A stretch of DNA of 58,377 nt from Candidatus Odoribacter faecigallinarum. GTDB taxonomy: Bacteria > Bacteroidota > Bacteroidia > Bacteroidales > Marinifilaceae. Below are positions 1 through 58,377 of this stretch, one piece after another; within the stretch, counting starts at the first letter, position 1; the number at the start of each line of letters is the position of its first letter. Position numbers and translations under genes: made by a program. The notes below the pieces were generated by a model, which had not been told where the DNA came from, made no database searches, and saw only the letters and a list, made by a program, of their open reading frames with translations. The DNA lies in assembly GCA_019114285.1 (NCBI GenBank), contig DXFT01000021.1, forward strand, positions 1 through 58,377, given 5' to 3'.

Positions 1-435
1 CTGGCTGCCGAAATCGACAAGGTGGAGATAGACACGGGGCTCATCCTCCGCTCGACGGAAAAGCTTTCCTCGCTTTACGATGTCGTCCTCCTGGAAGGGG
101 CTGGCGGGCTTTACGTGCCTGTGACCCGCGACTACCTTACCATTGATTACATCCAGGACCACGGCTATCCCTTGATTCTGGTGGCTTCCTCCAAATTGGG
201 CAGCATCAATCACACCTTGATGAGCCTGGAACTCTGCCGCCTCCGGGGCATTCGGGTGAGTCATGTCGTTTACAATGATTTCCCTGCTGACAGCGAATGG
301 ATTAAAAACGACTCCATTACCATCATCCGCAGCTATCTGCAACAGCATTTTCCGGATTGCCGCCTGTTGGAATTGCCGGTCATTCGGGACAAGGAGTGGG
401 GAAGCGTTTCCCTGGATTTAGGTACAATAGACTGA
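1..435 (+). CDS. bioD: Dethiobiotin synthase, C-terminal part (5' end outside window)
   Basis: Frame open from base 1; LLEGAGGLYVP and LGSINHTLMSLE motifs typical of BioD. Confidence 0.9.
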   Translation: MAAEIDKVEIDTGLILRSTEKLSSLYDVVLLEGAGGLYVPVTRDYLTIDYIQDHGYPLILVASSKLGSINHTLMSLELCRLRGIRVSHVVYNDFPADSEWIKNDSITIIRSYLQQHFPDCRLLELPVIRDKEWGSVSLDLGTID

Positions 436-459
436 CAGGTCTGGGCATCAGCTGGAAGT

Positions 460-2259
460 ATGGGGGCAATAGAACTTTTATCACCGGCAAGGGATTTGGC
501 GGTCGGCAAGGCTGCCATTGACAACGGGGCGGACGCTGTTTACATCGGCGCGCCGGCTTTCGGTGCGCGCCGTGCGGCAGCCAACAGCCTGCGTGACATC
601 GCGGAGCTGGTGGAATATGCCCACCGATACTATTGCCGGGTGTTCATCACCTTCAATACCATCCTTTACGATAATGAACTGCCGGAAGCGGAACGCCTGC
701 TCCGCGAGCTTTACCGCATCGGGGTGGACGCTTTGATAGTCCAGGACATGGGCATCCTTCGCATGGACTTGCCCCCGTTTTGCCTGCATGCCAGCACCCA
801 GATGCACAATTACGACATGGAGCGCATCCGTTTCCTTGACCGGTTGGGGTTCCAACGCATTGTCCTGGCGCGGGAGCTTTCCCTGGAGCAAATCCGTGAC
901 ATCCGCCGTGAGGTGAAGGCGGAACTCGAAGTCTTTGTCCACGGTGCGCTTTGTGTCAGCCTGAGCGGGCAGTGTTATCTCTCCCAGCACCTTTTCGGGC
1001 GCTCGGCGAACCGGGGGGAATGTGCACAGCCCTGCCGCATGAAATGGTCTGTGCGCGATGCTGACGGCAAGGTATTGGTGGATGACCGTTACATCCTTTC
1101 CCTCAAGGACCTGAACCTTTCCGCCCATCTCAATGACCTGGTGCAGGCGGGGGTGGACTCTTTCAAAATCGAAGGCAGGCTGAAAGACGCAGGCTATGTC
1201 GCCAACGTGACGAATTATTACGCTGAATTATTAAATGGGCTGCCCGGTGTGGAGCGCGTTTCTTCTGGGCGTGCTATTACCATCTTCCTTTCTGACCCGG
1301 AACGTAGCTTCAACCGGGGCAGCTCTTCCTATTTTTTTGCCGGGAGGCAGCCGGGATTGGTCAACCCGGACACCCCCAAGTCCATGGGCAAGCCCATTGG
1401 CACAGCCTTGCAAGCCAAAGGCAACCGCCTGCGCGTGGAGGCTGCTGAGCCCCTGCACAACGGTGACGGGCTTTGCTATTTCCTCCGAGGGGAATTGCGG
1501 GGTATCCGGGTGAACAATGTGCAGGACGGTTGGCTTGTCTGCAACGAGACTTTGGACATACAGCCCGGCACCCGCCTGTTCCGCAATTACGACCACGACT
1601 TTGTACGGCAACTGGAAAAAGGCAAGTCCCTCCGCAAGATTGGCATCCGCATGGAAGCCTCTGCCGAAGGCGGGCATCTCCGCCTTGACGTGCAGGACGA
1701 GGACGGCAACCGGGCGCAGGTCATTTCCGGCGATGCTTTCCCGCCGGCGGGCAATCCCTCACAGCGGGAGAGGCTTTGTGCCCAGTTGATGAAATGCGGT
1801 GATACGCCTTACTTTTGTAGCGGGGTGGATTACCGGGAAGGGGAAACCCTCTTTGTCCCTGCAGCTGCTGCCAATGCATTGAGGCGCAAGCTCCTGGAGA
1901 AGTTGGACAGGGTGCGTGCCGCCAACCGTCCCGTGTTGTCCCCCATGGTGGAAAACCCGGGAATACCTTATCCTCTTCCTGTCGATTGGCGCCTGAATGT
2001 TTCCAACCGCAAAGCGGCGGACTTTTACCGTGACCACGGCGTGGCATCCCCCGTTCCCGCCTTTGAGTTGAAACCTGCTCCGGGTGTCCATGAACTCATG
2101 CGCACCCGTTACTGCATCCTCTATGAACTGGGGCGTTGCCGCCGCGACCACAAGAACGCCGATATCCGGTTTCCCCTCTATCTTTGCAATGCGAAGCATG
2201 CCTTCCCCCTCGGCTTTGATTGTAAAGAATGTTTTATGTGCATTCTGGACAAAGAATAA
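460..2259 (+). CDS. Peptidase U32 family protein with C-terminal DUF3656-like region (RlhA-like RNA hydroxylation family)
   Basis: ELLSPA, GADAVYIG, HASTQM, HGALCVSLSGQC..S..RSANRGECAQPCR, SFKIEGR motifs. Confidence 0.85.
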   Translation: MGAIELLSPARDLAVGKAAIDNGADAVYIGAPAFGARRAAANSLRDIAELVEYAHRYYCRVFITFNTILYDNELPEAERLLRELYRIGVDALIVQDMGILRMDLPPFCLHASTQMHNYDMERIRFLDRLGFQRIVLARELSLEQIRDIRREVKAELEVFVHGALCVSLSGQCYLSQHLFGRSANRGECAQPCRMKWSVRDADGKVLVDDRYILSLKDLNLSAHLNDLVQAGVDSFKIEGRLKDAGYVANVTNYYAELLNGLPGVERVSSGRAITIFLSDPERSFNRGSSSYFFAGRQPGLVNPDTPKSMGKPIGTALQAKGNRLRVEAAEPLHNGDGLCYFLRGELRGIRVNNVQDGWLVCNETLDIQPGTRLFRNYDHDFVRQLEKGKSLRKIGIRMEASAEGGHLRLDVQDEDGNRAQVISGDAFPPAGNPSQRERLCAQLMKCGDTPYFCSGVDYREGETLFVPAAAANALRRKLLEKLDRVRAANRPVLSPMVENPGIPYPLPVDWRLNVSNRKAADFYRDHGVASPVPAFELKPAPGVHELMRTRYCILYELGRCRRDHKNADIRFPLYLCNAKHAFPLGFDCKECFMCILDKE

Positions 2260-2357
2260 TTTTTTACTTACTAAACTTACCTTCTGGAAGAATATATTAT
2301 TACTTGAATGACAGCTAGCTCTGCCTTGTGAAACTTTGTAAAATTTATTCGCTCCCT

Positions 2358-2388
2358 ATTGGATTTTCCTTTCCGGATACTATTTTTG
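2358..2388 (+). promoter_or_regulatory. Probable Bacteroidetes sigma-A promoter of glmS
   Basis: ATTG (2358-2361), 19 nt, TATTTTTG (2381-2388), 34 nt before the ATG. Confidence 0.5.
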
Positions 2389-2422
2389 TGCCCAAAAATG
2401 AACCATTAAAACAAGTAATATC

Positions 2423-4267
2423 ATGTGTGGTATAGTTGGCTATTTGGGAGGCAGGGATGCCTATCCAGTTTTGATAAAAGGATTGCATCGGTTGGAATAC
2501 CGGGGCTATGACAGTGCGGGCATCGCCATGGTGTCCGCTTCCGGTGAGTTGAACCTCTATAAATCCAAAGGCAAGGTGGCAGACTTGGAGCGCTTTGCTG
2601 AATCCAAGGACATTTCCGGCACCATCGGTATTGCCCACACCCGTTGGGCTACCCACGGCGAACCCAATGACCTCAATGCGCACCCTCACTACTCCCAATC
2701 CAAGAACCTGGCGTTGATACACAACGGCATCATCGAGAACTATTCCGTTCTCCGTCTGGAACTCGAGAGCAAGGGCTTCCGTTTCCGCAGCAGCACGGAC
2801 ACCGAGGTCATCGTTTACCTCATTGAATACATCATGCAGACCAACGGCGTGGACCTCTGTACTGCCGTCCAGTTGGCGCTTCACCAGGTAGTCGGCGCCT
2901 ACGCCATTGCCCTGGTGGCAAAGGACAACCCTGACCAAATCATCGCTGCCCGCAAGAGCAGCCCTCTCGTCGTGGGAATCGGGGAAGGGGAATACTTCCT
3001 CGCTTCAGACGCTACCCCCATCGTGGAATACACCGACAAGGTGGTTTACCTCAATGACGGGGAAATTGCCGTCATCCGCCGGGACGCTCCCTTGAAAATC
3101 GTGGACCTCGACAATGTGGAGATTACCCCTGAGGTCAAGCGTCTTGCCATGAACCTCAGCCAGCTCGAAAAGGGGGGCTATCCTCACTTCATGCTCAAGG
3201 AAATCTACGAGCAGCCCCAGACCCTCTACAACTGCATCCGCGGGCGCATCAACGTCGAGGGTACCAACGTTGTCCTTTCCGGCGTGATAGACAACCGCGA
3301 CAAGTTCCTTCATGCTTCCCGCATCATCATTGTTGCCTGTGGCACTTCCTGGCATGCCGCCCTCATCGGCGAGCACCTCATCGAGGACCTCTGCCGCATC
3401 CCCGTGGAGGTGGAGTATGCCTCCGAATTCCGGTACCGCAATCCCGTCATTTGTCCCGGTGACATCGTCATTGCCATCTCCCAGTCCGGGGAGACAGCCG
3501 ACACCCTTGCCGCCGTCGAGTTGGCAAAATCCCGTGGTGCCTTCATCTACGGCATCTGCAACGTCGTGGGCTCTTCCATCGCCCGGGCAACCGATTCAGG
3601 TTCCTATATCCACGTCGGCCCCGAAATCGGCGTGGCATCCACCAAGGCGTTCACGGGACAGGTCACCGTCCTTTCCATGCTGGCCCTCACCCTTGCCCGC
3701 CTGAAAGGCACCATCGGGGAGGACAAGTTTGTCCGCATGGTGCAGGGGCTCCAGGCCATCCCTGACAAAATCAAGGAAGTACTCGACCATGCCGATGCCA
3801 TTGCCGACCTCTCCAAAATATTCACTTACGCCCACAACTTCATCTACCTTGGGCGCGGCTACAACTATCCTGCCGCCCTCGAAGGAGCACTCAAGCTCAA
3901 GGAAATATCCTACATCCATGCCGAGGGCTACCCGGCTGCCGAGATGAAGCACGGTCCCATCGCCCTCATTGATGCCGAAATGCCGGTAGTTGCCATAGCA
4001 ACCACGGACAGCATCTATGAAAAGACCATCTCAAATATACAGGAAATCAAGGCACGCCGTGGCAAAGTCATTGCCATCGTCACTGAAGGCGACAGCGTTG
4101 TCCGTTCCATTGCGGACTACTGCATCGAGGTGCCCCGCGTTGAGGAACCCTTTGCCCCCCTCGTGGCTTCCGTGCCCCTCCAGCTTCTGGCATATTACAT
4201 TGCCGTCCATAAAGGGCGCGACGTGGACCAACCCCGTAACCTGGCGAAATCCGTCACTGTGGAATAA
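2423..4267 (+). CDS. glmS: Glutamine--fructose-6-phosphate transaminase
   Basis: N-terminal MCGIVG, GIAHTRWATHG, SQSGETADT, C-terminal DQPRNLAKSVTVE. Confidence 0.98.
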   Translation: MCGIVGYLGGRDAYPVLIKGLHRLEYRGYDSAGIAMVSASGELNLYKSKGKVADLERFAESKDISGTIGIAHTRWATHGEPNDLNAHPHYSQSKNLALIHNGIIENYSVLRLELESKGFRFRSSTDTEVIVYLIEYIMQTNGVDLCTAVQLALHQVVGAYAIALVAKDNPDQIIAARKSSPLVVGIGEGEYFLASDATPIVEYTDKVVYLNDGEIAVIRRDAPLKIVDLDNVEITPEVKRLAMNLSQLEKGGYPHFMLKEIYEQPQTLYNCIRGRINVEGTNVVLSGVIDNRDKFLHASRIIIVACGTSWHAALIGEHLIEDLCRIPVEVEYASEFRYRNPVICPGDIVIAISQSGETADTLAAVELAKSRGAFIYGICNVVGSSIARATDSGSYIHVGPEIGVASTKAFTGQVTVLSMLALTLARLKGTIGEDKFVRMVQGLQAIPDKIKEVLDHADAIADLSKIFTYAHNFIYLGRGYNYPAALEGALKLKEISYIHAEGYPAAEMKHGPIALIDAEMPVVAIATTDSIYEKTISNIQEIKARRGKVIAIVTEGDSVVRSIADYCIEVPRVEEPFAPLVASVPLQLLAYYIAVHKGRDVDQPRNLAKSVTVE

Positions 4268-4296
4268 CTGTGTTCCCCTTAGGGGTGGACCTGCGC

Positions 4297-4322
4297 ATCG
4301 GGGGAGATTGCCCTCCCCCGAT
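4297..4322. terminator. Hairpin between convergent glmS and DUF6266-like genes
   Basis: ATCGGGGGAG-ATTGCC-CTCCCCCGAT perfect 10-bp stem followed by T-rich sequence. Confidence 0.6.
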
Positions 4323-4356
4323 TATCTTTAATCCTTCATCGTTAATCGTTCATCTC
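4322..4356 (-). repeat. Heptamer tandem repeat, 5 units
   Basis: TTATCTT TAATCCT TCATCGT TAATCGT TCATCTC on +; contains the stop codon of the 4342-4998 gene. Confidence 0.85.
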
Positions 4357-4998
4357 CATGCCGAGGCTGCCGAGGTAAAAGCTGTCTGATGCCGTGTCCT
4401 CATACTTCCCCTTGAAAAAACCATAGACGTGCGCCTTCCCGACTTGCTCCGGCACTGTCCATTCATACCTGCCCGTCCGCCGCTCCGCCTGCGTCTCCGT
4501 TGCCACCATGATGTCTTCGTCACTCTTGTCCTCGCGGATGGTGTGTACTGCGATTTGCAGCCTGTCGTTTTCGGAAAGGGGCGTGTCTCCCGCTGCCGTG
4601 TCCCACGTGATGAGCATCTTGCCCCCTTCGCCCGCTTCCATCTTCACCCACCGGGGTACAAGCAAGTCCCCCTTCGTGACCCACAACTGCGAGTGGTCGA
4701 TAATCTCCCCGTTCCCGTCCAGGTTGCGGATATTGCAGCTCATGAACAGGTTATACCCGTTCATTGTCGTTCCTTCCGTCACAGACTTCCAATTGTAATA
4801 GATGAACCAGTCGAAACAGCCGTACAGGTCTGCGATGCCCTTCATCCGCGTGCGTTGCGCGGTCTGTTTCGGGCTTCTCGGGTTCTTCACCTCTCCGGGG
4901 CATTGGCGCACCCGCAATTGCCCGTTTACCTCATAAAAAATCAGGTTTCCCACCTTTCCTTTGGCATTTCCTAATACGCCTGGTTTGATAACTCCCAT
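4342..4998 (-). CDS. DUF6266-like Bacteroidetes protein of unknown function
   Basis: N-terminus MGVIKPGVLGNAKGKVGNLIFY..NPRSPKQTAQR, GYNLFM and C-terminal SDSFYLG match the family pattern as recalled. Confidence 0.75.
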   Translation of the reverse strand: MGVIKPGVLGNAKGKVGNLIFYEVNGQLRVRQCPGEVKNPRSPKQTAQRTRMKGIADLYGCFDWFIYYNWKSVTEGTTMNGYNLFMSCNIRNLDGNGEIIDHSQLWVTKGDLLVPRWVKMEAGEGGKMLITWDTAAGDTPLSENDRLQIAVHTIREDKSDEDIMVATETQAERRTGRYEWTVPEQVGKAHVYGFFKGKYEDTASDSFYLGSLGMEMND

Positions 4999-5049
4999 GT
5001 CCTTGTCGTTTTACGTGTTTTACAATCTCTTTATTCCTGTCTTCCCTTT

Positions 5050-5340
5050 CTTGTTCCCCGCTTGCCGTCCCCTGCGTGCCTGTTGGCATGTCCTGCCGTT
5101 GCCGTAAAGCATCCTGGGGCTTTCCAAGGGGCATGTAGGGGGTAACTAAAGGGAAGCTCCGTGGCAATAATAATCATTTTATTTGATATTTCCAAATAAA
5201 AAACATATTAATTGCATTACAGAAAGGAGATAATAAGGAGTTGATAAGGTTGTAATCAGGAAATATGAAGAAAATATGCAGAAGTTTCCCCCTAGTTACC
5301 CCCTGGCAACCTCTTAGCTGCCCCTCGGATATTCCCCGAA
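5050..5340. repeat. Degenerate 11-bp-periodic arrays flanking a promoter
   Basis: AG(G) at 5225, 5236, 5247, 5258, 5269, 5280; C-runs start at 5288, 5299, 5310, 5321; G-runs end at 5131, 5142, 5153. Confidence 0.8.
5165..5196 (-). promoter_or_regulatory. Probable promoter of the DUF6266-like gene
   Basis: Minus strand TTTG, 20 nt, TATTATTG (one mismatch to TAnnTTTG). Confidence 0.6.
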
Positions 5341-5467
5341 TGCCAGATGGCAGCCCTGTGGAGAAATTTTAGTGTTCCAACGGGGAAGACTGGGGAAATT
5401 ATCCGGAGGCAGGGAGGAGGGAAGGCGTTTTTTGGCGGTGAGAGTAGGGAATGTGGCATGGAGGATG

Positions 5468-5475
5468 TATCTTTG
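5468..5475 (+). promoter_or_regulatory. -7 promoter element of the SMR-nim pair
   Basis: TATCTTTG 35 nt upstream of the ATG at 5511. Confidence 0.55.
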
Positions 5476-5510
5476 CGCTTGTTTAAGCGTAATTAAAATC
5501 AGTTGCAAGT

Positions 5511-5837
5511 ATGACAAGTTGGATAATATTGATTGTGGCAGGGCTTTTTGAGTCGGGCTTCGCCTTTTGCCTCGGGAAGATGAAGGGGTTGTCCGGGACG
5601 GAGTATTGGTTGTGGGGGGCAGGGTTTCTTGCCTGCCTGGCGATGAGCATGGTGTTGCTGGCAAAGGCGGTGCAGGTGTTGCCCATCGGGACAGCCTATC
5701 CCGTGTGGACGGGCATCGGGGCAGTGGGGACGGTGCTACTGGGGATTTTCTTTTTCCATGAGCCGGCAACGTTCTGGCGATTATTTTTCATTGTCACGCT
5801 GATCGCCTCGGTCATCGGGCTGAAGATGGTGTCTTGA
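5511..5837 (+). CDS. SMR/DMT family small multidrug transporter (SugE/Gdx-like)
   Basis: 108 aa, four hydrophobic helices, WIILIVAGLFE with membrane Glu, LPIGTAYPVWTGIGAVG. Confidence 0.9.
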   Translation: MTSWIILIVAGLFESGFAFCLGKMKGLSGTEYWLWGAGFLACLAMSMVLLAKAVQVLPIGTAYPVWTGIGAVGTVLLGIFFFHEPATFWRLFFIVTLIASVIGLKMVS

Positions 5838-5849
5838 AGGAGGGAGGGG

Positions 5850-6350
5850 ATGATGTTCAGGGAGATGAGACGCCGGAGGCAGGCATTGCCCGAGGGGGAG
5901 TGCGTGGCTATTTTGGAACGGATGACATCGGGGGTGCTGGCGGTGGAGGGGGACGGGGGTTACCCGTATGCCGTGCCGTTGAGTTATGTGTATGCTGGGG
6001 GAAAGTTGTATTTCCACAGCGCGCGGGAGGGACACAAGGTGGACGCCCTGCGGCGGAACGCGAAGGCATCGTTTTGCGTGGTGGAGCGTGACGAGGTAGT
6101 GGCGGAGGAATACACCACTTATTTCCGGAGCGTGGTGGTGTTCGGGCAGGTGCGGTTTGTGGAGGAGGAGAGGGAGAAGCTGGCGGCGCTGGAGTTGCTG
6201 GCGGAGAAGTATGCCCCGGGGGAACGGGAGCAGCGGCAGCGGGAAATCGCGCAGGGGTTCGACCACCTGTATGTGTTGGAGCTTGACGTGGAGTGCATGA
6301 CGGGGAAGGAGGCGGTGGAATTGCTGCGGCAACGGAAGGGCGGGGGATAA
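5850..6350 (+). CDS. nim: Nim-family (5-nitroimidazole reductase-like) pyridoxamine-phosphate-oxidase-fold protein
   Basis: MFREMRRRRQ, ILERMT, GYPYAVPLSYVY, YFHSA, TTYFRSV, MTGKEA follow the Bacteroides Nim pattern. Confidence 0.8.
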   Translation: MMFREMRRRRQALPEGECVAILERMTSGVLAVEGDGGYPYAVPLSYVYAGGKLYFHSAREGHKVDALRRNAKASFCVVERDEVVAEEYTTYFRSVVVFGQVRFVEEEREKLAALELLAEKYAPGEREQRQREIAQGFDHLYVLELDVECMTGKEAVELLRQRKGGG

Positions 6351-6353
6351 ACA

Positions 6354-6393
6354 GCATCCCCGGGAGGCCGTGGCACGCTCCCGGGGATGTTTG
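6354..6393 (+). terminator. Intrinsic terminator after the nim-like gene
   Basis: CATCCCCGGGAG / CTCCCGGGGATG 12-bp stem followed by TTTG. Confidence 0.7.
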
Positions 6394-6531
6394 TCTTGTG
6401 CGGAGCAGGGGTTATTCTGTCTTTACCTGTTTCTTTTTGGATTCCTTGTACAGTTGTATTTCTGCCCATATCCCTGCGCAAAGGGCGAGGAAGCCGAAAA
6501 ATCCCATGAATAGTATCAGTCCCATACGTTT

Positions 6532-8463
6532 TTAGAATTTGAATTGGACGCCTGCCAAGGCTGTGGCGCGGGGCATAGGGTAACCGGCATTGATTTCATA
6601 GCGCTGGGCGAGGAGGTTCTCGCCGCGTGCCCAGATGTCGAGCCAGCGGGTGGCTTGGAATCGGGCGCGGAGGTTCCAGAGCACGAAGTCCTCCGTGGTT
6701 TCCGTGCCCCGTCCGTTGGCGGGGACGGAGGTGTAGAGGCTGCCGATGTATTGGACGCCCGTGGATACGGACCAACGGTGGCGGGCATAGAGCGCGCCGG
6801 CGTAGAGTTTGTGCTCGGGGGCGGCGATGACGGGCGTTTCCATGTGGAGGAAGCTGTAGTTGGCATCGACGGACCAGGCTTGGGAAATGCGCCAGGCGGC
6901 TTGGAGCTCAACCCCGGTGTTGGAGAGGGAGCCGGTGTTCATGTTGAGGGGCGTGGTTCCCTCGCGGGGGACGGTGACGATGAGGTTCTTGGCGTCGATG
7001 TGGAAGAGGTTGACGCCGTAGGTGAGCCTCCCGTCAAGGAGCCGCTGGGAGAGGGCGATTTCATAGTTCCACATGGACTCGGGTTGCAAGTCCGGGTTCT
7101 GTGGGGGGAACATGTACATCTCGCGGATGGAGGGGTAGCGGAAGCCTTTGGAGGCGGAGGCTTTGAGTTCAATGGAACGGGGGAGGTGGAAGGAGAGCCC
7201 TGCCTGGGGTATCCATTCGGTGCCCACGTGGGAATGGTGGTCGGCGCGGATGCCTGCGTCGATGGTGAGGAAGGTGCCGATGTTCTGGCGGAAGTCGATG
7301 TATCCGGCTATTTCATGGTTGTGCCTTTGGAGGTAGTCGTCGTGCTCGCCGGCACGCTCGCCCTCGATGTAGTCGTTCCATTTCTCTCCCCCGAAGCGGT
7401 ACCAGTCGATGCCTGCGGTGAGGCGGTTGCCCCGGAAGAGGCGGGCGCTCTGGTAGGCGGAGATGCCGAGCATGTTGTCGTGGGAGATGAAGCGGTAGAG
7501 GCGGGGGGTGCTGTTGTCATCGGGGTCGGCGGTGTAGCCGTCGTTAATCCAGTGGTCACCCCAGTTGTAGAAGAAGCTGATGGCTCCTGAGGTGCGTTCA
7601 TGGTCGTTCTCGAGGGCGAAGGAGGTCATGCCGCGGGTGACGCGCTGGTCTGCATCCTCGAGGGGCTCGCTGAGGCTCCCGGGCTGGGAGGCGTTGAAGT
7701 GGGTGACGTTCACATCTGCCCGCACGTTCCAATGCGGGGAGAGTTCATATCCCAGCTTGGCGTATCCGCCGTATTGCTCGAATCCCAGGTTGCGGCGGTG
7801 TCCGTCGGTGCGGTTGTAGGAGAGGGAGAGTATGCTGGAGAATTTGCCGGCATGGATGCGGTTGGTGAGCTCGGATTCCAAGGTGTTCCAGGAGCCGTAG
7901 CCGATGCGGGCATCGGTGCGGACGCCTTGCTCGTGCATCCGGCGGGTGACAATGTTGACCACACCTCCCATGGCATTGGAGCCGTAGAGGACGGATGCCG
8001 GTCCCCGAAGGACTTCCACCCGTTCAGCCATGAGGGACTGGGCAGCGTCGGCAATGGGATGCCCGAAGAGCCCCATGTATTGCGGGTGCCCGTCGATAAG
8101 CACCATGAGGCGGGAGGAGGAGCCGCTCAAGCCGCGGAGGGAGATGCCCCCGGCTGCGCCGTCGGAGACGCCATAGCCCATGATGCCACGGGAGGTGACG
8201 AAAAGCCCGGGTACCTGTTCCGTGAGTATGGGCAGAAGGGAGGGTTGCAGGCTTTGTTCTATTTGCTGCCTCCCGACGACGGAAACGGTGAGGGGGAGGT
8301 GGCGGATGTCGGTGGCGTTGCGCGTGCCGGTGACAACTACCTGTTCGATGTCGTAATGCCGCGAGACGGTGAGGGTGTCCTTGTTGCCGGTGGCAGTTTG
8401 CTGCGCCAAGGCAGGTAGGCAGGCGATGGCTGCCGCGGTGAGTGTAAGTATGCTTTTCTTCAT
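6532..8463 (-). CDS. TonB-dependent outer membrane receptor
   Basis: Signal peptide MKKSILTLTAAAIACLPALAQ (start 8463), VVVTGTR, ERVEVLRGPASVLYGSNAMGGVVNI plug motif, terminal Phe. Confidence 0.92.
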   Translation of the reverse strand: MKKSILTLTAAAIACLPALAQQTATGNKDTLTVSRHYDIEQVVVTGTRNATDIRHLPLTVSVVGRQQIEQSLQPSLLPILTEQVPGLFVTSRGIMGYGVSDGAAGGISLRGLSGSSSRLMVLIDGHPQYMGLFGHPIADAAQSLMAERVEVLRGPASVLYGSNAMGGVVNIVTRRMHEQGVRTDARIGYGSWNTLESELTNRIHAGKFSSILSLSYNRTDGHRRNLGFEQYGGYAKLGYELSPHWNVRADVNVTHFNASQPGSLSEPLEDADQRVTRGMTSFALENDHERTSGAISFFYNWGDHWINDGYTADPDDNSTPRLYRFISHDNMLGISAYQSARLFRGNRLTAGIDWYRFGGEKWNDYIEGERAGEHDDYLQRHNHEIAGYIDFRQNIGTFLTIDAGIRADHHSHVGTEWIPQAGLSFHLPRSIELKASASKGFRYPSIREMYMFPPQNPDLQPESMWNYEIALSQRLLDGRLTYGVNLFHIDAKNLIVTVPREGTTPLNMNTGSLSNTGVELQAAWRISQAWSVDANYSFLHMETPVIAAPEHKLYAGALYARHRWSVSTGVQYIGSLYTSVPANGRGTETTEDFVLWNLRARFQATRWLDIWARGENLLAQRYEINAGYPMPRATALAGVQFKF

Positions 8464-8488
8464 GTCTATTGTGTTTCTGATTACGGCA

Positions 8489-8571
8489 CAAAGATAGTGA
8501 AACAGCGTTTTTCCCCGCGTAAACAAATTACGGTTGTTTATACCTATATTACTTCTTTTTGTTTATCTTTG
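8489..8571. promoter_or_regulatory. Divergent -7 elements for the TonB receptor and purL
   Basis: TATCTTTG on minus at 8489-8496 and on plus at 8564-8571. Confidence 0.55.
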
Positions 8572-8608
8572 CGGTTGGATTCACGTGAAATAAATAGTAC
8601 TGAAGTAT

Positions 8609-11600
8609 ATGATTATCGTTTTCTATCAGAAGGACAGGACGGTGTATGCCGTGCATTATGGGATGTCCGAAAATTCCCTTGACAAGAGTAAGTTGGAATG
8701 GTTGTTCAGCGGGGCGCGCCGGTTGCCTGAAGCGGAGCTGGACGGGTATTTTGTCGGTCCGCGCCGGGAGATGATTACGCCGTGGAGCACGAATGCGGTG
8801 GAAATTACGCAGAATATGGGTATTGACGGGATTGTGCGCATCGAGGAATTTGTGCAGACGGATGACGAGCACGCCCCGTTCGACCCGATGTTGCAGGCGT
8901 TTTACAAAGGGCTGGACCAGCATATTTTTACGATAGACAAGCAGCCTGACCCGGTGGTTTATATTGAAAATATCCGGGCTTACAATGAGCAGGAGGGGTT
9001 GGCATTGAGCGGGGATGAGATTGCTTATCTGGAAGGGCTGGAGCAGAAGTTGGGCAGGAAGCTGACGGATTCGGAGGTATTTGGTTTTTCACAGGTCAAT
9101 TCGGAGCATTGCCGCCACAAGATTTTCAACGGCACATTTGTGATTGACGGGGAGGAGAAGGAGAGTTCGTTGTTCCAACTGATAAAGAAGACTTCGCGGG
9201 AGAACCCGAACCGGATTGTTTCAGCCTATAAGGACAATTGCGCGTTTATCGAAGGACCGCAGGTGGAGCAGTTTGCCCCGCATACGCCGGACAAGCCTGA
9301 TTTTTATGAGGAACGGGAAATAGGAACGGTGATTTCGTTGAAGGCAGAGACGCATAATTTCCCGACGACGGTGGAGCCGTTCAATGGGGCGGCAACGGGT
9401 AGCGGGGGCGAGATACGGGATAGGATTGCAGGGGGGCAGGCAGCTTTCCCGTTGGCAGGGACAGCAGTTTACATGACTTCTTACCCGCGGATGGAAGCCT
9501 CCCGGAAGTGGGAGCAGTGCATCCAGCCGAGGAAGTGGCTGTACCAGACTCCGGAGGATATTCTTATCAAGGCTTCGAACGGGGCTTCGGACTTCGGGAA
9601 CAAGTTCGGGCAGCCGCTGATTTGCGGTTCGTTATTGACGTTCGAGCATGAGGAGGACGGGAAGACTTTCGGTTATGACAAGGTGATTATGCAGGCAGGG
9701 GGCATTGGTTTTGCCAACCGTGAGCAAGCGATAAAACAGACTCCGGAGGCAGGGGAGAAGGTGGTGTTGCTGGGAGGTGACAATTACCGCATCGGCATGG
9801 GGGGAGGCGCTGTTTCTTCCGTGAACACGGGGGTTTACGCGGGAGCGATTGAGCTGAATGCCGTGCAGCGTTCAAACCCGGAGATGCAGAAACGGGTTTA
9901 TAATGCCATCCGTGCGATGGGCGAGAGCGAGCATAACCCGATTGTCTCTATCCATGACCACGGCGCCGGCGGGCATCTGAATTGCTTGTCCGAGCTGGTG
10001 GAGGAGACCGGGGGCGTGGTGCATATTGAGAAGTTGCCTGTCGGTGACCCGACCCTTTCGGCTAAGGAAATCGTGGGCAATGAATCGCAGGAACGGATGG
10101 GGTTGGTGATGAAGGAGGAGGATGTGGCGACTTTGCAGCGCGTTGCCGACCGGGAACGTGCCCCGATGTACGTGATTGGGGAGACCACGGGCGACCATCG
10201 TTTTGTCTTTGAGAATGCGAAGACCCAGGAGAAGCCGATTGACCTGGAGCTGAAGGACATGTTTGGCAATCCGCCCAAGACGGTGATGGTGGACAAGACG
10301 GTGAAGGAGAAGTACAGCGATTTGGAATACGATGTTGCCCGTCTGGAGGAATATTTGGAACAAGTCTTGCAGATTGAGGCGGTGGCTTGTAAGGATTGGT
10401 TGACCAACAAGGTGGACCGTTCGGTGACGGGGAAAGTGAGACGGCAACAATGCGTGGGGGCTTTGCATCTGCCTTTGAGCGATGTAGCCGTGATGGCATT
10501 GGATTATAGCGGTTACCGTGGTGTGGCGACTTCCATCGGACATGCCCCTGTGGCTGCTATGGCGGATGCGGGAGCCGGTTCCCGCCTGGCGATAGCCGAG
10601 GCTTTGACCAATCTGGTATGGGCTCCGGTGGAGAAGGGGTTGCAGGGTGTTTCGCTTTCTGCCAACTGGATGTGGCCCTGCCGGAATGAGGGGGAGGATG
10701 CCCGTTTGTATCAGGCGGTGCAGGCGGCAAGTGATTTTGCCATTGCCTTGGGTGTGAATATTCCTACGGGGAAGGATTCGCTTTCCATGACACAGAAGTA
10801 TGAGGACAAGAAGGTGCTTGCGCCGGGGACTGTCATTATTTCGACGGTGGGCGAGGTGACCGATTTCCGGAAGGTGGTGGATCCGGTGTTGAAGTGCGAG
10901 CCGGAGAGCGAGTTGGTGTATATTGATTTTTCGTTTGACAAATTGGAACTGGGCGGGTCAAGCCTTGCCCAAGTATTGAATAAAGTGGGCAGGCATGTGC
11001 CTGACGTGAAGGACAGTGCCTATTTCGCACGGGCTTTTGAAGCGGTGCAGGCGTTGGTGGAGAAGGGCATGGTGCTTGCCGGGCATGACATTTCGGCAGG
11101 CGGCATGGTGGTTGCCTTGCTGGAAATGTGCTTTGCGGACAACCGTGCCGGTCTGAAGGTGGATTTGTCTTTCTTGAAGGAAAAGGACGTGATGAAGCTG
11201 CTGTTTGCAGAGAACCCGGGCGTGCTTGTCCAAATCCGGGATGCGGAAGCCAAGGAGGTTGCCGCCTTGCTGGACGATGCCGGCATTGCATACGCTTTTA
11301 TCGGAAAGCCGGGACAGGCAGGCAAGTTGGACATCCGGAAAGACGATGCTTCGTGGAGCCTGGACATTGCTTCGTTGCGTGACTTGTGGTTCAAGACTTC
11401 CTATCTTTTGGACCGCCGGCAGAGTGGCGAAGAGAAGGCACTGGAGCGTTACCGGAGCTATAAGCACAATGAGTTGCGCTATGATTTCCCGAAAGGCTTT
11501 ACCGGCAAGCTGAAGGATTTGGGCTTGGACGCAGGGCGTAAGGGCAAGTCGGGAATCCGGGCTGCAGTCATCCGCGAGAAAGGGTGCCAGTGCGAACGGG

Positions 11601-12307
11601 AGACTGCCTGGGCTTTGCATCTGGCAGGCTTTGACGTGAAGGATGTGCACATGACAGACCTGATTACCGGACGGGAAACGCTGGAGGATGTGAATATGAT
11701 TGTTTTCGTTGGCGGGTTCTCCAATTCCGACGTGCTGGGTTCGGCAAAGGGATGGGCAGGAGCTTTCAAATACAATGAGAAGGCACGCATTGCTTTGGAG
11801 AATTTCTACAAGCGGGAGGATACGTTGAGCCTCGGCATTTGCAACGGGTGCCAGCTGATGGTGGAACTGGGGCTGATATACCCGGAACAGGAAGTGATGC
11901 CCAAGATGCTGCACAACGATTCCCACAAATTGGAATCGGGTTTCGTGAACGTAACTATCCAGCATAGTCCTTCCGTATTGTTGAAGTCTTTGGAAGGCTG
12001 CCGTCTGGGCGTGTGGATTGCCCACGGCGAGGGGAAATTCGATTTGCCATACGCGGAGAGCGAGTATGCCATTGCCTTGAAGTACAGTTATGATGTTTAT
12101 CCAGCCAATCCGAACGGTTCGCGTTACGCCACGGCAGGCATTGTCAGCAAAGACGGGCGGCACCTGGCGATGATGCCGCACCTGGAGCGGTCTATTACTC
12201 CGTGGAACTGGGCATATTATGACGAACAACGCCCGGAGGACGAGGTGAGCCCGTGGATTGAGGTGTTTGTCAATGCGCGGAAATGGGTGGAGGAGAACAG
12301 GAAATAA
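8609..12307 (+). CDS. purL: Phosphoribosylformylglycinamidine synthase, large fused form
   Basis: NSEHCRHKIF, KAETHNFPT, SIHDHGAGG, glutaminase LGICNGCQ and MMPHLER. Confidence 0.97.
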   Translation: MIIVFYQKDRTVYAVHYGMSENSLDKSKLEWLFSGARRLPEAELDGYFVGPRREMITPWSTNAVEITQNMGIDGIVRIEEFVQTDDEHAPFDPMLQAFYKGLDQHIFTIDKQPDPVVYIENIRAYNEQEGLALSGDEIAYLEGLEQKLGRKLTDSEVFGFSQVNSEHCRHKIFNGTFVIDGEEKESSLFQLIKKTSRENPNRIVSAYKDNCAFIEGPQVEQFAPHTPDKPDFYEEREIGTVISLKAETHNFPTTVEPFNGAATGSGGEIRDRIAGGQAAFPLAGTAVYMTSYPRMEASRKWEQCIQPRKWLYQTPEDILIKASNGASDFGNKFGQPLICGSLLTFEHEEDGKTFGYDKVIMQAGGIGFANREQAIKQTPEAGEKVVLLGGDNYRIGMGGGAVSSVNTGVYAGAIELNAVQRSNPEMQKRVYNAIRAMGESEHNPIVSIHDHGAGGHLNCLSELVEETGGVVHIEKLPVGDPTLSAKEIVGNESQERMGLVMKEEDVATLQRVADRERAPMYVIGETTGDHRFVFENAKTQEKPIDLELKDMFGNPPKTVMVDKTVKEKYSDLEYDVARLEEYLEQVLQIEAVACKDWLTNKVDRSVTGKVRRQQCVGALHLPLSDVAVMALDYSGYRGVATSIGHAPVAAMADAGAGSRLAIAEALTNLVWAPVEKGLQGVSLSANWMWPCRNEGEDARLYQAVQAASDFAIALGVNIPTGKDSLSMTQKYEDKKVLAPGTVIISTVGEVTDFRKVVDPVLKCEPESELVYIDFSFDKLELGGSSLAQVLNKVGRHVPDVKDSAYFARAFEAVQALVEKGMVLAGHDISAGGMVVALLEMCFADNRAGLKVDLSFLKEKDVMKLLFAENPGVLVQIRDAEAKEVAALLDDAGIAYAFIGKPGQAGKLDIRKDDASWSLDIASLRDLWFKTSYLLDRRQSGEEKALERYRSYKHNELRYDFPKGFTGKLKDLGLDAGRKGKSGIRAAVIREKGCQCERETAWALHLAGFDVKDVHMTDLITGRETLEDVNMIVFVGGFSNSDVLGSAKGWAGAFKYNEKARIALENFYKREDTLSLGICNGCQLMVELGLIYPEQEVMPKMLHNDSHKLESGFVNVTIQHSPSVLLKSLEGCRLGVWIAHGEGKFDLPYAESEYAIALKYSYDVYPANPNGSRYATAGIVSKDGRHLAMMPHLERSITPWNWAYYDEQRPEDEVSPWIEVFVNARKWVEENRK

Positions 12308-12340
12308 TCAGTTTTTTTTGATATTTATTGTTTCATGAAG

Positions 12341-12373
12341 ATGGGGTTGCCTTGCGGGGCAACCTCATTGTTT
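12341..12373 (+). terminator. Probable terminator after purL
   Basis: ATGGGGTTGCC / GGCAACCTCAT stem followed by TGTTT. Confidence 0.6.
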
Positions 12374-12390
12374 AAATTTGAAACCTGGGT

Positions 12391-13551
12391 ATGGATAGAG
12401 AAAAGATATATGCACAAGCCGTGGAGTGGCGGCGCCATTTCCACCGTTTCCCGGAGGTGTCCACGGAAGAGTACGGGACACAGGCTTACATTGCCGGGAT
12501 TTTGGAACAGGAAGGGATAGCCTTCAGAAAGTATGGCACGGGCATCATTGCGCAACTGGGCAAGGGGAAGCCTTGCGTTGCCCTGCGGGCGGACATGGAC
12601 GCCTTGCGGGTGAAGGAGGAGACAGGGCTGCCTTTTGCTTCAGAGGAAGAGGGAAAGATGCACGCCTGCGGGCATGACATGCACCTCGCCATGCTGTTGG
12701 GGGCTGTGATGCGCCTGAAGGCGGAGGAGGGAAACTGGCGGGGAACGGTGAAGGTGGTTTTCCAGCCCAGCGAGGAGAAGCGTCCCGGCGGGGCACGCCT
12801 CCTGTTGCCTCATTTGCTGGAGGAGCCTGTGCCGCGGGCTATTTTCGGGCAGCATGTCTATCCCGGCTTGCCGGTGGGGAAGATAGGTATCCGCGCGGGG
12901 GCTTTCTTTGCTTCGTCGGACAATATCAATTTTGCCGTGGAGGGGAAGGGAACGCATGCCGCCATGCCGCATTTGGGGTCTGACCCGATATTGGCTGCTG
13001 TGGCCTTGATACAGTATTACCAGACGATTATTACCAAATCCCGTGACCCGTTCGAGCCGGCAGTGCTTTCCATTACTTCCATCCATGGCGGCACGGCGAA
13101 CAATGTGATTCCCGACCGGGTAGAGGTTAAGGGGACAGTGCGCACGCACAACAATGCGTTGCGTCACCATATATTCGATTTGATAAATGGGCAGTCTCCG
13201 GCGATATGCGGGCTTTACGGTTGCCGTTTCGTGCCGGACATGCCTTGGAACGGGCTGCCTCCCTTGGTGAATGACAGCGGCTTGGTGCAGTTGGTGAGGG
13301 AAGCCGCCGCGGGCATCGCGGAAGTGGTGGAGATGCCGCCCCTGACGTTGGGGGAGGATTTTGCCATTTACTTGGAGCACCTCCCCGGTGCCTTCTGGAC
13401 ATTGGGTGTCTGCCCGCCGGAACAGGAGGAGATGCCTCCGCTTCACAATCCCGCGATGGCACCGGACGAGCGGGCTATCCCCATCGGTGTGGATTTGCTC
13501 TTTGCCGCCTGCACCAAGTTCCTGAAGGAACAATTAACGATGAATGATTAA
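12391..13551 (+). CDS. M20 family amidohydrolase
   Basis: RRHFHRFPE, ALRADMDAL, MHACGHD, FQPSEE, GEDF, LHNP motifs. Confidence 0.92.
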   Translation: MDREKIYAQAVEWRRHFHRFPEVSTEEYGTQAYIAGILEQEGIAFRKYGTGIIAQLGKGKPCVALRADMDALRVKEETGLPFASEEEGKMHACGHDMHLAMLLGAVMRLKAEEGNWRGTVKVVFQPSEEKRPGGARLLLPHLLEEPVPRAIFGQHVYPGLPVGKIGIRAGAFFASSDNINFAVEGKGTHAAMPHLGSDPILAAVALIQYYQTIITKSRDPFEPAVLSITSIHGGTANNVIPDRVEVKGTVRTHNNALRHHIFDLINGQSPAICGLYGCRFVPDMPWNGLPPLVNDSGLVQLVREAAAGIAEVVEMPPLTLGEDFAIYLEHLPGAFWTLGVCPPEQEEMPPLHNPAMAPDERAIPIGVDLLFAACTKFLKEQLTMND

Positions 13552-13571
13552 TGATTAACGATGAATGATGC
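13530..13571 (+). repeat. Heptamer tandem repeat, 6 units
   Basis: ACAATTA ACGATGA ATGATTA ATGATTA ACGATGA ATGATGC spanning the amidohydrolase stop. Confidence 0.85.
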
Positions 13572-13595
13572 TGGGGTGTTTGGGCAACACCCCGG
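13571..13595. terminator. Hairpin between convergent amidohydrolase and Dabb genes
   Basis: CTGGGGTGTT-TGGGC-AACACCCCGG. Confidence 0.5.
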
Positions 13596-13601
13596 GGCTT
13601 G

Positions 13602-13895
13602 TCAGCAGGCATAATCCACGCAAGCCCTGCCTTCCTTGATGGGGGCAATCATTTCCTTTACGATGCGCTGGTGCGCGGGATGGTTGGCATACGAAGCCAG
13701 GCTCTCCATGTCATTGACAAGGGCTTCGAGGCTTAAATCCCATTCCTCGGCAGGATTGATATTGATGCCCACTTTGATTTCCTTGAGTTCACTGATGACG
13801 GCGGGCAGTTTTTCCAGTTCGCTTTTGATGGCGGACATGCGTTCCGCCTTGTCTTCCGTTGCTTTGAATTTGAAGAATACGATGTGTTTTACCAT
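13602..13895 (-). CDS. Dabb (stress-responsive alpha/beta barrel) family protein
   Basis: MVKHIVFFKF, YANHPAH, C-terminal VDY. Confidence 0.9.
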   Translation of the reverse strand: MVKHIVFFKFKATEDKAERMSAIKSELEKLPAVISELKEIKVGININPAEEWDLSLEALVNDMESLASYANHPAHQRIVKEMIAPIKEGRACVDYAC

Positions 13896-13984
13896 GACTT
13901 ATTTTTTGTGCGAAATTACGAAAGTTTTCCAAGGTTTTGTGGTTTGGAGGGAATAAATTATAGTGGCTGAATTATTTCCTGTGC

Positions 13985-14015
13985 TTTGAATTGTATCTTT
14001 ATTTTCATATATTTG
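13985..14015 (+). promoter_or_regulatory. Consensus promoter of the 14038 orphan gene
   Basis: TTTG, 19 nt, TATATTTG. Confidence 0.65.
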
Positions 14016-14037
14016 GACTGTGCAATAAAAATGGTAT

Positions 14038-14913
14038 ATGATGAATAAGATTATAATGATGGCTTTATGCCTGTTTGCCTTTTTGTCCGTGAAGGCAACC
14101 GGATTAGACGGGGATGTTATTCATATTGATGGAAAATATTGGGGGTTGTTAGCAAAGCCAATAAATAACAATCGTTTGTTATATAAAAGGTTAATGGATT
14201 TTCTTCCGGAAAATCGCAGTATGTCAACCGCTGATTGGGATGGTTATACTGCTTTTTGGAAAATGGAAGATGGTTATCTTTATTTGCAGCATATAGAAGT
14301 AACTGTATATGATAAAGATCGGAATAGCTTGACCATTGCTTTCTTACCAGATGATTTGAAACAGGTGTTTGCTTTTTATTACGCTAATGGGAAGATTCGT
14401 GCCGATTGGTTTACCGGACAAATACGGGCAGTGCATGGAGAATTTGTGAGATATATTCACAGTGGTTTTAATCGCAATTTGGAAACGGAGCAGGTAATAG
14501 ATGTGAAGGAAGGGCAGGTGTTAAGAATGGAACTTTATCATAACTATAAGAAAGACGGGTTGAAAATGGAATATTTATTTAATGAATTAGACCGACGTTT
14601 TCCGTGGGAAGAGTTTCCTAAATACCAAGCATACAAGCTTTATTTCACTATTCAGAATTATCTATTGACTGCTGATGGGCGTTTTGTGGATTGTGATATA
14701 ACGATACATGTCCGGCCTACGAGGGAAGAAATACGCGATAGTGCTCATCCGTTAGTGAGGGCTTTTAAGGAAATAGCGAGATCTGTGTATCCATTGGAAG
14801 TGTATTTTATTAACGGTAAGTTTACCCTTATACATGATAAATGGACCCACCCATTTTCCATGGAAAGGACAGAGCAGATAAAGCATCGCTTTGTTTCTTC
14901 AAAAAGTATTTAA
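14038..14913 (+). CDS. Hypothetical exported protein, AT-rich
   Basis: 291-aa ORF with signal peptide (MNKIIMMALCLFAFLSVKA), own promoter, visibly lower GC than neighbours. Confidence 0.75.
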   Translation: MMNKIIMMALCLFAFLSVKATGLDGDVIHIDGKYWGLLAKPINNNRLLYKRLMDFLPENRSMSTADWDGYTAFWKMEDGYLYLQHIEVTVYDKDRNSLTIAFLPDDLKQVFAFYYANGKIRADWFTGQIRAVHGEFVRYIHSGFNRNLETEQVIDVKEGQVLRMELYHNYKKDGLKMEYLFNELDRRFPWEEFPKYQAYKLYFTIQNYLLTADGRFVDCDITIHVRPTREEIRDSAHPLVRAFKEIARSVYPLEVYFINGKFTLIHDKWTHPFSMERTEQIKHRFVSSKSI

Positions 14914-16232
14914 ATCTTCGTTTTCTGCCAGTTGAAGTAACGGAAGTAGCAGGCACTGCCTATAAGCAAGAGCCCGTAATAGACCACCTCGCAGGTGAAG
15001 CAGGCGGCTACCGACCATTTGAACCACCAGCAGGTAACTAAGATGTAGGCGGCGTAAAACACTTGCGCCGACAATTCAATCATCAATGCCGAGCGCGTGT
15101 TGCCGGTGCCGGAAATGCCACTGAAGCAGATGTTCGACACGGCAGCGATGAGCAATGCCCCCGCTATGACCCACAAGGAAGGCACTGCCTCTTCTATGAG
15201 CGGCAGGTCATTGGTATAGACGGCAAGCATGGGGTGGGGGAATACCACCATGAGCACGGCACAGCATAAGGCGAATACCACGCTGATTTTTGCCACCTGC
15301 CGGATGATGGGGATGACCCTGTCAATGGCTTTTGAACCAATGGCATTGCTGACTAATGTATTGACCGTTGTCGAGAGTGCCTGCACCGGTATCAGGACAA
15401 GGACGTAGATGCTCCGCACCACATTGGCAATGGCAAGTTCCCGTTGCCCGATGTGTTCGATGGCGAGGAAGAATACAAACCACGTGGTGAAGGGAATGAA
15501 TTGTTGCAGCATCATGAATACGGAAACGTTCAGAATGCGCCTGATGACCGGGAAATCGAGACGCAAGCGGAACTTGAGCCCGTACTTTTTCCCGTCCACC
15601 GCATACCGCGTGTAGAGCAGGAAGAAGAGCAACGAACCCGCCTCCGCCATGACCGAGGCAATCGCAGCTCCCTCCAATCCCAGGCGCGGTGCTCCGAATT
15701 TGCCGAATATCAGTATATAATCCAGTATTACGTTGATGCTTGCCATGACAATGGCATTCAAAGTGAGTACCTTCGTCCGGATAATCGCGACGTAGAATGC
15801 CCGGTACATCACGTTCACAAAGGAGAACAGCAAGCCCCATACCCGCACGGAAAAGAAATCATACGACGCCTCCAATATCACCTCCGACGAGAGCATCAAT
15901 TGCATCACCGGGCGGGCGCTGAGCATAGCTCCGACCAATAGCACGATTGCCATCAGGAAGCTGAACAGGCTCCCTTGGTTGAGCACCGTCCCCAGCTCTT
16001 GGTATTTTCCTTCGCCGTTGCGCCGTGCCATCAGGATTTGCGCCCCGATGCTGAAGCCGAAGGCGAGGGTGAAGAGGCAGATATAGTAAAGCCCTCCGAG
16101 GGCGGAGGCTCCCAGTTCCACTTCTCCCACATGCCCCAGGAAGGCGGTGTCCGTCACATTGATGATGTTCTGCGCCAAAAGCCCGAGAAATATCGGGTAG
16201 CTTACTTTGATGATTTCTTTTTTGTTCTGCAT
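14910..16232 (-). CDS. MATE family efflux transporter
   Basis: 440 aa, about 12 TM segments, DTAFLGHVG, LIFGKFGAPRLGLEGAAIAS. Confidence 0.92.
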   Translation of the reverse strand: MQNKKEIIKVSYPIFLGLLAQNIINVTDTAFLGHVGEVELGASALGGLYYICLFTLAFGFSIGAQILMARRNGEGKYQELGTVLNQGSLFSFLMAIVLLVGAMLSARPVMQLMLSSEVILEASYDFFSVRVWGLLFSFVNVMYRAFYVAIIRTKVLTLNAIVMASINVILDYILIFGKFGAPRLGLEGAAIASVMAEAGSLLFFLLYTRYAVDGKKYGLKFRLRLDFPVIRRILNVSVFMMLQQFIPFTTWFVFFLAIEHIGQRELAIANVVRSIYVLVLIPVQALSTTVNTLVSNAIGSKAIDRVIPIIRQVAKISVVFALCCAVLMVVFPHPMLAVYTNDLPLIEEAVPSLWVIAGALLIAAVSNICFSGISGTGNTRSALMIELSAQVFYAAYILVTCWWFKWSVAACFTCEVVYYGLLLIGSACYFRYFNWQKTKI

Positions 16233-16235
16233 TGT

Positions 16236-17345
16236 TTATTTGTGTGTATATCCCCAGTCTTGCAAAGCGAAGTCCCAATGCTTGTTTACCAATTCCAGGG
16301 TACGCGCTTCATATTTGTATGCGTTTTTCTTGTATCCCTTCTTCTTTTCCAGATAGGCAGCGATGTCCGTCCGGGCTTCCTCGAAGCCGGGTATGGAGAG
16401 CGTGCGGTATATCTTTTCCGTCATGCCCAAAGCGTCTGCCTCGAAGTCCTCGAACTTCACCTCAATGAGGTTCCCTTCCGGAATGAGGTGCTTGTCCCGT
16501 TCATACTTCCGGTAGAGGCGGGTATAGACTTCCAGGATGTTGGCTTCCATTTCCTCCGGCGTGATGCGCTGCAATTGCAGGGGGATGATGGTGTTATTAA
16601 AAAAGCTGCGTGTCGATTCAAACACCGTGTAGGGGTTGCGCATCAGGTAAATGAACTTGGCATTGGGGAATATCTCCAATATCTCCTTCACCTTGCCTGT
16701 GTGGGGAGGGTTCTTGGAGAGGAACTGCGTGCCTTTGGTATTCCACAGCGATATTTTCATCAACTTCAGGAAAGTTTCCCGGAACATGCGGTGCTCTTCT
16801 TCCGTTGCTCGTTCCATGGTCAGGAAGCGGTCGCAATATTCCATCATGTTCTGCGGCAGGTACCAAAAGTTATAGTAGGAGCAGGGCATCATGTTGGAGA
16901 GGGCAAACTCCTCTTCCTGCGGCAGGTCCACGTTCAGTTCCATGTTGTCCGTCGGGCGCTTGTCGGGCATCAGCCATGCCATGGTCTTCTTGAACATCGG
17001 CTGCCCCCACATCATAAGGTGGGGGAACACGGTCTGGTAAGTTGTCGTGTAGCCGAAATGCTTGTCGTGTGCCAGCACGTTATGCACGAACGTCGTGCCG
17101 CTGCGCCAGTGCCCGAGGATGAACACCGGCTCCATGTTTACTTCCGCATCCCTCAGCAGCTTGTCGTACCGCCTGTCCTGCACCCCTTTCAGCGGGCTGA
17201 GTATCCGGCATACGCCTTTCGTGAGGTAGTATTTGGTCTTGTACCCTTTCTCGATGCGTTGCCCCTTGGTTATTTCCCGGAAAGTCTTCCAATCCGCACC
17301 GACTAACGTATTGACCGGCAGTTTGCTAAACTCTAACAATCCCAT
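16236..17345 (-). CDS. PAPS-dependent sulfotransferase, resembling the Bacteroides steroid/cholesterol sulfotransferase BT0416
   Basis: PVFILGHWRSGTT 5'-PSB loop, LSKNPPHT, RNPYTVFES 3'-PB; located in a cysQCDN cluster. Confidence 0.88.
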   Translation of the reverse strand: MGLLEFSKLPVNTLVGADWKTFREITKGQRIEKGYKTKYYLTKGVCRILSPLKGVQDRRYDKLLRDAEVNMEPVFILGHWRSGTTFVHNVLAHDKHFGYTTTYQTVFPHLMMWGQPMFKKTMAWLMPDKRPTDNMELNVDLPQEEEFALSNMMPCSYYNFWYLPQNMMEYCDRFLTMERATEEEHRMFRETFLKLMKISLWNTKGTQFLSKNPPHTGKVKEILEIFPNAKFIYLMRNPYTVFESTRSFFNNTIIPLQLQRITPEEMEANILEVYTRLYRKYERDKHLIPEGNLIEVKFEDFEADALGMTEKIYRTLSIPGFEEARTDIAAYLEKKKGYKKNAYKYEARTLELVNKHWDFALQDWGYTHK

Positions 17346-17349
17346 GACT

Positions 17350-17384
17350 TTATCTTTAATCGTTCATCGTTAATCGTTTATCAG
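17350..17384 (-). repeat. Heptamer tandem repeat, 5 units
   Basis: TTATCTT TAATCGT TCATCGT TAATCGT TTATCAG on +; spans the cysN stop. Confidence 0.85.
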
Positions 17385-18797
17385 CCGCACGGCTATCCCT
17401 TGCCGGTCGAGGTCGCGAATGACTTTCTCGATGGCTTCGAAATGCTCTTGCCCGATGCCCAGGCGGGAGAGGTGTATTTCCGGAATCTCCAGTTCCTGTA
17501 TGTCCTTCATCTCCACCTTGTCGATAATCATGCCTACGGCGCAGGTATTGTTCGTAATCGGGTCTATCAGGATGAATGCCCCCGTGCTCTTGTTCTTTTG
17601 GTACGGGTCGAAGAACAACGGCTTGTCCGTGGTGAAAATGACGCGGGCAATCTCGTTCAGTTCCAATGCCTCTGCCGGTGTCTGCTCCAGTGTATTGACA
17701 TTCACCTTGTAGCGTATCTTGTCAATGGTGATGCGCGACAGGTTGGTGGTCTGCTTGATGAAGAACCGTTCCTTCGGGTCCATGCGCTTCTCGTCCATCC
17801 ACACGAGCATCGCTTCGAATGTGCGTGACACGATGGGGAGGTTGTCCGGATGCACGAGCATCTCGCCCCGCGAGATGTCTATTTCGTCCTCCAGCGTGAG
17901 CGTTACCGCCTGCGGGGGAAAGGCATAGTCCAGTTCCCCGTCGTAGGTGACGATGGATTTCACCCGCGAGCGTTTCATGGAAGGGAGGGCAAGCACCTCG
18001 TCCCCCTTGCGCACGACGCCTGACGCCACCGTGCTGCTGAAGCCACGAAAGTCAAGGTTCGGACGCAGCACATATTGCACGGGGAAGCGGAAGTCCTCGA
18101 AATTCTTGTCGCTCCCGATGTGCACCGTCTCCAGGAACTCCAACAGGGGTTTGCCCTTGTACCAAGGCGTATTCTCCGAGCGTTCCACCACATTGTCCCC
18201 TTTCAGCGCGGACAAGGGGATGCACGTGATGTCAGGGATGCCGAGCGGCTCCGCGAAATGGCGGTAGTCCGCCACAATGCTTTCGAACACCCCCCGGTCA
18301 TAGTTCACCAGGTCCATTTTGTTCACTGCCAGCACGACATGCTTGATGCCCAGCAGGGATACCAGGTAGGTGTGCCGCCTCGTTTGCGTGATGACCCCTG
18401 TGCGGGCGTCCACGAGGATGACCGCCAAGTTTGCCGTCGAGCCGCCGGTAATCATGTTGCGGGTGTATTGCTCATGTCCCGGCGTGTCAGCGATGATGAA
18501 TTTCCGCCTGTTGGTCGAGAAATAGCGGTAAGCCACGTCGATGGTGATGCCCTGCTCGCGTTCCGCCTTCAGCCCGTCGAGCAGGAGGGCATAATCAATG
18601 TTGTCGCCCGCGTTGCCATAACGCTTCGTGTCGCGTTCCAGCGCGTCGAGCTGGTCTTCATACAATTTCTTGCTGTCATACAGCAGGCGCCCGATGAGCG
18701 TTGATTTCCCGTCATCCACCGAACCGGCGGTCAGGAAGCGCAACAGGTCTTTCTTTTCGTCTTGGTCTAAAAATGCTTTTATATCTAATTTTTCCAT
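17370..18797 (-). CDS. cysN: Sulfate adenylyltransferase subunit 1
   Basis: [42 protein letters not shown]. Confidence 0.96.
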
Positions 18798-18811
18798 TCG
18801 TCTCCCGTCAT

Positions 18812-18846
18812 TAATCGTTAATCTTTAATCCTTCATCGTTCATCAA
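18812..18846 (-). repeat. Heptamer tandem repeat, 5 units
   Basis: TAATCGT TAATCTT TAATCCT TCATCGT TCATCAA on +; last unit holds the cysD stop. Confidence 0.85.
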
Positions 18847-19754
18847 AAATACCCTTCCCGTTTCTTCTGCTCCATGCTGGCGTCCTGGTCGAAGTCAATG
18901 ACGCGGGTCGTCCGCTCGGATTTCGTGGTGGTCATCATCTCCTCTACAATCTTCTCGATGGTGTCGGCATCCGACTCCACGGCTCCCGTCAGCGGCCAGC
19001 AACCCAGCGTGCGGAAACGCACCTTCCGCATCTGTATCTTGTCGCGGTATTGCTCTGGGAGGCGGTCGTCATCCGGCATGATGAGGTTCCCGTCAATTTC
19101 CACCACGGGGCGTTCCTTCGCGAAGTAGAGGGGCACGATGGGGATATTCTCCATGCGGATGTACTGCCAGATGTCCAGTTCCGTCCAGTTCGACAGCGGG
19201 AACACGCGGATGGATTCCCCCTTGTGGATGCGGGCGTTGTAGAGGTTCCACAGCTCGGGGCGTTGGTTCTTCGGATCCCATTGGTGGAACTTGTCGCGGA
19301 ACGAGAAGATGCGTTCCTTTGCCCGGGACTTCTCCTCGTCGCGCCGTGCGCCGCCGAAAGCTGCGTCGAATTTGTATTTGTCCAGCGCGTTCAGTAACGC
19401 CTGCGTTTTCATCAGGTCCGTATGCACCTTGCTCCCGTGGGTGAAAGGACCCACGCCCTCCCGGAAAGCCTTCATGTTCGACTCCACAATCAGGTCCCAA
19501 TGGTTCTCCTTGGCATACTTGTCACGGAACTCTATCATCTCCTTGAACTTCCACTTCGAATCAATGTGCATCAGCGGGAAGGGCACCTTCCCCGGGTAAA
19601 ACGCTTTCTCTGCCAGCCGCACCATCACGGACGAATCCTTCCCGATGGAATAAAGCATCACCGGATTCTCAAACTCTGCCGCCACCTCGCGGATGATGTG
19701 GATAGACTCCGCTTCCAGCTCTTTCAAGTGGCTCAATTTATATTCTTGTGTCAT
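18843..19754 (-). CDS. cysD: Sulfate adenylyltransferase subunit 2
   Basis: [29 protein letters not shown]-terminal KKREGYF. Confidence 0.97.
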
Positions 19755-19766
19755 ATATCCTTTCCT

Positions 19767-19808
19767 TAATCGTTAATCCTTAATCCTTAATCGTTCATCG
19801 CTAATTAC
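19767..19808 (-). repeat. Heptamer tandem repeat, 5-6 units
   Basis: TAATCGT TAATCCT TAATCCT TAATCGT TCATCGC on +; encodes the cysC tail and stop. Confidence 0.85.
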
Positions 19809-20393
19809 CATAGGCAATATGGTCTCCAGTAATTCCTGCACGGAATCCTCCAGTGCCTGGCACGAGGTGTCGATGGAAATAAAGGGATGCTCCGGCACCT
19901 CGAAAGGGGCGGACACGCCCGTAAAGTCCTTGATTTCTCCCCGCCGGGCTCTGGCGTACAACCCCTTCACGTCCCTTCGCTCGCATTCCTCGATAGGAGT
20001 GCTCACATACACCTCCAGAAAGTCATCGTGGCCGATAATGTCCGCTGCCATGCGGCGGATGGCATTCGTCGGGCTGATAAAAGCCGCGATGGTTACAATC
20101 CCGCAATCCACAAACAGCTTTGCCACCTCCGCAATCCGCCGGATATTCTCCGTCCGGTCTGCTTCCGAAAAGCCCAGGTTGTTGTTGATGCCGCTGCGGA
20201 TGTTGTCCCCGTCCAGGATGCGGCACAAGATGCCCCGTTTGTACAATTCCCGTTCCAGCGCAATCGCCAGCGTGCTCTTCCCCGAGCCGGACAGCCCCGT
20301 CAGCCAAATCATCGTCCCCCGCTGCTTCAACAGCCGTTCCCGGTCTTCCCGTTGCAGCATCTTTTCAAAAATCGGATAAATATGTTCCGTCAT
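19773..20393 (-). CDS. cysC: Adenylyl-sulfate kinase
   Basis: WLTGLSGSGKST P-loop, LDGDNIR, RDVKGLY; start MTEHIY at 20393 avoids overlap with cysQ. Confidence 0.95.
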   Translation of the reverse strand: MTEHIYPIFEKMLQREDRERLLKQRGTMIWLTGLSGSGKSTLAIALERELYKRGILCRILDGDNIRSGINNNLGFSEADRTENIRRIAEVAKLFVDCGIVTIAAFISPTNAIRRMAADIIGHDDFLEVYVSTPIEECERRDVKGLYARARRGEIKDFTGVSAPFEVPEHPFISIDTSCQALEDSVQELLETILPMVISDERLRIKD

Positions 20394-20407
20394 AATCTTA
20401 TTAATTA

Positions 20408-21208
20408 CTATTTTACAATAAACCACGGATTCCGCAGGTCCTCTTTGTTATACGTCAATGGTGTCGTGCCGTCCTCCCGATATACATCCTTCCCTGCCGC
20501 CTTCGCGATGGCATGCCCTGCCGCCGTGTCCCATTCCATCGTGGGAGCAAAACGCGGGTAAATATCCGCGCTCCCTTCTGCCACAAGGCATATCTTGATG
20601 GAACTGCCCACGCTTGCCAGGCTCACTTCCCCGTGTTCCTTCTCCAACCGGGCAAGGAACGCTTCCGTTTCCGCATTCAGGTGCGACCGCGAAGCCACGA
20701 CCACAAACCCCTTCTCCTTCCGCTCCAGCGGCAAACGCACGGCGCGGCTCTCCATCTCGGCAAAATCCATGCCATTCTCCCACCGGACATCCTCCACCTT
20801 CCATGCCCCATCCTTTAAAGTCCCGTAATACAGGGTGTTCCGCTCCGGGATATAGATTACCCCCAAAGCAGGGCGTCCCTCGTACACCAACGCGATGTTT
20901 ACCGTAAACTCTCCGTTGCGCTTGATGAATTCCTTTGTCCCGTCCAGCGGGTCCACAATCCAGACAATCTTCCAGGCTTCACGCTGTGCGAAATCCACAT
21001 GTTTATTCTCTTCGCTGATGACGGGGTAGGGCGTTTTCTCGAGATAAGCCATAATAATCTCGTTCGACTTCCTGTCCGCTACGGTCAGCGGCGAATTATC
21101 CGCCTTCCGCTCTATTTCAAAATCAGCTTCCGGGTCATGGTAAATCTCCGAAATCTTCTTTCCGGCTTCCAGGGCTGCCCTGATTGCTGTTTCCAATAAT
21201 GAATTCAT
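20408..21208 (-). CDS. cysQ: 3'(2'),5'-bisphosphate nucleotidase
   Basis: SPLTVAD, SEE, VDPLDGTKEFI, PTMEWDTAAG. Confidence 0.95.
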   Translation of the reverse strand: MNSLLETAIRAALEAGKKISEIYHDPEADFEIERKADNSPLTVADRKSNEIIMAYLEKTPYPVISEENKHVDFAQREAWKIVWIVDPLDGTKEFIKRNGEFTVNIALVYEGRPALGVIYIPERNTLYYGTLKDGAWKVEDVRWENGMDFAEMESRAVRLPLERKEKGFVVVASRSHLNAETEAFLARLEKEHGEVSLASVGSSIKICLVAEGSADIYPRFAPTMEWDTAAGHAIAKAAGKDVYREDGTTPLTYNKEDLRNPWFIVK

Positions 21209-21243
21209 ATTGCTTTACAAGACTACAATTTTTTGCGTGCCTG

Positions 21244-21275
21244 CAAAGGTATCAAAATTTCTGTCATGCGCCAAC
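21244..21275 (-). promoter_or_regulatory. Probable promoter of the cysQ operon
   Basis: Minus strand GTTG, 20 nt, TACCTTTG. Confidence 0.6.
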
Positions 21276-21417
21276 TTCTGCATTTATAGAAAATGCTCAG
21301 CCCATGCGGCAGGATGTGTTTCCTCCGTCTCCTGCCTGGAACCACCCCGATGCAAACCCGACGCAACCCAACCACACGAAGTATATAACTTAGAACTACT
21401 TATCTGTTAAAAACAAA

Positions 21418-21473
21418 TCACCTACGTTTTAAAACGTAAGTGAAACGTAGATGAAACGTAGGTGATACGTAGT
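21418..21473. repeat. 26-bp near-palindrome plus four 11-bp direct repeats
   Basis: TCACCTACGTTTT|AAAACGTAAGTGA; units TAAAACGTAAG TGAAACGTAGA TGAAACGTAGG TGATACGTAGT. Confidence 0.85.
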
Positions 21474-21614
21474 TGATTGCCGTATATCCTTGACAGGCAT
21501 GCCGTTTGATATTGACATAATATGGCTTGCACAAAGGGGCTCCGAATAGGGATGGGAGAGGGGGTGTCCATGTTTTCCCCTGTGGTTTGTGGGAGAAAAC
21601 ATGTGCTATTGCGG

Positions 21615-21646
21615 TTTGCCGATACCGGCAAAAAATATTATCTTTG
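21615..21646 (+). promoter_or_regulatory. Consensus promoter of the ATPase remnant
   Basis: TTTG, 20 nt, TATCTTTG; supports the start at 21678. Confidence 0.65.
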
Positions 21647-21677
21647 TGATAACATAATGGGGTTTAAACGAAGCGTT

Positions 21678-22319
21678 ATGATAGAACAGGTTGAAATTAA
21701 AAATTATAAGTCGATAAAGAAATTGGTATTGCCTTTGAATAAGTTGAATGTATTGATTGGTTCGAATGGTGCGGGCAAAAGTAATTTTATCTCATTCTTT
21801 GAATTGACCAAAGCTATATATGAGCAGCGTTTTGGCAGCTATACTTTGTCTAAAGGTGGTATTGACAATCTGTTGTATCAAGGCAGAAAAGTATCTTCTT
21901 TTATAGAGGGCTTGCTCGATTTTGATAATAATAATGCTTTTTTCTATGAAATAAAGCCTGCGCAGTCTAATAAGGGGTATATAGAAAAAACCGGGGATTG
22001 TTTCAATAATCAGCATAAGCCGGGAAAAAATTATGCGGAATGGAATCAAACCTTGTGGGATTCTGCTGTTGAAGAATCTTCCTTGATGCAGAATCCCCGT
22101 TGGAGGGCAGGGTATTTGAAAAAATATTTGAGCAGTTTTGTGGTATATCATTTCCATGATACGAGTGCGACTTCTCCCATGCGAGGAGATTGCAACATCA
22201 ATGACAATGCTTTTTTGCGTGATAACGGTTCTAATTTGGCTGCTTATCTTTATTTTTTAATGCAAAATGAGTTGTATTGGATATATGATGATTGTCCCCC
22301 TAAAATTTATCCTTATTGA
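21678..22319 (+). pseudogene. Truncated ABC/SMC-like (AAA_15/AAA_21-type) ATPase
   Basis: IKNYKSI, LIGSNGAGKSN Walker A, YHFHD, NGSNLAAYL, then a stop at 213 aa with no signature motif or Walker B; AT-rich. Confidence 0.75.
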
Positions 22320-23483
22320 ATGGAAAAGGCAGGCTGTCGTCTTTATGTTTTTAATCCCGACTGTGAGTTGGCGATAGCGGACGGGGGGCGTTTTTATATG
22401 CCTCCGGCGAATATTGTCCGCATGGCGGAGGATTTGGCGTATCTCCCGGCTTATTTGGGGGAGGAGGGGGACGGGGTGCTGGTGCCCCGGGCGGTGCCTT
22501 GCGGTTTTAACGGGGAGTTGGGTGTCCCGGTGCGTCCCGTGATGGAGGGGGAGTTGGCGGACGGCGGGGAGGGATGGCATGCGGAACCGTGGGGCAGAAG
22601 CCCGAGGATGTGCCATTGGTTGGCGGCGCGCGGCATGGGGGAGGAATGGCAGGAGGGTTGGAAGGAGGCTTACAGCCGCCGCACGGCGTTGGGGGTGTTG
22701 TTGCATTTGCGGGAGGAGTTGCCTTTTGTCGGCGGGGAGGTGGTGCCCGTGGTTTGCCATAGCCTGGCGGAAGTCCACCGGCATGCCGGCAGGGGGAATT
22801 GGATTGTCAAAGCCCCGTGGTCATCCTCCGGGAAGGGGCAGTTGCGGTTGGGGCATCCTTTTTACCCCAAGGCGGACGAATGGATGGGGGGCGTGCTGAA
22901 GCGGCAGGGGTATTTGATGCTGGAGCGGCATCTGGACAAAGTGGCGGATTTTGCCATGGAGTTCCAAGCCGTTGGCGGGAAGGTGGAGTTTATAGGATGG
23001 TCGTGTTTTGAAACAGGGGAGCATGGGGAGTACCTGGGGAACCGGGTCGCTCCACAGGAGGTGTTGGAGGCGGAGTTGCGCGGCTTTTTGGACAGCCGGT
23101 GGCTCTTGGCGTTGAAGTCCTGCCTGCCGCCTGCCTTGCAGGAGGCTTTCCCTGGGTATGAAGGTTATTTGGGGGTGGACATGTTGGTTTACCGGGGAGA
23201 GGGGGGAGAGATGCGGTTGCATCCCTGTGTGGAAATCAACCTGCGTTGCAATATGGGGATTCTTGCCCTGCGCTTGCAGGAGCGTTATCTGGCACCGGGG
23301 GCGGAGGGGTATTTCTCTGTCCGTTTCTATCCCCGCGGCGGGGAGGCGTTGGCGCATTGCCTTCAGGAGGGCAGCCGGATGCCTGCCGTTTTCCGGAATA
23401 ACCGCCTTCTCGGTGGTTTCCTCCCTTTGGCGCCAGTAGAGGCGGATAGCTGTTTTGTGGCAGCCTTGCACGCCAGAAGGTGA
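22320..23483 (+). CDS. Uncharacterised protein, probable ATP-grasp fold
   Basis: VKAPWSSSGKG, LERHL, LGVDML, CVEINLR motifs. Confidence 0.7.
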   Translation: MEKAGCRLYVFNPDCELAIADGGRFYMPPANIVRMAEDLAYLPAYLGEEGDGVLVPRAVPCGFNGELGVPVRPVMEGELADGGEGWHAEPWGRSPRMCHWLAARGMGEEWQEGWKEAYSRRTALGVLLHLREELPFVGGEVVPVVCHSLAEVHRHAGRGNWIVKAPWSSSGKGQLRLGHPFYPKADEWMGGVLKRQGYLMLERHLDKVADFAMEFQAVGGKVEFIGWSCFETGEHGEYLGNRVAPQEVLEAELRGFLDSRWLLALKSCLPPALQEAFPGYEGYLGVDMLVYRGEGGEMRLHPCVEINLRCNMGILALRLQERYLAPGAEGYFSVRFYPRGGEALAHCLQEGSRMPAVFRNNRLLGGFLPLAPVEADSCFVAALHARR

Positions 23484-23582
23484 GCAGTGCCCATTGTCCG
23501 GATAGATAAAAAATGTTTCCGCATTGTTGGCAGTGTCGGGGAAATTGTGTAATTTCGCCCAATTTTAAAAATCCACAGAATT

Positions 23583-25091
23583 ATGGCTCATTACATTAAA
23601 GAAGTATCACGTACATTTGGAGAATATTTGCTTATTCCGTCACTCACAACGAAAGAGTGCAATCCGGACAATGTTTCTTTGAAGACCCCTGTTGTCAAAT
23701 TCCGCCAAGGGGAGACTTCGCCTATCCAGTTGAACATTCCTTTTGTGTCGGCTGTCATGCAGGCGGTGTCTGATGACGGGCTTGCCATCGCTTTGGCGCG
23801 TAACGGCGGTTTGTCTTTTATTTTCGGTTCGCAGCCCATTGAAAGCCAAGCGGAGATGGTGCGCCGTGTCAAGAAATTCAAGGCAGGTTTTGTAGTGAGC
23901 GATTCTAATTTGCGCCCTGACGCAACGTTGCAGGATGTGGTCAACCTGACTGCCGCCACGGGTCATACGACTCTTGCGGTGACGGACGACGGGACGGCAA
24001 ACGGCAAGTTGCTGGGTATGATTACCAGCCGGGATTACCGCCTGAAGACGGATTCGCTGGATAAAGCGGTGGTTGATTTCATGACCCCGTTTGACAGTTT
24101 GATTGTCGGGCATCTGGGCATAACGCTTAGTGAAGCCAATACGATTATTTGGGAGCATAAGTTGAATTGTCTGCCGATTATTGACGAGGAGCAGCGGTTG
24201 CAGTATTTTGTTTTCCGCAAGGATTACGACAATCACCAGGAGAACCCGTATGAGCTGTTGGACAGCCATAAGAAGTTGATGGTGGGTGCCGGCATCAATA
24301 CACGTGATTATAAAGAGCGTGTACCTGCCTTGGTGGAAGCTGGCGTGGATGTGCTGGTGGTGGATTCTTCAGATGGTTTTTCCGAGTGGCAGTATGATAC
24401 TATCCGTTGGATAAAAGAGACTTATCATGATGAAGTGAAGGTTGGCGGCGGCAATGTGGTGGACAAGGAAGGTTTCCTTTATTTGGTAAAGGCAGGGGCG
24501 GATTTTGTGAAGGTGGGTATCGGTGGAGGTTCCATTTGCATTACCCGGGAGCAGAAGGGAATCGGTCGCGGGCAGGCGACGGCGCTTATTGAGGTTTGCG
24601 AAGCACGCCGGGAATATCTGGAGCAGACGGGCATTTATATCCCGGTTTGTTCTGATGGCGGATTGGTGCATGACTACCACATGACGTTGGCGCTTGCGAT
24701 GGGGGCTGATTTCCTGATGATGGGGCGTTATTTTGCCCGTTTTGACGAAAGCCCGAGCAAGAAACTTGCCATTGGCAACAGTTATGTCAAGGAATATTGG
24801 GGGGAAGGTTCCAACCGTGCGAAGAATTGGCAACGCTATGACATGGGAGGCAATGCCAACAAGGGTGCCATGAAGTTTGAGGAAGGTGTGGACAGTTATG
24901 TTCCATACGCCGGAAAGATGAAAGATAACCTTGAAATCACGTTAGGCAAGATTAAGTCCACGATGTGCAGTTGTGGCGCCATTACCATTCCGCAGTTGCA
25001 GGACAAAGCGAAAATCACGCTGGTGTCTTCCACTTCTATCGTGGAGGGAGGAGCGCATGACGTGATACTGAAGGATACGAAAATCCAGTAA
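23583..25091 (+). CDS. guaB: IMP dehydrogenase
   Basis: [14 protein letters not shown] catalytic loop, CBS pair, SDGG, EEGVD. Confidence 0.96.
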
Positions 25092-25101
25092 TACGAAGGC
25101 T

Positions 25102-25725
25102 ATGAAAAAGATACTGCTTGCCGTAGCGGTATGCTTGCTCATGGCGGCCTGCTGGTTGGAGAAGGACGAGAAAGGTTATTTCTTAGCTTCGAACTATTGC
25201 ACCGCCACCATCAACGGCAAAGAATATATCGACCGGGAGAGTTATGCCCTGCCCAAGGTGGGGCATTCTCCCCGTGCCGAATGGTATGAGCAGTATTTTT
25301 GGGAGGACAACGTGGCAGTCGATTCCGTGGGAATGTTGATTGTCCATACCTATTTGAAGCCCGACAAGGGCAACAATAACCCGGAAGAATACGGATTGCA
25401 TTTGTACATTAAGGACTTCCGTTGGGATGAACCGGTGGAAGGACAGGAGTATGCTTTCACCGCAATTGCGCTGGAGGAGACGTATGTGCCTTTGGATACG
25501 TTGGTCAATCGTGTGTATCGGGAAAACATCAGCCTTGCCTTGTTTGATGTGGGTGGCATAGGGACAATCCGCTATGTGCCGGCAAGCGGTACCATCCGTT
25601 TCAGCCTTCCCGAGGGTGCAGAGAGCAATGAGGATGCTGGCTATTGGTTTGAAGCCAATATCACGCTTCGGGCAGAGGGGAATGAACCCATTGATTTCCG
25701 GGGATATATGTACGCTTATTGGTAG
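25102..25725 (+). CDS. Hypothetical lipoprotein
   Basis: MKK + hydrophobic stretch + LMAAC lipobox, followed by a charged EKDEK segment. Confidence 0.7.
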   Translation: MKKILLAVAVCLLMAACWLEKDEKGYFLASNYCTATINGKEYIDRESYALPKVGHSPRAEWYEQYFWEDNVAVDSVGMLIVHTYLKPDKGNNNPEEYGLHLYIKDFRWDEPVEGQEYAFTAIALEETYVPLDTLVNRVYRENISLALFDVGGIGTIRYVPASGTIRFSLPEGAESNEDAGYWFEANITLRAEGNEPIDFRGYMYAYW

Positions 25726-25764
25726 GCGTTGCGAGAAAGTTTAGATTATTAAAATGAGCAGTTT

Positions 25765-26289
25765 ATGAAAGTAATCTTTTTGTTTATAGCATTTTTGGCT
25801 TGTTATCCTCTCCATGCACAGGAAGACGAGAGGTGGGTGCAAGCTATTGCCCGGGCTGAGCAAGATACGGAACGTTATATCCGTGAACGGATTGAGGCAG
25901 GTTGGTGGTACAAGGGGGAGGATACGTTGCATGTCATGCTGGTAAGAGACACCATGCGTATCGAGCAGGCTGTCCGTTATTTTAGTGAGCAGGTAAAGAC
26001 TACCGCCGACATGCGTTCCATGAATCATTTCCTATTGGATGAGTATGATAAATTGTTGAACAAGTATTACAACCGGTTGCGTGGCAAGTTGTCTCCTGCC
26101 CAAAGGGAAGCCTTGCTGAAAGCCCAACGCGAGTGGTTGAAGTTCCGTGATGTTGAGGGAGACTTCATTTATAAACTAATTATAGATAATTATGGCACAA
26201 TGGGACCTGTTTTGATTGGTAGTGATTGCGTGGAGTTACTTAAGAATAGGGTGTTCCAACTGTATTCTTATCTGCAATATATGGATTGA
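25765..26289 (+). CDS. LprI/DUF1311 lysozyme-inhibitor-like exported protein
   Basis: Signal peptide; DKLLNKYY..L..LLKAQREWLKFRD..C pattern. Confidence 0.75.
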   Translation: MKVIFLFIAFLACYPLHAQEDERWVQAIARAEQDTERYIRERIEAGWWYKGEDTLHVMLVRDTMRIEQAVRYFSEQVKTTADMRSMNHFLLDEYDKLLNKYYNRLRGKLSPAQREALLKAQREWLKFRDVEGDFIYKLIIDNYGTMGPVLIGSDCVELLKNRVFQLYSYLQYMD

Positions 26290-26325
26290 AGGAGGAGGGA
26301 CTTTTGTGGTATTTTTAGATTGGGT

Positions 26326-26841
26326 TCAAGGGACAAGGGTGTTTAGGATTTGCTCTATGACAGGGGTGATGTCCTGGTTTTTATGGATAAGGATGGGGGA
26401 GACCCCGGCGGCTTCGGCGCATTCCACATCCCGCCGGCTGTCGCCGATGAACCAGGATTGCCGCCTGTCGATGTGAAATTCTTCCACGGCGAGGTTTACC
26501 AAGTAGGGGGAAGGTTTCCTGCATTCGCATGCCTGGACGCTCTCGTGATGGGGGCAGTAATAGATTTTGGTGAGCTGTATGCCCTGTTTTGCCAGCTCGC
26601 TGCACATATAGGTATGCACCCGGTCCACGTCCTCGCAGGTGTAGATGCCTTTCGCCACGCCGCCCTGGTTGGTGATGACAAAGAGCAGGTAGCCGGCATC
26701 CTGCAAGCGTTTCATGCCTTCCACGACGCCGGGATTGAAAACAAAGTCTTCCGGTTTATAGATGTAATAATGCCCTTCGTCGGAATTGATGGTGCCGTCG
26801 CGGTCGAAGAACACGGCTTTGTGTAGTGGTGTGCTTTCCAT
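26326..26841 (-). CDS. gmhB: HAD-IIIA phosphatase (heptose-1,7-bisphosphate phosphatase GmhB-like)
   Basis: FFDRDGTIN, TNQGG, CPHH..CECRKP, IGDS. Confidence 0.8.
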   Translation of the reverse strand: MESTPLHKAVFFDRDGTINSDEGHYYIYKPEDFVFNPGVVEGMKRLQDAGYLLFVITNQGGVAKGIYTCEDVDRVHTYMCSELAKQGIQLTKIYYCPHHESVQACECRKPSPYLVNLAVEEFHIDRRQSWFIGDSRRDVECAEAAGVSPILIHKNQDITPVIEQILNTLVP

Positions 26842-26843
26842 TT

Positions 26844-27854
26844 TCAGTGCATGATTTTAAAAACTAATTCTTTTAATAATTCTCCCTCCGCGGTGCCGGC
26901 ATTCCCCACGCCTTTGGACATCATGTCGTATTCCCGGAGCAGGGAAATGATTTTGGCGCACTTCATGGCGTTGTATGCCTTGCCGCCCTCTGTGTACTCC
27001 TTCAGGAAATAAGGGTTTATGCCTAAAATCTTCGCTATTTCCTGTTGGTTGGTCACCTTCCTTTTCTCGTAGTGGTACGTCAGCAGGTTGAGAAAATAGC
27101 TGAACAGCGTGCCGATAATCAATACCAAGGGATTGTTTTTAGGGTTCGATTCAAAGTAATTGACTATGAGGTTGGCTTTTACGTAATCCTTGCGGATGAT
27201 GGCGCTGCGCAATTCAAAACTGTTGAAGTCCTTGCTGATGCCTGTATGCTCCTCCACGAGGGCTTCGTTGATTTCGCCCCCCTTGGCGAGGTGGAGCGCC
27301 AGTTTGTCAATTTCATTGGCAATGCGGCTCAGGTCCGTGCCGAGGCTGTCCGCCAAGATGCCGGCGGCTTTGGCGGTGATGCGGTAGCCTTGCTCTTTGC
27401 AATATCCGGTAATCCATTCCGGTATTTTGTTGTCGTAAAGTTTGGCAGATTCAAAATAGACACAGTTGGAAGAACTTTTTAATTTCTTGAAGACACTTTT
27501 GCGCTGGTCGGGCTTCTTGTTTTTGTAGGCAAGGACGAGCACCGTTGCCGGTTGGAAGTGGTCGATGTAAGGGGTCAGGTTGTCGAAGTCTCGGATGTTC
27601 TGGGCTTCACGGACAATGACCACTTGGCGTTCCGCCATCATGGGGAAACGCCGGGCTGTGTCGGTCACCGTGCCCATCGTGATGTCGTTCCCGTATAGGA
27701 CCGTCTGGTTGAATGCTTTCTCCTCCTCCGGCAGGATGTTGTCTTCCAGCAGGCGGGTCAGGCTGTCGATGAAGAAAGGCTCTTCCCCGCACAGGAAGTA
27801 AATCGGCTTGTACTTTTGCGCCTTAATATCTCTTCTGATTTCGTCGTAAGTCAT
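26844..27854 (-). CDS. holA: DNA polymerase III delta subunit
   Basis: PIYFLCGEEPFFID, ARRFPMMAERQVVIVREAQ, NEIDKL, GISKDFN. Confidence 0.93.
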   Translation of the reverse strand: MTYDEIRRDIKAQKYKPIYFLCGEEPFFIDSLTRLLEDNILPEEEKAFNQTVLYGNDITMGTVTDTARRFPMMAERQVVIVREAQNIRDFDNLTPYIDHFQPATVLVLAYKNKKPDQRKSVFKKLKSSSNCVYFESAKLYDNKIPEWITGYCKEQGYRITAKAAGILADSLGTDLSRIANEIDKLALHLAKGGEINEALVEEHTGISKDFNSFELRSAIIRKDYVKANLIVNYFESNPKNNPLVLIIGTLFSYFLNLLTYHYEKRKVTNQQEIAKILGINPYFLKEYTEGGKAYNAMKCAKIISLLREYDMMSKGVGNAGTAEGELLKELVFKIMH

Positions 27855-28486
27855 GTTTTTTGTCTTGGCGAAGCAAAGGTACTATTTTTCTTGTAATTTT
27901 CCTGTTGGATTTTCCGGACGATGGCTTCGATTTCGGCATCTTCGCCATTGGGGTCGTAATCGGCTTTCAGATTATGCCCGAAAAGCAGGGCGATGGATTG
28001 CCAGAAGTAAGCATTGACCGCACCCCGGTATTCCCGGATGTGGGAGAAGGACGTGTTGTTGGTCTCGCGGTATATCAGCCGGATAAGAATGCGCCCTTGT
28101 GTGATGGTGAGGCGCATGAGGGGGGCTTTGAACGTTTTCATCAATTGGGCATATTCTTCCTTGATAATTTTGCGCCGTTCAGATTCTTTATTGGTCTGTG
28201 CCAATTTGTACTCAATCTCACTGATTTTGGAGGCAGCTATACGGGCATAGGGATAGACTTTGCGGACGTTGTATTCCAAACGGACATTCCGGCGTTCCTG
28301 ACGGTAATAACGGGCGGCGTGCCTGCCTTTCCCGATGGCATTGGCAGCATCAAGGGTGAAATGGGGCAAGGTGTCGCCGTTCAGGATGACGGCTGTGGTG
28401 ACCTGGCTGTTTTGTGCCAAGCTGCCGGTAACTGCCCCAAGAAGCAGGAATGCCGTTATCCATATTTTGATTTTATCCAGCACCAT
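27851..28486 (-). CDS. DUF4294 family protein
   Basis: YNVRKVYPYA, LTITQGRILIRLIYRET, FWQSIA; start at 28486 chosen because TACCTTTG lies at 28508-28515 on minus. Confidence 0.8.
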   Translation of the reverse strand: MVLDKIKIWITAFLLLGAVTGSLAQNSQVTTAVILNGDTLPHFTLDAANAIGKGRHAARYYRQERRNVRLEYNVRKVYPYARIAASKISEIEYKLAQTNKESERRKIIKEEYAQLMKTFKAPLMRLTITQGRILIRLIYRETNNTSFSHIREYRGAVNAYFWQSIALLFGHNLKADYDPNGEDAEIEAIVRKIQQENYKKNSTFASPRQKT

Positions 28487-28730
28487 AAGGAATTTGTCTT
28501 TATCACACAAAGGTATTAATAAAAAGTGAACCGGGAAAAAGATTGTACTTTAATCTTATTTCCAATGTGTGGCTCTTTTGAGATGTCCTGCTTCCGTGTT
28601 TGACAGGGGCAGGAGTTGAAGTTCCAAATGAAAGGGGCATGGGATATGTTGAAGAAAAATTGGTTTATGGATTTCATTCATCCGGTTTTTATCGTATTTT
28701 TGTGGTGTGAAAATGAAATAAGGATAATTT

Positions 28731-29083
28731 GAAATAGCAGGCTGTTCTATCGCTGTTCCGCAAGGAAAAGAGGAAAGTCCGGGCAACATAGGGCATCGTG
28801 CTTCCTAACGGGAAGGCATCCGCGAGGGTGCAGGAAATGTAACAGAGAACAACCGCCCCGTTCATGCGGGGCAAGGGTGAAAAGGCGGGGTAAGAGCCCA
28901 CCGGGACTGCAGGTGACTGTGGTTGCCGTACATCTCACGAGTTGCAAGGCCATGTATATCGGCGATGTTGGTTTGCCCGACCAATGCCGAGGGGTAGGCC
29001 GCTAGAGTTGTAAAGTGATTTGCAGCGTAGATAAATGATAGAAACCGCAAGGTACAGAACCCGGCTTACAAGTCTGCTATTTC
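28731..29083 (+). ncRNA. rnpB: RNase P RNA, bacterial type A
   Basis: GAGGAAAGTCC near the 5' end, ACAGAACCCGGCTTA near the 3' end, terminal P1 pairing GAAATAGCAGGCT / AGTCTGCTATTTC. Confidence 0.96.
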
Positions 29084-29128
29084 TTTTTATTAAGAAGCGG
29101 TGCATGTGTTTTAAGTGAAAAGAGAGTT

Positions 29129-30352
29129 ATGAAATCTATACGAGAAATTTATAATATCGGTTACGGTCCTTCTTCCAGCCATACGATGGGTCCAAGCCGT
29201 GCAGCCAAGTTCTTTAATGAGAAGCATGGTGAAGTGGAGCGGGTGCGTGTGACCTTGTATGGCAGCCTTGCCTTGACGGGGAAGGGGCATGGTACGGATA
29301 CGGCAATCTTGAAAGTCATGTCCCATCCGGAGCGGACGGAGATTGTATGGCAGCCGGATGTGACTTTGCCAAAGCATCCGAATGGCATGTTGTTTGAAGC
29401 CTTTCAGAATGGTGAACTGTTAGACAGTTGGACTGTTTATAGTATCGGTGGGGGTGCCTTATGGGATGAAATAGGTACGTTTGACGGGGGAGAGGTATAT
29501 CCTCACACTACCATGGAAGAAGTCATGAATTGGTGTATAGAGGAGGGATGTACGTTTGTCGATTATGTGGAGAAATATGAAGGGAAGTCACTTTATCCCC
29601 ATTTGGAGTTAGTATGGCAGCGGATGCAGGAGTCTGTGGAGCGGGGAATGAGGACTGAAGGCGTGTTGCCGGGGGCGTTGAAACTGGCCCGGAAGGCAAG
29701 TTCTTATAATATCAAGGCAATGCAATCGACGGGTTCTTCCCGTCCGATGGGAATGCTTTTTGCAGCAGCTTTGGCGGTTTCGGAGGAGAATGCAGGTGGC
29801 GGGTGTGTCGTGACGGCTCCGACTTGCGGGGCTTCGGGGGTGTTGCCTGCAGTGATGTATTTTATGAAGCATGACCAGAAGATGCCGGATTACCGTATTA
29901 TCCGTGGTTTGATGACGGCAGGATTGATAGGTAATATCGTCAAGAGCAATGGTTCGATTTCAGGTGCTGAGGTGGGGTGCCAGGGCGAATTGGGGACGGC
30001 TTGTGCAATGGCTGCCGGTGCTGCTACACAAATATGGGGAGGAACACCGCGTCAGATTGAGTATGCCGCAGAAATGGGCTTTGAGCATAATTTAGGATTG
30101 ACCTGTGACCCCGTGTTGGGGTATGTACAGATTCCCTGTATTGAACGGAATGCTTTTGTGGCACAGAAAGCAAGAGAGGCAGCTCTTTATGCCCTTTATT
30201 CGGACGGGCAACACATGGTGTCCTTTGATGAGGTGGTGAAGACGATGGTGGAAACGGGGCTTGACATGCAGGCGAAATACCGTGAGACCAGTTTGGGCGG
30301 TTTGGCTTCTGTGTGTATGAAGAAGTTGAACAGTAGACAAAGTAAGAAATAG
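29129..30352 (+). CDS. sdaA: L-serine ammonia-lyase, Fe-S dependent, single chain
   Basis: GPSSSHTMGP, LYGSLALTGKGHGTD, SISGAEVGCQGE, GLTCDP, RETSLGGLA. Confidence 0.93.
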   Translation: MKSIREIYNIGYGPSSSHTMGPSRAAKFFNEKHGEVERVRVTLYGSLALTGKGHGTDTAILKVMSHPERTEIVWQPDVTLPKHPNGMLFEAFQNGELLDSWTVYSIGGGALWDEIGTFDGGEVYPHTTMEEVMNWCIEEGCTFVDYVEKYEGKSLYPHLELVWQRMQESVERGMRTEGVLPGALKLARKASSYNIKAMQSTGSSRPMGMLFAAALAVSEENAGGGCVVTAPTCGASGVLPAVMYFMKHDQKMPDYRIIRGLMTAGLIGNIVKSNGSISGAEVGCQGELGTACAMAAGAATQIWGGTPRQIEYAAEMGFEHNLGLTCDPVLGYVQIPCIERNAFVAQKAREAALYALYSDGQHMVSFDEVVKTMVETGLDMQAKYRETSLGGLASVCMKKLNSRQSKK

Positions 30353-30373
30353 AAAAGATAAAATACATGGATT

Positions 30374-31711
30374 ATGAAAGAATCTCTCAAATTTGATTGC
30401 AGTAAAATTTTCCATTTTGCTAATGAAAGCGAGGTGGGGGCATTATCCACTCAGGCACATGAGGCTTTTAAGGCATTACGGGAAGGAACTTGCCCGGGGA
30501 ATGATTTTTTAGGTTGGATGGATTTGCCTGTTCAAATGACAGAAGCAGAAATTGCTGACATTGGGAAGACAGCTGCTGATTTGCGGACTCGTACCCAGGT
30601 GATGGTGGTCATTGGCATCGGTGGTTCCTATTTGGGGGCACGGGCGGTCATAGAGGCTCTTTCCAATAGTTTCCATTATTATGGTCCGGCGTCCATGAAA
30701 GTGATATTCGCCGGGCATAATATCAGTGAAGACTATTATCATGAGTTGGAAGCATATCTGCAGGACAAGGAATTTGGAATCTGTGTGGTGTCCAAGTCGG
30801 GAACTACGACAGAGCCGGCGATAGCCTTCCGCCTTTTGCGGGAGCTATTGGAGCAAAAAGTAGGGCGTGACGAAGCTGGCAGGCGTATTGTCGCCATTAC
30901 GGATGCAAGCAAGGGGGCATTGCGCACTTTGGCTGACCGGGAAGGTTATAAGACTTTTGTTATTCCTGATAATGTAGGCGGGCGTTTTTCAGTGCTGACT
31001 CCTGTAGGGCTGTTGCCGATTGCGATAGCCGGTTTTGATATTCGGGAATTGTTGAAGGGGGCTGCCGAGATGCGTGTCCAATGTATGGAAAGAGAGGGAA
31101 ATATTGCGATGGAGTATGCGATGGCGCGTACAACTTTGTACCGTAAAGGGTACGTGGTGGAACTTTTGGCGAATTTCCATCCCAAATTGCATTATATGAC
31201 CGAATGGTGGAAACAACTTTATGGAGAGAGCGAAGGCAAGGAACATAAAGGCATTTTCCCTGCCGGTGTAGATTTTACGACCGATTTGCATTCCATGGGA
31301 CAATATATCCAGGATGGCAGGAGAATGTTGATGGAGACTGTAATTAGTGTAGGAAGAGCAGAACATGAGGTGGTTATCCCACATGACGGGGATAATTTGG
31401 ATAAATTGAATTTCCTTGCCGGTAAACGGGTGGACGAGGTAAACAAAATGGCAGAATTGGGAACAAGGCTTGCGCATGTGGACGGTGGTGTGCCCAATAT
31501 GCAAATCTTCCTGCCTGCCTTGAATGCTTTTTATCTGGGACAGCTGATATATTTCTTTGAGTTGGCGTGTGGCATATCCGGGAATTTGTTGCGGGTGAAT
31601 GCTTTTGACCAGCCGGGAGTTGAGGCTTACAAGAATAACATGTTTGCTTTGTTGGATAAACCGGGGTACGAGGAGGCTTCCAAAGCAATTAAAGAAAAAT
31701 TGAAAGTGTAA
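30374..31711 (+). CDS. pgi: Glucose-6-phosphate isomerase
   Basis: [40 protein letters not shown]. Confidence 0.97.
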
Positions 31712-31721
31712 GTTTGAGAAT

Positions 31722-32009
31722 ATGAAAGGACAGGTTTTGACATTACACCGTTGTATATATTTCTCGGCATGGAGCCAAAAGGGGTATGCGATTTTTGCCG
31801 GTTTGGGAAAAGAGGTGAGAATCTCCCCCTTGTCGCTTTACATGTTCGGTATGGTGCTGTTGAAATCTGCCTTGAAAGGAATTATAGTCAATACGGACAA
31901 GGTGGCGGAAATGGTGGGGCTTTCCCTCCTGAAAGAAGAAATGGAGGCTTGTATGTGGAGAAGCAAGGGAGAGGTGTGCCCGTTATTGAACATGAGATTT
32001 AATTTATAG
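31722..32009 (+). CDS. Small hypothetical protein upstream of bioB, candidate leader peptide
   Basis: 95-aa ORF filling the pgi-bioB gap; FSAWSQKGYAIFAGLGKEVRI segment. Confidence 0.65.
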   Translation: MKGQVLTLHRCIYFSAWSQKGYAIFAGLGKEVRISPLSLYMFGMVLLKSALKGIIVNTDKVAEMVGLSLLKEEMEACMWRSKGEVCPLLNMRFNL

Positions 32010-32011
32010 TC

Positions 32012-32053
32012 AAAAGGGATATGCTGTTTGAGGCAGTGTATCCCTTTTCATTT
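32012..32053 (+). terminator. Terminator-like hairpin between the small ORF and bioB
   Basis: AAAAGGGATATGCTG-TTTGAGG-CAGTGTATCCCTTTT, a 15-bp stem with two G-U pairs, ending in TTTTCATTT. Confidence 0.75.
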
Positions 32054-32063
32054 GAGAAATAGT

Positions 32064-33023
32064 ATGATTGAAAATTTGAAAAAAAAAGTGCTTGCCGGCG
32101 GGCAGATTTCCGGAGAAGAAGCCTTGGCGTTGTCACATTGCGGGACAAAAAAGGAATTGTATCAAGCGGCAGGGGAAATTCGTGATAAGTTGGCAGGAAG
32201 GGGATTTGACCTTTGTGCCATAATAAACGCTCGTTCGGGTCGGTGCCCGGAAAATTGCAAGTGGTGCGCGCAATCTGCTTTTTTCAAAACCAACATAGAG
32301 GAATATGATTTGGTGGATGAAAGCACTTGTTTTAAGGTGGCTGATATGAACGGGAAATACGGGGTTGGGAAATTTTCCTTTGTGACCAGCGGGAGGACAT
32401 TGTCCGACCGGAATATAGACCGGATATGTGAGTATGCACGGGAACTTGGCGTGAGGTATCCGGGCATGCATTTGTGTGCGTCGATGGGACTGTTGAAGAA
32501 AGAGCAGTTGCAGCGTTTGAAAGAGGCGGGAATCCGGCGTTACCATTGCAATCTGGAGACATCGGCACAGTATTTTCCTAATTTGTGTACAACACATACG
32601 ACAGAAGAGAAAATTGCGACTATACGGGCAGCCCGGGAAATTGGCATGGAAGTTTGTTCCGGAGGAATTATTGGCATGGGGGAAAGCATGCAGGACCGGA
32701 TAGACATGGCATTATTATTGCGGGATTTGGGAATAACTTCCATTCCATTGAATGTGTTGAGTCCCATTCCGGGAACTCCTTTGGAAAACATGCCCCCCCT
32801 TTCAGACGAGGAAGTCCTGACAACAATAGCTGTTTTCCGATTTATCCATCCCAAGGCGTATTTGCGTTTCGCGGGGGGGAGGAAATTGATTGCACATATT
32901 GAGGAGGAAGCCATTGGAGCAGGCATTAATGCTGCCATTGTGGGCGATTTGTTGACCACGGTGGGGTCGAAAGTGGCGGAAGATATGGAAAAAGTAAAGA
33001 AATTAGGTTTTACAATACAATAA
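32064..33023 (+). CDS. bioB: Biotin synthase
   Basis: Radical SAM CPENCKWCAQS, YHCNLET, VCSGGIIGMGE, LRFAGGR. Confidence 0.95.
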   Translation: MIENLKKKVLAGGQISGEEALALSHCGTKKELYQAAGEIRDKLAGRGFDLCAIINARSGRCPENCKWCAQSAFFKTNIEEYDLVDESTCFKVADMNGKYGVGKFSFVTSGRTLSDRNIDRICEYARELGVRYPGMHLCASMGLLKKEQLQRLKEAGIRRYHCNLETSAQYFPNLCTTHTTEEKIATIRAAREIGMEVCSGGIIGMGESMQDRIDMALLLRDLGITSIPLNVLSPIPGTPLENMPPLSDEEVLTTIAVFRFIHPKAYLRFAGGRKLIAHIEEEAIGAGINAAIVGDLLTTVGSKVAEDMEKVKKLGFTIQ

Positions 33024-33041
33024 ATCATAAACCAGATAGTT

Positions 33042-34325
33042 ATGAATACGATAGAGCAGATGTTAGAATTTGATAAAGAGCATATATGGCATCCTTATAC
33101 TTCGACAATAGACCCGTTGCCCGTATTTCCGGTAAAACGGGCTGAAGGCGTTTATATTGAATTGGAAGACGGGCGTCGGTTGATAGACGGCATGTCCTCT
33201 TGGTGGTGTGTCATTCACGGTTATAACCATCCGGTGCTGAATGAGGCTGTCCGCAAACAAATAGAGCAAATGTCACACGTTATGTTTGGGGGATTTACAC
33301 ACCGTCCGGCAGTAGAATTGGCAGAAAAAGTGCTCGGGATGGCTCCCCAAGGGATGAATAAGATATTTTATTCCGATTCAGGTTCTGTGGCGGTGGAAGT
33401 TGCCATGAAAATGGCATTGCAATACTGGAATGCGGCAGGAAAGCCGGAGAAGCAACATTTCATGACCATTACTAAAGGTTACCACGGCGATACATGGAAT
33501 GCCATGTCTGTATGTGACCCCGTGACCGGCATGCATAGCCTGTTTGCAGGGATATTGCCGGTGCAATATTTTGTCAACCGTCCGGAACGCCGTTTTGGGG
33601 AAGCATGCGGGGAAGAGGATTTTAAGGAATTGCGTGACTGTTTTGAAGCGCATCACAAAGACATGGCGGCGGTAATCCTTGAGCCGATTGTCCAGGGGGC
33701 TGGCGGCATGTGGTTTTATTCGGCGGATTACTTAAAGGAAGTGCGGCGCTTGTGTGACCATTACGGCGTGTTGTTGGTCTGTGATGAGATAGCTACCGGA
33801 TTCGGGCGGACTGGAAAATTATGGGCAGTGGAACATGCGGGTATTGTGCCTGACATCATGTGCATCGGCAAAGCCATTACGGGCGGTTACATGAGCTTTG
33901 CCGCTACAATGGCGACGGATGCAGTTGCGGAGATGATATGCTCTCAAAATCCTTTTGTTTTTATGCACGGACCTACTTTTATGGGCAATCCTTTGGCGTG
34001 TGCCGTGGCATGTGCCTCTATCGATTTATTGAAGACATACGATTTGGAGAAAATGATAGGTGGCATAGAAAGCCAGTTGAGAAGGGAACTTGCACCTGCG
34101 GCAGCCTGTCCGCAAGTAAAGGATGTTCGTGTGCTCGGGGCAATTGGTGTTTTGGAAATGAAGGAACCGGTCAATATGGGTGTCTTGCAGGCGCAATTTG
34201 TGGAGAAAGGCATTTGGTTACGTCCTTTTGGCAAGTTGGTATATGTAATGCCGCCTTTTGTTATCCGGCAGGATGAATTGACCCGTTTGACAACCGGATT
34301 GTTGGAAATTGTACAAACAATTTGA
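33042..34325 (+). CDS. bioA: Adenosylmethionine--8-amino-7-oxononanoate transaminase
   Basis: [46 protein letters not shown]. Confidence 0.96.
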
Positions 34326-34333
34326 CCTTTTAT

Positions 34334-35491
34334 ATGGATAGGGAATATTATATTAAGAAATTGAATACCATTAAAGAAGCCGGGAATTACAGGGTATTGA
34401 GAAATATAGAACATAATGGTTTCTTGGTGCATGTCGATGGGAAAGAAATGTTGAATCTTTCTTCCAACGACTATTTGGGGTTGGCAAGCAATCCGCGTTT
34501 GGCAGAGGAGTTCCGTTTGGAAATGGATACGGCTGCATACGGATACAGCGCCGTGTCATCCCGTTTGCTTTCCGGTAATCACCAATATTATAAAATGCTG
34601 GAAGATGATTTGAGTGATTGGTATGGCAAAGAGGCGGCTTTGGTCTTTAATTCGGGGTACCATGCTAATATTGGTATATTGCCGGCATTGAGCAGGAAAC
34701 ATGATTTGGTCATTGCCGATAAACTGGTCCATGCCAGTATCATTGACGGATTGCGTTTGTGCGAGGCGGAGATGATGCGTTACCGTCACTTGGATTACGA
34801 ACACTTGCGGAGCCTGTTGTTGCAACATCGGGAAGAATATGGGAACGTGTTTATCGTGACTGAATCCATCTTCAGTATGGATGGGGATATAGCTGACTTG
34901 CAGCAATTATGTGAAATCAAGAAAGAGTTTGATGCTTTCCTTTATGTCGATGAGGCTCATGCCGTGGGAGTGCGTGGCACAAACGGGCTGGGGTGCTGTG
35001 AAGAGCAGGGATGCATGGAGGATATAGACTTCATCGTGGGGACCTTTGGCAAGGCATTTGCTTCCATGGGCGCGTTTGTTGTTTGTGAAGATTTATTCCG
35101 GGATTACCTGGTGAATACGCAGCGTAGCCTGATATTTACGACAGCCCTCCCTCCGGTGAATGTGGCGTGGACGCGGTTTATATTAAACCGGATGCCGGAT
35201 TTCTATGACTTGCGGATAAAACTTGCCGGCATTTCCCGAAAGTTGAGGGAAATATTGGTAGCTAAGGGGTTTGAGACGCGAGGGGATTCCCATATCGTGC
35301 CCATGATTTGCGGTTCCAATGAGAATAGTGTGGAAATGGCAGGTCTTTTGCAAGATAACGGGTTCTTTGCTTTGCCGGTACGTTATCCGACAGTCCCGAA
35401 AAACGAGGCACGTATCCGCTTTTCACTGAATGCTTCCATTGGTATGGAGGATTATGAATGCTTGTTTGAATTTCTGGAGTGTCTTGAATAA
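34334..35491 (+). CDS. bioF: 8-amino-7-oxononanoate synthase
   Basis: SSNDYLGL, SGYHAN, HASIIDG, VDEAHA, GTFGKA. Confidence 0.94.
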   Translation: MDREYYIKKLNTIKEAGNYRVLRNIEHNGFLVHVDGKEMLNLSSNDYLGLASNPRLAEEFRLEMDTAAYGYSAVSSRLLSGNHQYYKMLEDDLSDWYGKEAALVFNSGYHANIGILPALSRKHDLVIADKLVHASIIDGLRLCEAEMMRYRHLDYEHLRSLLLQHREEYGNVFIVTESIFSMDGDIADLQQLCEIKKEFDAFLYVDEAHAVGVRGTNGLGCCEEQGCMEDIDFIVGTFGKAFASMGAFVVCEDLFRDYLVNTQRSLIFTTALPPVNVAWTRFILNRMPDFYDLRIKLAGISRKLREILVAKGFETRGDSHIVPMICGSNENSVEMAGLLQDNGFFALPVRYPTVPKNEARIRFSLNASIGMEDYECLFEFLECLE

Positions 35492-35502
35492 TGCGGTAGG
35501 AT

Positions 35503-36162
35503 ATGCAGGCTGAATGGTTGAAAAAGAAAGGGAATGGGACTTTGGTTCTTTTCTTTAACGGTTGGGGGATGGAGCCGTGGGTTGTGGGGCATTTGAAAGG
35601 GGAGGAAGATATACTTGCCTTTTCGGATTACCGTACCTTGGAGATAGAGGAAGAGGCATTGCGCGGGGTGGATAACTATGCCCGGGTTTATGTCGTTGCC
35701 TGGTCTATGGGAGTTTGGGCAGCTGCCAATGTCCTCCGGAACTGGGCGTTGCCTTTGCGGGGGACTGTGGCATTGAACGGGACGGAACGTCCTGTTGACG
35801 ATACAGTTGGAATCCCTGAAAAAGTCTATCTGTTGACGGAACGCGGCATGAATCCCCGGGGACGGGAGCGGTTTGTTGCCCGCATGTTGGGTGATGCGGA
35901 GGAAAAAGAACGTTTTAAGGCGCATCCTTTGTGCCGGGAATTGCCTGAATTGTGCGAAGAATTGGTTAAGATACGGGAACAGTGTGCTGTCGCGCGGCAG
36001 GTGTGGACCTGGGACAAGGTATATATATCCCGGCAGGATGTCATCTTTCCTCCGGACAACCAGCAGCATTGGTGGGACGGCAGGGCGAAAGAAATACGCT
36101 TCCTGCCGGGTGCGCATTATCCGTTTTATCATTTTCAGTCCTGGGAGGAAATATTGTCATGA
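35503..36162 (+). CDS. bioG: DUF452 / BioG-type pimeloyl-ACP methyl ester esterase
   Basis: LFFNGWGM, AWSMG nucleophile elbow, D..F, terminal HYPF; lies between bioF and bioC. Confidence 0.8.
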   Translation: MQAEWLKKKGNGTLVLFFNGWGMEPWVVGHLKGEEDILAFSDYRTLEIEEEALRGVDNYARVYVVAWSMGVWAAANVLRNWALPLRGTVALNGTERPVDDTVGIPEKVYLLTERGMNPRGRERFVARMLGDAEEKERFKAHPLCRELPELCEELVKIREQCAVARQVWTWDKVYISRQDVIFPPDNQQHWWDGRAKEIRFLPGAHYPFYHFQSWEEILS

Positions 36163-36923
36163 CCGCGATAGACAAAGCCAAGGTGGCATGCTGTTTTGGG
36201 AAAAGCGTGGAAAGCTATGAACAGCATGCGCATGTGCAAAAAGAGATAGCCGCCCATTTGGCTGGGCTTGCCGGGGACTATGTCAAGCCTTTGCCGGCAA
36301 AAGTGTTGGAAGTAGGGTGTGGGACAGGTTTGCTGACCGGTTCAATCAAGCGTTTGTGGATAGGTTGTGATTTGTGGATAAATGATTTGGTGGAAGGCAT
36401 GTGCATGAAGTCGGCAGCGCGTTTCTGCATTCCTGCTTCGCATTGCCTGGTTGGGGATATAGAGGAAATTCCCTTGCCCGGCAACATGGATTGCCTTTTG
36501 TCTGCTTCCGTATTTCAATGGTTGTCACACCCGCAGGCGACTTATGCACGTTTGGCGGAGAGCCTTTCTGCCGGCGGTTGGCTGGTGTTCAGTACGTTTG
36601 GGGAGGATAATTGCCTTGAATTGCGGGAAGTCTCGGGGACAGGTTTGCCCTATCTTCAAAAAGAAGAGACCATTGCCATGCTTTCCGGACATTTCCAGGT
36701 TATCCATGTCGAGGAAGAACACCGCCGGCTTTATTTCCCGGATGCAGTGCAGGTGTTGAAACATATCAAGCAGACCGGGGTAAACGGTCTTGCCGGTTCC
36801 CAAATTTGGACACGTGGGAAATTGCAGGATTTCTCGGCGCGTTATGCCCGCCTTTTTGCTTGTGACGGCATGTTGCCCCTTACGTATCATCCCCGCTACT
36901 TTGTTTGCCGGAAACGTCAATAG
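36159..36923 (+). CDS. bioC: Malonyl-ACP O-methyltransferase
   Basis: VLEVGCGTG SAM motif, FQW, FSTFG, TGVN, LTY; ATGA overlap with the upstream stop. Confidence 0.88.
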   Translation: MTAIDKAKVACCFGKSVESYEQHAHVQKEIAAHLAGLAGDYVKPLPAKVLEVGCGTGLLTGSIKRLWIGCDLWINDLVEGMCMKSAARFCIPASHCLVGDIEEIPLPGNMDCLLSASVFQWLSHPQATYARLAESLSAGGWLVFSTFGEDNCLELREVSGTGLPYLQKEETIAMLSGHFQVIHVEEEHRRLYFPDAVQVLKHIKQTGVNGLAGSQIWTRGKLQDFSARYARLFACDGMLPLTYHPRYFVCRKRQ

Positions 36924-37068
36924 CCTTGAAATTTACCATTGGCAGGAGAAAAAGCAGACGTGTTTATAGATAATCAAATCAATATTCCATCTGTTTAGGG
37001 GACACACCGGTTTCCCTGCTAAAAATTCCCCCTCCCTCCCCCAATGCCAATGAGAGGAAGAAGGGGGA

Positions 37069-37140
37069 TAAATCGGAGTTGAAACGGCTTTGATACGGGA
37101 ACAGACCGTGAACACAACGGGAATAGATTCTGAATATATT
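37069..37140. repeat. Degenerate 11-bp-periodic array
   Basis: CG at 37074, 37085, 37096, 37107, 37118; GAA at 37099, 37110, 37121, 37132. Confidence 0.7.
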
Positions 37141-37164
37141 GGAAGACAATGATATGGAAATAAA

Positions 37165-37201
37165 TGAAAACAGCCGTGCCCCTATTGCAAGCACGGCTGT
37201 T
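37165..37201 (-). terminator. Terminator of the 37220-38377 gene
   Basis: AACAGCCGTGC / GCACGGCTGTT stem with a T-run on the minus strand. Confidence 0.7.
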
Positions 37202-37219
37202 GTTATTGGGGTCGTTTTT

Positions 37220-38377
37220 TTATTTTACCCAGACGTTGATGATTTCACCGATGAACATTTTGTGCGGTTCTGCGCCCCACTTTTCTCTGGCTGCCGGGTC
37301 GAGGATGGCTTCCGGGGTGAATTGTTGTTCCACCATCTTTTTGCATTCAATAATCAGCCATGCTTCGGAAAATGCCTTGCTGCCGTTGGGCGTGGTGATG
37401 GGGGTCAGTCCGGAGCCTTGCACTTTGTTGCCGTCCTTTCCGCTGTGCGTGCCGCAATAATTCAGGGCATCGCGGTAGGCTTCCGTGTAGAAGCTCAAAG
37501 TATAGGTGTCTTTGCTTTCCATGAAGTTGATGGTGTAGCGGGTGGGATTGATAAAGCAGAATGCCACGGGTTTGTTGTAGAGGTGTCCCAGACCGCCCCA
37601 GCTGGCAGTCATCATGTTGAATCCATTGTCATTGCCTGCTGTGATGAGCATCCAGTTTTCGGAGAGCATTTTGTAGATGTTGCCGGGTATTTTGTCCGGG
37701 CTGATTTGCCTGTACCCTTCGAGGTTGCTGGCAGTCGCGGTGGATTGGACCGGTTCTGTTGCAGTGGGGACAGAGACTGCCGGTTGGGCGGAAGTGGTTA
37801 CGGGAGTTCCTGAATGGGCGGCAGCTGCCAAAGTTTCGCTGGCACTGTCGAATATTTCATTGACCATGTCAATGGTATGGGTACGGAATTTTCCGGTCGC
37901 CTTGATGAGTTTGTCTTTTTTCTTGTTGAAGCAGTATTCATCCGTGATTTGTTCTTCTGCCGGAATAATGTCTTGTTTGTCCCCAACGTTATAGAGGTAA
38001 CGTATGGTGGATATTTTCAGGTTGCATTGTCCCGGCTGGCAGGTGATGATTAACTGGTAATTGACTGTAGCCCGGTCAAGCGCCAGCGCCTTGTCGGTGA
38101 AAACAAGGTATTGTTGCCCGAGGCAAGCAATTTGCCCTTCTGCCTTGTCGGAAAAGAGCACCCGGCTTTGGAGGTCGTCTTTGGCGATAAAGCGTTCGTT
38201 TGCCCATTGCAGGATGCGGTTGAAAATGTCATCCTGGCTGGCTCCGGTGACCTGGATGTTTTTTGTAAATACGACTTTCCCGTTTTCTACAGGTACTTTC
38301 CCTGCGTCATATCTAGGGTCTATTTGAGCGTGCAATAGCCCTGGAATGAATAATAAAATAAAAAATAATCGTTTCAT
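37220..38377 (-). CDS. Exported DUF4468-like domain fused to a flavin-reductase-like domain
   Basis: Signal peptide; YDAGKVPVENGKVVF N-domain; Ala/Thr/Pro linker; WMLITAG, NMMTASWGG, GTHSGKD, HKMFIGEI C-domain. Confidence 0.75.
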   Translation of the reverse strand: MKRLFFILLFIPGLLHAQIDPRYDAGKVPVENGKVVFTKNIQVTGASQDDIFNRILQWANERFIAKDDLQSRVLFSDKAEGQIACLGQQYLVFTDKALALDRATVNYQLIITCQPGQCNLKISTIRYLYNVGDKQDIIPAEEQITDEYCFNKKKDKLIKATGKFRTHTIDMVNEIFDSASETLAAAAHSGTPVTTSAQPAVSVPTATEPVQSTATASNLEGYRQISPDKIPGNIYKMLSENWMLITAGNDNGFNMMTASWGGLGHLYNKPVAFCFINPTRYTINFMESKDTYTLSFYTEAYRDALNYCGTHSGKDGNKVQGSGLTPITTPNGSKAFSEAWLIIECKKMVEQQFTPEAILDPAAREKWGAEPHKMFIGEIINVWVK

Positions 38378-38498
38378 ACTATTTGAATTTTAGTTGTTTG
38401 AACAAAGTTAGGGGTTGTATTTGGATTTTCATAGAATTTTCATGGAAAAAATTCTTTATCTTTGCAAATATTTTTGCGATAGGCAAAAGAATAGAGAT

Positions 38499-39884
38499 AT
38501 GACAGAAAATGACCATTTTAAGCAAATGACGACGGCTCCGGTTCCCGGTTTGGTTGCTTCGCTGGCAATACCGACTATCATCAGTATGTTGGTCTCTTCT
38601 TTTTATAATATGGCTGATACCTATTTTGTCGGGAAGATTAATACGCAATCAACTGCGGCGGTAGGCATTACTTTCTCTGTCATGTCTGTCATCCAGGCAG
38701 TGGGTTTCTTCTTTGGCCATGGTTCCGGTAATTTTATTTCACGAAAACTTGGGGCGCGGGAGTTCGGGCAGGCAGAACGGATGGCTTCCATCGGATTTTT
38801 CAGTGCTTTGTTCGTTGGAGTAGTTCTGGCGATTGCGGGGTGGTTGTTTCTGACCCCTTTGTCTAAAATGTTGGGCTCGACGCCGACTATTTTGCCTTAT
38901 ACGGAGAAGTATTTAGGAATTATTTTGTTGGGGGCTCCTTTTATGACGGCTTCGTTGGTTTTAAATAATCAAATCCGTTTTCAAGGCAATGCGGTTTATG
39001 CCATGGTCGGGATTGTGGCTGGGGCGGTGACTAATGTGGCATTGGACCCTTTGTTTATTTTTACTTTGGGGATGGGCATTTCGGGTGCAGCCTTGGCAAC
39101 TGTCATTAGCCAGGTTTGCAGCTTTTTCCTGCTGCTTTATATGACGCACAAAGGGGGGAATATCCGGATTCATTATCGGAATTTTAAACCTACGTTGGCT
39201 TATTTGAGGGAAATTGTGAATGGAGGAAGCCCTTCGCTTTGCCGCCAGGGACTTGCCTGTACGGCATCAATATTTTTGAATGTGGCGGCGGGCAGGTTTG
39301 GAGATGCTGCCATTGCAGGCATGTCGATTGTGACACGTATCAGCATGTTTATAAATGCTTTCTTGATTGGTTTCGGTCAAGGTTTCCAGCCGGTGTGTGG
39401 TTTTAATTACGGAGCGGGGTTGTTCCGGCGGGTGAGGGAGGGGTTTTGGTTTTGCGTGAAGGTCGGCTTTGTCTTTTTGCTTGTGGCGGCGGCGTTGGGG
39501 ATGTTGTTCGCTCCAGAGGTGGTGGCGGTATTTCGGAAGGGTGACCCTGAGGTTATTGCGGTGGGTTCTGCCGCATTGAGGTGGCAGGTCATAACTTTGC
39601 CTTTAGGGGCATGGATTATCATGAGCAACATGATGTTGCAGACCATCCGGAAAACAGGCAGGGCAACCTTGCTGGCTTCTGCCAGGCAAGGTTTGTTTTT
39701 TATCCCGTTGATTTTCATTTTGCCTTGTTTTTTGGGCTTGAAAGGGGTGGAAATGTGCCAGGCTATGGCAGATTTGCTGTCTTTTTTGTTGGCAGTTCCT
39801 TTGACATATAGTGTTTTGAAGGAATTGAAAACGGACCGTGTGTCCGTGTCGTTAGTGAGTGATAGTATTAGAAACAAAATGTAG
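38499..39884 (+). CDS. MATE family efflux transporter
   Basis: LAIPTIISML, YNMADTYFVG, LDPLFIF..GISGAALAT, QPVCGFNYGA. Confidence 0.92.
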   Translation: MTENDHFKQMTTAPVPGLVASLAIPTIISMLVSSFYNMADTYFVGKINTQSTAAVGITFSVMSVIQAVGFFFGHGSGNFISRKLGAREFGQAERMASIGFFSALFVGVVLAIAGWLFLTPLSKMLGSTPTILPYTEKYLGIILLGAPFMTASLVLNNQIRFQGNAVYAMVGIVAGAVTNVALDPLFIFTLGMGISGAALATVISQVCSFFLLLYMTHKGGNIRIHYRNFKPTLAYLREIVNGGSPSLCRQGLACTASIFLNVAAGRFGDAAIAGMSIVTRISMFINAFLIGFGQGFQPVCGFNYGAGLFRRVREGFWFCVKVGFVFLLVAAALGMLFAPEVVAVFRKGDPEVIAVGSAALRWQVITLPLGAWIIMSNMMLQTIRKTGRATLLASARQGLFFIPLIFILPCFLGLKGVEMCQAMADLLSFLLAVPLTYSVLKELKTDRVSVSLVSDSIRNKM

Positions 39885-39887
39885 TAT

Positions 39888-42125
39888 ATGGAAACAGTTT
39901 ATTTAGGAATCATCGTTTTTCTTTTTTTGTTGGCGATTTTTGATTTGGTCGTAGGAGTCAGCAATGATGCGGTTAATTTTTTAAATTCGGCTATTGGCGC
40001 CAAGGCGGCATCTTTCCGGACAATTATTATTGTTGCAGCGATAGGGATTTTTTGCGGGGCGACAATGAGTAATGGAATGATGGATATCGCACGGCATGGT
40101 ATTTTCCAGCCTGAGGCTTTTTATTTCAATGAGTTGATGTGCATTTTCCTTGCCGTCATGGTGACGGATGTTGTTTTGTTGGATATATTCAATACGTTGG
40201 GCATGCCGACTTCGACGACGGTTTCCATGGTATTTGAATTGTTAGGCGGAACTTTTGCCTTGGCATTGGTTAAGATTGCCACGGGACCGGATGGCCTGAC
40301 TTTTGCAGAATTATTGAATACGGAAAAGGCATTGACAGTGATATTGGCTATTTTCCTTTCTGTGGCGGTGGCTTTTACGTTTGGCGTGTTGGTGCAATAC
40401 ATTTCGCGTGTCGTGTTTACTTTCGGGTATAAGTCAAAATTGAAATGGACGATTGGCATTTTTGGGGGGATTGCAGTGACCTCCATCATTTATTTTATGT
40501 TGATACAAGGCTTGAAGGATGCTTCTTTTGTCACGGCGGAAAACAAAGCCTGGGTGAATGAGCATACGGGACAATTGGTGTTGGGATGTTTTATCTTTTT
40601 TACGGTTTTGATGCAAGTGCTCCATTGGTTGAAGGTGAATGTTTTCCGGGTGATTGTTTTGTTGGGCACGTTTGCCTTGGCGATGGCATTTGCGGGAAAT
40701 GATTTGGTCAATTTTGTCGGTGTTCCTTTGGCAGGTTTTTCCAGTTATACGGATTACATTGCCAATGGGAATGGTGACCCGAACGGTTTTCTGATGGGGT
40801 CATTGAATGAATCGGCAAAGACACCGTTTATCTTTTTGTTGTTGTCTGGGGTGGTGATGGTGATTGCCTTGATGACTTCCAAGAAGGCGCAAAACGTTAT
40901 TAAGACCTCTGTTGATTTGTCCCGTCAGGACGAGGGGGAGGAAATGTTCGGGTCTTCGGCTATAGCGCGGAGCCTGGTGCGTTTCTTTACCAATGTCAAT
41001 AACGGCATGTCTAAAATCATGCCGGAACGTTTAAAGGTATGGCTGAATTCCCGTTTTAATAAGGATGAGATGATTATTGAGCGTGGAGCGGCTTTTGATT
41101 TGGTGCGTGCCTCGGTGAATTTGGTTTTGGGGGGATTATTGATAGCTTTAGGAACTTCGTTGAAATTGCCGTTATCTACGACGTATGTGGCTTTCATGGT
41201 AGCGATGGGGTCTTCGCTTGCCGACCGTGCGTGGGGGAGGGAAAGCGCTGTTTTCCGCGTGACCGGTGTTTTGTCGGTGATTGGAGGATGGTTTATCACG
41301 GCGGGTGCCGCTTTCATTATTTGTTTCTTCGTTACCTTGATAATGTATTATGGCGGGATTATTGCCATGATGGCCATGATTGTCGTGGCGGCAGTGATTT
41401 TGGTAAGGAGCAACAAGCACTACCGCAAGAAAATCAGTTTGGAGCGTAAGGACGATTTGTTCCAGCGTTTGATTGCTTCCCGTGATAAGGCTGAAATATG
41501 GCAATTGTTGCGTTTGCATGTGCGGGAGAATTTGGCTAAAGTGCTTGACTTTGCCGACCGGACTTACCTGCAGATGACGGACGGCTTTATTCAGGAAGAT
41601 TTGAAAAGTTTGCGGAAAGCTGTGTCTGCTGTGAATGACGAGAAGGATATTTTGAAGAAAATACGCCGTAAGGAAACACTTGGCATGCGCCGGATTAACC
41701 GCGATCTGGCTATCGAGAAGAATACGTGGTTCCATTTGGGGAGCAATAGCAGCGAGCAGATGATGTATTGCCTGAAGCGGATATGTGAACCTTGCAAGGA
41801 ACATGTGGATAATAACTTCAATCCTCTTTCCAAGGCGTCAGCACAAGAGTTCCTGCCCATGCGCGATGTATTGCTTGCGCTCTTGGAGCAGACAAAAGGC
41901 ATCATCGCTTCCGGTGATTACACGGAAGCAGACACGGTGTTGAGCAAAGGCGAGGCATTGAAAAATCAGTTCTCCCATTTGCATAAAGTTCAATTGGAGA
42001 AAATGCAGGATGGGAATGAGAGTATCAAACTGTCGCTTGTTTATTTGAATCTCTTGCAGGAATCACAGGAATTGGTCAGCATTATGCGCCACATGCTCCG
42101 TGCAAGCAAGAAGTTCCAGAATTAG
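39888..42125 (+). CDS. Inorganic phosphate transporter (PiT/PHO4 family) with helical PhoU-like C-terminus
   Basis: GVSNDAVN and AGNDLVN repeats, GMPTSTT, LPLSTT. Confidence 0.88.
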   Translation: METVYLGIIVFLFLLAIFDLVVGVSNDAVNFLNSAIGAKAASFRTIIIVAAIGIFCGATMSNGMMDIARHGIFQPEAFYFNELMCIFLAVMVTDVVLLDIFNTLGMPTSTTVSMVFELLGGTFALALVKIATGPDGLTFAELLNTEKALTVILAIFLSVAVAFTFGVLVQYISRVVFTFGYKSKLKWTIGIFGGIAVTSIIYFMLIQGLKDASFVTAENKAWVNEHTGQLVLGCFIFFTVLMQVLHWLKVNVFRVIVLLGTFALAMAFAGNDLVNFVGVPLAGFSSYTDYIANGNGDPNGFLMGSLNESAKTPFIFLLLSGVVMVIALMTSKKAQNVIKTSVDLSRQDEGEEMFGSSAIARSLVRFFTNVNNGMSKIMPERLKVWLNSRFNKDEMIIERGAAFDLVRASVNLVLGGLLIALGTSLKLPLSTTYVAFMVAMGSSLADRAWGRESAVFRVTGVLSVIGGWFITAGAAFIICFFVTLIMYYGGIIAMMAMIVVAAVILVRSNKHYRKKISLERKDDLFQRLIASRDKAEIWQLLRLHVRENLAKVLDFADRTYLQMTDGFIQEDLKSLRKAVSAVNDEKDILKKIRRKETLGMRRINRDLAIEKNTWFHLGSNSSEQMMYCLKRICEPCKEHVDNNFNPLSKASAQEFLPMRDVLLALLEQTKGIIASGDYTEADTVLSKGEALKNQFSHLHKVQLEKMQDGNESIKLSLVYLNLLQESQELVSIMRHMLRASKKFQN

Positions 42126-42182
42126 TAGGTTGGCGGGGTGGTTCTTTTTATGGAGTCGGGTTTTATTTGAAAGTAAAAAATT

Positions 42183-43850
42183 ATGGAATGGTTTCATGAA
42201 TTGCTGTTTGGGTCAGGTATCGGACATTCGATTTTATTGCTGGCAGTGGTTATTTTTGCCGGCATTCTTTTGGGAAAAATAAAGATTGCCGGTATCTCTT
42301 TGGGGATAACTTGGATTTTGTTTGTGGGGATTATCCTGAGTCATTTCAATATGCGAATGGATCCCCAGGCATTGCATTTCTTGAAAGAATTTGGCTTGAT
42401 ACTTTTTGTTTATTCGGTGGGTTTGCAAGTCGGGCCCGGTTTCTTTTCTTCCTTCAAAAAAGGCGGGATGACGTTGAACATGCTGGCGGTGCTGATCGTG
42501 TTGTTAGGGGTGGTGACGACGTATGTCATTTTTGTCATTACGGATTTGCCCATTACGACAATGGTCGGTATCCTTTCGGGGGCGGTTACGAATACGCCGG
42601 GTTTGGGAGCTGCCCAGCAGGCTTATTATGATATGACAGGCAACGAAGGCTCTGCCATTGCCATGGGATATGCCGTCGCTTATCCTTTGGGGGTTATAGG
42701 GATTATTCTTGCCATGTTGGTGATTCGTTATTTATTCAGGATTAAGTTGGACAAGGAAACCGAAGCAGCCCGGAATCGTGCCGAGGAGAAAATGAATCGT
42801 GCCACCCATGTGTCCCTGCTCCTTAAAAATCCGGCTTTGTTCGGCAAGGAGGTGGCTGATATTGTGAGGCTGATCGATAAGAGGTTGGTTATTTCCCGGG
42901 TATGGCATGAGAAGGAAGGGTTGGAAATCGCCTATACTTATACCCGCTTGCAACCGGGGGACAAGCTTTTTGTTATCGCTGCGGAGCAAGATATTGATTC
43001 CATTGTTGCTTTCATTGGGGAAAGAATCGACATGGAGCGTTCGGAATGGGAGCATTTGGATGCGAATCTGGTATCCAGGCGCATTCTGATTACCCGTTCG
43101 GAAATAAATGGGAAATCTTTGGGACAATTGCACATCCGGGAAGGCTATGGGGTTAATATTACGCGGGTGAACCGTGCCGGTGTGGATTTGGTGGCAACCC
43201 CGGGGTTGGAATTGCAGATGGGGGACCGGGTGACGGTTGTCGGTGCAGAGAAGAACATTGCGAATGTGGAAAAACTTTTGGGAAATTCACTGCGCCGTTT
43301 GCGGGAGCCGAACCTTGTGCCGATATTCCTTGGCATAGCTTTGGGTATATTATTGGGCAGCATCCCGTTTGTCTTTCCGGGCATTCCCCAGCCTGTCAAA
43401 TTAGGATTGGCGGGAGGTCCTTTGATTGTTGCCATATTAATCAGTCGCTTTGGTCCCCATCTTAAATTGGTTACCTATACGACTATGAGCGCCAATCTGA
43501 TGTTGCGTGAGGTGGGTATATCGCTTTTCCTGGCTTGTGTGGGCTTGGATGCCGGTGCTGGTTTTGTCGATACCGTGATGAACGGCGGTCTGGCATGGGT
43601 GGGTTACGGATTTATCATCACGTTTTTGCCTTTGATGATTGTCGGGATATTCGCCCGTTGGTTCTATAAGATGAATTATTTCACTTTGATGGGACTGATT
43701 GCCGGCAGTACGACTGATCCGCCTGCCTTGGCTTATTCCAACGGGGTGGCAGGGAATGATTTGCCTTCCGTGAGTTATGCGACTGTTTATCCCCTTGTGA
43801 TGTTTTTACGGGTATTAACAGCCCAATTGCTTGTTTTGATGTTGTTATAG
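42183..43850 (+). CDS. AspT/YidE/YbjL family antiporter with TrkA-C domains
   Basis: [41 protein letters not shown]. Confidence 0.88.
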
Positions 43851-43881
43851 TGTATATTTGCAGGAAGGTAAATTGAGAATT

Positions 43882-44679
43882 ATGTCTTTTGGTATAGCAG
43901 ATTTGAGCATTATTCCGATGCGCCGGGAACAGTCGGAGCGGAGCGAAATGGTATCGCAGATTCTTTTTGGGGAATTGTATGAAGTTTTGGAGATAGGAGA
44001 AAAATGGGTATATGTACGCCTTTTGCATGACGGTTACGAAGGGTGGATTGACCGCAAGATGCTCCTTCCTGTGACGGAAGAATATGCCGTCCGTTATCAG
44101 ATGGAAAGGCAGCAACTTGCCACGGGGACTTTTCATATTGTCCAGAAAAAGGGGGATTGGGGAAACCAATTGATTGTGCCGGGCAGTGTTTTCCCTTTCT
44201 GGGATGCTGAGACAAAAACCATGCAGGTAGGCGACCGGCATTATCTGTTGGTTTCCAAGCAAAGGGAATTGGCGGGAGGGAATGTGCGTGACCTGTTGAT
44301 ATCCGCAGCTTTGATGTATTATAACGCCCCTTATCTTTGGGGAGGACGTTCCCTGTACGGGATAGATTGTTCCGGGCTGGCGCAAATGGCATATCGCCTT
44401 GCCGGCATAGATATGCCCCGGGATGCTTCCCAGCAGGCTGTTTTGGGGGAGTTGCTTTCCTTTTTGGAGGAAGCGTTGCCGGGCGACCTGGCTTTTTTTG
44501 GTGATGATGCGGGCGCCATAACCCACGTCGGCATCCTGTGGGGGCATGGGAGGATTATTCATGCTTCCGGGAGGGTCCGGGTGGATAGAATCGACCATCA
44601 GGGAATCTTTAATGAAGAATTGAAACGTTACACGCATAATTTGAAATTGATAAAGCGGATAATACAAGGCAATTCATAA
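43882..44679 (+). CDS. NlpC/P60 (C40) peptidase with N-terminal SH3-like domain
   Basis: PYLWGG, GIDCSG, PRDASQQ, PGDLAFF, HVGI, IHAS. Confidence 0.92.
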   Translation: MSFGIADLSIIPMRREQSERSEMVSQILFGELYEVLEIGEKWVYVRLLHDGYEGWIDRKMLLPVTEEYAVRYQMERQQLATGTFHIVQKKGDWGNQLIVPGSVFPFWDAETKTMQVGDRHYLLVSKQRELAGGNVRDLLISAALMYYNAPYLWGGRSLYGIDCSGLAQMAYRLAGIDMPRDASQQAVLGELLSFLEEALPGDLAFFGDDAGAITHVGILWGHGRIIHASGRVRVDRIDHQGIFNEELKRYTHNLKLIKRIIQGNS

Positions 44680-44693
44680 TAATTTTTCAGGAA

Positions 44694-46937
44694 ATGTCAG
44701 AAATTGCGCCTTTAATATCAGATTTGGCAACTATCTTAATTGTTGCCGGTTGTGTGACCATCCTTTTCAGATGGTTGAAGCAACCCGTCATATTGGGCTA
44801 TATCGTTGCCGGCTTGTTTACCGGCCCGGCACTGAGTTTTTTCCCGACGGTTTCAGACACCGCCAATATCAAGATTTGGGCGGATATAGGTGTCATTTTC
44901 CTTTTGTTTGCCATGGGGCTGGACTTTTCCTTCAAAAAATTGCTGAACGTGGGATTGAGTGCCGTGATGGCGACTTTGACCATTGTGTGCGGGATGATGT
45001 TTCTGGGATATACGGCAGGGAATCTGATGGGATTTTCACATATCAGTTGCATATTTTTGGGAGGGATGCTGTCCATGTCTTCAACGGCTATAGTCTTCAA
45101 GGCTTTCAATGACATGAACCTCCTCCAGCAAAAATTCACGGGAATAGTCTTGGGCATTCTGGTGGTGGAGGATCTTGTCGCCGTCGTGATGCTGGTCATT
45201 TTGTCCACATTGGCGGTCAGCCAGCATTTTGAAGGAGGGGCATTGGCTGGGAGCATATTGAAGTTGGGGGCATTCCTCATCTTCTGGTCGGTCCTGGGCA
45301 TTTACCTGCTGCCGACATTGCTGAACAAGATTCGCCGTTTCGTCACGAATGAAATCCTGTTAATAGCCTCCTTGGGCTTGTGCCTCTTGATGGTGATGAT
45401 TGCAGTCAGGGCGGGTTTTTCCTCAGCCTTGGGGGCATTTGTCATGGGGTCCCTGCTGGCGGAAACTGTTGAGGGCGAAAAAATCAGCCAGGTGGTGCAG
45501 CCTGTCAAAGACTTTTTTGCAGCCATATTTTTTGTTTCAGTGGGTATGATGATAGACCCCGGCGTCATCTGGGAATACATCGTGCCCATCCTTGTCCTGA
45601 CCCTCCTTGTCCTGGTCGGGCAAATCTTTTTCGCGACTTGCGGCGTATTGCTTTCCGGCCAGCCCCTGAAGATTGCCATGCAATCCGGTTTCTCGCTCAC
45701 CCAGGTCGGGGAATTTTCCTTCATCATCGCTTCCCTTGGAGTATCCCTGAAGGTGACGGACGACTTCCTTTATCCGGTCATCGTTGCGGTGTCCGTTATA
45801 ACGACTTTCCTTACCCCTTACATGATACGCTTCTCCGCTCCTGCTTACGATTGGACGGAAAAACACCTGCCGGCAGGAATTAAAGGCATTTTGGCGCGTT
45901 ACGCTGCGGGTTCCTTGTCCGTCCGCCACCAGACCGATTGGAACCGTTTGATTCGCTCCATGTTTGGCAGCGTGGTGGTTTATCTGGTGATTTGCATTGC
46001 GTTCATCGCCTTGTTCTTTTCCCAGGCCTATCCTTTCATCGAAGCCCATTTGCCGGGAATGAAAGGCAAAGTGCTGGGCGCCTTGCTTTTGCTTGGCGTG
46101 CTTTCCCCTTTGTTGTGGGCAATGATTATGAAGAAAAACCATTCTCCCGAGTTCCAGAAACTTTGGACGGACAGCCGCGTGAACCGGGGGGCTTTGGTCT
46201 CCCTGGTCCTGATTAAAATCATGCTTTGCGTGGTCATAGTGATGAGCGTGGTCGTGAAACTGTTTAATGTGGCATTGGGGTTGGGACTCTTGATTTCCCT
46301 GCTCCTGGTGGCGGTCATTTACTTCTCCAAATGGATTCGCAGGCGCTCCCGCCTTATCGAGGAGCGATTTGTGGAAAACTTCCAGGGCACGGGCAGCCAG
46401 TCCGGCGGAAACTTGTCCGCCCAGTTAAGGGAAGAAAGTCCGTTGGCAAACTTGCATACTGCCGACTTTGTCGTGAGCCCAGCCTCCGTATATGTGGGCA
46501 AAACATTGAAGGAATCCGCTTTCCGGACCCTCTTCCGGATTAACATTATCTCAATTGAGCGCGGGGAAGATAAAATAAACATCCCCGAAGGGATTGAAAT
46601 GCTTTATCCGTATGACAAAATCACGGTCGTCGGAACGGATGACGATTTAGGGGCATTCAGGCAGGCATTGGAAGAAAAGCAAGCATGCGCGGAGCCCCGT
46701 GGAAAGGCTTCCACAACGGGCATGAAGATTAAAAACGTCTGCTTGGACGCAGCCTCTTCCGTGATAGGCAAGACCATACGCGAAATAAAGTCGGAAAACC
46801 TCATCATCCTGGGCATTGAACGCAATGGCGCCGTAATGATGAATCCCTCTCCTGCGCTCTCCTTCCGGGAAGGCGATGTGGTTTGGATGGTGGGCAAAGA
46901 GGGGGTTGAGGACCAATTCCTGGCTCGCTGCCAATAA
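44694..46937 (+). CDS. Cation:proton antiporter (CPA2) with C-terminal TrkA-C domains
   Basis: KQPVILGYI, SMSSTAI, LVVED, FFVSVGM, QVGEFSFIIA. Confidence 0.9.
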   Translation: MSEIAPLISDLATILIVAGCVTILFRWLKQPVILGYIVAGLFTGPALSFFPTVSDTANIKIWADIGVIFLLFAMGLDFSFKKLLNVGLSAVMATLTIVCGMMFLGYTAGNLMGFSHISCIFLGGMLSMSSTAIVFKAFNDMNLLQQKFTGIVLGILVVEDLVAVVMLVILSTLAVSQHFEGGALAGSILKLGAFLIFWSVLGIYLLPTLLNKIRRFVTNEILLIASLGLCLLMVMIAVRAGFSSALGAFVMGSLLAETVEGEKISQVVQPVKDFFAAIFFVSVGMMIDPGVIWEYIVPILVLTLLVLVGQIFFATCGVLLSGQPLKIAMQSGFSLTQVGEFSFIIASLGVSLKVTDDFLYPVIVAVSVITTFLTPYMIRFSAPAYDWTEKHLPAGIKGILARYAAGSLSVRHQTDWNRLIRSMFGSVVVYLVICIAFIALFFSQAYPFIEAHLPGMKGKVLGALLLLGVLSPLLWAMIMKKNHSPEFQKLWTDSRVNRGALVSLVLIKIMLCVVIVMSVVVKLFNVALGLGLLISLLLVAVIYFSKWIRRRSRLIEERFVENFQGTGSQSGGNLSAQLREESPLANLHTADFVVSPASVYVGKTLKESAFRTLFRINIISIERGEDKINIPEGIEMLYPYDKITVVGTDDDLGAFRQALEEKQACAEPRGKASTTGMKIKNVCLDAASSVIGKTIREIKSENLIILGIERNGAVMMNPSPALSFREGDVVWMVGKEGVEDQFLARCQ

Positions 46938-46946
46938 CTTTCGGGG

Positions 46947-47564
46947 TTATAGCATTTCCTTTGTGGCAGGACCGCAGCAAAAGAGCATGTCCAATATGCT
47001 GAGGTCGGGGACAAAGGGAGTCCGGTCGCAAAATACCTGGCGGTAAGGACGTACGGGAAATCCCATGTTTTCTGCTCCCTGTCCCTTTTTAGGATGGATG
47101 GCGTCCCGTAAGTCCGTATATCCCGGCGTTCCTGCCGGGACGTAATCCGTGGTGAGCAAAATTTCCTTCCCGATGCCCAGCATCTTTAGCAGGGCATTGA
47201 GAATGCCTTGGTTCAAATCCAGAAGGAAAGCCTCCCGTTTCCGGAAAAAAGGTTCGATGTCATCAATATAATACTCGTAATAGGGTGAATTTTTATATGC
47301 CGATTCAATGCCTTTGAAATGCAGTTTCTGCCAAGGCGTGGCGTACGTGATTTTCAAGTCTTTCGTCAGCGTCTTGCTGTTGGCTTTCACTACAGGCACT
47401 GTCAGTGCCAGCACTCCGTTGGCAGCCATGATGTTGCACCGGTTCCTGTAACTCTGTTTCCCAAAGTTTTCATATTGTTCGATGGTGACCTGCGTTGCCT
47501 GCGTGATGGCGGAAAAATAAGAAATGGGGGGGAAATAAGCTGTTGTCAATAAAAGGTTATTCAT
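46947..47564 (-). CDS. WbqC-like family protein
   Basis: YFPPISY, KQSYRNRC, LTVPV, AYKNSPYY, Y.Q.F, LSILDMLF. Confidence 0.85.
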   Translation of the reverse strand: MNNLLLTTAYFPPISYFSAITQATQVTIEQYENFGKQSYRNRCNIMAANGVLALTVPVVKANSKTLTKDLKITYATPWQKLHFKGIESAYKNSPYYEYYIDDIEPFFRKREAFLLDLNQGILNALLKMLGIGKEILLTTDYVPAGTPGYTDLRDAIHPKKGQGAENMGFPVRPYRQVFCDRTPFVPDLSILDMLFCCGPATKEML

Positions 47565-47596
47565 TTCTTCTGGTTTTCTTATGGGTAAATTCCTTG

Positions 47597-47628
47597 CAAA
47601 TGTATGTATTTTATTTTTTATTTCCAAA
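47597..47628 (-). promoter_or_regulatory. Consensus promoter upstream of the WbqC-like gene
   Basis: Minus strand TTTG, 20 nt, TACATTTG. Confidence 0.7.
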
Positions 47629-47655
47629 TGAATTGCTTGTTATTTCCATCTATAG

Positions 47656-47765
47656 AAGGAGATGATAAGGAGATGACAAGGAAATAAGAAGGGAATAAGA
47701 TGGAGATAACCAGAAAAAAGGCATAAGAAAATCACAAGGAATCCATAAGGAACAAGGAAGGAAAG
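47656..47765. repeat. 11-bp-periodic purine-rich array
   Basis: AAGGAGATGAT AAGGAGATGAC AAGGAAATAAG AAGGGAATAAG ATGGAGATAAC; second phase with AAG at 47725, 47736, 47747, 47758. Confidence 0.8.
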
Positions 47766-47927
47766 CATGGGCTTCATAAAAATTTAATTGTTAAAATTGC
47801 TTGGAGGTGTTGGCGGTTAAAAAAAAATGTGTTATCTTTCGATTGCTAAAGGAAGGTGGAAGTGCGAAGGGGATGAGGGGGAGGGAGACGGGATGGTTTG
47901 GCGAAGGGTTAACAAAATAGAGATATT

Positions 47928-49916
47928 ATGGTGAAGTATGATGTCACATTATCCGACCCGCTGTTAGAGCCATTTAAGCCGGTGATACGTCGCCGGCAGG
48001 AAAAGAGTTTGCTGAAGGAATTGGAGTTTACCGGCAGGGAAAGGCGTTTGTCCGATGTTTTCAATAATCATTTGTATTTCGGGTTGCATGAGACGGCAGA
48101 GGGGTGGGTGTTCAGGGAATGGGCGCCTAATGCCACTGCCATTTACCTTGTCGGGGAGTCGAGCGACTGGCAAAGGCGCGAGGATTTCCGGTTGAGGTTG
48201 TTGGGCAATGGGGTGTGGGAATTGAAATTGCCGAAGGAGAGGATGTGGCATGGGATGTTGTATAAGTTGTGGGTGGTCTGGACTGGCGGCGGAGGTGAGC
48301 GTATCCCGGCGTATGCGAGGCGTGTGGTGCAGGACGATGAGACGAAGGTGTTTACTGTGCAGGCGTGGCAGCCGGAACGCCCGTATGAGTGGAAGTATCC
48401 GAAGGTGGGGCGCATTAACCATCCGCTGATTTATGAAGCTCACGTGGGGATGTGCATGGAGAACCGGCGCGTTTCGACGTTCAATGAGTTCCGGGCTTAC
48501 GTGTTGCCGAGGATTGTGGAGTTGGGGTACAATGCCATTCAGTTGATGGGGATACAGGAGCATCCGTATTATGGTTCATTCGGTTATCAGGTGTCGAGTT
48601 TTTATGCCGTCAGTTCGCGTTTCGGGACGCCGGAGGATTTGAAGCGGCTGATTGACGAGGCGCACGGGTTTGGCATCGGGGTGGTGATGGATTTGGTGCA
48701 TTCGCATTCCGTGAGGAACGAGGCGGAGGGGTTGGGTTGTTTCGCGGGGGACGAGAGCCAGTATTTTTATCCGGGGGAACGGGGGGAGCATAAGTTGTGG
48801 AATTCCCGCTGTTTTGATTACGGGAAGAATGAGGTTGTCAGTTTTTTGCTGTCGAACTGCAAGTATTGGCTGGAGGAGTTCCATTTTGACGGTTTCCGCT
48901 TTGACGGGGTGACGAGCATGTTGTATTGGGACCATGGCGTGGGACGGGATTTTACGGAGTATAAGTTTTATTACGACGGGAATGAGGACGAGGACGCCAT
49001 AACGTACCTGACGTTGGCGAACAAGTTGTGCCACGAGGTGGACAGCGGTGTGATTACCATTGCCGAGGACATGAGCGGGATGCCCGGCTTGGCGGAGAAG
49101 GCGGAGGACGGGGGAATGGGGTTTGATTTCCGGATGAGCATGGGGGTGCCTGATTATTGGATTAAACTGGTGAAGGAAAAGCGGGACGAGGAATGGCATG
49201 TGGGGGATATGTTTTATGAGTTGACGAACAAGCGGAAGGAGGAGCATACGATTAGTTACGCAGAGAGCCACGACCAGGCGATGGTGGGGGACAAGACGTT
49301 GTTTTTCAGGTTGGTGGACAAGGAAGTTTATACCTCGATGAGCGTGTTTGACCATAGCCTGGTGATTGACCGGGGGATGGCGTTGCACAAGATGATTCGT
49401 TTGTTGACGATATCGACGGCTGGAGACGGGTATTTGAATTTTATGGGCAATGAATTTGGTCATCCGGAATGGATAGATTTTCCGAGGGAGGGGAACGGTT
49501 GGAGTTATGAGCATGCGAGGCGGCAGTGGAGCCTGGTGGATGACAAGGATTTGCGTTTCCGTTTTTTGAACGAGTTTGACAAGGCGATGATTGCTTTGGC
49601 AAGGGAGGAGTCTTTCTTTGAACCGGTGCCGCAGCCTGTGGTGAGGGACAATGGGAGGCAGGTGTTGGTGTTCGGACGTGGGGATTTCCTGTTTGTATTC
49701 AATTTTAACCCTTCTGCGTCGTTTCCCGATTATGCCTTTGAAGTGGCGGCAGGGAAGTATGTGACGGTGCTGGACACGGACAGCCTCCGTTTTGGCGGGT
49801 TTGGGAGAATTGATGATTGCCAGGAGCATTTTACCCTGTATGAGGGGGGCAGGCATGTGTTGAGTTTGTATGTGCCCGCGCGGGCGGGGTTTGTTTTGAA
49901 AAGGATTGTAGAATAG
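47928..49916 (+). CDS. glgB: 1,4-alpha-glucan branching enzyme (GH13)
   Basis: REWAPNA, IYEAHVG, SFGYQV, DGFRFDGVTSM, IAED, YAESHDQ. Confidence 0.94.
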   Translation: MVKYDVTLSDPLLEPFKPVIRRRQEKSLLKELEFTGRERRLSDVFNNHLYFGLHETAEGWVFREWAPNATAIYLVGESSDWQRREDFRLRLLGNGVWELKLPKERMWHGMLYKLWVVWTGGGGERIPAYARRVVQDDETKVFTVQAWQPERPYEWKYPKVGRINHPLIYEAHVGMCMENRRVSTFNEFRAYVLPRIVELGYNAIQLMGIQEHPYYGSFGYQVSSFYAVSSRFGTPEDLKRLIDEAHGFGIGVVMDLVHSHSVRNEAEGLGCFAGDESQYFYPGERGEHKLWNSRCFDYGKNEVVSFLLSNCKYWLEEFHFDGFRFDGVTSMLYWDHGVGRDFTEYKFYYDGNEDEDAITYLTLANKLCHEVDSGVITIAEDMSGMPGLAEKAEDGGMGFDFRMSMGVPDYWIKLVKEKRDEEWHVGDMFYELTNKRKEEHTISYAESHDQAMVGDKTLFFRLVDKEVYTSMSVFDHSLVIDRGMALHKMIRLLTISTAGDGYLNFMGNEFGHPEWIDFPREGNGWSYEHARRQWSLVDDKDLRFRFLNEFDKAMIALAREESFFEPVPQPVVRDNGRQVLVFGRGDFLFVFNFNPSASFPDYAFEVAAGKYVTVLDTDSLRFGGFGRIDDCQEHFTLYEGGRHVLSLYVPARAGFVLKRIVE

Positions 49917-49938
49917 TTTTGAGATTAAATAGGATATT

Positions 49939-51894
49939 ATGGCATATTTGAAGTTTAATAAAGACGAGTTGGTCAATCTGGAATATTCGCTGAAGCGCGA
50001 GGTGCTTGCCACGAATCGTGCGGGCGGGTATATGTCTTCTACGATTATTTGTTGCAATACGAGGAAGTATCATGGGCTTCTGATAGTCCCGATAAAGGAG
50101 TTTAATGACGAGAACCATGTGTTGTTGTCTTCGTTGGACGAGACGGTGGTGCAGCACGGTCAGGCGTTTAATTTGGGGATACACAAGTATCCGGGGAATT
50201 ATGAGCCGCGTGGTCACAAGTATATTGTGGATTTTGAATATGAGCCTGTGTTTACGTTGACGTACCGGGTGGGGGGCGTGTTGTTGAAGAAGGAGATTGT
50301 GTTGGTGCATAACGAAGAACAGTTGCTTATCCGTTACACGTTGCTCGACGCCCATTCGGAGACGTGGTTGCGGTTAAAGCCGTTCTTGGCTTACCGGAAT
50401 GTGCATGCGCTGTCGAAGGCGAATATGATGGCGAATACGAAGTACCAGCCCGTGGAGAACGGGATTTGCTCGAAGCTGTATAACGGTTTCCCGCCGTTGA
50501 ACATGCAGGTGAGCAAGAAGAATGAGTTTGTGGCGACGCCGGATTGGTATTATAATGTGGAGTATATGGAGGAGGAGCGGAGGGGATATGATTTCCGGGA
50601 GGATTTGTTTGTTCCCGGTTATTTTGAGTTTCCCATCAAGAAGGGGGAGAGTGTTATCTTTTCGGCATCGGTGGAGTGTGTCGCACCTGGCCGTTTGAAG
50701 AAGAAGTTCGATAAATTGGTAGAGGAACGGGCGCCGCGTAACAGTTTTGAGAATTGCCTGAAGTATTCGGCTTCGCAGTTTGTCGTAAAGAGGGGGAAGG
50801 ATACGGATATTATTGCGGGTTACCCGTGGTTCGGACGTTGGGGCAGGGATACGTTCATTGCCTTGCCGGGAGTGACGTTGTCTGCAGCCAGTGACACGAA
50901 AACCTGCAAGGAGGTGCTGGATACGATGTCCCGGCAATTGAACAACGGTTTGTTCCCTAATATCGGAAAGGAGAAGGCTGCCGCTTATAATTCGGTGGAT
51001 GCGCCGATGTGGTATTTCAAGGCTTTGCAGGAGTATGGCGCTGCCGTGCATGATGACATGGTGGTATGGAAGAATTACGGCGCGAAGATGAAGGCTATCT
51101 TGAAGGCTTACCGGGAGGGGGTTAATGATTATGTGAAGATGACGGACAAATGCCTGATTTGGGCTGACGAACCGGGAAGGGCATTAACGTGGATGGATGC
51201 CGTGGTGGATGGCGTGCCGGTGACGCCGCGGGGAGGATACCAGGTGGAGGTGAATGCCTTGTGGTATAATGCGATTTGTTATACGTTGAAGTTAGCCAAA
51301 ATGGCAGGCGATAATAAGTTTGTGCAAGAATGGCAGGATATGGCGGAGAAGGTGAAGGCGAATTTTGTGGAAACTTTTTGGTATGAGGAGATGTCTTATT
51401 TGGCAGATTTTGTCGATGGGGAGGGACAAAACCTGTTTGTCCGTCCGAATCAGGTGATAGCCTGCTCGTTGGAATATAGCCCGCTGACGGATGAGATGAA
51501 ACGGGGAGTGCTGGATATTGTGGGTAATATGTTAGTGACTCCAAAAGGGTTGCGGACGTTATCCCCTCGCAATCCACTTTATGAGGGGAGGTATGAGGGT
51601 GACCAGGCAACGCGGGACAGGGAGTATCACCAAGGTACGGTGTGGCCTTGGTTGATTGGACCGTATATAGAGGCGAATTTCCGTTTGTATGGCAAGAAGT
51701 TTGTAAAGACGGCAAAGGAGCTGTTGGCAGGATTTGAAGAGGATATTGCTTATTACGGGGTATGTTCTATCGGGGAGGTGTATGACGGTAATCCTCCTTA
51801 TATGCCGAACGGTTCGATTTCACAGGCTTGGAGTGTCGGGGAAGTGTTAAGGTGCATGGCTATGGTGAAGAGATATGAGAAAATGAAAGAGTAA
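49939..51894 (+). CDS. Glycogen debranching enzyme (amylo-alpha-1,6-glucosidase, GH133-like)
   Basis: NTRKYHGLL, IAGYPWFGRWGRDTFI, TWMDA, VEVNALWYN, YHQGTVWPW, QAWS. Confidence 0.92.
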   Translation: MAYLKFNKDELVNLEYSLKREVLATNRAGGYMSSTIICCNTRKYHGLLIVPIKEFNDENHVLLSSLDETVVQHGQAFNLGIHKYPGNYEPRGHKYIVDFEYEPVFTLTYRVGGVLLKKEIVLVHNEEQLLIRYTLLDAHSETWLRLKPFLAYRNVHALSKANMMANTKYQPVENGICSKLYNGFPPLNMQVSKKNEFVATPDWYYNVEYMEEERRGYDFREDLFVPGYFEFPIKKGESVIFSASVECVAPGRLKKKFDKLVEERAPRNSFENCLKYSASQFVVKRGKDTDIIAGYPWFGRWGRDTFIALPGVTLSAASDTKTCKEVLDTMSRQLNNGLFPNIGKEKAAAYNSVDAPMWYFKALQEYGAAVHDDMVVWKNYGAKMKAILKAYREGVNDYVKMTDKCLIWADEPGRALTWMDAVVDGVPVTPRGGYQVEVNALWYNAICYTLKLAKMAGDNKFVQEWQDMAEKVKANFVETFWYEEMSYLADFVDGEGQNLFVRPNQVIACSLEYSPLTDEMKRGVLDIVGNMLVTPKGLRTLSPRNPLYEGRYEGDQATRDREYHQGTVWPWLIGPYIEANFRLYGKKFVKTAKELLAGFEEDIAYYGVCSIGEVYDGNPPYMPNGSISQAWSVGEVLRCMAMVKRYEKMKE

Positions 51895-51914
51895 CAAATT
51901 GAAATTGGGAGATT

Positions 51915-53201
51915 ATGGAAACAAAAGTATTGATGTTTGGCTGGGAGTTTCCGCCTCATATTGCGGGAGGACTTGGCACTGCTTGTTTGGGTTTGACCCG
52001 AGGGTTGGCGAAGCAGGGGGTGAAAGTCTTGTTTGTGATGCCCCATGCAAGCGGGGATGAGGACCAGAGTGCAGTGAAGATAATCAATGCGAGCGATGTG
52101 GAGACTTTGTATGATTATCGTGATATTGAGGATTACTGGAAGAATATCAGTTTTATGGAGGTGGGGTCGAATTTGATTCCCTATATGGAGCCGGAACGTT
52201 TTGAGCGGGAGGCAAGCAAGAGCATACATGAGAGGACGGAAGAGCATAAGATAGGTTTTAAGAACAAGTATCAGTTTTCCGGGAAATACGGGGTGAACTT
52301 GATGGAGGAGGTGGGGCGTTATGCTGTCGTGGCTGCCACCATTGCCGGTCAACAGCAGTTTGATGTCATTCATGCGCATGACTGGTTGACTTACCCTGCG
52401 GGGATTGCTGCCAAACGGGTTTCGGGGAAGCCTTTGGTGGTGCATGTACATGCGACAGAGTTTGACAGGAGCGGTGAGAATATCAATACTTTGGTGTACA
52501 ATATCGAACGTCAGGGGATGGAAGAGGCAGACCGTGTGGTGACGGTGAGCAATTGGACAAGGGATATCGTCATCCGGCGTTATGGCATCCGTCCGGAGAA
52601 AGTGGTGACCATTCACAATGCGGTGGATTTCCAGTCTTATTCGGATATGAAGGTGGAGCGCGGGGTGAAAGAAAAGGTGGTGACTTTCTTGGGAAGGATT
52701 ACTTACCAGAAAGGACCGGAGTATTTTATTGAAGCGGCTTATAAGGTGCTTCAGCGTTATTCCAATGTGCGTTTTGTCATGGCGGGGAGTGGGGATTTGA
52801 TGGACCGTTCCATCCGCCGGATTGCGAAGTTGAAAATGGCGACTAAGTTTCATTTTACCGGTTTTCTGAGGGGGCAGGACGTGCAGAAGATGTTTGCTTA
52901 CAGTGATGTTTACGTGATGCCTTCCGTGTCGGAGCCTTTTGGCATCTCTCCTTTGGAGGCGATGCGTTCGGGAGTCCCGACCATTATCTCCAAGCAGTCC
53001 GGTGTGGCTGAAGTGCTGAAACATGCAATCAAGGTAGATTTTTGGGATGTGGATGCATTGGCGGATGCGATTTATGCTTTGTTGTCTTATCCTGCTTTAC
53101 CCCAATTTGCTTCTAAATATGGCCTGACGGAGGTAAATGCGTTGAAGTGGGAAAATGCGGCATTTAAATTAAAGCAGATTTATGAAGAATTGAGACGATA
53201 A
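51915..53201 (+). CDS. GT4 family glycosyltransferase (glycogen-synthase-like)
   Basis: WEFPPHIAGGLG, HAHDW, HATEFDR, QKG, SEPFGISPLEA. Confidence 0.9.
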   Translation: METKVLMFGWEFPPHIAGGLGTACLGLTRGLAKQGVKVLFVMPHASGDEDQSAVKIINASDVETLYDYRDIEDYWKNISFMEVGSNLIPYMEPERFEREASKSIHERTEEHKIGFKNKYQFSGKYGVNLMEEVGRYAVVAATIAGQQQFDVIHAHDWLTYPAGIAAKRVSGKPLVVHVHATEFDRSGENINTLVYNIERQGMEEADRVVTVSNWTRDIVIRRYGIRPEKVVTIHNAVDFQSYSDMKVERGVKEKVVTFLGRITYQKGPEYFIEAAYKVLQRYSNVRFVMAGSGDLMDRSIRRIAKLKMATKFHFTGFLRGQDVQKMFAYSDVYVMPSVSEPFGISPLEAMRSGVPTIISKQSGVAEVLKHAIKVDFWDVDALADAIYALLSYPALPQFASKYGLTEVNALKWENAAFKLKQIYEELRR

Positions 53202-53219
53202 CAAATAAAACAAAATATT

Positions 53220-54458
53220 ATGGAAAAGAGAACTTTATGCTTGTATTTCCAAGTGCATCAACCCATTCGTTTAAGGAAATATCACTTTTTCGATATAGGT
53301 AAATATAGTGATTATTATGATGATTTTGCCAACCGTTCTTTTACGAAAAAAATCGCAGAACGTTGCTATCTGCCTGCGAACCGTGTGTTGCTGGAGTTAA
53401 TCAAAAAGTATGGCAAGAATTTCAAAGTCGCCTTTTCTATAACGGGATTGGCTATTGAGCAGTTCCGCAAGTATGCCCCGGAAGTAATAGATAGTTTCAA
53501 AGCATTGGCAGGGACAGGTTGTGTGGAGTTTTTGGCAGAGACTTATTCACATTCCCTGGCATGTTTGGTGGACGAGACGGAATTTAAGCACCAGGTGAAG
53601 CGGCATGCCGATTTAATGAAGGAATTGTTTGGAATGAAGCCTGTCACTTTCCGGAATACGGAGTTGGTGTATTCGGATGAAATCGGGGAAATGGTGGCGA
53701 AGATGGGTTACACAACCATGCTGACTGAAGGGGCACGGCATATATTGGGTTGGAAGAGCCCCAATTATTTGTACACGAATTCCATTAATCCCAAATTGAA
53801 GTTGTTGTTGAAGAATTTCCGCTTGAGCGATGACATTGCTTTCCGTTTTTCGGACAGGCAGTGGGATCAATGGCCATTGACAGCTGAGAAGTATGTATCC
53901 TGGTTGGATGCGGCAGACGGAGAGATAGTCAATCTTTTTATGGATTATGAGACTTTCGGCGAGCATCAGAATGCGGAAACCGGTATCTTTGATTTTCTGG
54001 CGGCTTTGCCGGGACAGGTATTCAGCGCATCGGATTTTGAGTTTCTGACTCCCAAGGAAGCTGCAGCAAAACACCAGCCTGTTGCGCCTTTGCATGTGCC
54101 TTACCCGATATCCTGGGCTGATGAGGAGCGGGATTTGACTGCTTGGTTAGGCAATGAGTTGCAGAATGAGGCTTTTGAGGAATTGTATAAGGTGAGGGAT
54201 AAGGTGAATGCGTTAAAGGATGAATCGTTGACGCATGATTATAATTGCTTGCAGGCGAGTGACCATTTTTATTATATGTGCACGAAGTTGTTTGCCGACG
54301 GGGATATTCACCGTTATTTCACTCCTTATGACACGCCTTACGAAGCGTTTATCAATTATATGAATGTGTTGAGTGATTTTATTTTGCGGGTTGAGCGTGA
54401 ATATAAAGAAAAGAAGTCAAAGACCAATAAGGAAACAAAGAAGATTGTTAAAGGATAA
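53220..54458 (+). CDS. Glycoside hydrolase family 57 protein
   Basis: FQVHQP, CYLPAN, ETYSH, FRNTEL, DYETFGEH, SWAD, SDHFYYM. Confidence 0.92.
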   Translation: MEKRTLCLYFQVHQPIRLRKYHFFDIGKYSDYYDDFANRSFTKKIAERCYLPANRVLLELIKKYGKNFKVAFSITGLAIEQFRKYAPEVIDSFKALAGTGCVEFLAETYSHSLACLVDETEFKHQVKRHADLMKELFGMKPVTFRNTELVYSDEIGEMVAKMGYTTMLTEGARHILGWKSPNYLYTNSINPKLKLLLKNFRLSDDIAFRFSDRQWDQWPLTAEKYVSWLDAADGEIVNLFMDYETFGEHQNAETGIFDFLAALPGQVFSASDFEFLTPKEAAAKHQPVAPLHVPYPISWADEERDLTAWLGNELQNEAFEELYKVRDKVNALKDESLTHDYNCLQASDHFYYMCTKLFADGDIHRYFTPYDTPYEAFINYMNVLSDFILRVEREYKEKKSKTNKETKKIVKG

Positions 54459-54463
54459 GGAAA

Positions 54464-57400
54464 ATGGATAATAATAACTTGAAAAAGCCGGCTTATTTGT
54501 TTGAGGTAAGTTGGGAAGTTTGCAATAAAGTGGGGGGAATTCATACCGTGGTTTCCACCAAGGCGTTGAATATGGTGAAGGAATACAAGGACAGTCATAT
54601 TCTGATAGGTCCTGATGTGTGGCGTTATACGGAGAAGAACCCTGAATTTATAGATGATACCCGTCTTTTTCGTTCGTGGCACCAACATGCTTCCCAGGAA
54701 GGGTTGCGCGTGAAAGTAGGACGTTGGAATGTGGCAGGGCAGCCGGTGGTGATATTGGTTGATTTCAGTACGTTTATTACTCAGAAGGACAAAATCTTTG
54801 CATCGTTCTGGGAAAAATATAAATTGGATTCCTTGAGCGGGCAATGGGATTATATTGAGCCGGCGTTGTTTGGTTATGCGGCAGGAAAAGTGATTGAAAG
54901 TTTTGTCCGTTTCCATGCAGCATTGAGGCAGCCTGTGGTTGCCCAGTTCCATGAATGGATGACGGGGGCGGGCTTGCTTTACTTGAAGGATGCTTTGCCG
55001 CAAATCGGTTGCGTATTTACGACGCACGCCACTGTCTTAGGACGATGTGTAGCAGGCAATAATTTGCCCTTGTACGGGGAAATGAAAAATTATGTGCCGG
55101 AAGAGTTGGCACGTCGTTTTAATGTTATCTCCAAACAGTCATTGGAGAAGGTGTCGGCTGCTAATGCGGATTGTTTCACAACGGTTAGTGACATTACTGC
55201 GGCTGAATGTGCCCATTTCCTGAACAAAGAGGTGGATATGGTGACCCCCAACGGTTTTGAGAATGTATTTACGCCCAAAGAGGAAGAATGGGAAGGAAAG
55301 CGGAAGGCCGGCAGAGAGAAACTTTTGCAGGTAGCCCAGGCATTATTGGGACGCCCGGTGGAGGAGGATGCCGTGCTGGTTGGTATCAGCGGACGTTATG
55401 AATTTAAAAATAAGGGGATTGATGTCTTTGTGGATGCCATGGGGCAATTGAACGGCGATTCTGCTTTGCAGAAAGAGATTTTAGCTTTTGTGTTGGTTCC
55501 GGCTGGACACGGCGAGGTAAACAAAGATTTGTTGCATAATTTGCAGCAACCCAATCAGGCGGTGCAGGTGGGAAATACTTATTTGACCCATTATTTGACG
55601 GATGAAGCGAACGACCCTGTCATGAATCGTATCAGGAGTTTGAACCTGCATAACTCTGTCAATGATAAAGTAAAGGTATTTTTTGTGCCCAGTTACCTGA
55701 ACGGGGACGACGGGGTATTTAATATGCCGTATTACGATTTGTTGATAGGTATGGACTTGACAGCCTTCCCGTCTTATTATGAGCCGTGGGGATATACTCC
55801 TTTGGAGAGCCTTGCTTTTAAGGTGCCGACTTTGACAACCACGCTTGCCGGTTTTGGCCTGTGGGTTAAAGAACACTATAATATGGCACATCCGGGGATT
55901 GAGGTTGTCCGGAGGGGGGATAATGATAATGCGAAGGTCATAACGGCAATCGCAGAATGGGTAAGGAATTACACGGTTGCTGATGGGCAGACGAGGATGC
56001 TTTGGCGGCAAAATGCCAAGAGCGTTTCGCAAATAGCCTTGTGGGATAATCTGATAACTTATTACAGGCAGGCTTATAGTTTTGCCCTTGAGCAGGTAGA
56101 TTGCCGTTTGAAGAACATGCAAGTCCCTGCTGAAGAAAGTGTGTCGTATATAGAAAAGCAATTGACAGTGAACAATCCGAGCTGGGTGAGCGTGATGATT
56201 CATCGTTCTATACCAGAGAAACTGGGGGCATTGGAAGAATTGTGCCAAAACTTATGGTGGTGTTGGCATGACGAAGCAAGGGAATTGTTCCGGATGGTGG
56301 ATGCGGATGTATGGAGGAAATGCGGTCATAATCCCATCGCTTTGCTTGATTCTATTTCGCTTAACCGCTATCAGGAATTGGAAAATGATTCGGAATTTGT
56401 GAATAAGCTCAATGAGGTCTATGGGCAATTCCGGAATTACATGGCGTTGAAGGACCACATGTCAGGTGACGGGGTGGCTTATTTCAGTATGGAATACGGC
56501 TTGCATACTTCCTTGAAAATTTATTCCGGAGGTTTGGGAATCCTTGCCGGCGACTATTTGAAAGAAGCAAGCGACAAGGGCACCAAGGTGACGGCAGTGG
56601 GGTTATTGTACCGTTATGGTTATTTTACCCAAAAATTGTCAGCAAATGGGGAACAAGAGGCGGAATATGACGCCCAGGATTTTATGAAAATAGCCGTTAC
56701 TCCCGTCCGGGATAAAAACAACAACTGGTTGTTGGTTACGCTGGCTTTTCCCGGAAGGAATGTCTATGCACGTATCTGGCGGGTGGATGTAGGACGCATT
56801 GAACTTTATCTGTTGGATACGGATTTTGAGGACAATTTGCCGGAAGACCGGAGCATTACCCACCATCTGTATGGAGGCGATTGGGAAAATCGCCTGAAAC
56901 AGGAGCTGGTATTGGGATGCGGCGGTATCCAGGCATTGCGCAAATTGGGAATCCAGGCAGCTACTTATCATTGCAACGAAGGGCATGCCGCTTTTATCGG
57001 GCTTGAACGTTTGAAAGAATATATTACAGAGGAACATCTTTCTTTCCAGGAAGCATTGGAAGTTGTCCGGGCATCTTCTTTGTTTACCACCCATACGCCT
57101 GTGCCCGCCGGTCATGATGCATTTTCAGAAAACATGTTGCGGACCTATATTTCTCATTATGCTGACCGTTTGAAAATTTCATGGGAACAGTTGCTTGGGT
57201 TGGGAAAAATCAACGTGGCAGACCCTAACGAGAAATTCTCGATGAGTTTCCTGGCAGCCAATCTGTCCCAGGAAGTCAATGGCGTGAGTTGGTTGCATGG
57301 AGAAGTGAGCAAGGAAATATTCAAAGGCATGTGGCCAGGCTATATGCCTGAAGAATTGCATATCAGTTATGTGACCAACGGGGTACATTATCCGACTTGG

Positions 57401-58377
57401 GCAGCTCCGGAATGGAAACAATTGGAAGAAACGGCTTTTGGAGAAGAATTCCGCAACCATCATTATGACAAGAAATGTTTTGAAAAGATTTATACGGTGC
57501 CGGATTCTGTGATATATGCCATCCGTTCCGGATTGAGGAAGAAGTTGATAGACCACATAAAGCAGCATGTCCTGGCAGACACGACGGCGGTTTCTTATTT
57601 CACTCCGCGCCAAGTATTGAAAATACAGGAGACCTTGCGTGATGATGTATTGACTATCGGTTTTGCACGGCGTTTTGCTACTTATAAGCGGGCGCATTTG
57701 TTATTCCGCAATCTGGACCGTTTGAATGAGATTGTCAATAATGAGGAACATCCGGTGCAGTTTATTTTTGCCGGCAAAGCTCATCCGGCTGATAAAGCGG
57801 GACAGGATTTAATCAAACGGATAGTGGAAGTTTCCAAGATGCCCCAATTCCTGGGAAAAATCGTATTCCTGCCTAATTATGACATGGATTTGGCAAAGAA
57901 ACTGGTGCAAGGCGTGGATGTATGGATGAATACTCCGACCCGTCCACAGGAAGCTTCCGGCACGAGTGGCGAAAAAGCAGCGATGAACGGTGTCATGCAT
58001 TTCAGCGTATTGGATGGCTGGTGGGTGGAAGGCTACCGTCCTGATGCGGGGTGGTGCCTACCGATGAAGCGCACTTTCGAGAACCAGGCGATGCAGGATG
58101 AATTGGATTCAGAAATGATTTACAATATCATCGATGATGAAATAGCTCCCTTGTTCTATCAAAAAGATGCAGCAGGCTATTCAACGGAATGGATAAAATA
58201 CATAAAGAACACCATAGCCAAGGTGGCGGCAAACTTTACAACCAACCGCATGCTGGAGGATTATGAACGGCAGTTCTATCTCCCCATGTCGGAACGCTAC
58301 CATAAATTGATAGCCGATAATTATAAGCTTGCATCCGAGATTACGGCATGGAAGAGCAAAGTGACCCGTGAATGGGA
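54464..58377 (+). CDS. glgP: Fused GT3 glycogen-synthase-like domain and alpha-glucan phosphorylase (GT35); 3' end outside window
   Basis: Absent from the ORF track because it has no stop in the window. Hand translation finds FEVSWEVCNKVGGI (about 54500), FPSYYEPWGYTP (about 55770), AYFSMEYG (about 56480) and EASGTSGEKAAMNG (about 57950), all in one frame. Confidence 0.9.
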   Translation, partial: MDNNNLKKPAYLFEVSWEVCNKVGGIHTVVSTKALNMVKEYKDSHILIGPDVWRYTEKNPEFIDDTRLFRSWHQHASQEGLRVKVGRWNVAGQPVVILVDFSTFITQKDKIFASFWEKYKLDSLSGQWDYIEPALFGYAAGKVIESFVRFHAALRQPVVAQFHEWMTGAGLLYLKDALPQIGCVFTTHATVLGRCVAGNNLPLYGEMKNYVPEELARRFNVISKQSLEKVSAANADCFTTVSDITAAECAHFLNKEVDMVTPNGFENVFTPKEEEWEGKRKAGREKLLQVAQALLGRPVEEDAVLVGISGRYEFKNKGIDVFVDAMGQLNGDSALQKEILAFVLVPAGHGEVNKDLLHNLQQPNQAVQVGNTYLTHYLTDEANDPVMNRIRSLNLHNSVNDKVKVFFVPSYLNGDDGVFNMPYYDLLIGMDLTAFPSYYEPWGYTPLESLAFKVPTLTTTLAGFGLWVKEHYNMAHPGIEVVRRGDNDNAKVITAIAEWVRNYTVADGQTRMLWRQNAKSVSQIALWDNLITYYRQAYSFALEQVDCRLKNMQVPAEESVSYIEKQLTVNNPSWVSVMIHRSIPEKLGALEELCQNLWWCWHDEARELFRMVDADVWRKCGHNPIALLDSISLNRYQELENDSEFVNKLNEVYGQFRNYMALKDHMSGDGVAYFSMEYGLHTSLKIYSGGLGILAGDYLKEASDKGTKVTAVGLLYRYGYFTQKLSANGEQEAEYDAQDFMKIAVTPVRDKNNNWLLVTLAFPGRNVYARIWRVDVGRIELYLLDTDFEDNLPEDRSITHHLYGGDWENRLKQELVLGCGGIQALRKLGIQAATYHCNEGHAAFIGLERLKEYITEEHLSFQEALEVVRASSLFTTHTPVPAGHDAFSENMLRTYISHYADRLKISWEQLLGLGKINVADPNEKFSMSFLAANLSQEVNGVSWLHGEVSKEIFKGMWPGYMPEELHISYVTNGVHYPTWAAPEWKQLEETAFGEEFRNHHYDKKCFEKIYTVPDSVIYAIRSGLRKKLIDHIKQHVLADTTAVSYFTPRQVLKIQETLRDDVLTIGFARRFATYKRAHLLFRNLDRLNEIVNNEEHPVQFIFAGKAHPADKAGQDLIKRIVEVSKMPQFLGKIVFLPNYDMDLAKKLVQGVDVWMNTPTRPQEASGTSGEKAAMNGVMHFSVLDGWWVEGYRPDAGWCLPMKRTFENQAMQDELDSEMIYNIIDDEIAPLFYQKDAAGYSTEWIKYIKNTIAKVAANFTTNRMLEDYERQFYLPMSERYHKLIADNYKLASEITAWKSKVTREW

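Follow-up and report, generated by a model that had tools for sequence, protein, structure and literature searches.

The window analysed here is a stretch of 58,377 nucleotides from Candidatus Odoribacter faecigallinarum (contig DXFT01000021.1). It contains four arrays of 11-bp repeats, one of them upstream of a DUF6266 gene, and zones of altered composition around the arrays, called halos below. In order along the plus strand the features are:

496..4998, left halo of the 5.2-kb array, C-rich plus strand
4342..4998, minus strand, DUF6266 gene (218 aa, type A), transcribed away from the 5.2-kb array
5121..5328, 11-bp array of family 3 (8 genome copies), periodic core 5217-5328, mirror arm 5121-5158
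5511..13551, right halo of the 5.2-kb array, G-rich plus strand over genes of both strands
14910..21208, left halo of the 21.4-kb array, a minus-strand cys/sulfotransferase/MATE run
21417..21487, 11-bp array without a gene, family 5 (4 copies), central palindrome at about 21418-21443, odds ratio 2.4
22320..25091, right halo of the 21.4-kb array, four-fold skew +0.33 and +0.26
37095..37142, 11-bp array without a gene, family 0 (54 copies), odds ratio 1.24
43858..47627, left halo of the 47.7-kb array, skew dropping to about zero (four-fold +0.11, -0.09, -0.04)
47564..47765, 11-bp array without a gene, family 3, mirror arms, odds ratio 2.6
47928..54458, plus strand, right halo of the 47.7-kb array, glgB and downstream glycogen genes

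A preliminary description of this DNA had reported, from seven hand counts, that the plus strand switches from C-rich to G-rich at three arrays, at about 5.2, 21.4 and 47.7 kb. All seven counts are exact on recount, and all three arrays are present. The sign of the skew reverses at the first two, with values in the 1.5 kb to the left and right of -0.17/+0.31 at 5.27 kb (Fisher p 4e-24) and -0.20/+0.32 at 21.45 kb (Fisher p 6e-25). At 47.7 kb the left side falls only to about zero: the skew of the whole sequence stays slightly positive (+0.085/+0.40, Fisher p 8e-11), and only the four-fold sites of the antiporter gene turn negative (-0.09). A fourth array, at 37,095-37,142, had been overlooked, and there the skew step is absent (p 0.17-0.67).

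The strongest halo of the window belongs to the array at 5121..5328, upstream of the DUF6266 gene (odds ratio 4.4). On its left, glmS has a four-fold C content of about 0.58 and a four-fold skew of -0.53, and the U32 peptidase gene a skew of -0.11. On its right the skew by gene is +0.48, +0.79, +0.70 (the minus-strand TonB receptor), +0.41 (purL) and +0.27. To the left of the 21.4-kb array, where all genes have one orientation, the skew is graded from -0.04 to -0.45 approaching the array; the AT-rich gene beside it (21678-22319) is without a halo. The glycogen genes to the right of the 47.7-kb array have four-fold skews of +0.59, +0.61, +0.47 and +0.35. Positions 1-20 kb are also covered by contigs of other sequencing runs, which differ little from the window; two of these contigs overlap inside the 5.2-kb array, which excludes a misassembly of this region. 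The sole raw-read DNA run has a depth of about 1-3, and the RNA runs comprise contigs only.

The genome of the window (G000, 88% complete) contains 127 lag-11 loci, 121 of them intergenic. The proposed coincidence of skew switches with arrays holds genome-wide: among 525 gaps, 68 hold an array, and these have a mean third-position step of +0.293. In a permutation test within strata of orientation and length none of 10,000 permutations reached this value (null mean 0.143). For the 346 gaps more than 3 kb from any array the mean step is -0.01. The independence of gene orientation noticed in the window extends to the genome, the step being present in all four orientations. An array is found in 27 of the 40 largest steps and in one of the 80 lowest (base rate 68/525); for 12 of the 40 largest there is no array within 1.5 kb. 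Of the 97 arrays that offer enough sites, 89 have a halo odds ratio above 1.

On the strand leading away from an array the odds of G are 1.7 out to 2 kb, a plateau followed by a decay, and the effect is gone by 6-7 kb. Each halo spans roughly 12 kb, about 6 kb on each side, and the contig-wide skew persists beyond the range at which the array effect has died. The raised GC content near the arrays, fading with distance, had also been described correctly: on the right side four-fold GC is 0.72 near the arrays and 0.56-0.57 at 7-15 kb. The polarity is identical on both sides regardless of which way the element faces. The outward strand is depleted in the other three bases (odds 0.67 for A, 0.85 for T and 0.93 for C), and the largest single change is from A to G. 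This gain of G shows no preference for neighbouring bases and has the same polarity in every context. The odds are 1.61 on the side co-directional with the chromosomal fork and 1.82 on the other side. Where the flank faces the fork, the outward strand has in addition less C (odds 0.88). The AT skew does not flip at the arrays and is about -0.2 on both sides. We looked for an 11-bp periodicity in the array flanks and found none. Halo strength is not significantly related to array score or to copy similarity (rho -0.06), and the halo is weakest (median 1.08) in family 2, which is tightly conserved. A bidirectional, strand-asymmetric process that is centred on the arrays and reshapes the silent sites of neighbouring housekeeping genes, as had been suggested, is borne out, independently of gene orientation; nicking, local synthesis, ssDNA exposure and transfer with biased conversion are candidates for it.

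Among minor alleles near 5.2 kb, G is lost 24 times and gained 6 times, as expected if fixation and not mutation holds G up. The test may, however, only show the usual AT-ward mutation of bacteria, since C is equally strongly lost (13 losses, 1 gain). Gains of G stand to gains of C as 6 to 1.

The same halo is found in the array-rich relatives G016, a sister species, and G006, where the steps reach 0.79 and 0.85. In ten low-copy relatives 3 arrays turned up in 1,020 kb, and the DUF6266-linked arrays of low-copy and distant genomes have little or no halo. One relative, G015, has 22 DUF6266 gene copies, yet no arrays in 60 kb. At genes matching the halo genes of G000, array-poor relatives show smooth skew and ordinary composition. 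The four-fold C content of glmS is about 0.57 in G000 and 0.85 in G016 against 0.22-0.30 in four array-poor relatives, and the four-fold G content of glgB is 0.63 in G000 and 0.55 in the array-bearing G016 against 0.21-0.42 in eight of nine relatives compared. Scaled to saturation, the synonymous divergence of G000 from G016 has the same value, 0.76, in 19 genes near arrays and in 38 genes far from them, a comparison of low power. With array-poor relatives the substitution tables come close to saturation, and the direction of change cannot be inferred from them. In a set of 14 genomes, GC content is not significantly correlated with the number of DUF6266 copies (rho 0.37, p 0.19).

Arrays avoid each other. 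Only 2 of 31 neighbour distances are below 6 kb, where 8-22 are expected (P at most 0.0007), and the distance of avoidance equals the length of the halo. Convergent gaps are enriched for arrays (16 of 42). Of the 18 arrays of G016, 14 have a counterpart in G000 next to the orthologous gene (expected share 0.31, p 7e-5), and the common sites are often occupied by a different repeat family; the gap orthologous to that of the 47.7-kb array carries a family-0 array in G016. The window's own family-3 arrays consist of phased 11-bp repeats with mirror arms. The mirror symmetry score of families 0 and 5 is not above that of control gaps.

The preliminary description knew of no system matching these observations; it missed that the arrays make up a dispersed family linked to DUF6266 and to lysis genes. 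Of the 18 DUF6266 hits in G000, 10 have an array upstream, as do 38 of 60 gene groups in relatives and 19 of 28 loci across the phylum; some arrays stand between two divergent copies. The paralogues fall into two old clades, A followed by B in tandem, and the pairs branch together. An orthologous A/B pair in G000 and G016 has an upstream array of the same family in both. Genes for a 3-TM holin (PF11351), Amidase_2 and an N-acetylmuramidase recur beside DUF6266 genes; the gene of the window is solitary, with no partner and no adjoining lysis genes. Neither a partition ATPase among the recurring neighbours nor a recurring replication gene (64 of 103 ORFs scanned across the phylum) was found.

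According to the predicted structure, the product of 4342..4998 consists of a basic N-terminal hairpin plus three helices and a C-terminal FN3-like sandwich. The model matches FN3-like domains and gives no convincing match to capsids. For the N-domain alone no match reaches a Z of 5 (best Z 3.7), no ribbon-helix-helix fold is among the structural matches listed, and the best viral match is an uncharacterised protein (E 0.064). The three sequence matches in the PDB are not significant (E 0.35-0.93), a protein atlas search returned DUF6266 clusters only, and phage protein families, phage records and viral contigs contain no match. Two array motifs searched in viral contigs also gave 0 matches.

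We also searched for an enzyme that could act at the arrays. In G000 (88% complete) we found no BT4734-type primase, DUF4373 initiator or mutY; PolA and DinB are single ordinary copies, and mutS is present in all five genomes searched. The Y1 HUH nuclease PF01797 was not found in G000 or G006, with one weak match in G016 and two in G004. The terminase family PF03354, the one terminase family searched, was not found in any of five genomes. None of the candidate enzymes, each searched in five genomes, separates array-rich from array-poor genomes. A diversity-generating retroelement, which changes only adenines within a short target, was rejected: reverse transcriptase PF00078 was not found in G000 (88% complete) or G016, T falls too, and the zone is kilobases long.

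We tentatively favour an explanation in which copying starts at the arrays and about 6 kb of flank is transferred in particles, with DUF6266 docking at the arrays. The arrays are likely docking sites of DUF6266 proteins, and DUF6266 is likely a virus-like family that would copy and pass on neighbouring DNA. Each clade would recognise a repeat family of its own, with one repeat unit to each turn of the helix, and the two paralogues A and B would form a coat. DNA processing of fixed polarity would start at the array on both strands and run for 2-6 kb, carried out by host enzymes or by a helper absent from the matches here. The flanking chromosome would be copied and probably coated; the linked lysis genes would set it free, and it would then recombine into the DNA of other cells. 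Coverage plots in the supplements of a mouse transductome preprint (10.64898/2026.07.08.737213) could bear on packaging. With repeated transfer, arrays would home, a gap could pass from one family to another, and a new array within reach of a neighbour would be eliminated. G could accumulate on the outward strand if that strand is made by error-prone synthesis, or if the pairing of donor with recipient strands gives its G alleles an advantage. One version of this step needs mutY, and its absence from the searches of G000 counts against that version. The halo with its polarity, the even spacing, the conserved sites with their family swapping, the gene linkage and the array-rich relatives speak for the favoured explanation. 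Against it stand the fruitless enzyme searches, the lack of phage matches and of a convincing capsid match, the weak or missing halos of low-copy and distant genomes, the array-free 60 kb of G015, the solitary gene of the window and the missing relation of halo strength to copy similarity.

Error-prone synthesis within the cell, with no transfer, is the alternative that survives best, and we regard it as rather unlikely. The array would be a nick or priming site from which strand-displacing synthesis runs outward for 2-6 kb on each strand and misinserts G or, in a variant, exposes the displaced strand to adenine deamination. DUF6266 would be a site-binding protein and the lysis genes relics. 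The outward polarity on both strands, the plateau and decay, the prominence of A to G, the lack of context preference and the ratio of G to C gains among minor alleles all agree with it. By itself it does not explain the even spacing and the family swapping, synonymous divergence is equal near and far (at low power), and the searches found no candidate enzyme.

Bidirectional non-coding transcription or R-loops that leave the outward, non-template strand exposed, as happens at CpG-island promoters of vertebrates, seem improbable. The 112 ordinary divergent gaps have no third-position step (-0.006), arrays are enriched in convergent gaps, and the bias continues unchanged for kilobases through genes of either strand, although arrays do lie upstream of DUF6266 genes, some between divergent copies, and the composition resembles the pattern described for CpG islands (PMC2817419).

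The origin idea of the preliminary description, in its plain form, makes the arrays back-up or restart origins of the normal replisome, evenly spaced for the benefit of the host. We consider this quite improbable. The C-to-G polarity, the phased mirror repeats, the regular spacing, the conserved sites and the lower outward-strand C on the fork-facing side would fit, but ordinary origin firing does not agree with a rise of outward-strand G alone, an unflipped AT skew and a co-directional side that is equally changed, where a normal fork would leave it unaltered. Moreover, GC content is raised, and the effect is gone by 6-7 kb while the contig-wide skew persists.

It is very improbable that causation is reversed and mobile arrays insert by preference in gaps already pyrimidine-rich on the left and purine-rich on the right through another process. 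In its favour, sites are kept although the repeat family may change, the strength of a halo is unrelated to the age of the copies, some of the largest steps have no array nearby and some arrays, as at 37.1 kb, have no halo. Against this, array-poor relatives are smooth, with ordinary glmS composition, and the weak halo of the tightly conserved family 2 is what is expected of a young family. Inversions, foreign islands or misassembly can practically be dismissed: assemblies do break at repeats, as at 5200, where contigs of other runs end, and inversions at repeats can mimic skew changes (PMC7111523), but the graded decay on both sides and the unchanged AT skew rule out sharp inversion breakpoints, core genes lie within the halos, contigs of other runs agree, and independently assembled relatives show the same pattern.

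Strand bias in bacteria is usually ascribed to one origin and to transcription. The arrays add a third, site-anchored force at about 120 dispersed places, strongly shifting the silent sites of core genes, as for glmS in G016. Through the halo, DUF6266, a large family that is uncharacterised, acquires a footprint that can be measured, and the arrays are a natural system for asking how bacterial GC content rises through recombination or local synthesis. A sawtooth skew in array-bearing genomes should be taken as biology, not misassembly. The two-sided halo, the array spacing and the family swapping appear to be new; a literature search with subscription journals largely outside its coverage found no description of the halo and no occurrence of the name DUF6266. 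Array-started copying and transfer could, more specifically, amount to a gene transfer system of Bacteroidota that is minimal and lacks a tail. A coat of DUF6266 A and B proteins would nucleate on about 120 gene-less arrays at least 7 kb apart, about 6 kb would be copied and transferred both ways, and silent sites, skew and GC content would be rewritten over much of the genome. We regard this as possible, if doubtful.

Among known systems, the origin of the bacterial chromosome is marked by a GC-skew switch (PMC7111523). The arrays share with oriC-type origins the polarity, C-rich left to G-rich right, centred on a small repeat array. They differ in their number (about 120 sites), their range of 6-7 kb, the raised GC content and in being superimposed on a normal contig-wide skew. 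The leading/lagging biases of an origin also include a switch of AT skew and persist to the terminus; the arrays do neither.

The parC/ParR system of plasmid R1 has, just upstream of the gene for a small basic protein, two arms of phased 11-bp repeats, an arrangement that it shares with the arrays; the binder of such partition sites is a ribbon-helix-helix protein with an actin-like ATPase as partner. The arrays, however, are dispersed, chromosomal and of several families, the protein is predicted to have hairpin-helices and an FN3-like sandwich fold, and no partition ATPase recurs nearby. We know of no compositional halo around parC. REP/REPIN elements with the RAYT nuclease also have many gene-less intergenic copies and few gene-linked masters, but the gene linked to the arrays is DUF6266 and not an HUH nuclease, and the units are phased 11-mers. 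To our knowledge REPs do not bias kilobases of flank.

The 11-bp period corresponds to a turn of A-form DNA, and filamentous archaeal viruses of the SIFV type have two paralogous coat proteins on A-form DNA. The A and B clades of DUF6266, in tandem, likewise resemble the two paralogous basic helical proteins of SIFV/SIRV2-type coats. DUF6266 is, in contrast, bacterial and chromosomal, with an FN3-like second domain, and the match of the SIFV coat to its N-domain is at noise level (Z 3.2, rmsd 5.2, 52 residues, rank 14).

Human CpG islands show a bidirectional strand asymmetry with gain of GC (PMC2817419). The two-sided asymmetry of origin polarity, the raised GC and the dispersed sites are common to both, while CpG islands are eukaryotic, have a far longer range and lack a repeat-plus-gene cassette.

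Gene transfer agents have lysis genes, and such genes stand beside DUF6266 genes elsewhere but are absent at the copy of the window. As for the tailed-phage head and packaging genes of these agents (terminase, HK97 capsid), PF03354, the one terminase family searched, was not found in the five genomes, and there is no phage-type capsid match. In Bartonella, run-off replication occurs together with a gene transfer agent (PMC2697382). The proposed logic is similar, with outward amplification from an element-derived site, packaging, transfer and lysis genes. Bartonella has one origin, a reach of hundreds of kb and a tailed-phage particle with a terminase, whereas the arrays are many sites acting on the scale of kilobases.

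The window is one contig (C130) of a 2.25 Mb genome in 200 contigs, 88% complete. Genes were called with a dicodon model built for this analysis (1,914 genes), and those of the window were named with NCBIfam and Pfam. The first 20 kb are also covered by tiling contigs from three further DNA runs, which differ little from the window; two of these contigs, both of run X1, overlap inside the array at 5.2 kb. One contig from run X15 has 65 other letters in place of a pyridoxamine-phosphate-oxidase-like gene (5838-6410), possibly a strain deletion. Public runs containing the region are labelled mostly chicken gut, and the named relatives of GlgB come from Bacteroidales and other Bacteroidota (51-64% identity).

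The preliminary description proposed, from hand-counted C and G, origin-like skew reversals at three 11-bp arrays. All seven counts are exact on recount, and each of the three skew steps (5.27, 21.45 and 47.7 kb) is highly significant. Skew changes sign at 5.27 and 21.45 kb, but left of 47.7 kb it falls only to +0.07 to +0.09; at a fourth array (37.1 kb) the step is absent. Genome-wide, using 525 gaps with a 1.5 kb flank on each side, the 68 array gaps have a mean third-position step of 0.293, a value reached by 0 of 10,000 stratified permutations, and the 346 gaps far from arrays one of -0.01. The suggested independence from gene orientation is borne out in all four orientations (0.24-0.40 at array gaps vs -0.03 to +0.06). 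An array is present at 27 of the 40 largest steps and at 1 of the lowest 80.

The steps reflect a halo of several kb on each side of an array, in which silent sites are enriched in G on the strand leading away from it (the outward strand). On the top strand, C at four-fold sites rises from 0.20 to 0.35 nearing an array, while G reaches 0.51 just past it and declines to 0.34 at 10-15 kb. The outward-strand odds of G versus background start at 1.69-1.76 (up to 2 kb) and fall to 1.32 (3-4 kb) and then 1.04 (6-7 kb), with A losing most (0.67), T less (0.85) and C little (0.93). The gain is found at 89 of the 97 arrays with enough sites, on either side of the element regardless of its direction. 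Both coding and template strands show it, as do 24/24 context classes and leading and lagging genes alike; the leading/lagging call comes from whole-contig skew and is approximate, and neither the step test nor the permutation test depends on it. The strongest halo measured surrounds an array between divergent genes of the uncharacterised DUF6266 family on contig C24 (odds ratio 5.7); contig C115 gives 3.6. Two AT-rich genes inside halos, an AAA_15-type ATPase fragment (21678-22319) and an unnamed ORF (14038-14913), lack the bias; they are likely recent arrivals and could serve to date the halo.

If a normal fork fired locally, AT skew would flip and the co-directional side would stay as it is. 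Here AT skew stays at about -0.2 throughout and the co-directional side is changed too (odds 1.61 downstream, 1.82 upstream), so the arrays are not ordinary origins. There is a smaller origin-like component: outward-strand C drops only where the flank faces the chromosomal fork (odds 0.88), not on the other side (1.03).

Around the 5.2-kb array, minor alleles were sampled at 50 positions no more than 5 kb away, taken from the best-ranked 40 of 494 and 40 of 322 variant rows, and 45 were polarised by majority. Among these best-ranked rows, outward-strand G is lost 24 times and gained 6, and C is lost 13 times and gained once, which argues that the composition is not at mutational balance. The excess of losses does not single out G. 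Measured against the array-bearing sister species G016, synonymous divergence is near saturation and no higher near arrays.

Eleven is the dominant tandem period genome-wide (154 rows scoring at least 40; 9 for period 10, 47 for period 12). A lag-11 scan finds 127 loci, 121 outside genes, comprising six families (54, 22, 10, 8, 7 and 4 copies, numbered from 0), six pairs and ten singles. Unit sequence differs between families. Families 1-4 have mirror arms; by our own mirror measure, families 0 and 5, at 36 and 35, are on a par with control gaps (35). Arrays are enriched in convergent gaps (16/42), a bias that insertions, not promoters, would be expected to show. Of 31 distances between neighbouring arrays, just 2 are below 6 kb, compared with 8-22 in permutations over gaps, and this excluded distance matches the halo length. 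In 395 kb of G016, 18 arrays were found; for 14 of them our genome has an array no more than 1.5 kb from the end of the orthologous gene, against an expected share of 0.31 (p 7e-5). The repeat family at such sites is often different: in front of glgB our genome carries family 3, and G016 a family-0 array.

A second dispersed intergenic repeat, in short heptamer arrays, occurs at 4324-4354, 13533-13569, 17352-17382, 18811-18844 and 19763-19805; rows of period 7 and 14 are likewise common genome-wide. Next to 13533-13568 the sequence differs in contigs of other runs, so these arrays may be insertion hot spots. The unit at 19773 is absent from some strains.

The 11-bp arrays are linked to DUF6266 genes, in the window:

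4342-4998, DUF6266 gene (profile match)

Of 18 such matches in the genome, 10 have an array upstream at a distance of 70-1,900 bp, and those genes always read away from it. In relatives an array also lies upstream of 38 out of 60 gene groups and, across the phylum, at 19 of the 28 loci with room upstream (34 examined), both sets picked from hit lists; other lags attain that array score in about 1% of gaps. Of 301 genomes sampled across the phylum, 37 have a match. In a quick tree the genes form two old clades, A standing first and B second, and pairs branch together. Lysis genes recur next to them: 12 holin, 11 amidase and 4 muramidase ORFs. The predicted model (pLDDT 94) has a C-terminal FN3-like sandwich (Z about 8) and a basic N-terminal part (11 K/R and 3 D/E in residues 1-60), for which fold comparison gave no clear match: the top score is Z 3.7, and the Z 3.2 of a SIFV coat chain lies at noise level. 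At six loci (L146, L167, L173, L176, L178, L192) divergent DUF6266 pairs flank one array on both sides. An unnamed protein of about 225 aa lies upstream of the DUF6266/lysis cassettes at five loci, including L171:6935-7624, L189:3445-4116 and L161:222-884. It matches nothing in Pfam and nothing convincingly in PHROG, and is a candidate accessory or processing factor.

Across 20 genomes of the genus, matches range from 0 to 42. G016 (42) and G006 (38) show sawtooth skew with four-fold steps of 0.79 and 0.85 and the same base spectrum. In a one-gene tree our genome and G016 are sisters and G006 stands apart, giving at most two independent cases of the halo. Ten genomes with 0-9 matches hold 3 arrays in 1,020 kb, and G015 (22 matches) has none in 60 kb. 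Low-copy relatives have DUF6266-linked arrays with a weak shift at most, and in G027 and five distant genomes (12 arrays) a significant step is absent, all of which counts against generality of the halo. Four-fold C in glmS is 0.57 in our genome, 0.85 in G016 and 0.22-0.30 in four others. The G016 gene (L166:2945-4787; four-fold C 290/340, two-fold C 117/123) has an extreme composition although it lies at least 3.6 kb from the detected array, and the AT-richer genes between resemble later insertions. Our genome encodes three extra MutS-domain proteins of 450-610 aa (contigs C1, C6, C157) beyond MutS and MutS2; comparable proteins occur in G016, G006 and G004, but not in G012.

Every step beyond the halo, the spacing and the linkage we infer. 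DUF6266 would dock on its own arrays, outward copying of both strands would take in about 6 kb of flank, the copies would pass into other cells, and frequent recombination would let arrays home and bias the outward strand to G. This is the simplest single account, tentatively preferred: it fits one length scale for halo and spacing, sites that persist while families swap, and master copies with two coat-like paralogues and lysis genes. An enzyme for the copying step was not found among the families searched. The nearest rival keeps local outward synthesis and drops transfer, and we consider it rather improbable.

A literature search found no description of the halo. The arrays resemble an origin switch in polarity and parC/ParR in layout. 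They are also like Bartonella run-off replication with its gene transfer agent in logic (PMC2697382) and CpG-island asymmetry in composition (PMC2817419). With each of these four, the likeness gives out, or may give out, at the defining tests. The peaks of GC skew described for alphaproteobacterial GTA genes and core genes are a codon-preference effect of coding strands (PMC9836097), unlike the array halo.

What the first reader, a model, noticed from the sequence alone, without database searches (positions are those of the whole stretch)
31709..32066. Candidate leader-peptide attenuator controlling the biotin operon
Seen: a TAAGTTTG -7 box (31709-31716) just before a 95-codon ORF (31722-32009). 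Two nt after its stop, a 15-bp hairpin with a U-rich tail begins (32012-32053), and bioB starts at 32064 with no consensus promoter in between. A ribosome at the ORF's stop would cover the 5' arm of the hairpin. From recall, unverified: the FxxWSxKxYAxFxxL segment occurs in small Bacteroidetes ORFs near bio genes and at the N-terminus of some TonB receptors, and Bacteroidetes BirA generally lacks a DNA-binding domain, so their bio regulation is poorly explained. Inference: translation-coupled attenuation in which biotin status affects ribosome progress through the conserved motif and hence read-through into bioBAFGC. This would be an undescribed biotin-sensing mechanism.
Basis: partly seen in the sequence, partly recalled or inferred. 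Interest (0 to 1): 0.8.

Follow-up and report, generated by a model that had tools for sequence, protein, structure and literature searches.

The report
Portable biotin-control leader peptide
A small gene in front of this gut bacterium's biotin (vitamin B7) genes encodes a conserved stretch of about 24 amino acids that, across its relatives, heads only biotin-making genes or one outer-membrane transporter, so it is likely a feedback switch, predicted to stall its own ribosome when biotin is plentiful and so let a transcription stop signal shut the genes off.

Summary
The 95-codon ORF (31722-32009) and the hairpin (32012-32053, z -4.2) sit before bioBAFGC. The ORF's motif occurs in 136 of 301 genomes of the order. 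In every locus with readable context it is either a short leader before bioB, bioA or one TonB-receptor family, or an in-frame N-terminal extension of BioB or of that receptor. Selection is on the peptide: synonymous sites are free and there is no shared RNA fold. 51 of 66 leaders have a terminator (control 5 of 65). In all 51 the frame runs to within 13 nt of the stem or through it, whereas 90 of 112 ordinary terminators lie more than 12 nt after a stop. So a ribosome finishing the leader would block termination, and a stall would mean OFF, as it would in the fusions. The receptor is nearly exclusive with bioA (8 shared genomes, 33 expected), so it is likely a biotin importer. BirA lacks a DNA-binding domain. 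Stalling, the ligand and biotin dependence are inferred, not shown. I found no description in 10 literature searches.

The parts
30374..31711 (+). pgi, upstream gene; its TAA stop is the first three bases of the -7 box; not conserved as the neighbour in most relatives
31709..31716 (+). Bacteroidota -7 promoter-like box, 5 nt before the ATG (near-leaderless start predicted)
   Evidence: consensus as given in PMC7366714 passages
31722..32009 (+). leader ORF, 95 aa, no Pfam or NCBIfam family
31761..31832 (+). core motif F14-L37 (family consensus FxRWSRKxYAxFxSLGKxVxIGxL), shared by leaders and fusions
31833..31868 (+). extension to LLKS, conserved in stand-alone leaders; replaced by the hydrophobic signal segment in most receptor fusions
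31968..31982 (+). GEVCP codons; weakly complementary to the terminator 5' arm in this family only (candidate helper pairing)
32012..32053 (+). intrinsic-terminator-like hairpin with U-rich tail, GC stem 6 nt after the leader stop
32064..33023 (+). bioB
33042..34325 (+). bioA
34322..35491 (+). bioF (best model TIGR00858, just under its cut-off)
35503..36162 (+). bioG
36159..36923 (+). bioC

Best explanation
The ORF is a translated leader whose conserved 24-residue motif heads biotin-synthesis genes or one TonB-receptor family across the Bacteroidales, and it likely acts in cis as a feedback checkpoint: when biotin is scarce the ribosome would read through the motif and reach the terminator, blocking it, and when biotin is plentiful the nascent motif is predicted to stall its ribosome, so that the hairpin would form and bioBAFGC would be cut off. 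Where the motif is fused to BioB or to the receptor's signal peptide, the same stall would cut expression directly or expose the mRNA to Rho. The receptor is likely a biotin or dethiobiotin importer. Shown by sequence: linkage, peptide-level selection, terminator geometry, fusions, receptor/bioA exclusion. Inferred: translation of the leader, stalling, its direction, the ligand. Whether biotin binds in the ribosome tunnel or is relayed by a factor is open.
For: Linkage: 26 of 26 first loci precede bioB. Of 66 short leaders, 57 precede bioB, 5 bioA, 3 the receptor and 1 a cut-off bioB. A motif-only scan of 185,579 genomes gave 66 hits; all 63 with readable downstream DNA lead to bioB (38 leaders, 10 in-frame fusions) or to the receptor (8 leaders, 7 fusions). 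Peptide selection: frame open in 124 of 124, shifted frames stopped in 98 and 82; information by codon position 0.92/1.08/0.31 bits; both codon families of Ser, Arg and Leu are used; pN/pS 0.26 in the core against 0.74 just upstream; no consensus RNA fold. Terminator: 51 of 66 leaders against 5 of 65 controls and 41 of 46 in the second set. Stop 0-13 nt before the stem in 14, inside it in 13, beyond it in 24. The frame stays open up to the stem in 51 of 51, shifted frames in 3 and 3. Ordinary terminators of this genome lie more than 12 nt after stops in 90 of 112 cases. Cis action: two copies occur in one operon (L116, L076, L257) or at two loci (G121, G329). The motif is separable from export: 34 of 40 receptor orthologues missed have a plain signal peptide. 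Receptor in 149 and bioA in 67 of the same 301 genomes, both in 8; clean swaps in 13 of the 18 families that hold both. Operons receptor-bioBAFGC (L093, L101), receptor-bioB (L130) and leader-bioB-sodium:solute symporter-receptor (L076). BirA is about 247 aa with only the ligase domain.
Against: No expression, ribosome or biotin-response data. 23 of 67 bioA genomes have no motif hit, and none was found in the 20 such loci read, so it is not the order's only arrangement. Most receptor-fusion loci have no biotin gene within about 8 kb: only L093 and L101 of 55, plus L130 outside that count. 9 of 66 leaders have no hairpin even at -8 kcal/mol. The BioB fusions appear to keep BioB's own Met, so they could start internally. 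Known bacterial metabolite-sensing arrest peptides need high ligand levels (PMC8429421 passages), while free biotin is scarce (own knowledge). The terminator lies 240-328 nt beyond the motif, farther than an in-tunnel stall would need. Genomes are related, so the counts overstate independence.
Confidence: 0.62

Rival explanations
1. The cis checkpoint is real, but the signal is not biotin or a biotin adduct. It is a linked metabolic state (acyl-ACP, malonyl-CoA, SAM, Fe-S supply or carboxylase activity) that slows the ribosome.
For: Nothing here identifies the ligand. Free biotin is scarce (own knowledge), and TnaC and SpeFL need high ligand levels.
Against: The targets are only biotin synthesis genes and a receptor that replaces them; no other gene type was found in the contexts read.
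Confidence: 0.12
2. The finished small protein acts in trans, as an RNA-binding antiterminator or as a co-repressor, and its place in the leader is autoregulation.
For: The motif is basic and aromatic, and AlphaFold2 gives it a strand-helix-strand shape at pLDDT 75-86. The long spacer would let it leave the tunnel before the terminator is reached.
Against: In about half of the rows it is part of a cleaved signal peptide or of BioB. Transcripts carry their own copies, even in tandem. The C-terminal half is not conserved, and no conserved RNA target was found.
Confidence: 0.1
3. The ORF is a relic of the receptor's N-terminus, left in front of the bio operon after deletion. It only supplies a start site and a fixed level of read-through, with no sensing.
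For: Receptor-bioBAFGC operons exist (L093, L101), which gives a route to such a relic.
Against: Purifying selection in the leaders. The frame is kept open to the terminator in 51 of 51. Leaders stand in front of intact receptors. Receptors are exported without the motif.
Confidence: 0.08
4. A trp-type switch with the opposite sign: a stall during starvation frees an antiterminator (the GEVCP codons) that pairs with the terminator's 5' arm and turns the operon on.
For: In this family the GEVCP codons are often the best upstream partner of the 5' arm; 8 of 22 loci beat at least 19 of 20 shuffles.
Against: Only 2 of 29 loci outside the family do so, and the window's own locus does not (5 of 20 shuffles as good). 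There is no run of regulatory codons. A stall cannot turn on an in-frame fusion, and 24 of 51 leaders translate through the whole hairpin.
Confidence: 0.08

Closest known systems
CruR (DUF2946) uORF of Bordetella pertussis (PMC9426467; abstract, outline and passages read)
   Same: A translated upstream ORF whose nascent peptide senses a nutrient and controls termination before a TonB-dependent transporter; ligand present = OFF.
   Different: [quoted passage not shown] Here the motif is N-terminal and unrelated, the terminator is intrinsic, the ligand is predicted to cause the stall, and the module is also fused in frame to its targets.
Ligand-dependent arrest peptides TnaC and SpeFL (PMC8429421; passages read)
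   Same: A tunnel-length peptide conserved at the amino-acid level, in front of a metabolic operon.
   Different: They sense amino acids and arrest at termination. From recall, their stall turns a catabolic operon on by blocking Rho. Here the motif lies 50 or more codons before the stop, and a stall would turn biosynthesis and uptake off.
pyrBI/pyrE-type coupling attenuators (recalled, no paper read)
   Same: A trailing ribosome physically blocks a terminator that overlaps the end of an ORF.
   Different: There the peptide sequence is irrelevant and the signal acts on RNA polymerase. Here the peptide is under selection.
Plant CGS1 nascent-peptide feedback and fungal arginine attenuator peptide (CGS1 recalled; AAP only named)
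   Same: Product-induced stall = OFF, and the module can sit in frame at the N-terminus of the regulated enzyme.
   Different: Eukaryotic, with no transcription terminator and other ligands.
BirA, BioR and BioQ biotin regulons (BirA and BioQ named as regulators in PMC6593275 passages; mechanism and BioR recalled)
   Same: Co-control of biotin synthesis and uptake genes.
   Different: They are DNA-binding repressors. BirA here lacks the DNA-binding domain.

Membership tests
trp-type leader-peptide attenuator | intrinsic terminator between leader and first gene | tested here: met
trp-type leader-peptide attenuator | run of regulatory codons | tested here: not met
   mixed motif, no codon run
trp-type leader-peptide attenuator | conserved alternative antiterminator | tested here: inconclusive
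   8 of 22 in own family, 2 of 29 elsewhere
pyrBI/pyrE-type coupling attenuator | ORF end overlaps or abuts the terminator | tested here: met
   51 of 51 within 13 nt or overlapping; 22 of 112 ordinary terminators within 12 nt or overlapping
pyrBI/pyrE-type coupling attenuator | peptide sequence unconstrained | tested here: not met
ligand-dependent arrest peptides (TnaC, SpeFL) | conservation at amino-acid, not RNA, level | tested here: met
ligand-dependent arrest peptides (TnaC, SpeFL) | ligand-dependent ribosome arrest | not testable with these tools
   needs toeprinting or ribosome profiling
ligand-dependent arrest peptides (TnaC, SpeFL) | arrest motif ends at the stop codon | tested here: not met
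   the stop lies 52-220 codons after the motif Trp
CruR / DUF2946 | CXXC and C-terminal RAPP motifs, Pfam DUF2946 | tested here: not met
   no such family among 64 members; not in the consensus
riboswitch | conserved, covarying RNA fold or Rfam match | tested here: not met
   no Rfam match here; consensus fold empty over the motif codons
biotinylation acceptor peptide | invariant acceptor lysine | tested here: not met
   K in 104 of 124; R, H, N, S and others occur
BirA operator regulon | BirA with N-terminal HTH | tested here: not met
   own BirA about 247 aa, PF03099 only; 30 relatives 223-282 aa

The most novel reading that the evidence does not exclude
Bacteroidales sense vitamin B7 with a portable nascent-peptide module: the first vitamin-sensing ribosome arrest peptide in bacteria. 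It works as a stand-alone attenuator, as an N-terminal tag on BioB and as an extension of a signal peptide, and it marks the first TonB-dependent biotin importer family.
Probability: 0.5. Interest if true: 0.92.

Novelty: new variant of a known kind. Interest (0 to 1): 0.8.

Why it matters
It offers a testable answer to how a dominant gut order, whose BirA cannot bind DNA, controls biotin synthesis and uptake. It would add a cofactor to the ligands that nascent peptides can sense, with an OFF logic and a plug-in architecture not seen in TnaC, SpeFL or CruR. It also names a single-copy receptor family, found in 149 of 301 genomes and mostly in those without bioA, as a candidate biotin importer, which bears on vitamin cross-feeding in the gut. 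Named cultured carriers (Parabacteroides distasonis, P. gordonii, Phocaeicola massiliensis, Alistipes putredinis) make it directly testable.

Tried and rejected
Co-folding own BirA with the 40-residue motif gave no verdict, so it is used neither for nor against binding. No family or structure was found for the peptide: Pfam and NCBIfam, PDB sequences, Foldseek (none at E 0.001) and the ESM Atlas. The receptor family has no close solved structure; its best match is E. coli BtuB at 153 bits. RNA contigs from 4 runs of 4 studies cover parts of the leader and operon but cannot show ends or levels; one contig spans pgi into the leader, which is not used as evidence. A riboswitch was rejected; single sequences fold only slightly better than synonymous recodings (mean z -0.93, 19 of 124 below -2). 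A biotinyl-lysine model was rejected. No terminator was found inside receptor fusions (3 of 56, control 6 of 56). No recurring neighbour that could be a trans factor was found: the clusters were bioD and family-local genes. My first terminator script tested even window sizes only and missed hairpins; one search replaces it. A start-sequestering fold in the terminator-poor Labilibaculum-type loci was not significant (6-33 of 100 shuffles). Two papers were not held: Rodionov 2002 on BirA and Johnson 2020 on coupling. So coupling in Bacteroidales rests on my own terminator-spacing count; PMC13753749 passages do not settle it.

Full report
Observation. The coordinates are right. The 95-codon ORF at 31722-32009 follows pgi by 10 nt, the hairpin at 32012-32053 starts 2 nt after its stop, and bioB starts at 32064. 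The hairpin region folds at z -4.19 with 0 of 200 shuffles as good, although the simple scanner did not list it. The operon is bioB-bioA-bioF-bioG-bioC. The ORF matches no Pfam or NCBIfam family, and no Rfam family lies here.

Distribution. The single protein found relatives in 26 of 61 genomes, all in its own family, and all 26 lie directly before bioB while the upstream gene varies. A profile of 64 proteins hit 136 of 301 genomes of the order, 139 places in all. I read the context of 105 of those 139; the 34 unread are all in long open frames. In a phylum-wide sample 8 of 301 genomes matched: 7 in the order and 1 outside it, whose match holds two stops. A pattern scan of 185,579 genomes gave 66 hits named Bacteroides, Phocaeicola, Parabacteroides, Tannerella, Alistipes, Paludibacter, Labilibaculum and similar, with two Flammeovirga records and one small contig labelled Desulfovibrionaceae as outliers. 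The order is therefore Bacteroidales. The own family is probably Marinifilaceae, since locus L026 carries the same leader N-terminus as a Labilibaculum record (inference).

Architectures. After removing 9 duplicate loci and 4 rows that my anchor pattern did not fit (L075, L089, L090, L130), 124 rows remained: 66 short ORFs, 56 N-termini of a TonB receptor and 2 BioB fusions (L077 is motif-BioB-BioA). The short ORFs precede bioB (57), bioA (5), the receptor (3) or a cut-off bioB (1). In the pattern-scan set, which shares a few loci with the first, all 63 hits with readable downstream DNA lead to bioB or the receptor: 38 leader-bioB, 10 BioB fusions, 8 leader-receptor and 7 receptor fusions; 3 hit contig ends. 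The receptors checked all belong to one family (1.0 bits per position or more, against 0.44 or less for this genome's paralogues).

What is conserved. The consensus is FxRWSRKxYAxFxSLGKxVxIGxL. The frame is open in 124 of 124 rows, and the shifted frames have stops in 98 and 82. Third positions carry 0.31 bits against 0.92 and 1.08, and Ser, Arg and Leu use both codon families. Among close relatives pN/pS is 0.26 in the core, 0.36 in the extension and 0.74 just upstream, and RNAalifold finds no consensus fold. A Met lies 14-19 codons before the Trp in 115 of 124 rows, so start plus motif is about 36 residues, roughly a tunnel length (tunnel length from own knowledge). The Lys is not invariant (104 of 124).

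The terminator. 51 of 66 leaders have a U-tailed hairpin of -10 kcal/mol or better, 240-328 nt after the Trp codon. Control windows give 5 of 65, and receptor fusions 3 of 56 against 6 of 56. The stop lies 0-13 nt before the stem (14), inside it (13) or beyond it (24), never farther upstream. The leader frame is open to the stem in 51 of 51, the shifted frames in 3 and 3. The second set gives 41 of 46 with a hairpin, and the stop is at most 6 nt upstream. In this genome, ordinary terminators with 6 or more T lie more than 12 nt after the stop in 90 of 112 cases, peaking at 20-30 nt (900 genes examined, 196 with any hairpin). So ordinary terminators keep clear of the ribosome footprint and these do not. 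A ribosome that finishes the leader would block termination (inference). Many leaders also overlap the bioB start.

Direction and ligand. A stall in an in-frame fusion can only lower expression, and a stall upstream of these terminators would let them form, so all layouts agree on stall = OFF. For biosynthesis and uptake genes that points to a stall when biotin is plentiful (inference). Copies sit on each transcript, even in tandem (L116, L076, L257; G121, G329), which favours action in cis. Of 40 receptor orthologues missed, 34 have a plain signal peptide and 6 carry the motif, so the motif is an add-on, not an export need. Own BirA is about 247 aa with only the ligase domain, and 30 relatives read are 223-282 aa.

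The receptor. It occurs in 149 and bioA in 67 of the same 301 genomes, both in only 8 (33 expected; Fisher p 5e-13, overstated by kinship). 13 of the 18 families that hold both show a clean swap. Operons join it to bioBAFGC (L093, L101), to bioB (L130), and to bioB plus a sodium:solute symporter (L076). It is likely a biotin or dethiobiotin importer.

Against. There are no expression data; RNA contigs were uninformative. 23 of 67 bioA genomes lack a hit (searches compared by hand), and 20 such loci read showed no motif. Of 55 long receptor-fusion loci only 2 hold true bio genes; two further weak hits at 28-34% identity look like paralogues. 9 of 66 leaders lack a hairpin at -8 kcal/mol. BioB fusions appear to keep an internal Met. 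The -7 box overlaps the pgi stop and is absent in the closest relative, so co-transcription with pgi is possible here; but a box within 9 nt of the ATG marks 20 of 64 leaders, 0 of 55 receptor fusions and 19 of 1506 ordinary ORFs, and short 5' UTRs are rare in B. thetaiotaomicron (about 3.7% under 10 nt; PMC7366714 passages). The long spacer and the predicted strand-helix-strand shape leave room for a factor that binds the emerged peptide. A candidate antiterminator exists only in the own family.

Comparison and novelty. It works like CruR (PMC9426467; abstract and passages) and like TnaC and SpeFL (PMC8429421; passages), but it fails their membership features, and it borrows the geometry of pyrBI-type attenuators (recalled). 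Ten full-text searches (listings only, except the papers cited) showed no description of a biotin leader peptide or a TonB biotin importer; the library lacks most subscription papers. PMC6593275 passages list only BioY and YigM as biotin transporters. An earlier unreviewed report of this scan reached the same idea from another genome. I saw it after my analysis; it is not independent support, and it pointed me to CruR.

Verdict. A real, conserved, peptide-encoded control element of a Bacteroidales biotin regulon (about 0.85), most likely a biotin-triggered stall that turns expression off (0.62). New variant of a known kind; interest 0.8.

Noticed in passing
window 28734-29084: RNase P RNA, class A.
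   Followed up: no
window 4-276 and contig C30 6-365: bioD is split across two contig ends, about 32 kb from the operon; the genome holds only one motif copy, so bioD has no detected leader.
   Followed up: partly
L023 671-1468: birA lies directly upstream of the leader and bioB in one genome.
   Followed up: no
L076 977-5896: Operon leader-bioB-sodium:solute symporter-receptor in a genome without bioA: looks like a complete dethiobiotin salvage unit with two motif copies.
   Followed up: partly
L025, L026, L247, L249, L250, L286, L301, last 90 nt before bioB: Labilibaculum-type leaders mostly lack a strong terminator but keep three short segments, the middle one able to pair with either neighbour, the last next to the bioB start; folding was not significant against shuffles.
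   Followed up: partly
L294, L299: Flammeovirga records carry leader, terminator and receptor outside the order; possible transfer.
   Followed up: no
L077 and L040: BioB-BioA fusion proteins; in L077 with the motif fused in front.
   Followed up: partly
leaders: Near-leaderless starts are common for stand-alone leaders but absent for receptor fusions.
   Followed up: partly
window minus strand, open frame beginning near 8560: A distant TonB-receptor paralogue (174 bits to the family profile), not a member of the motif-linked family.
   Followed up: no
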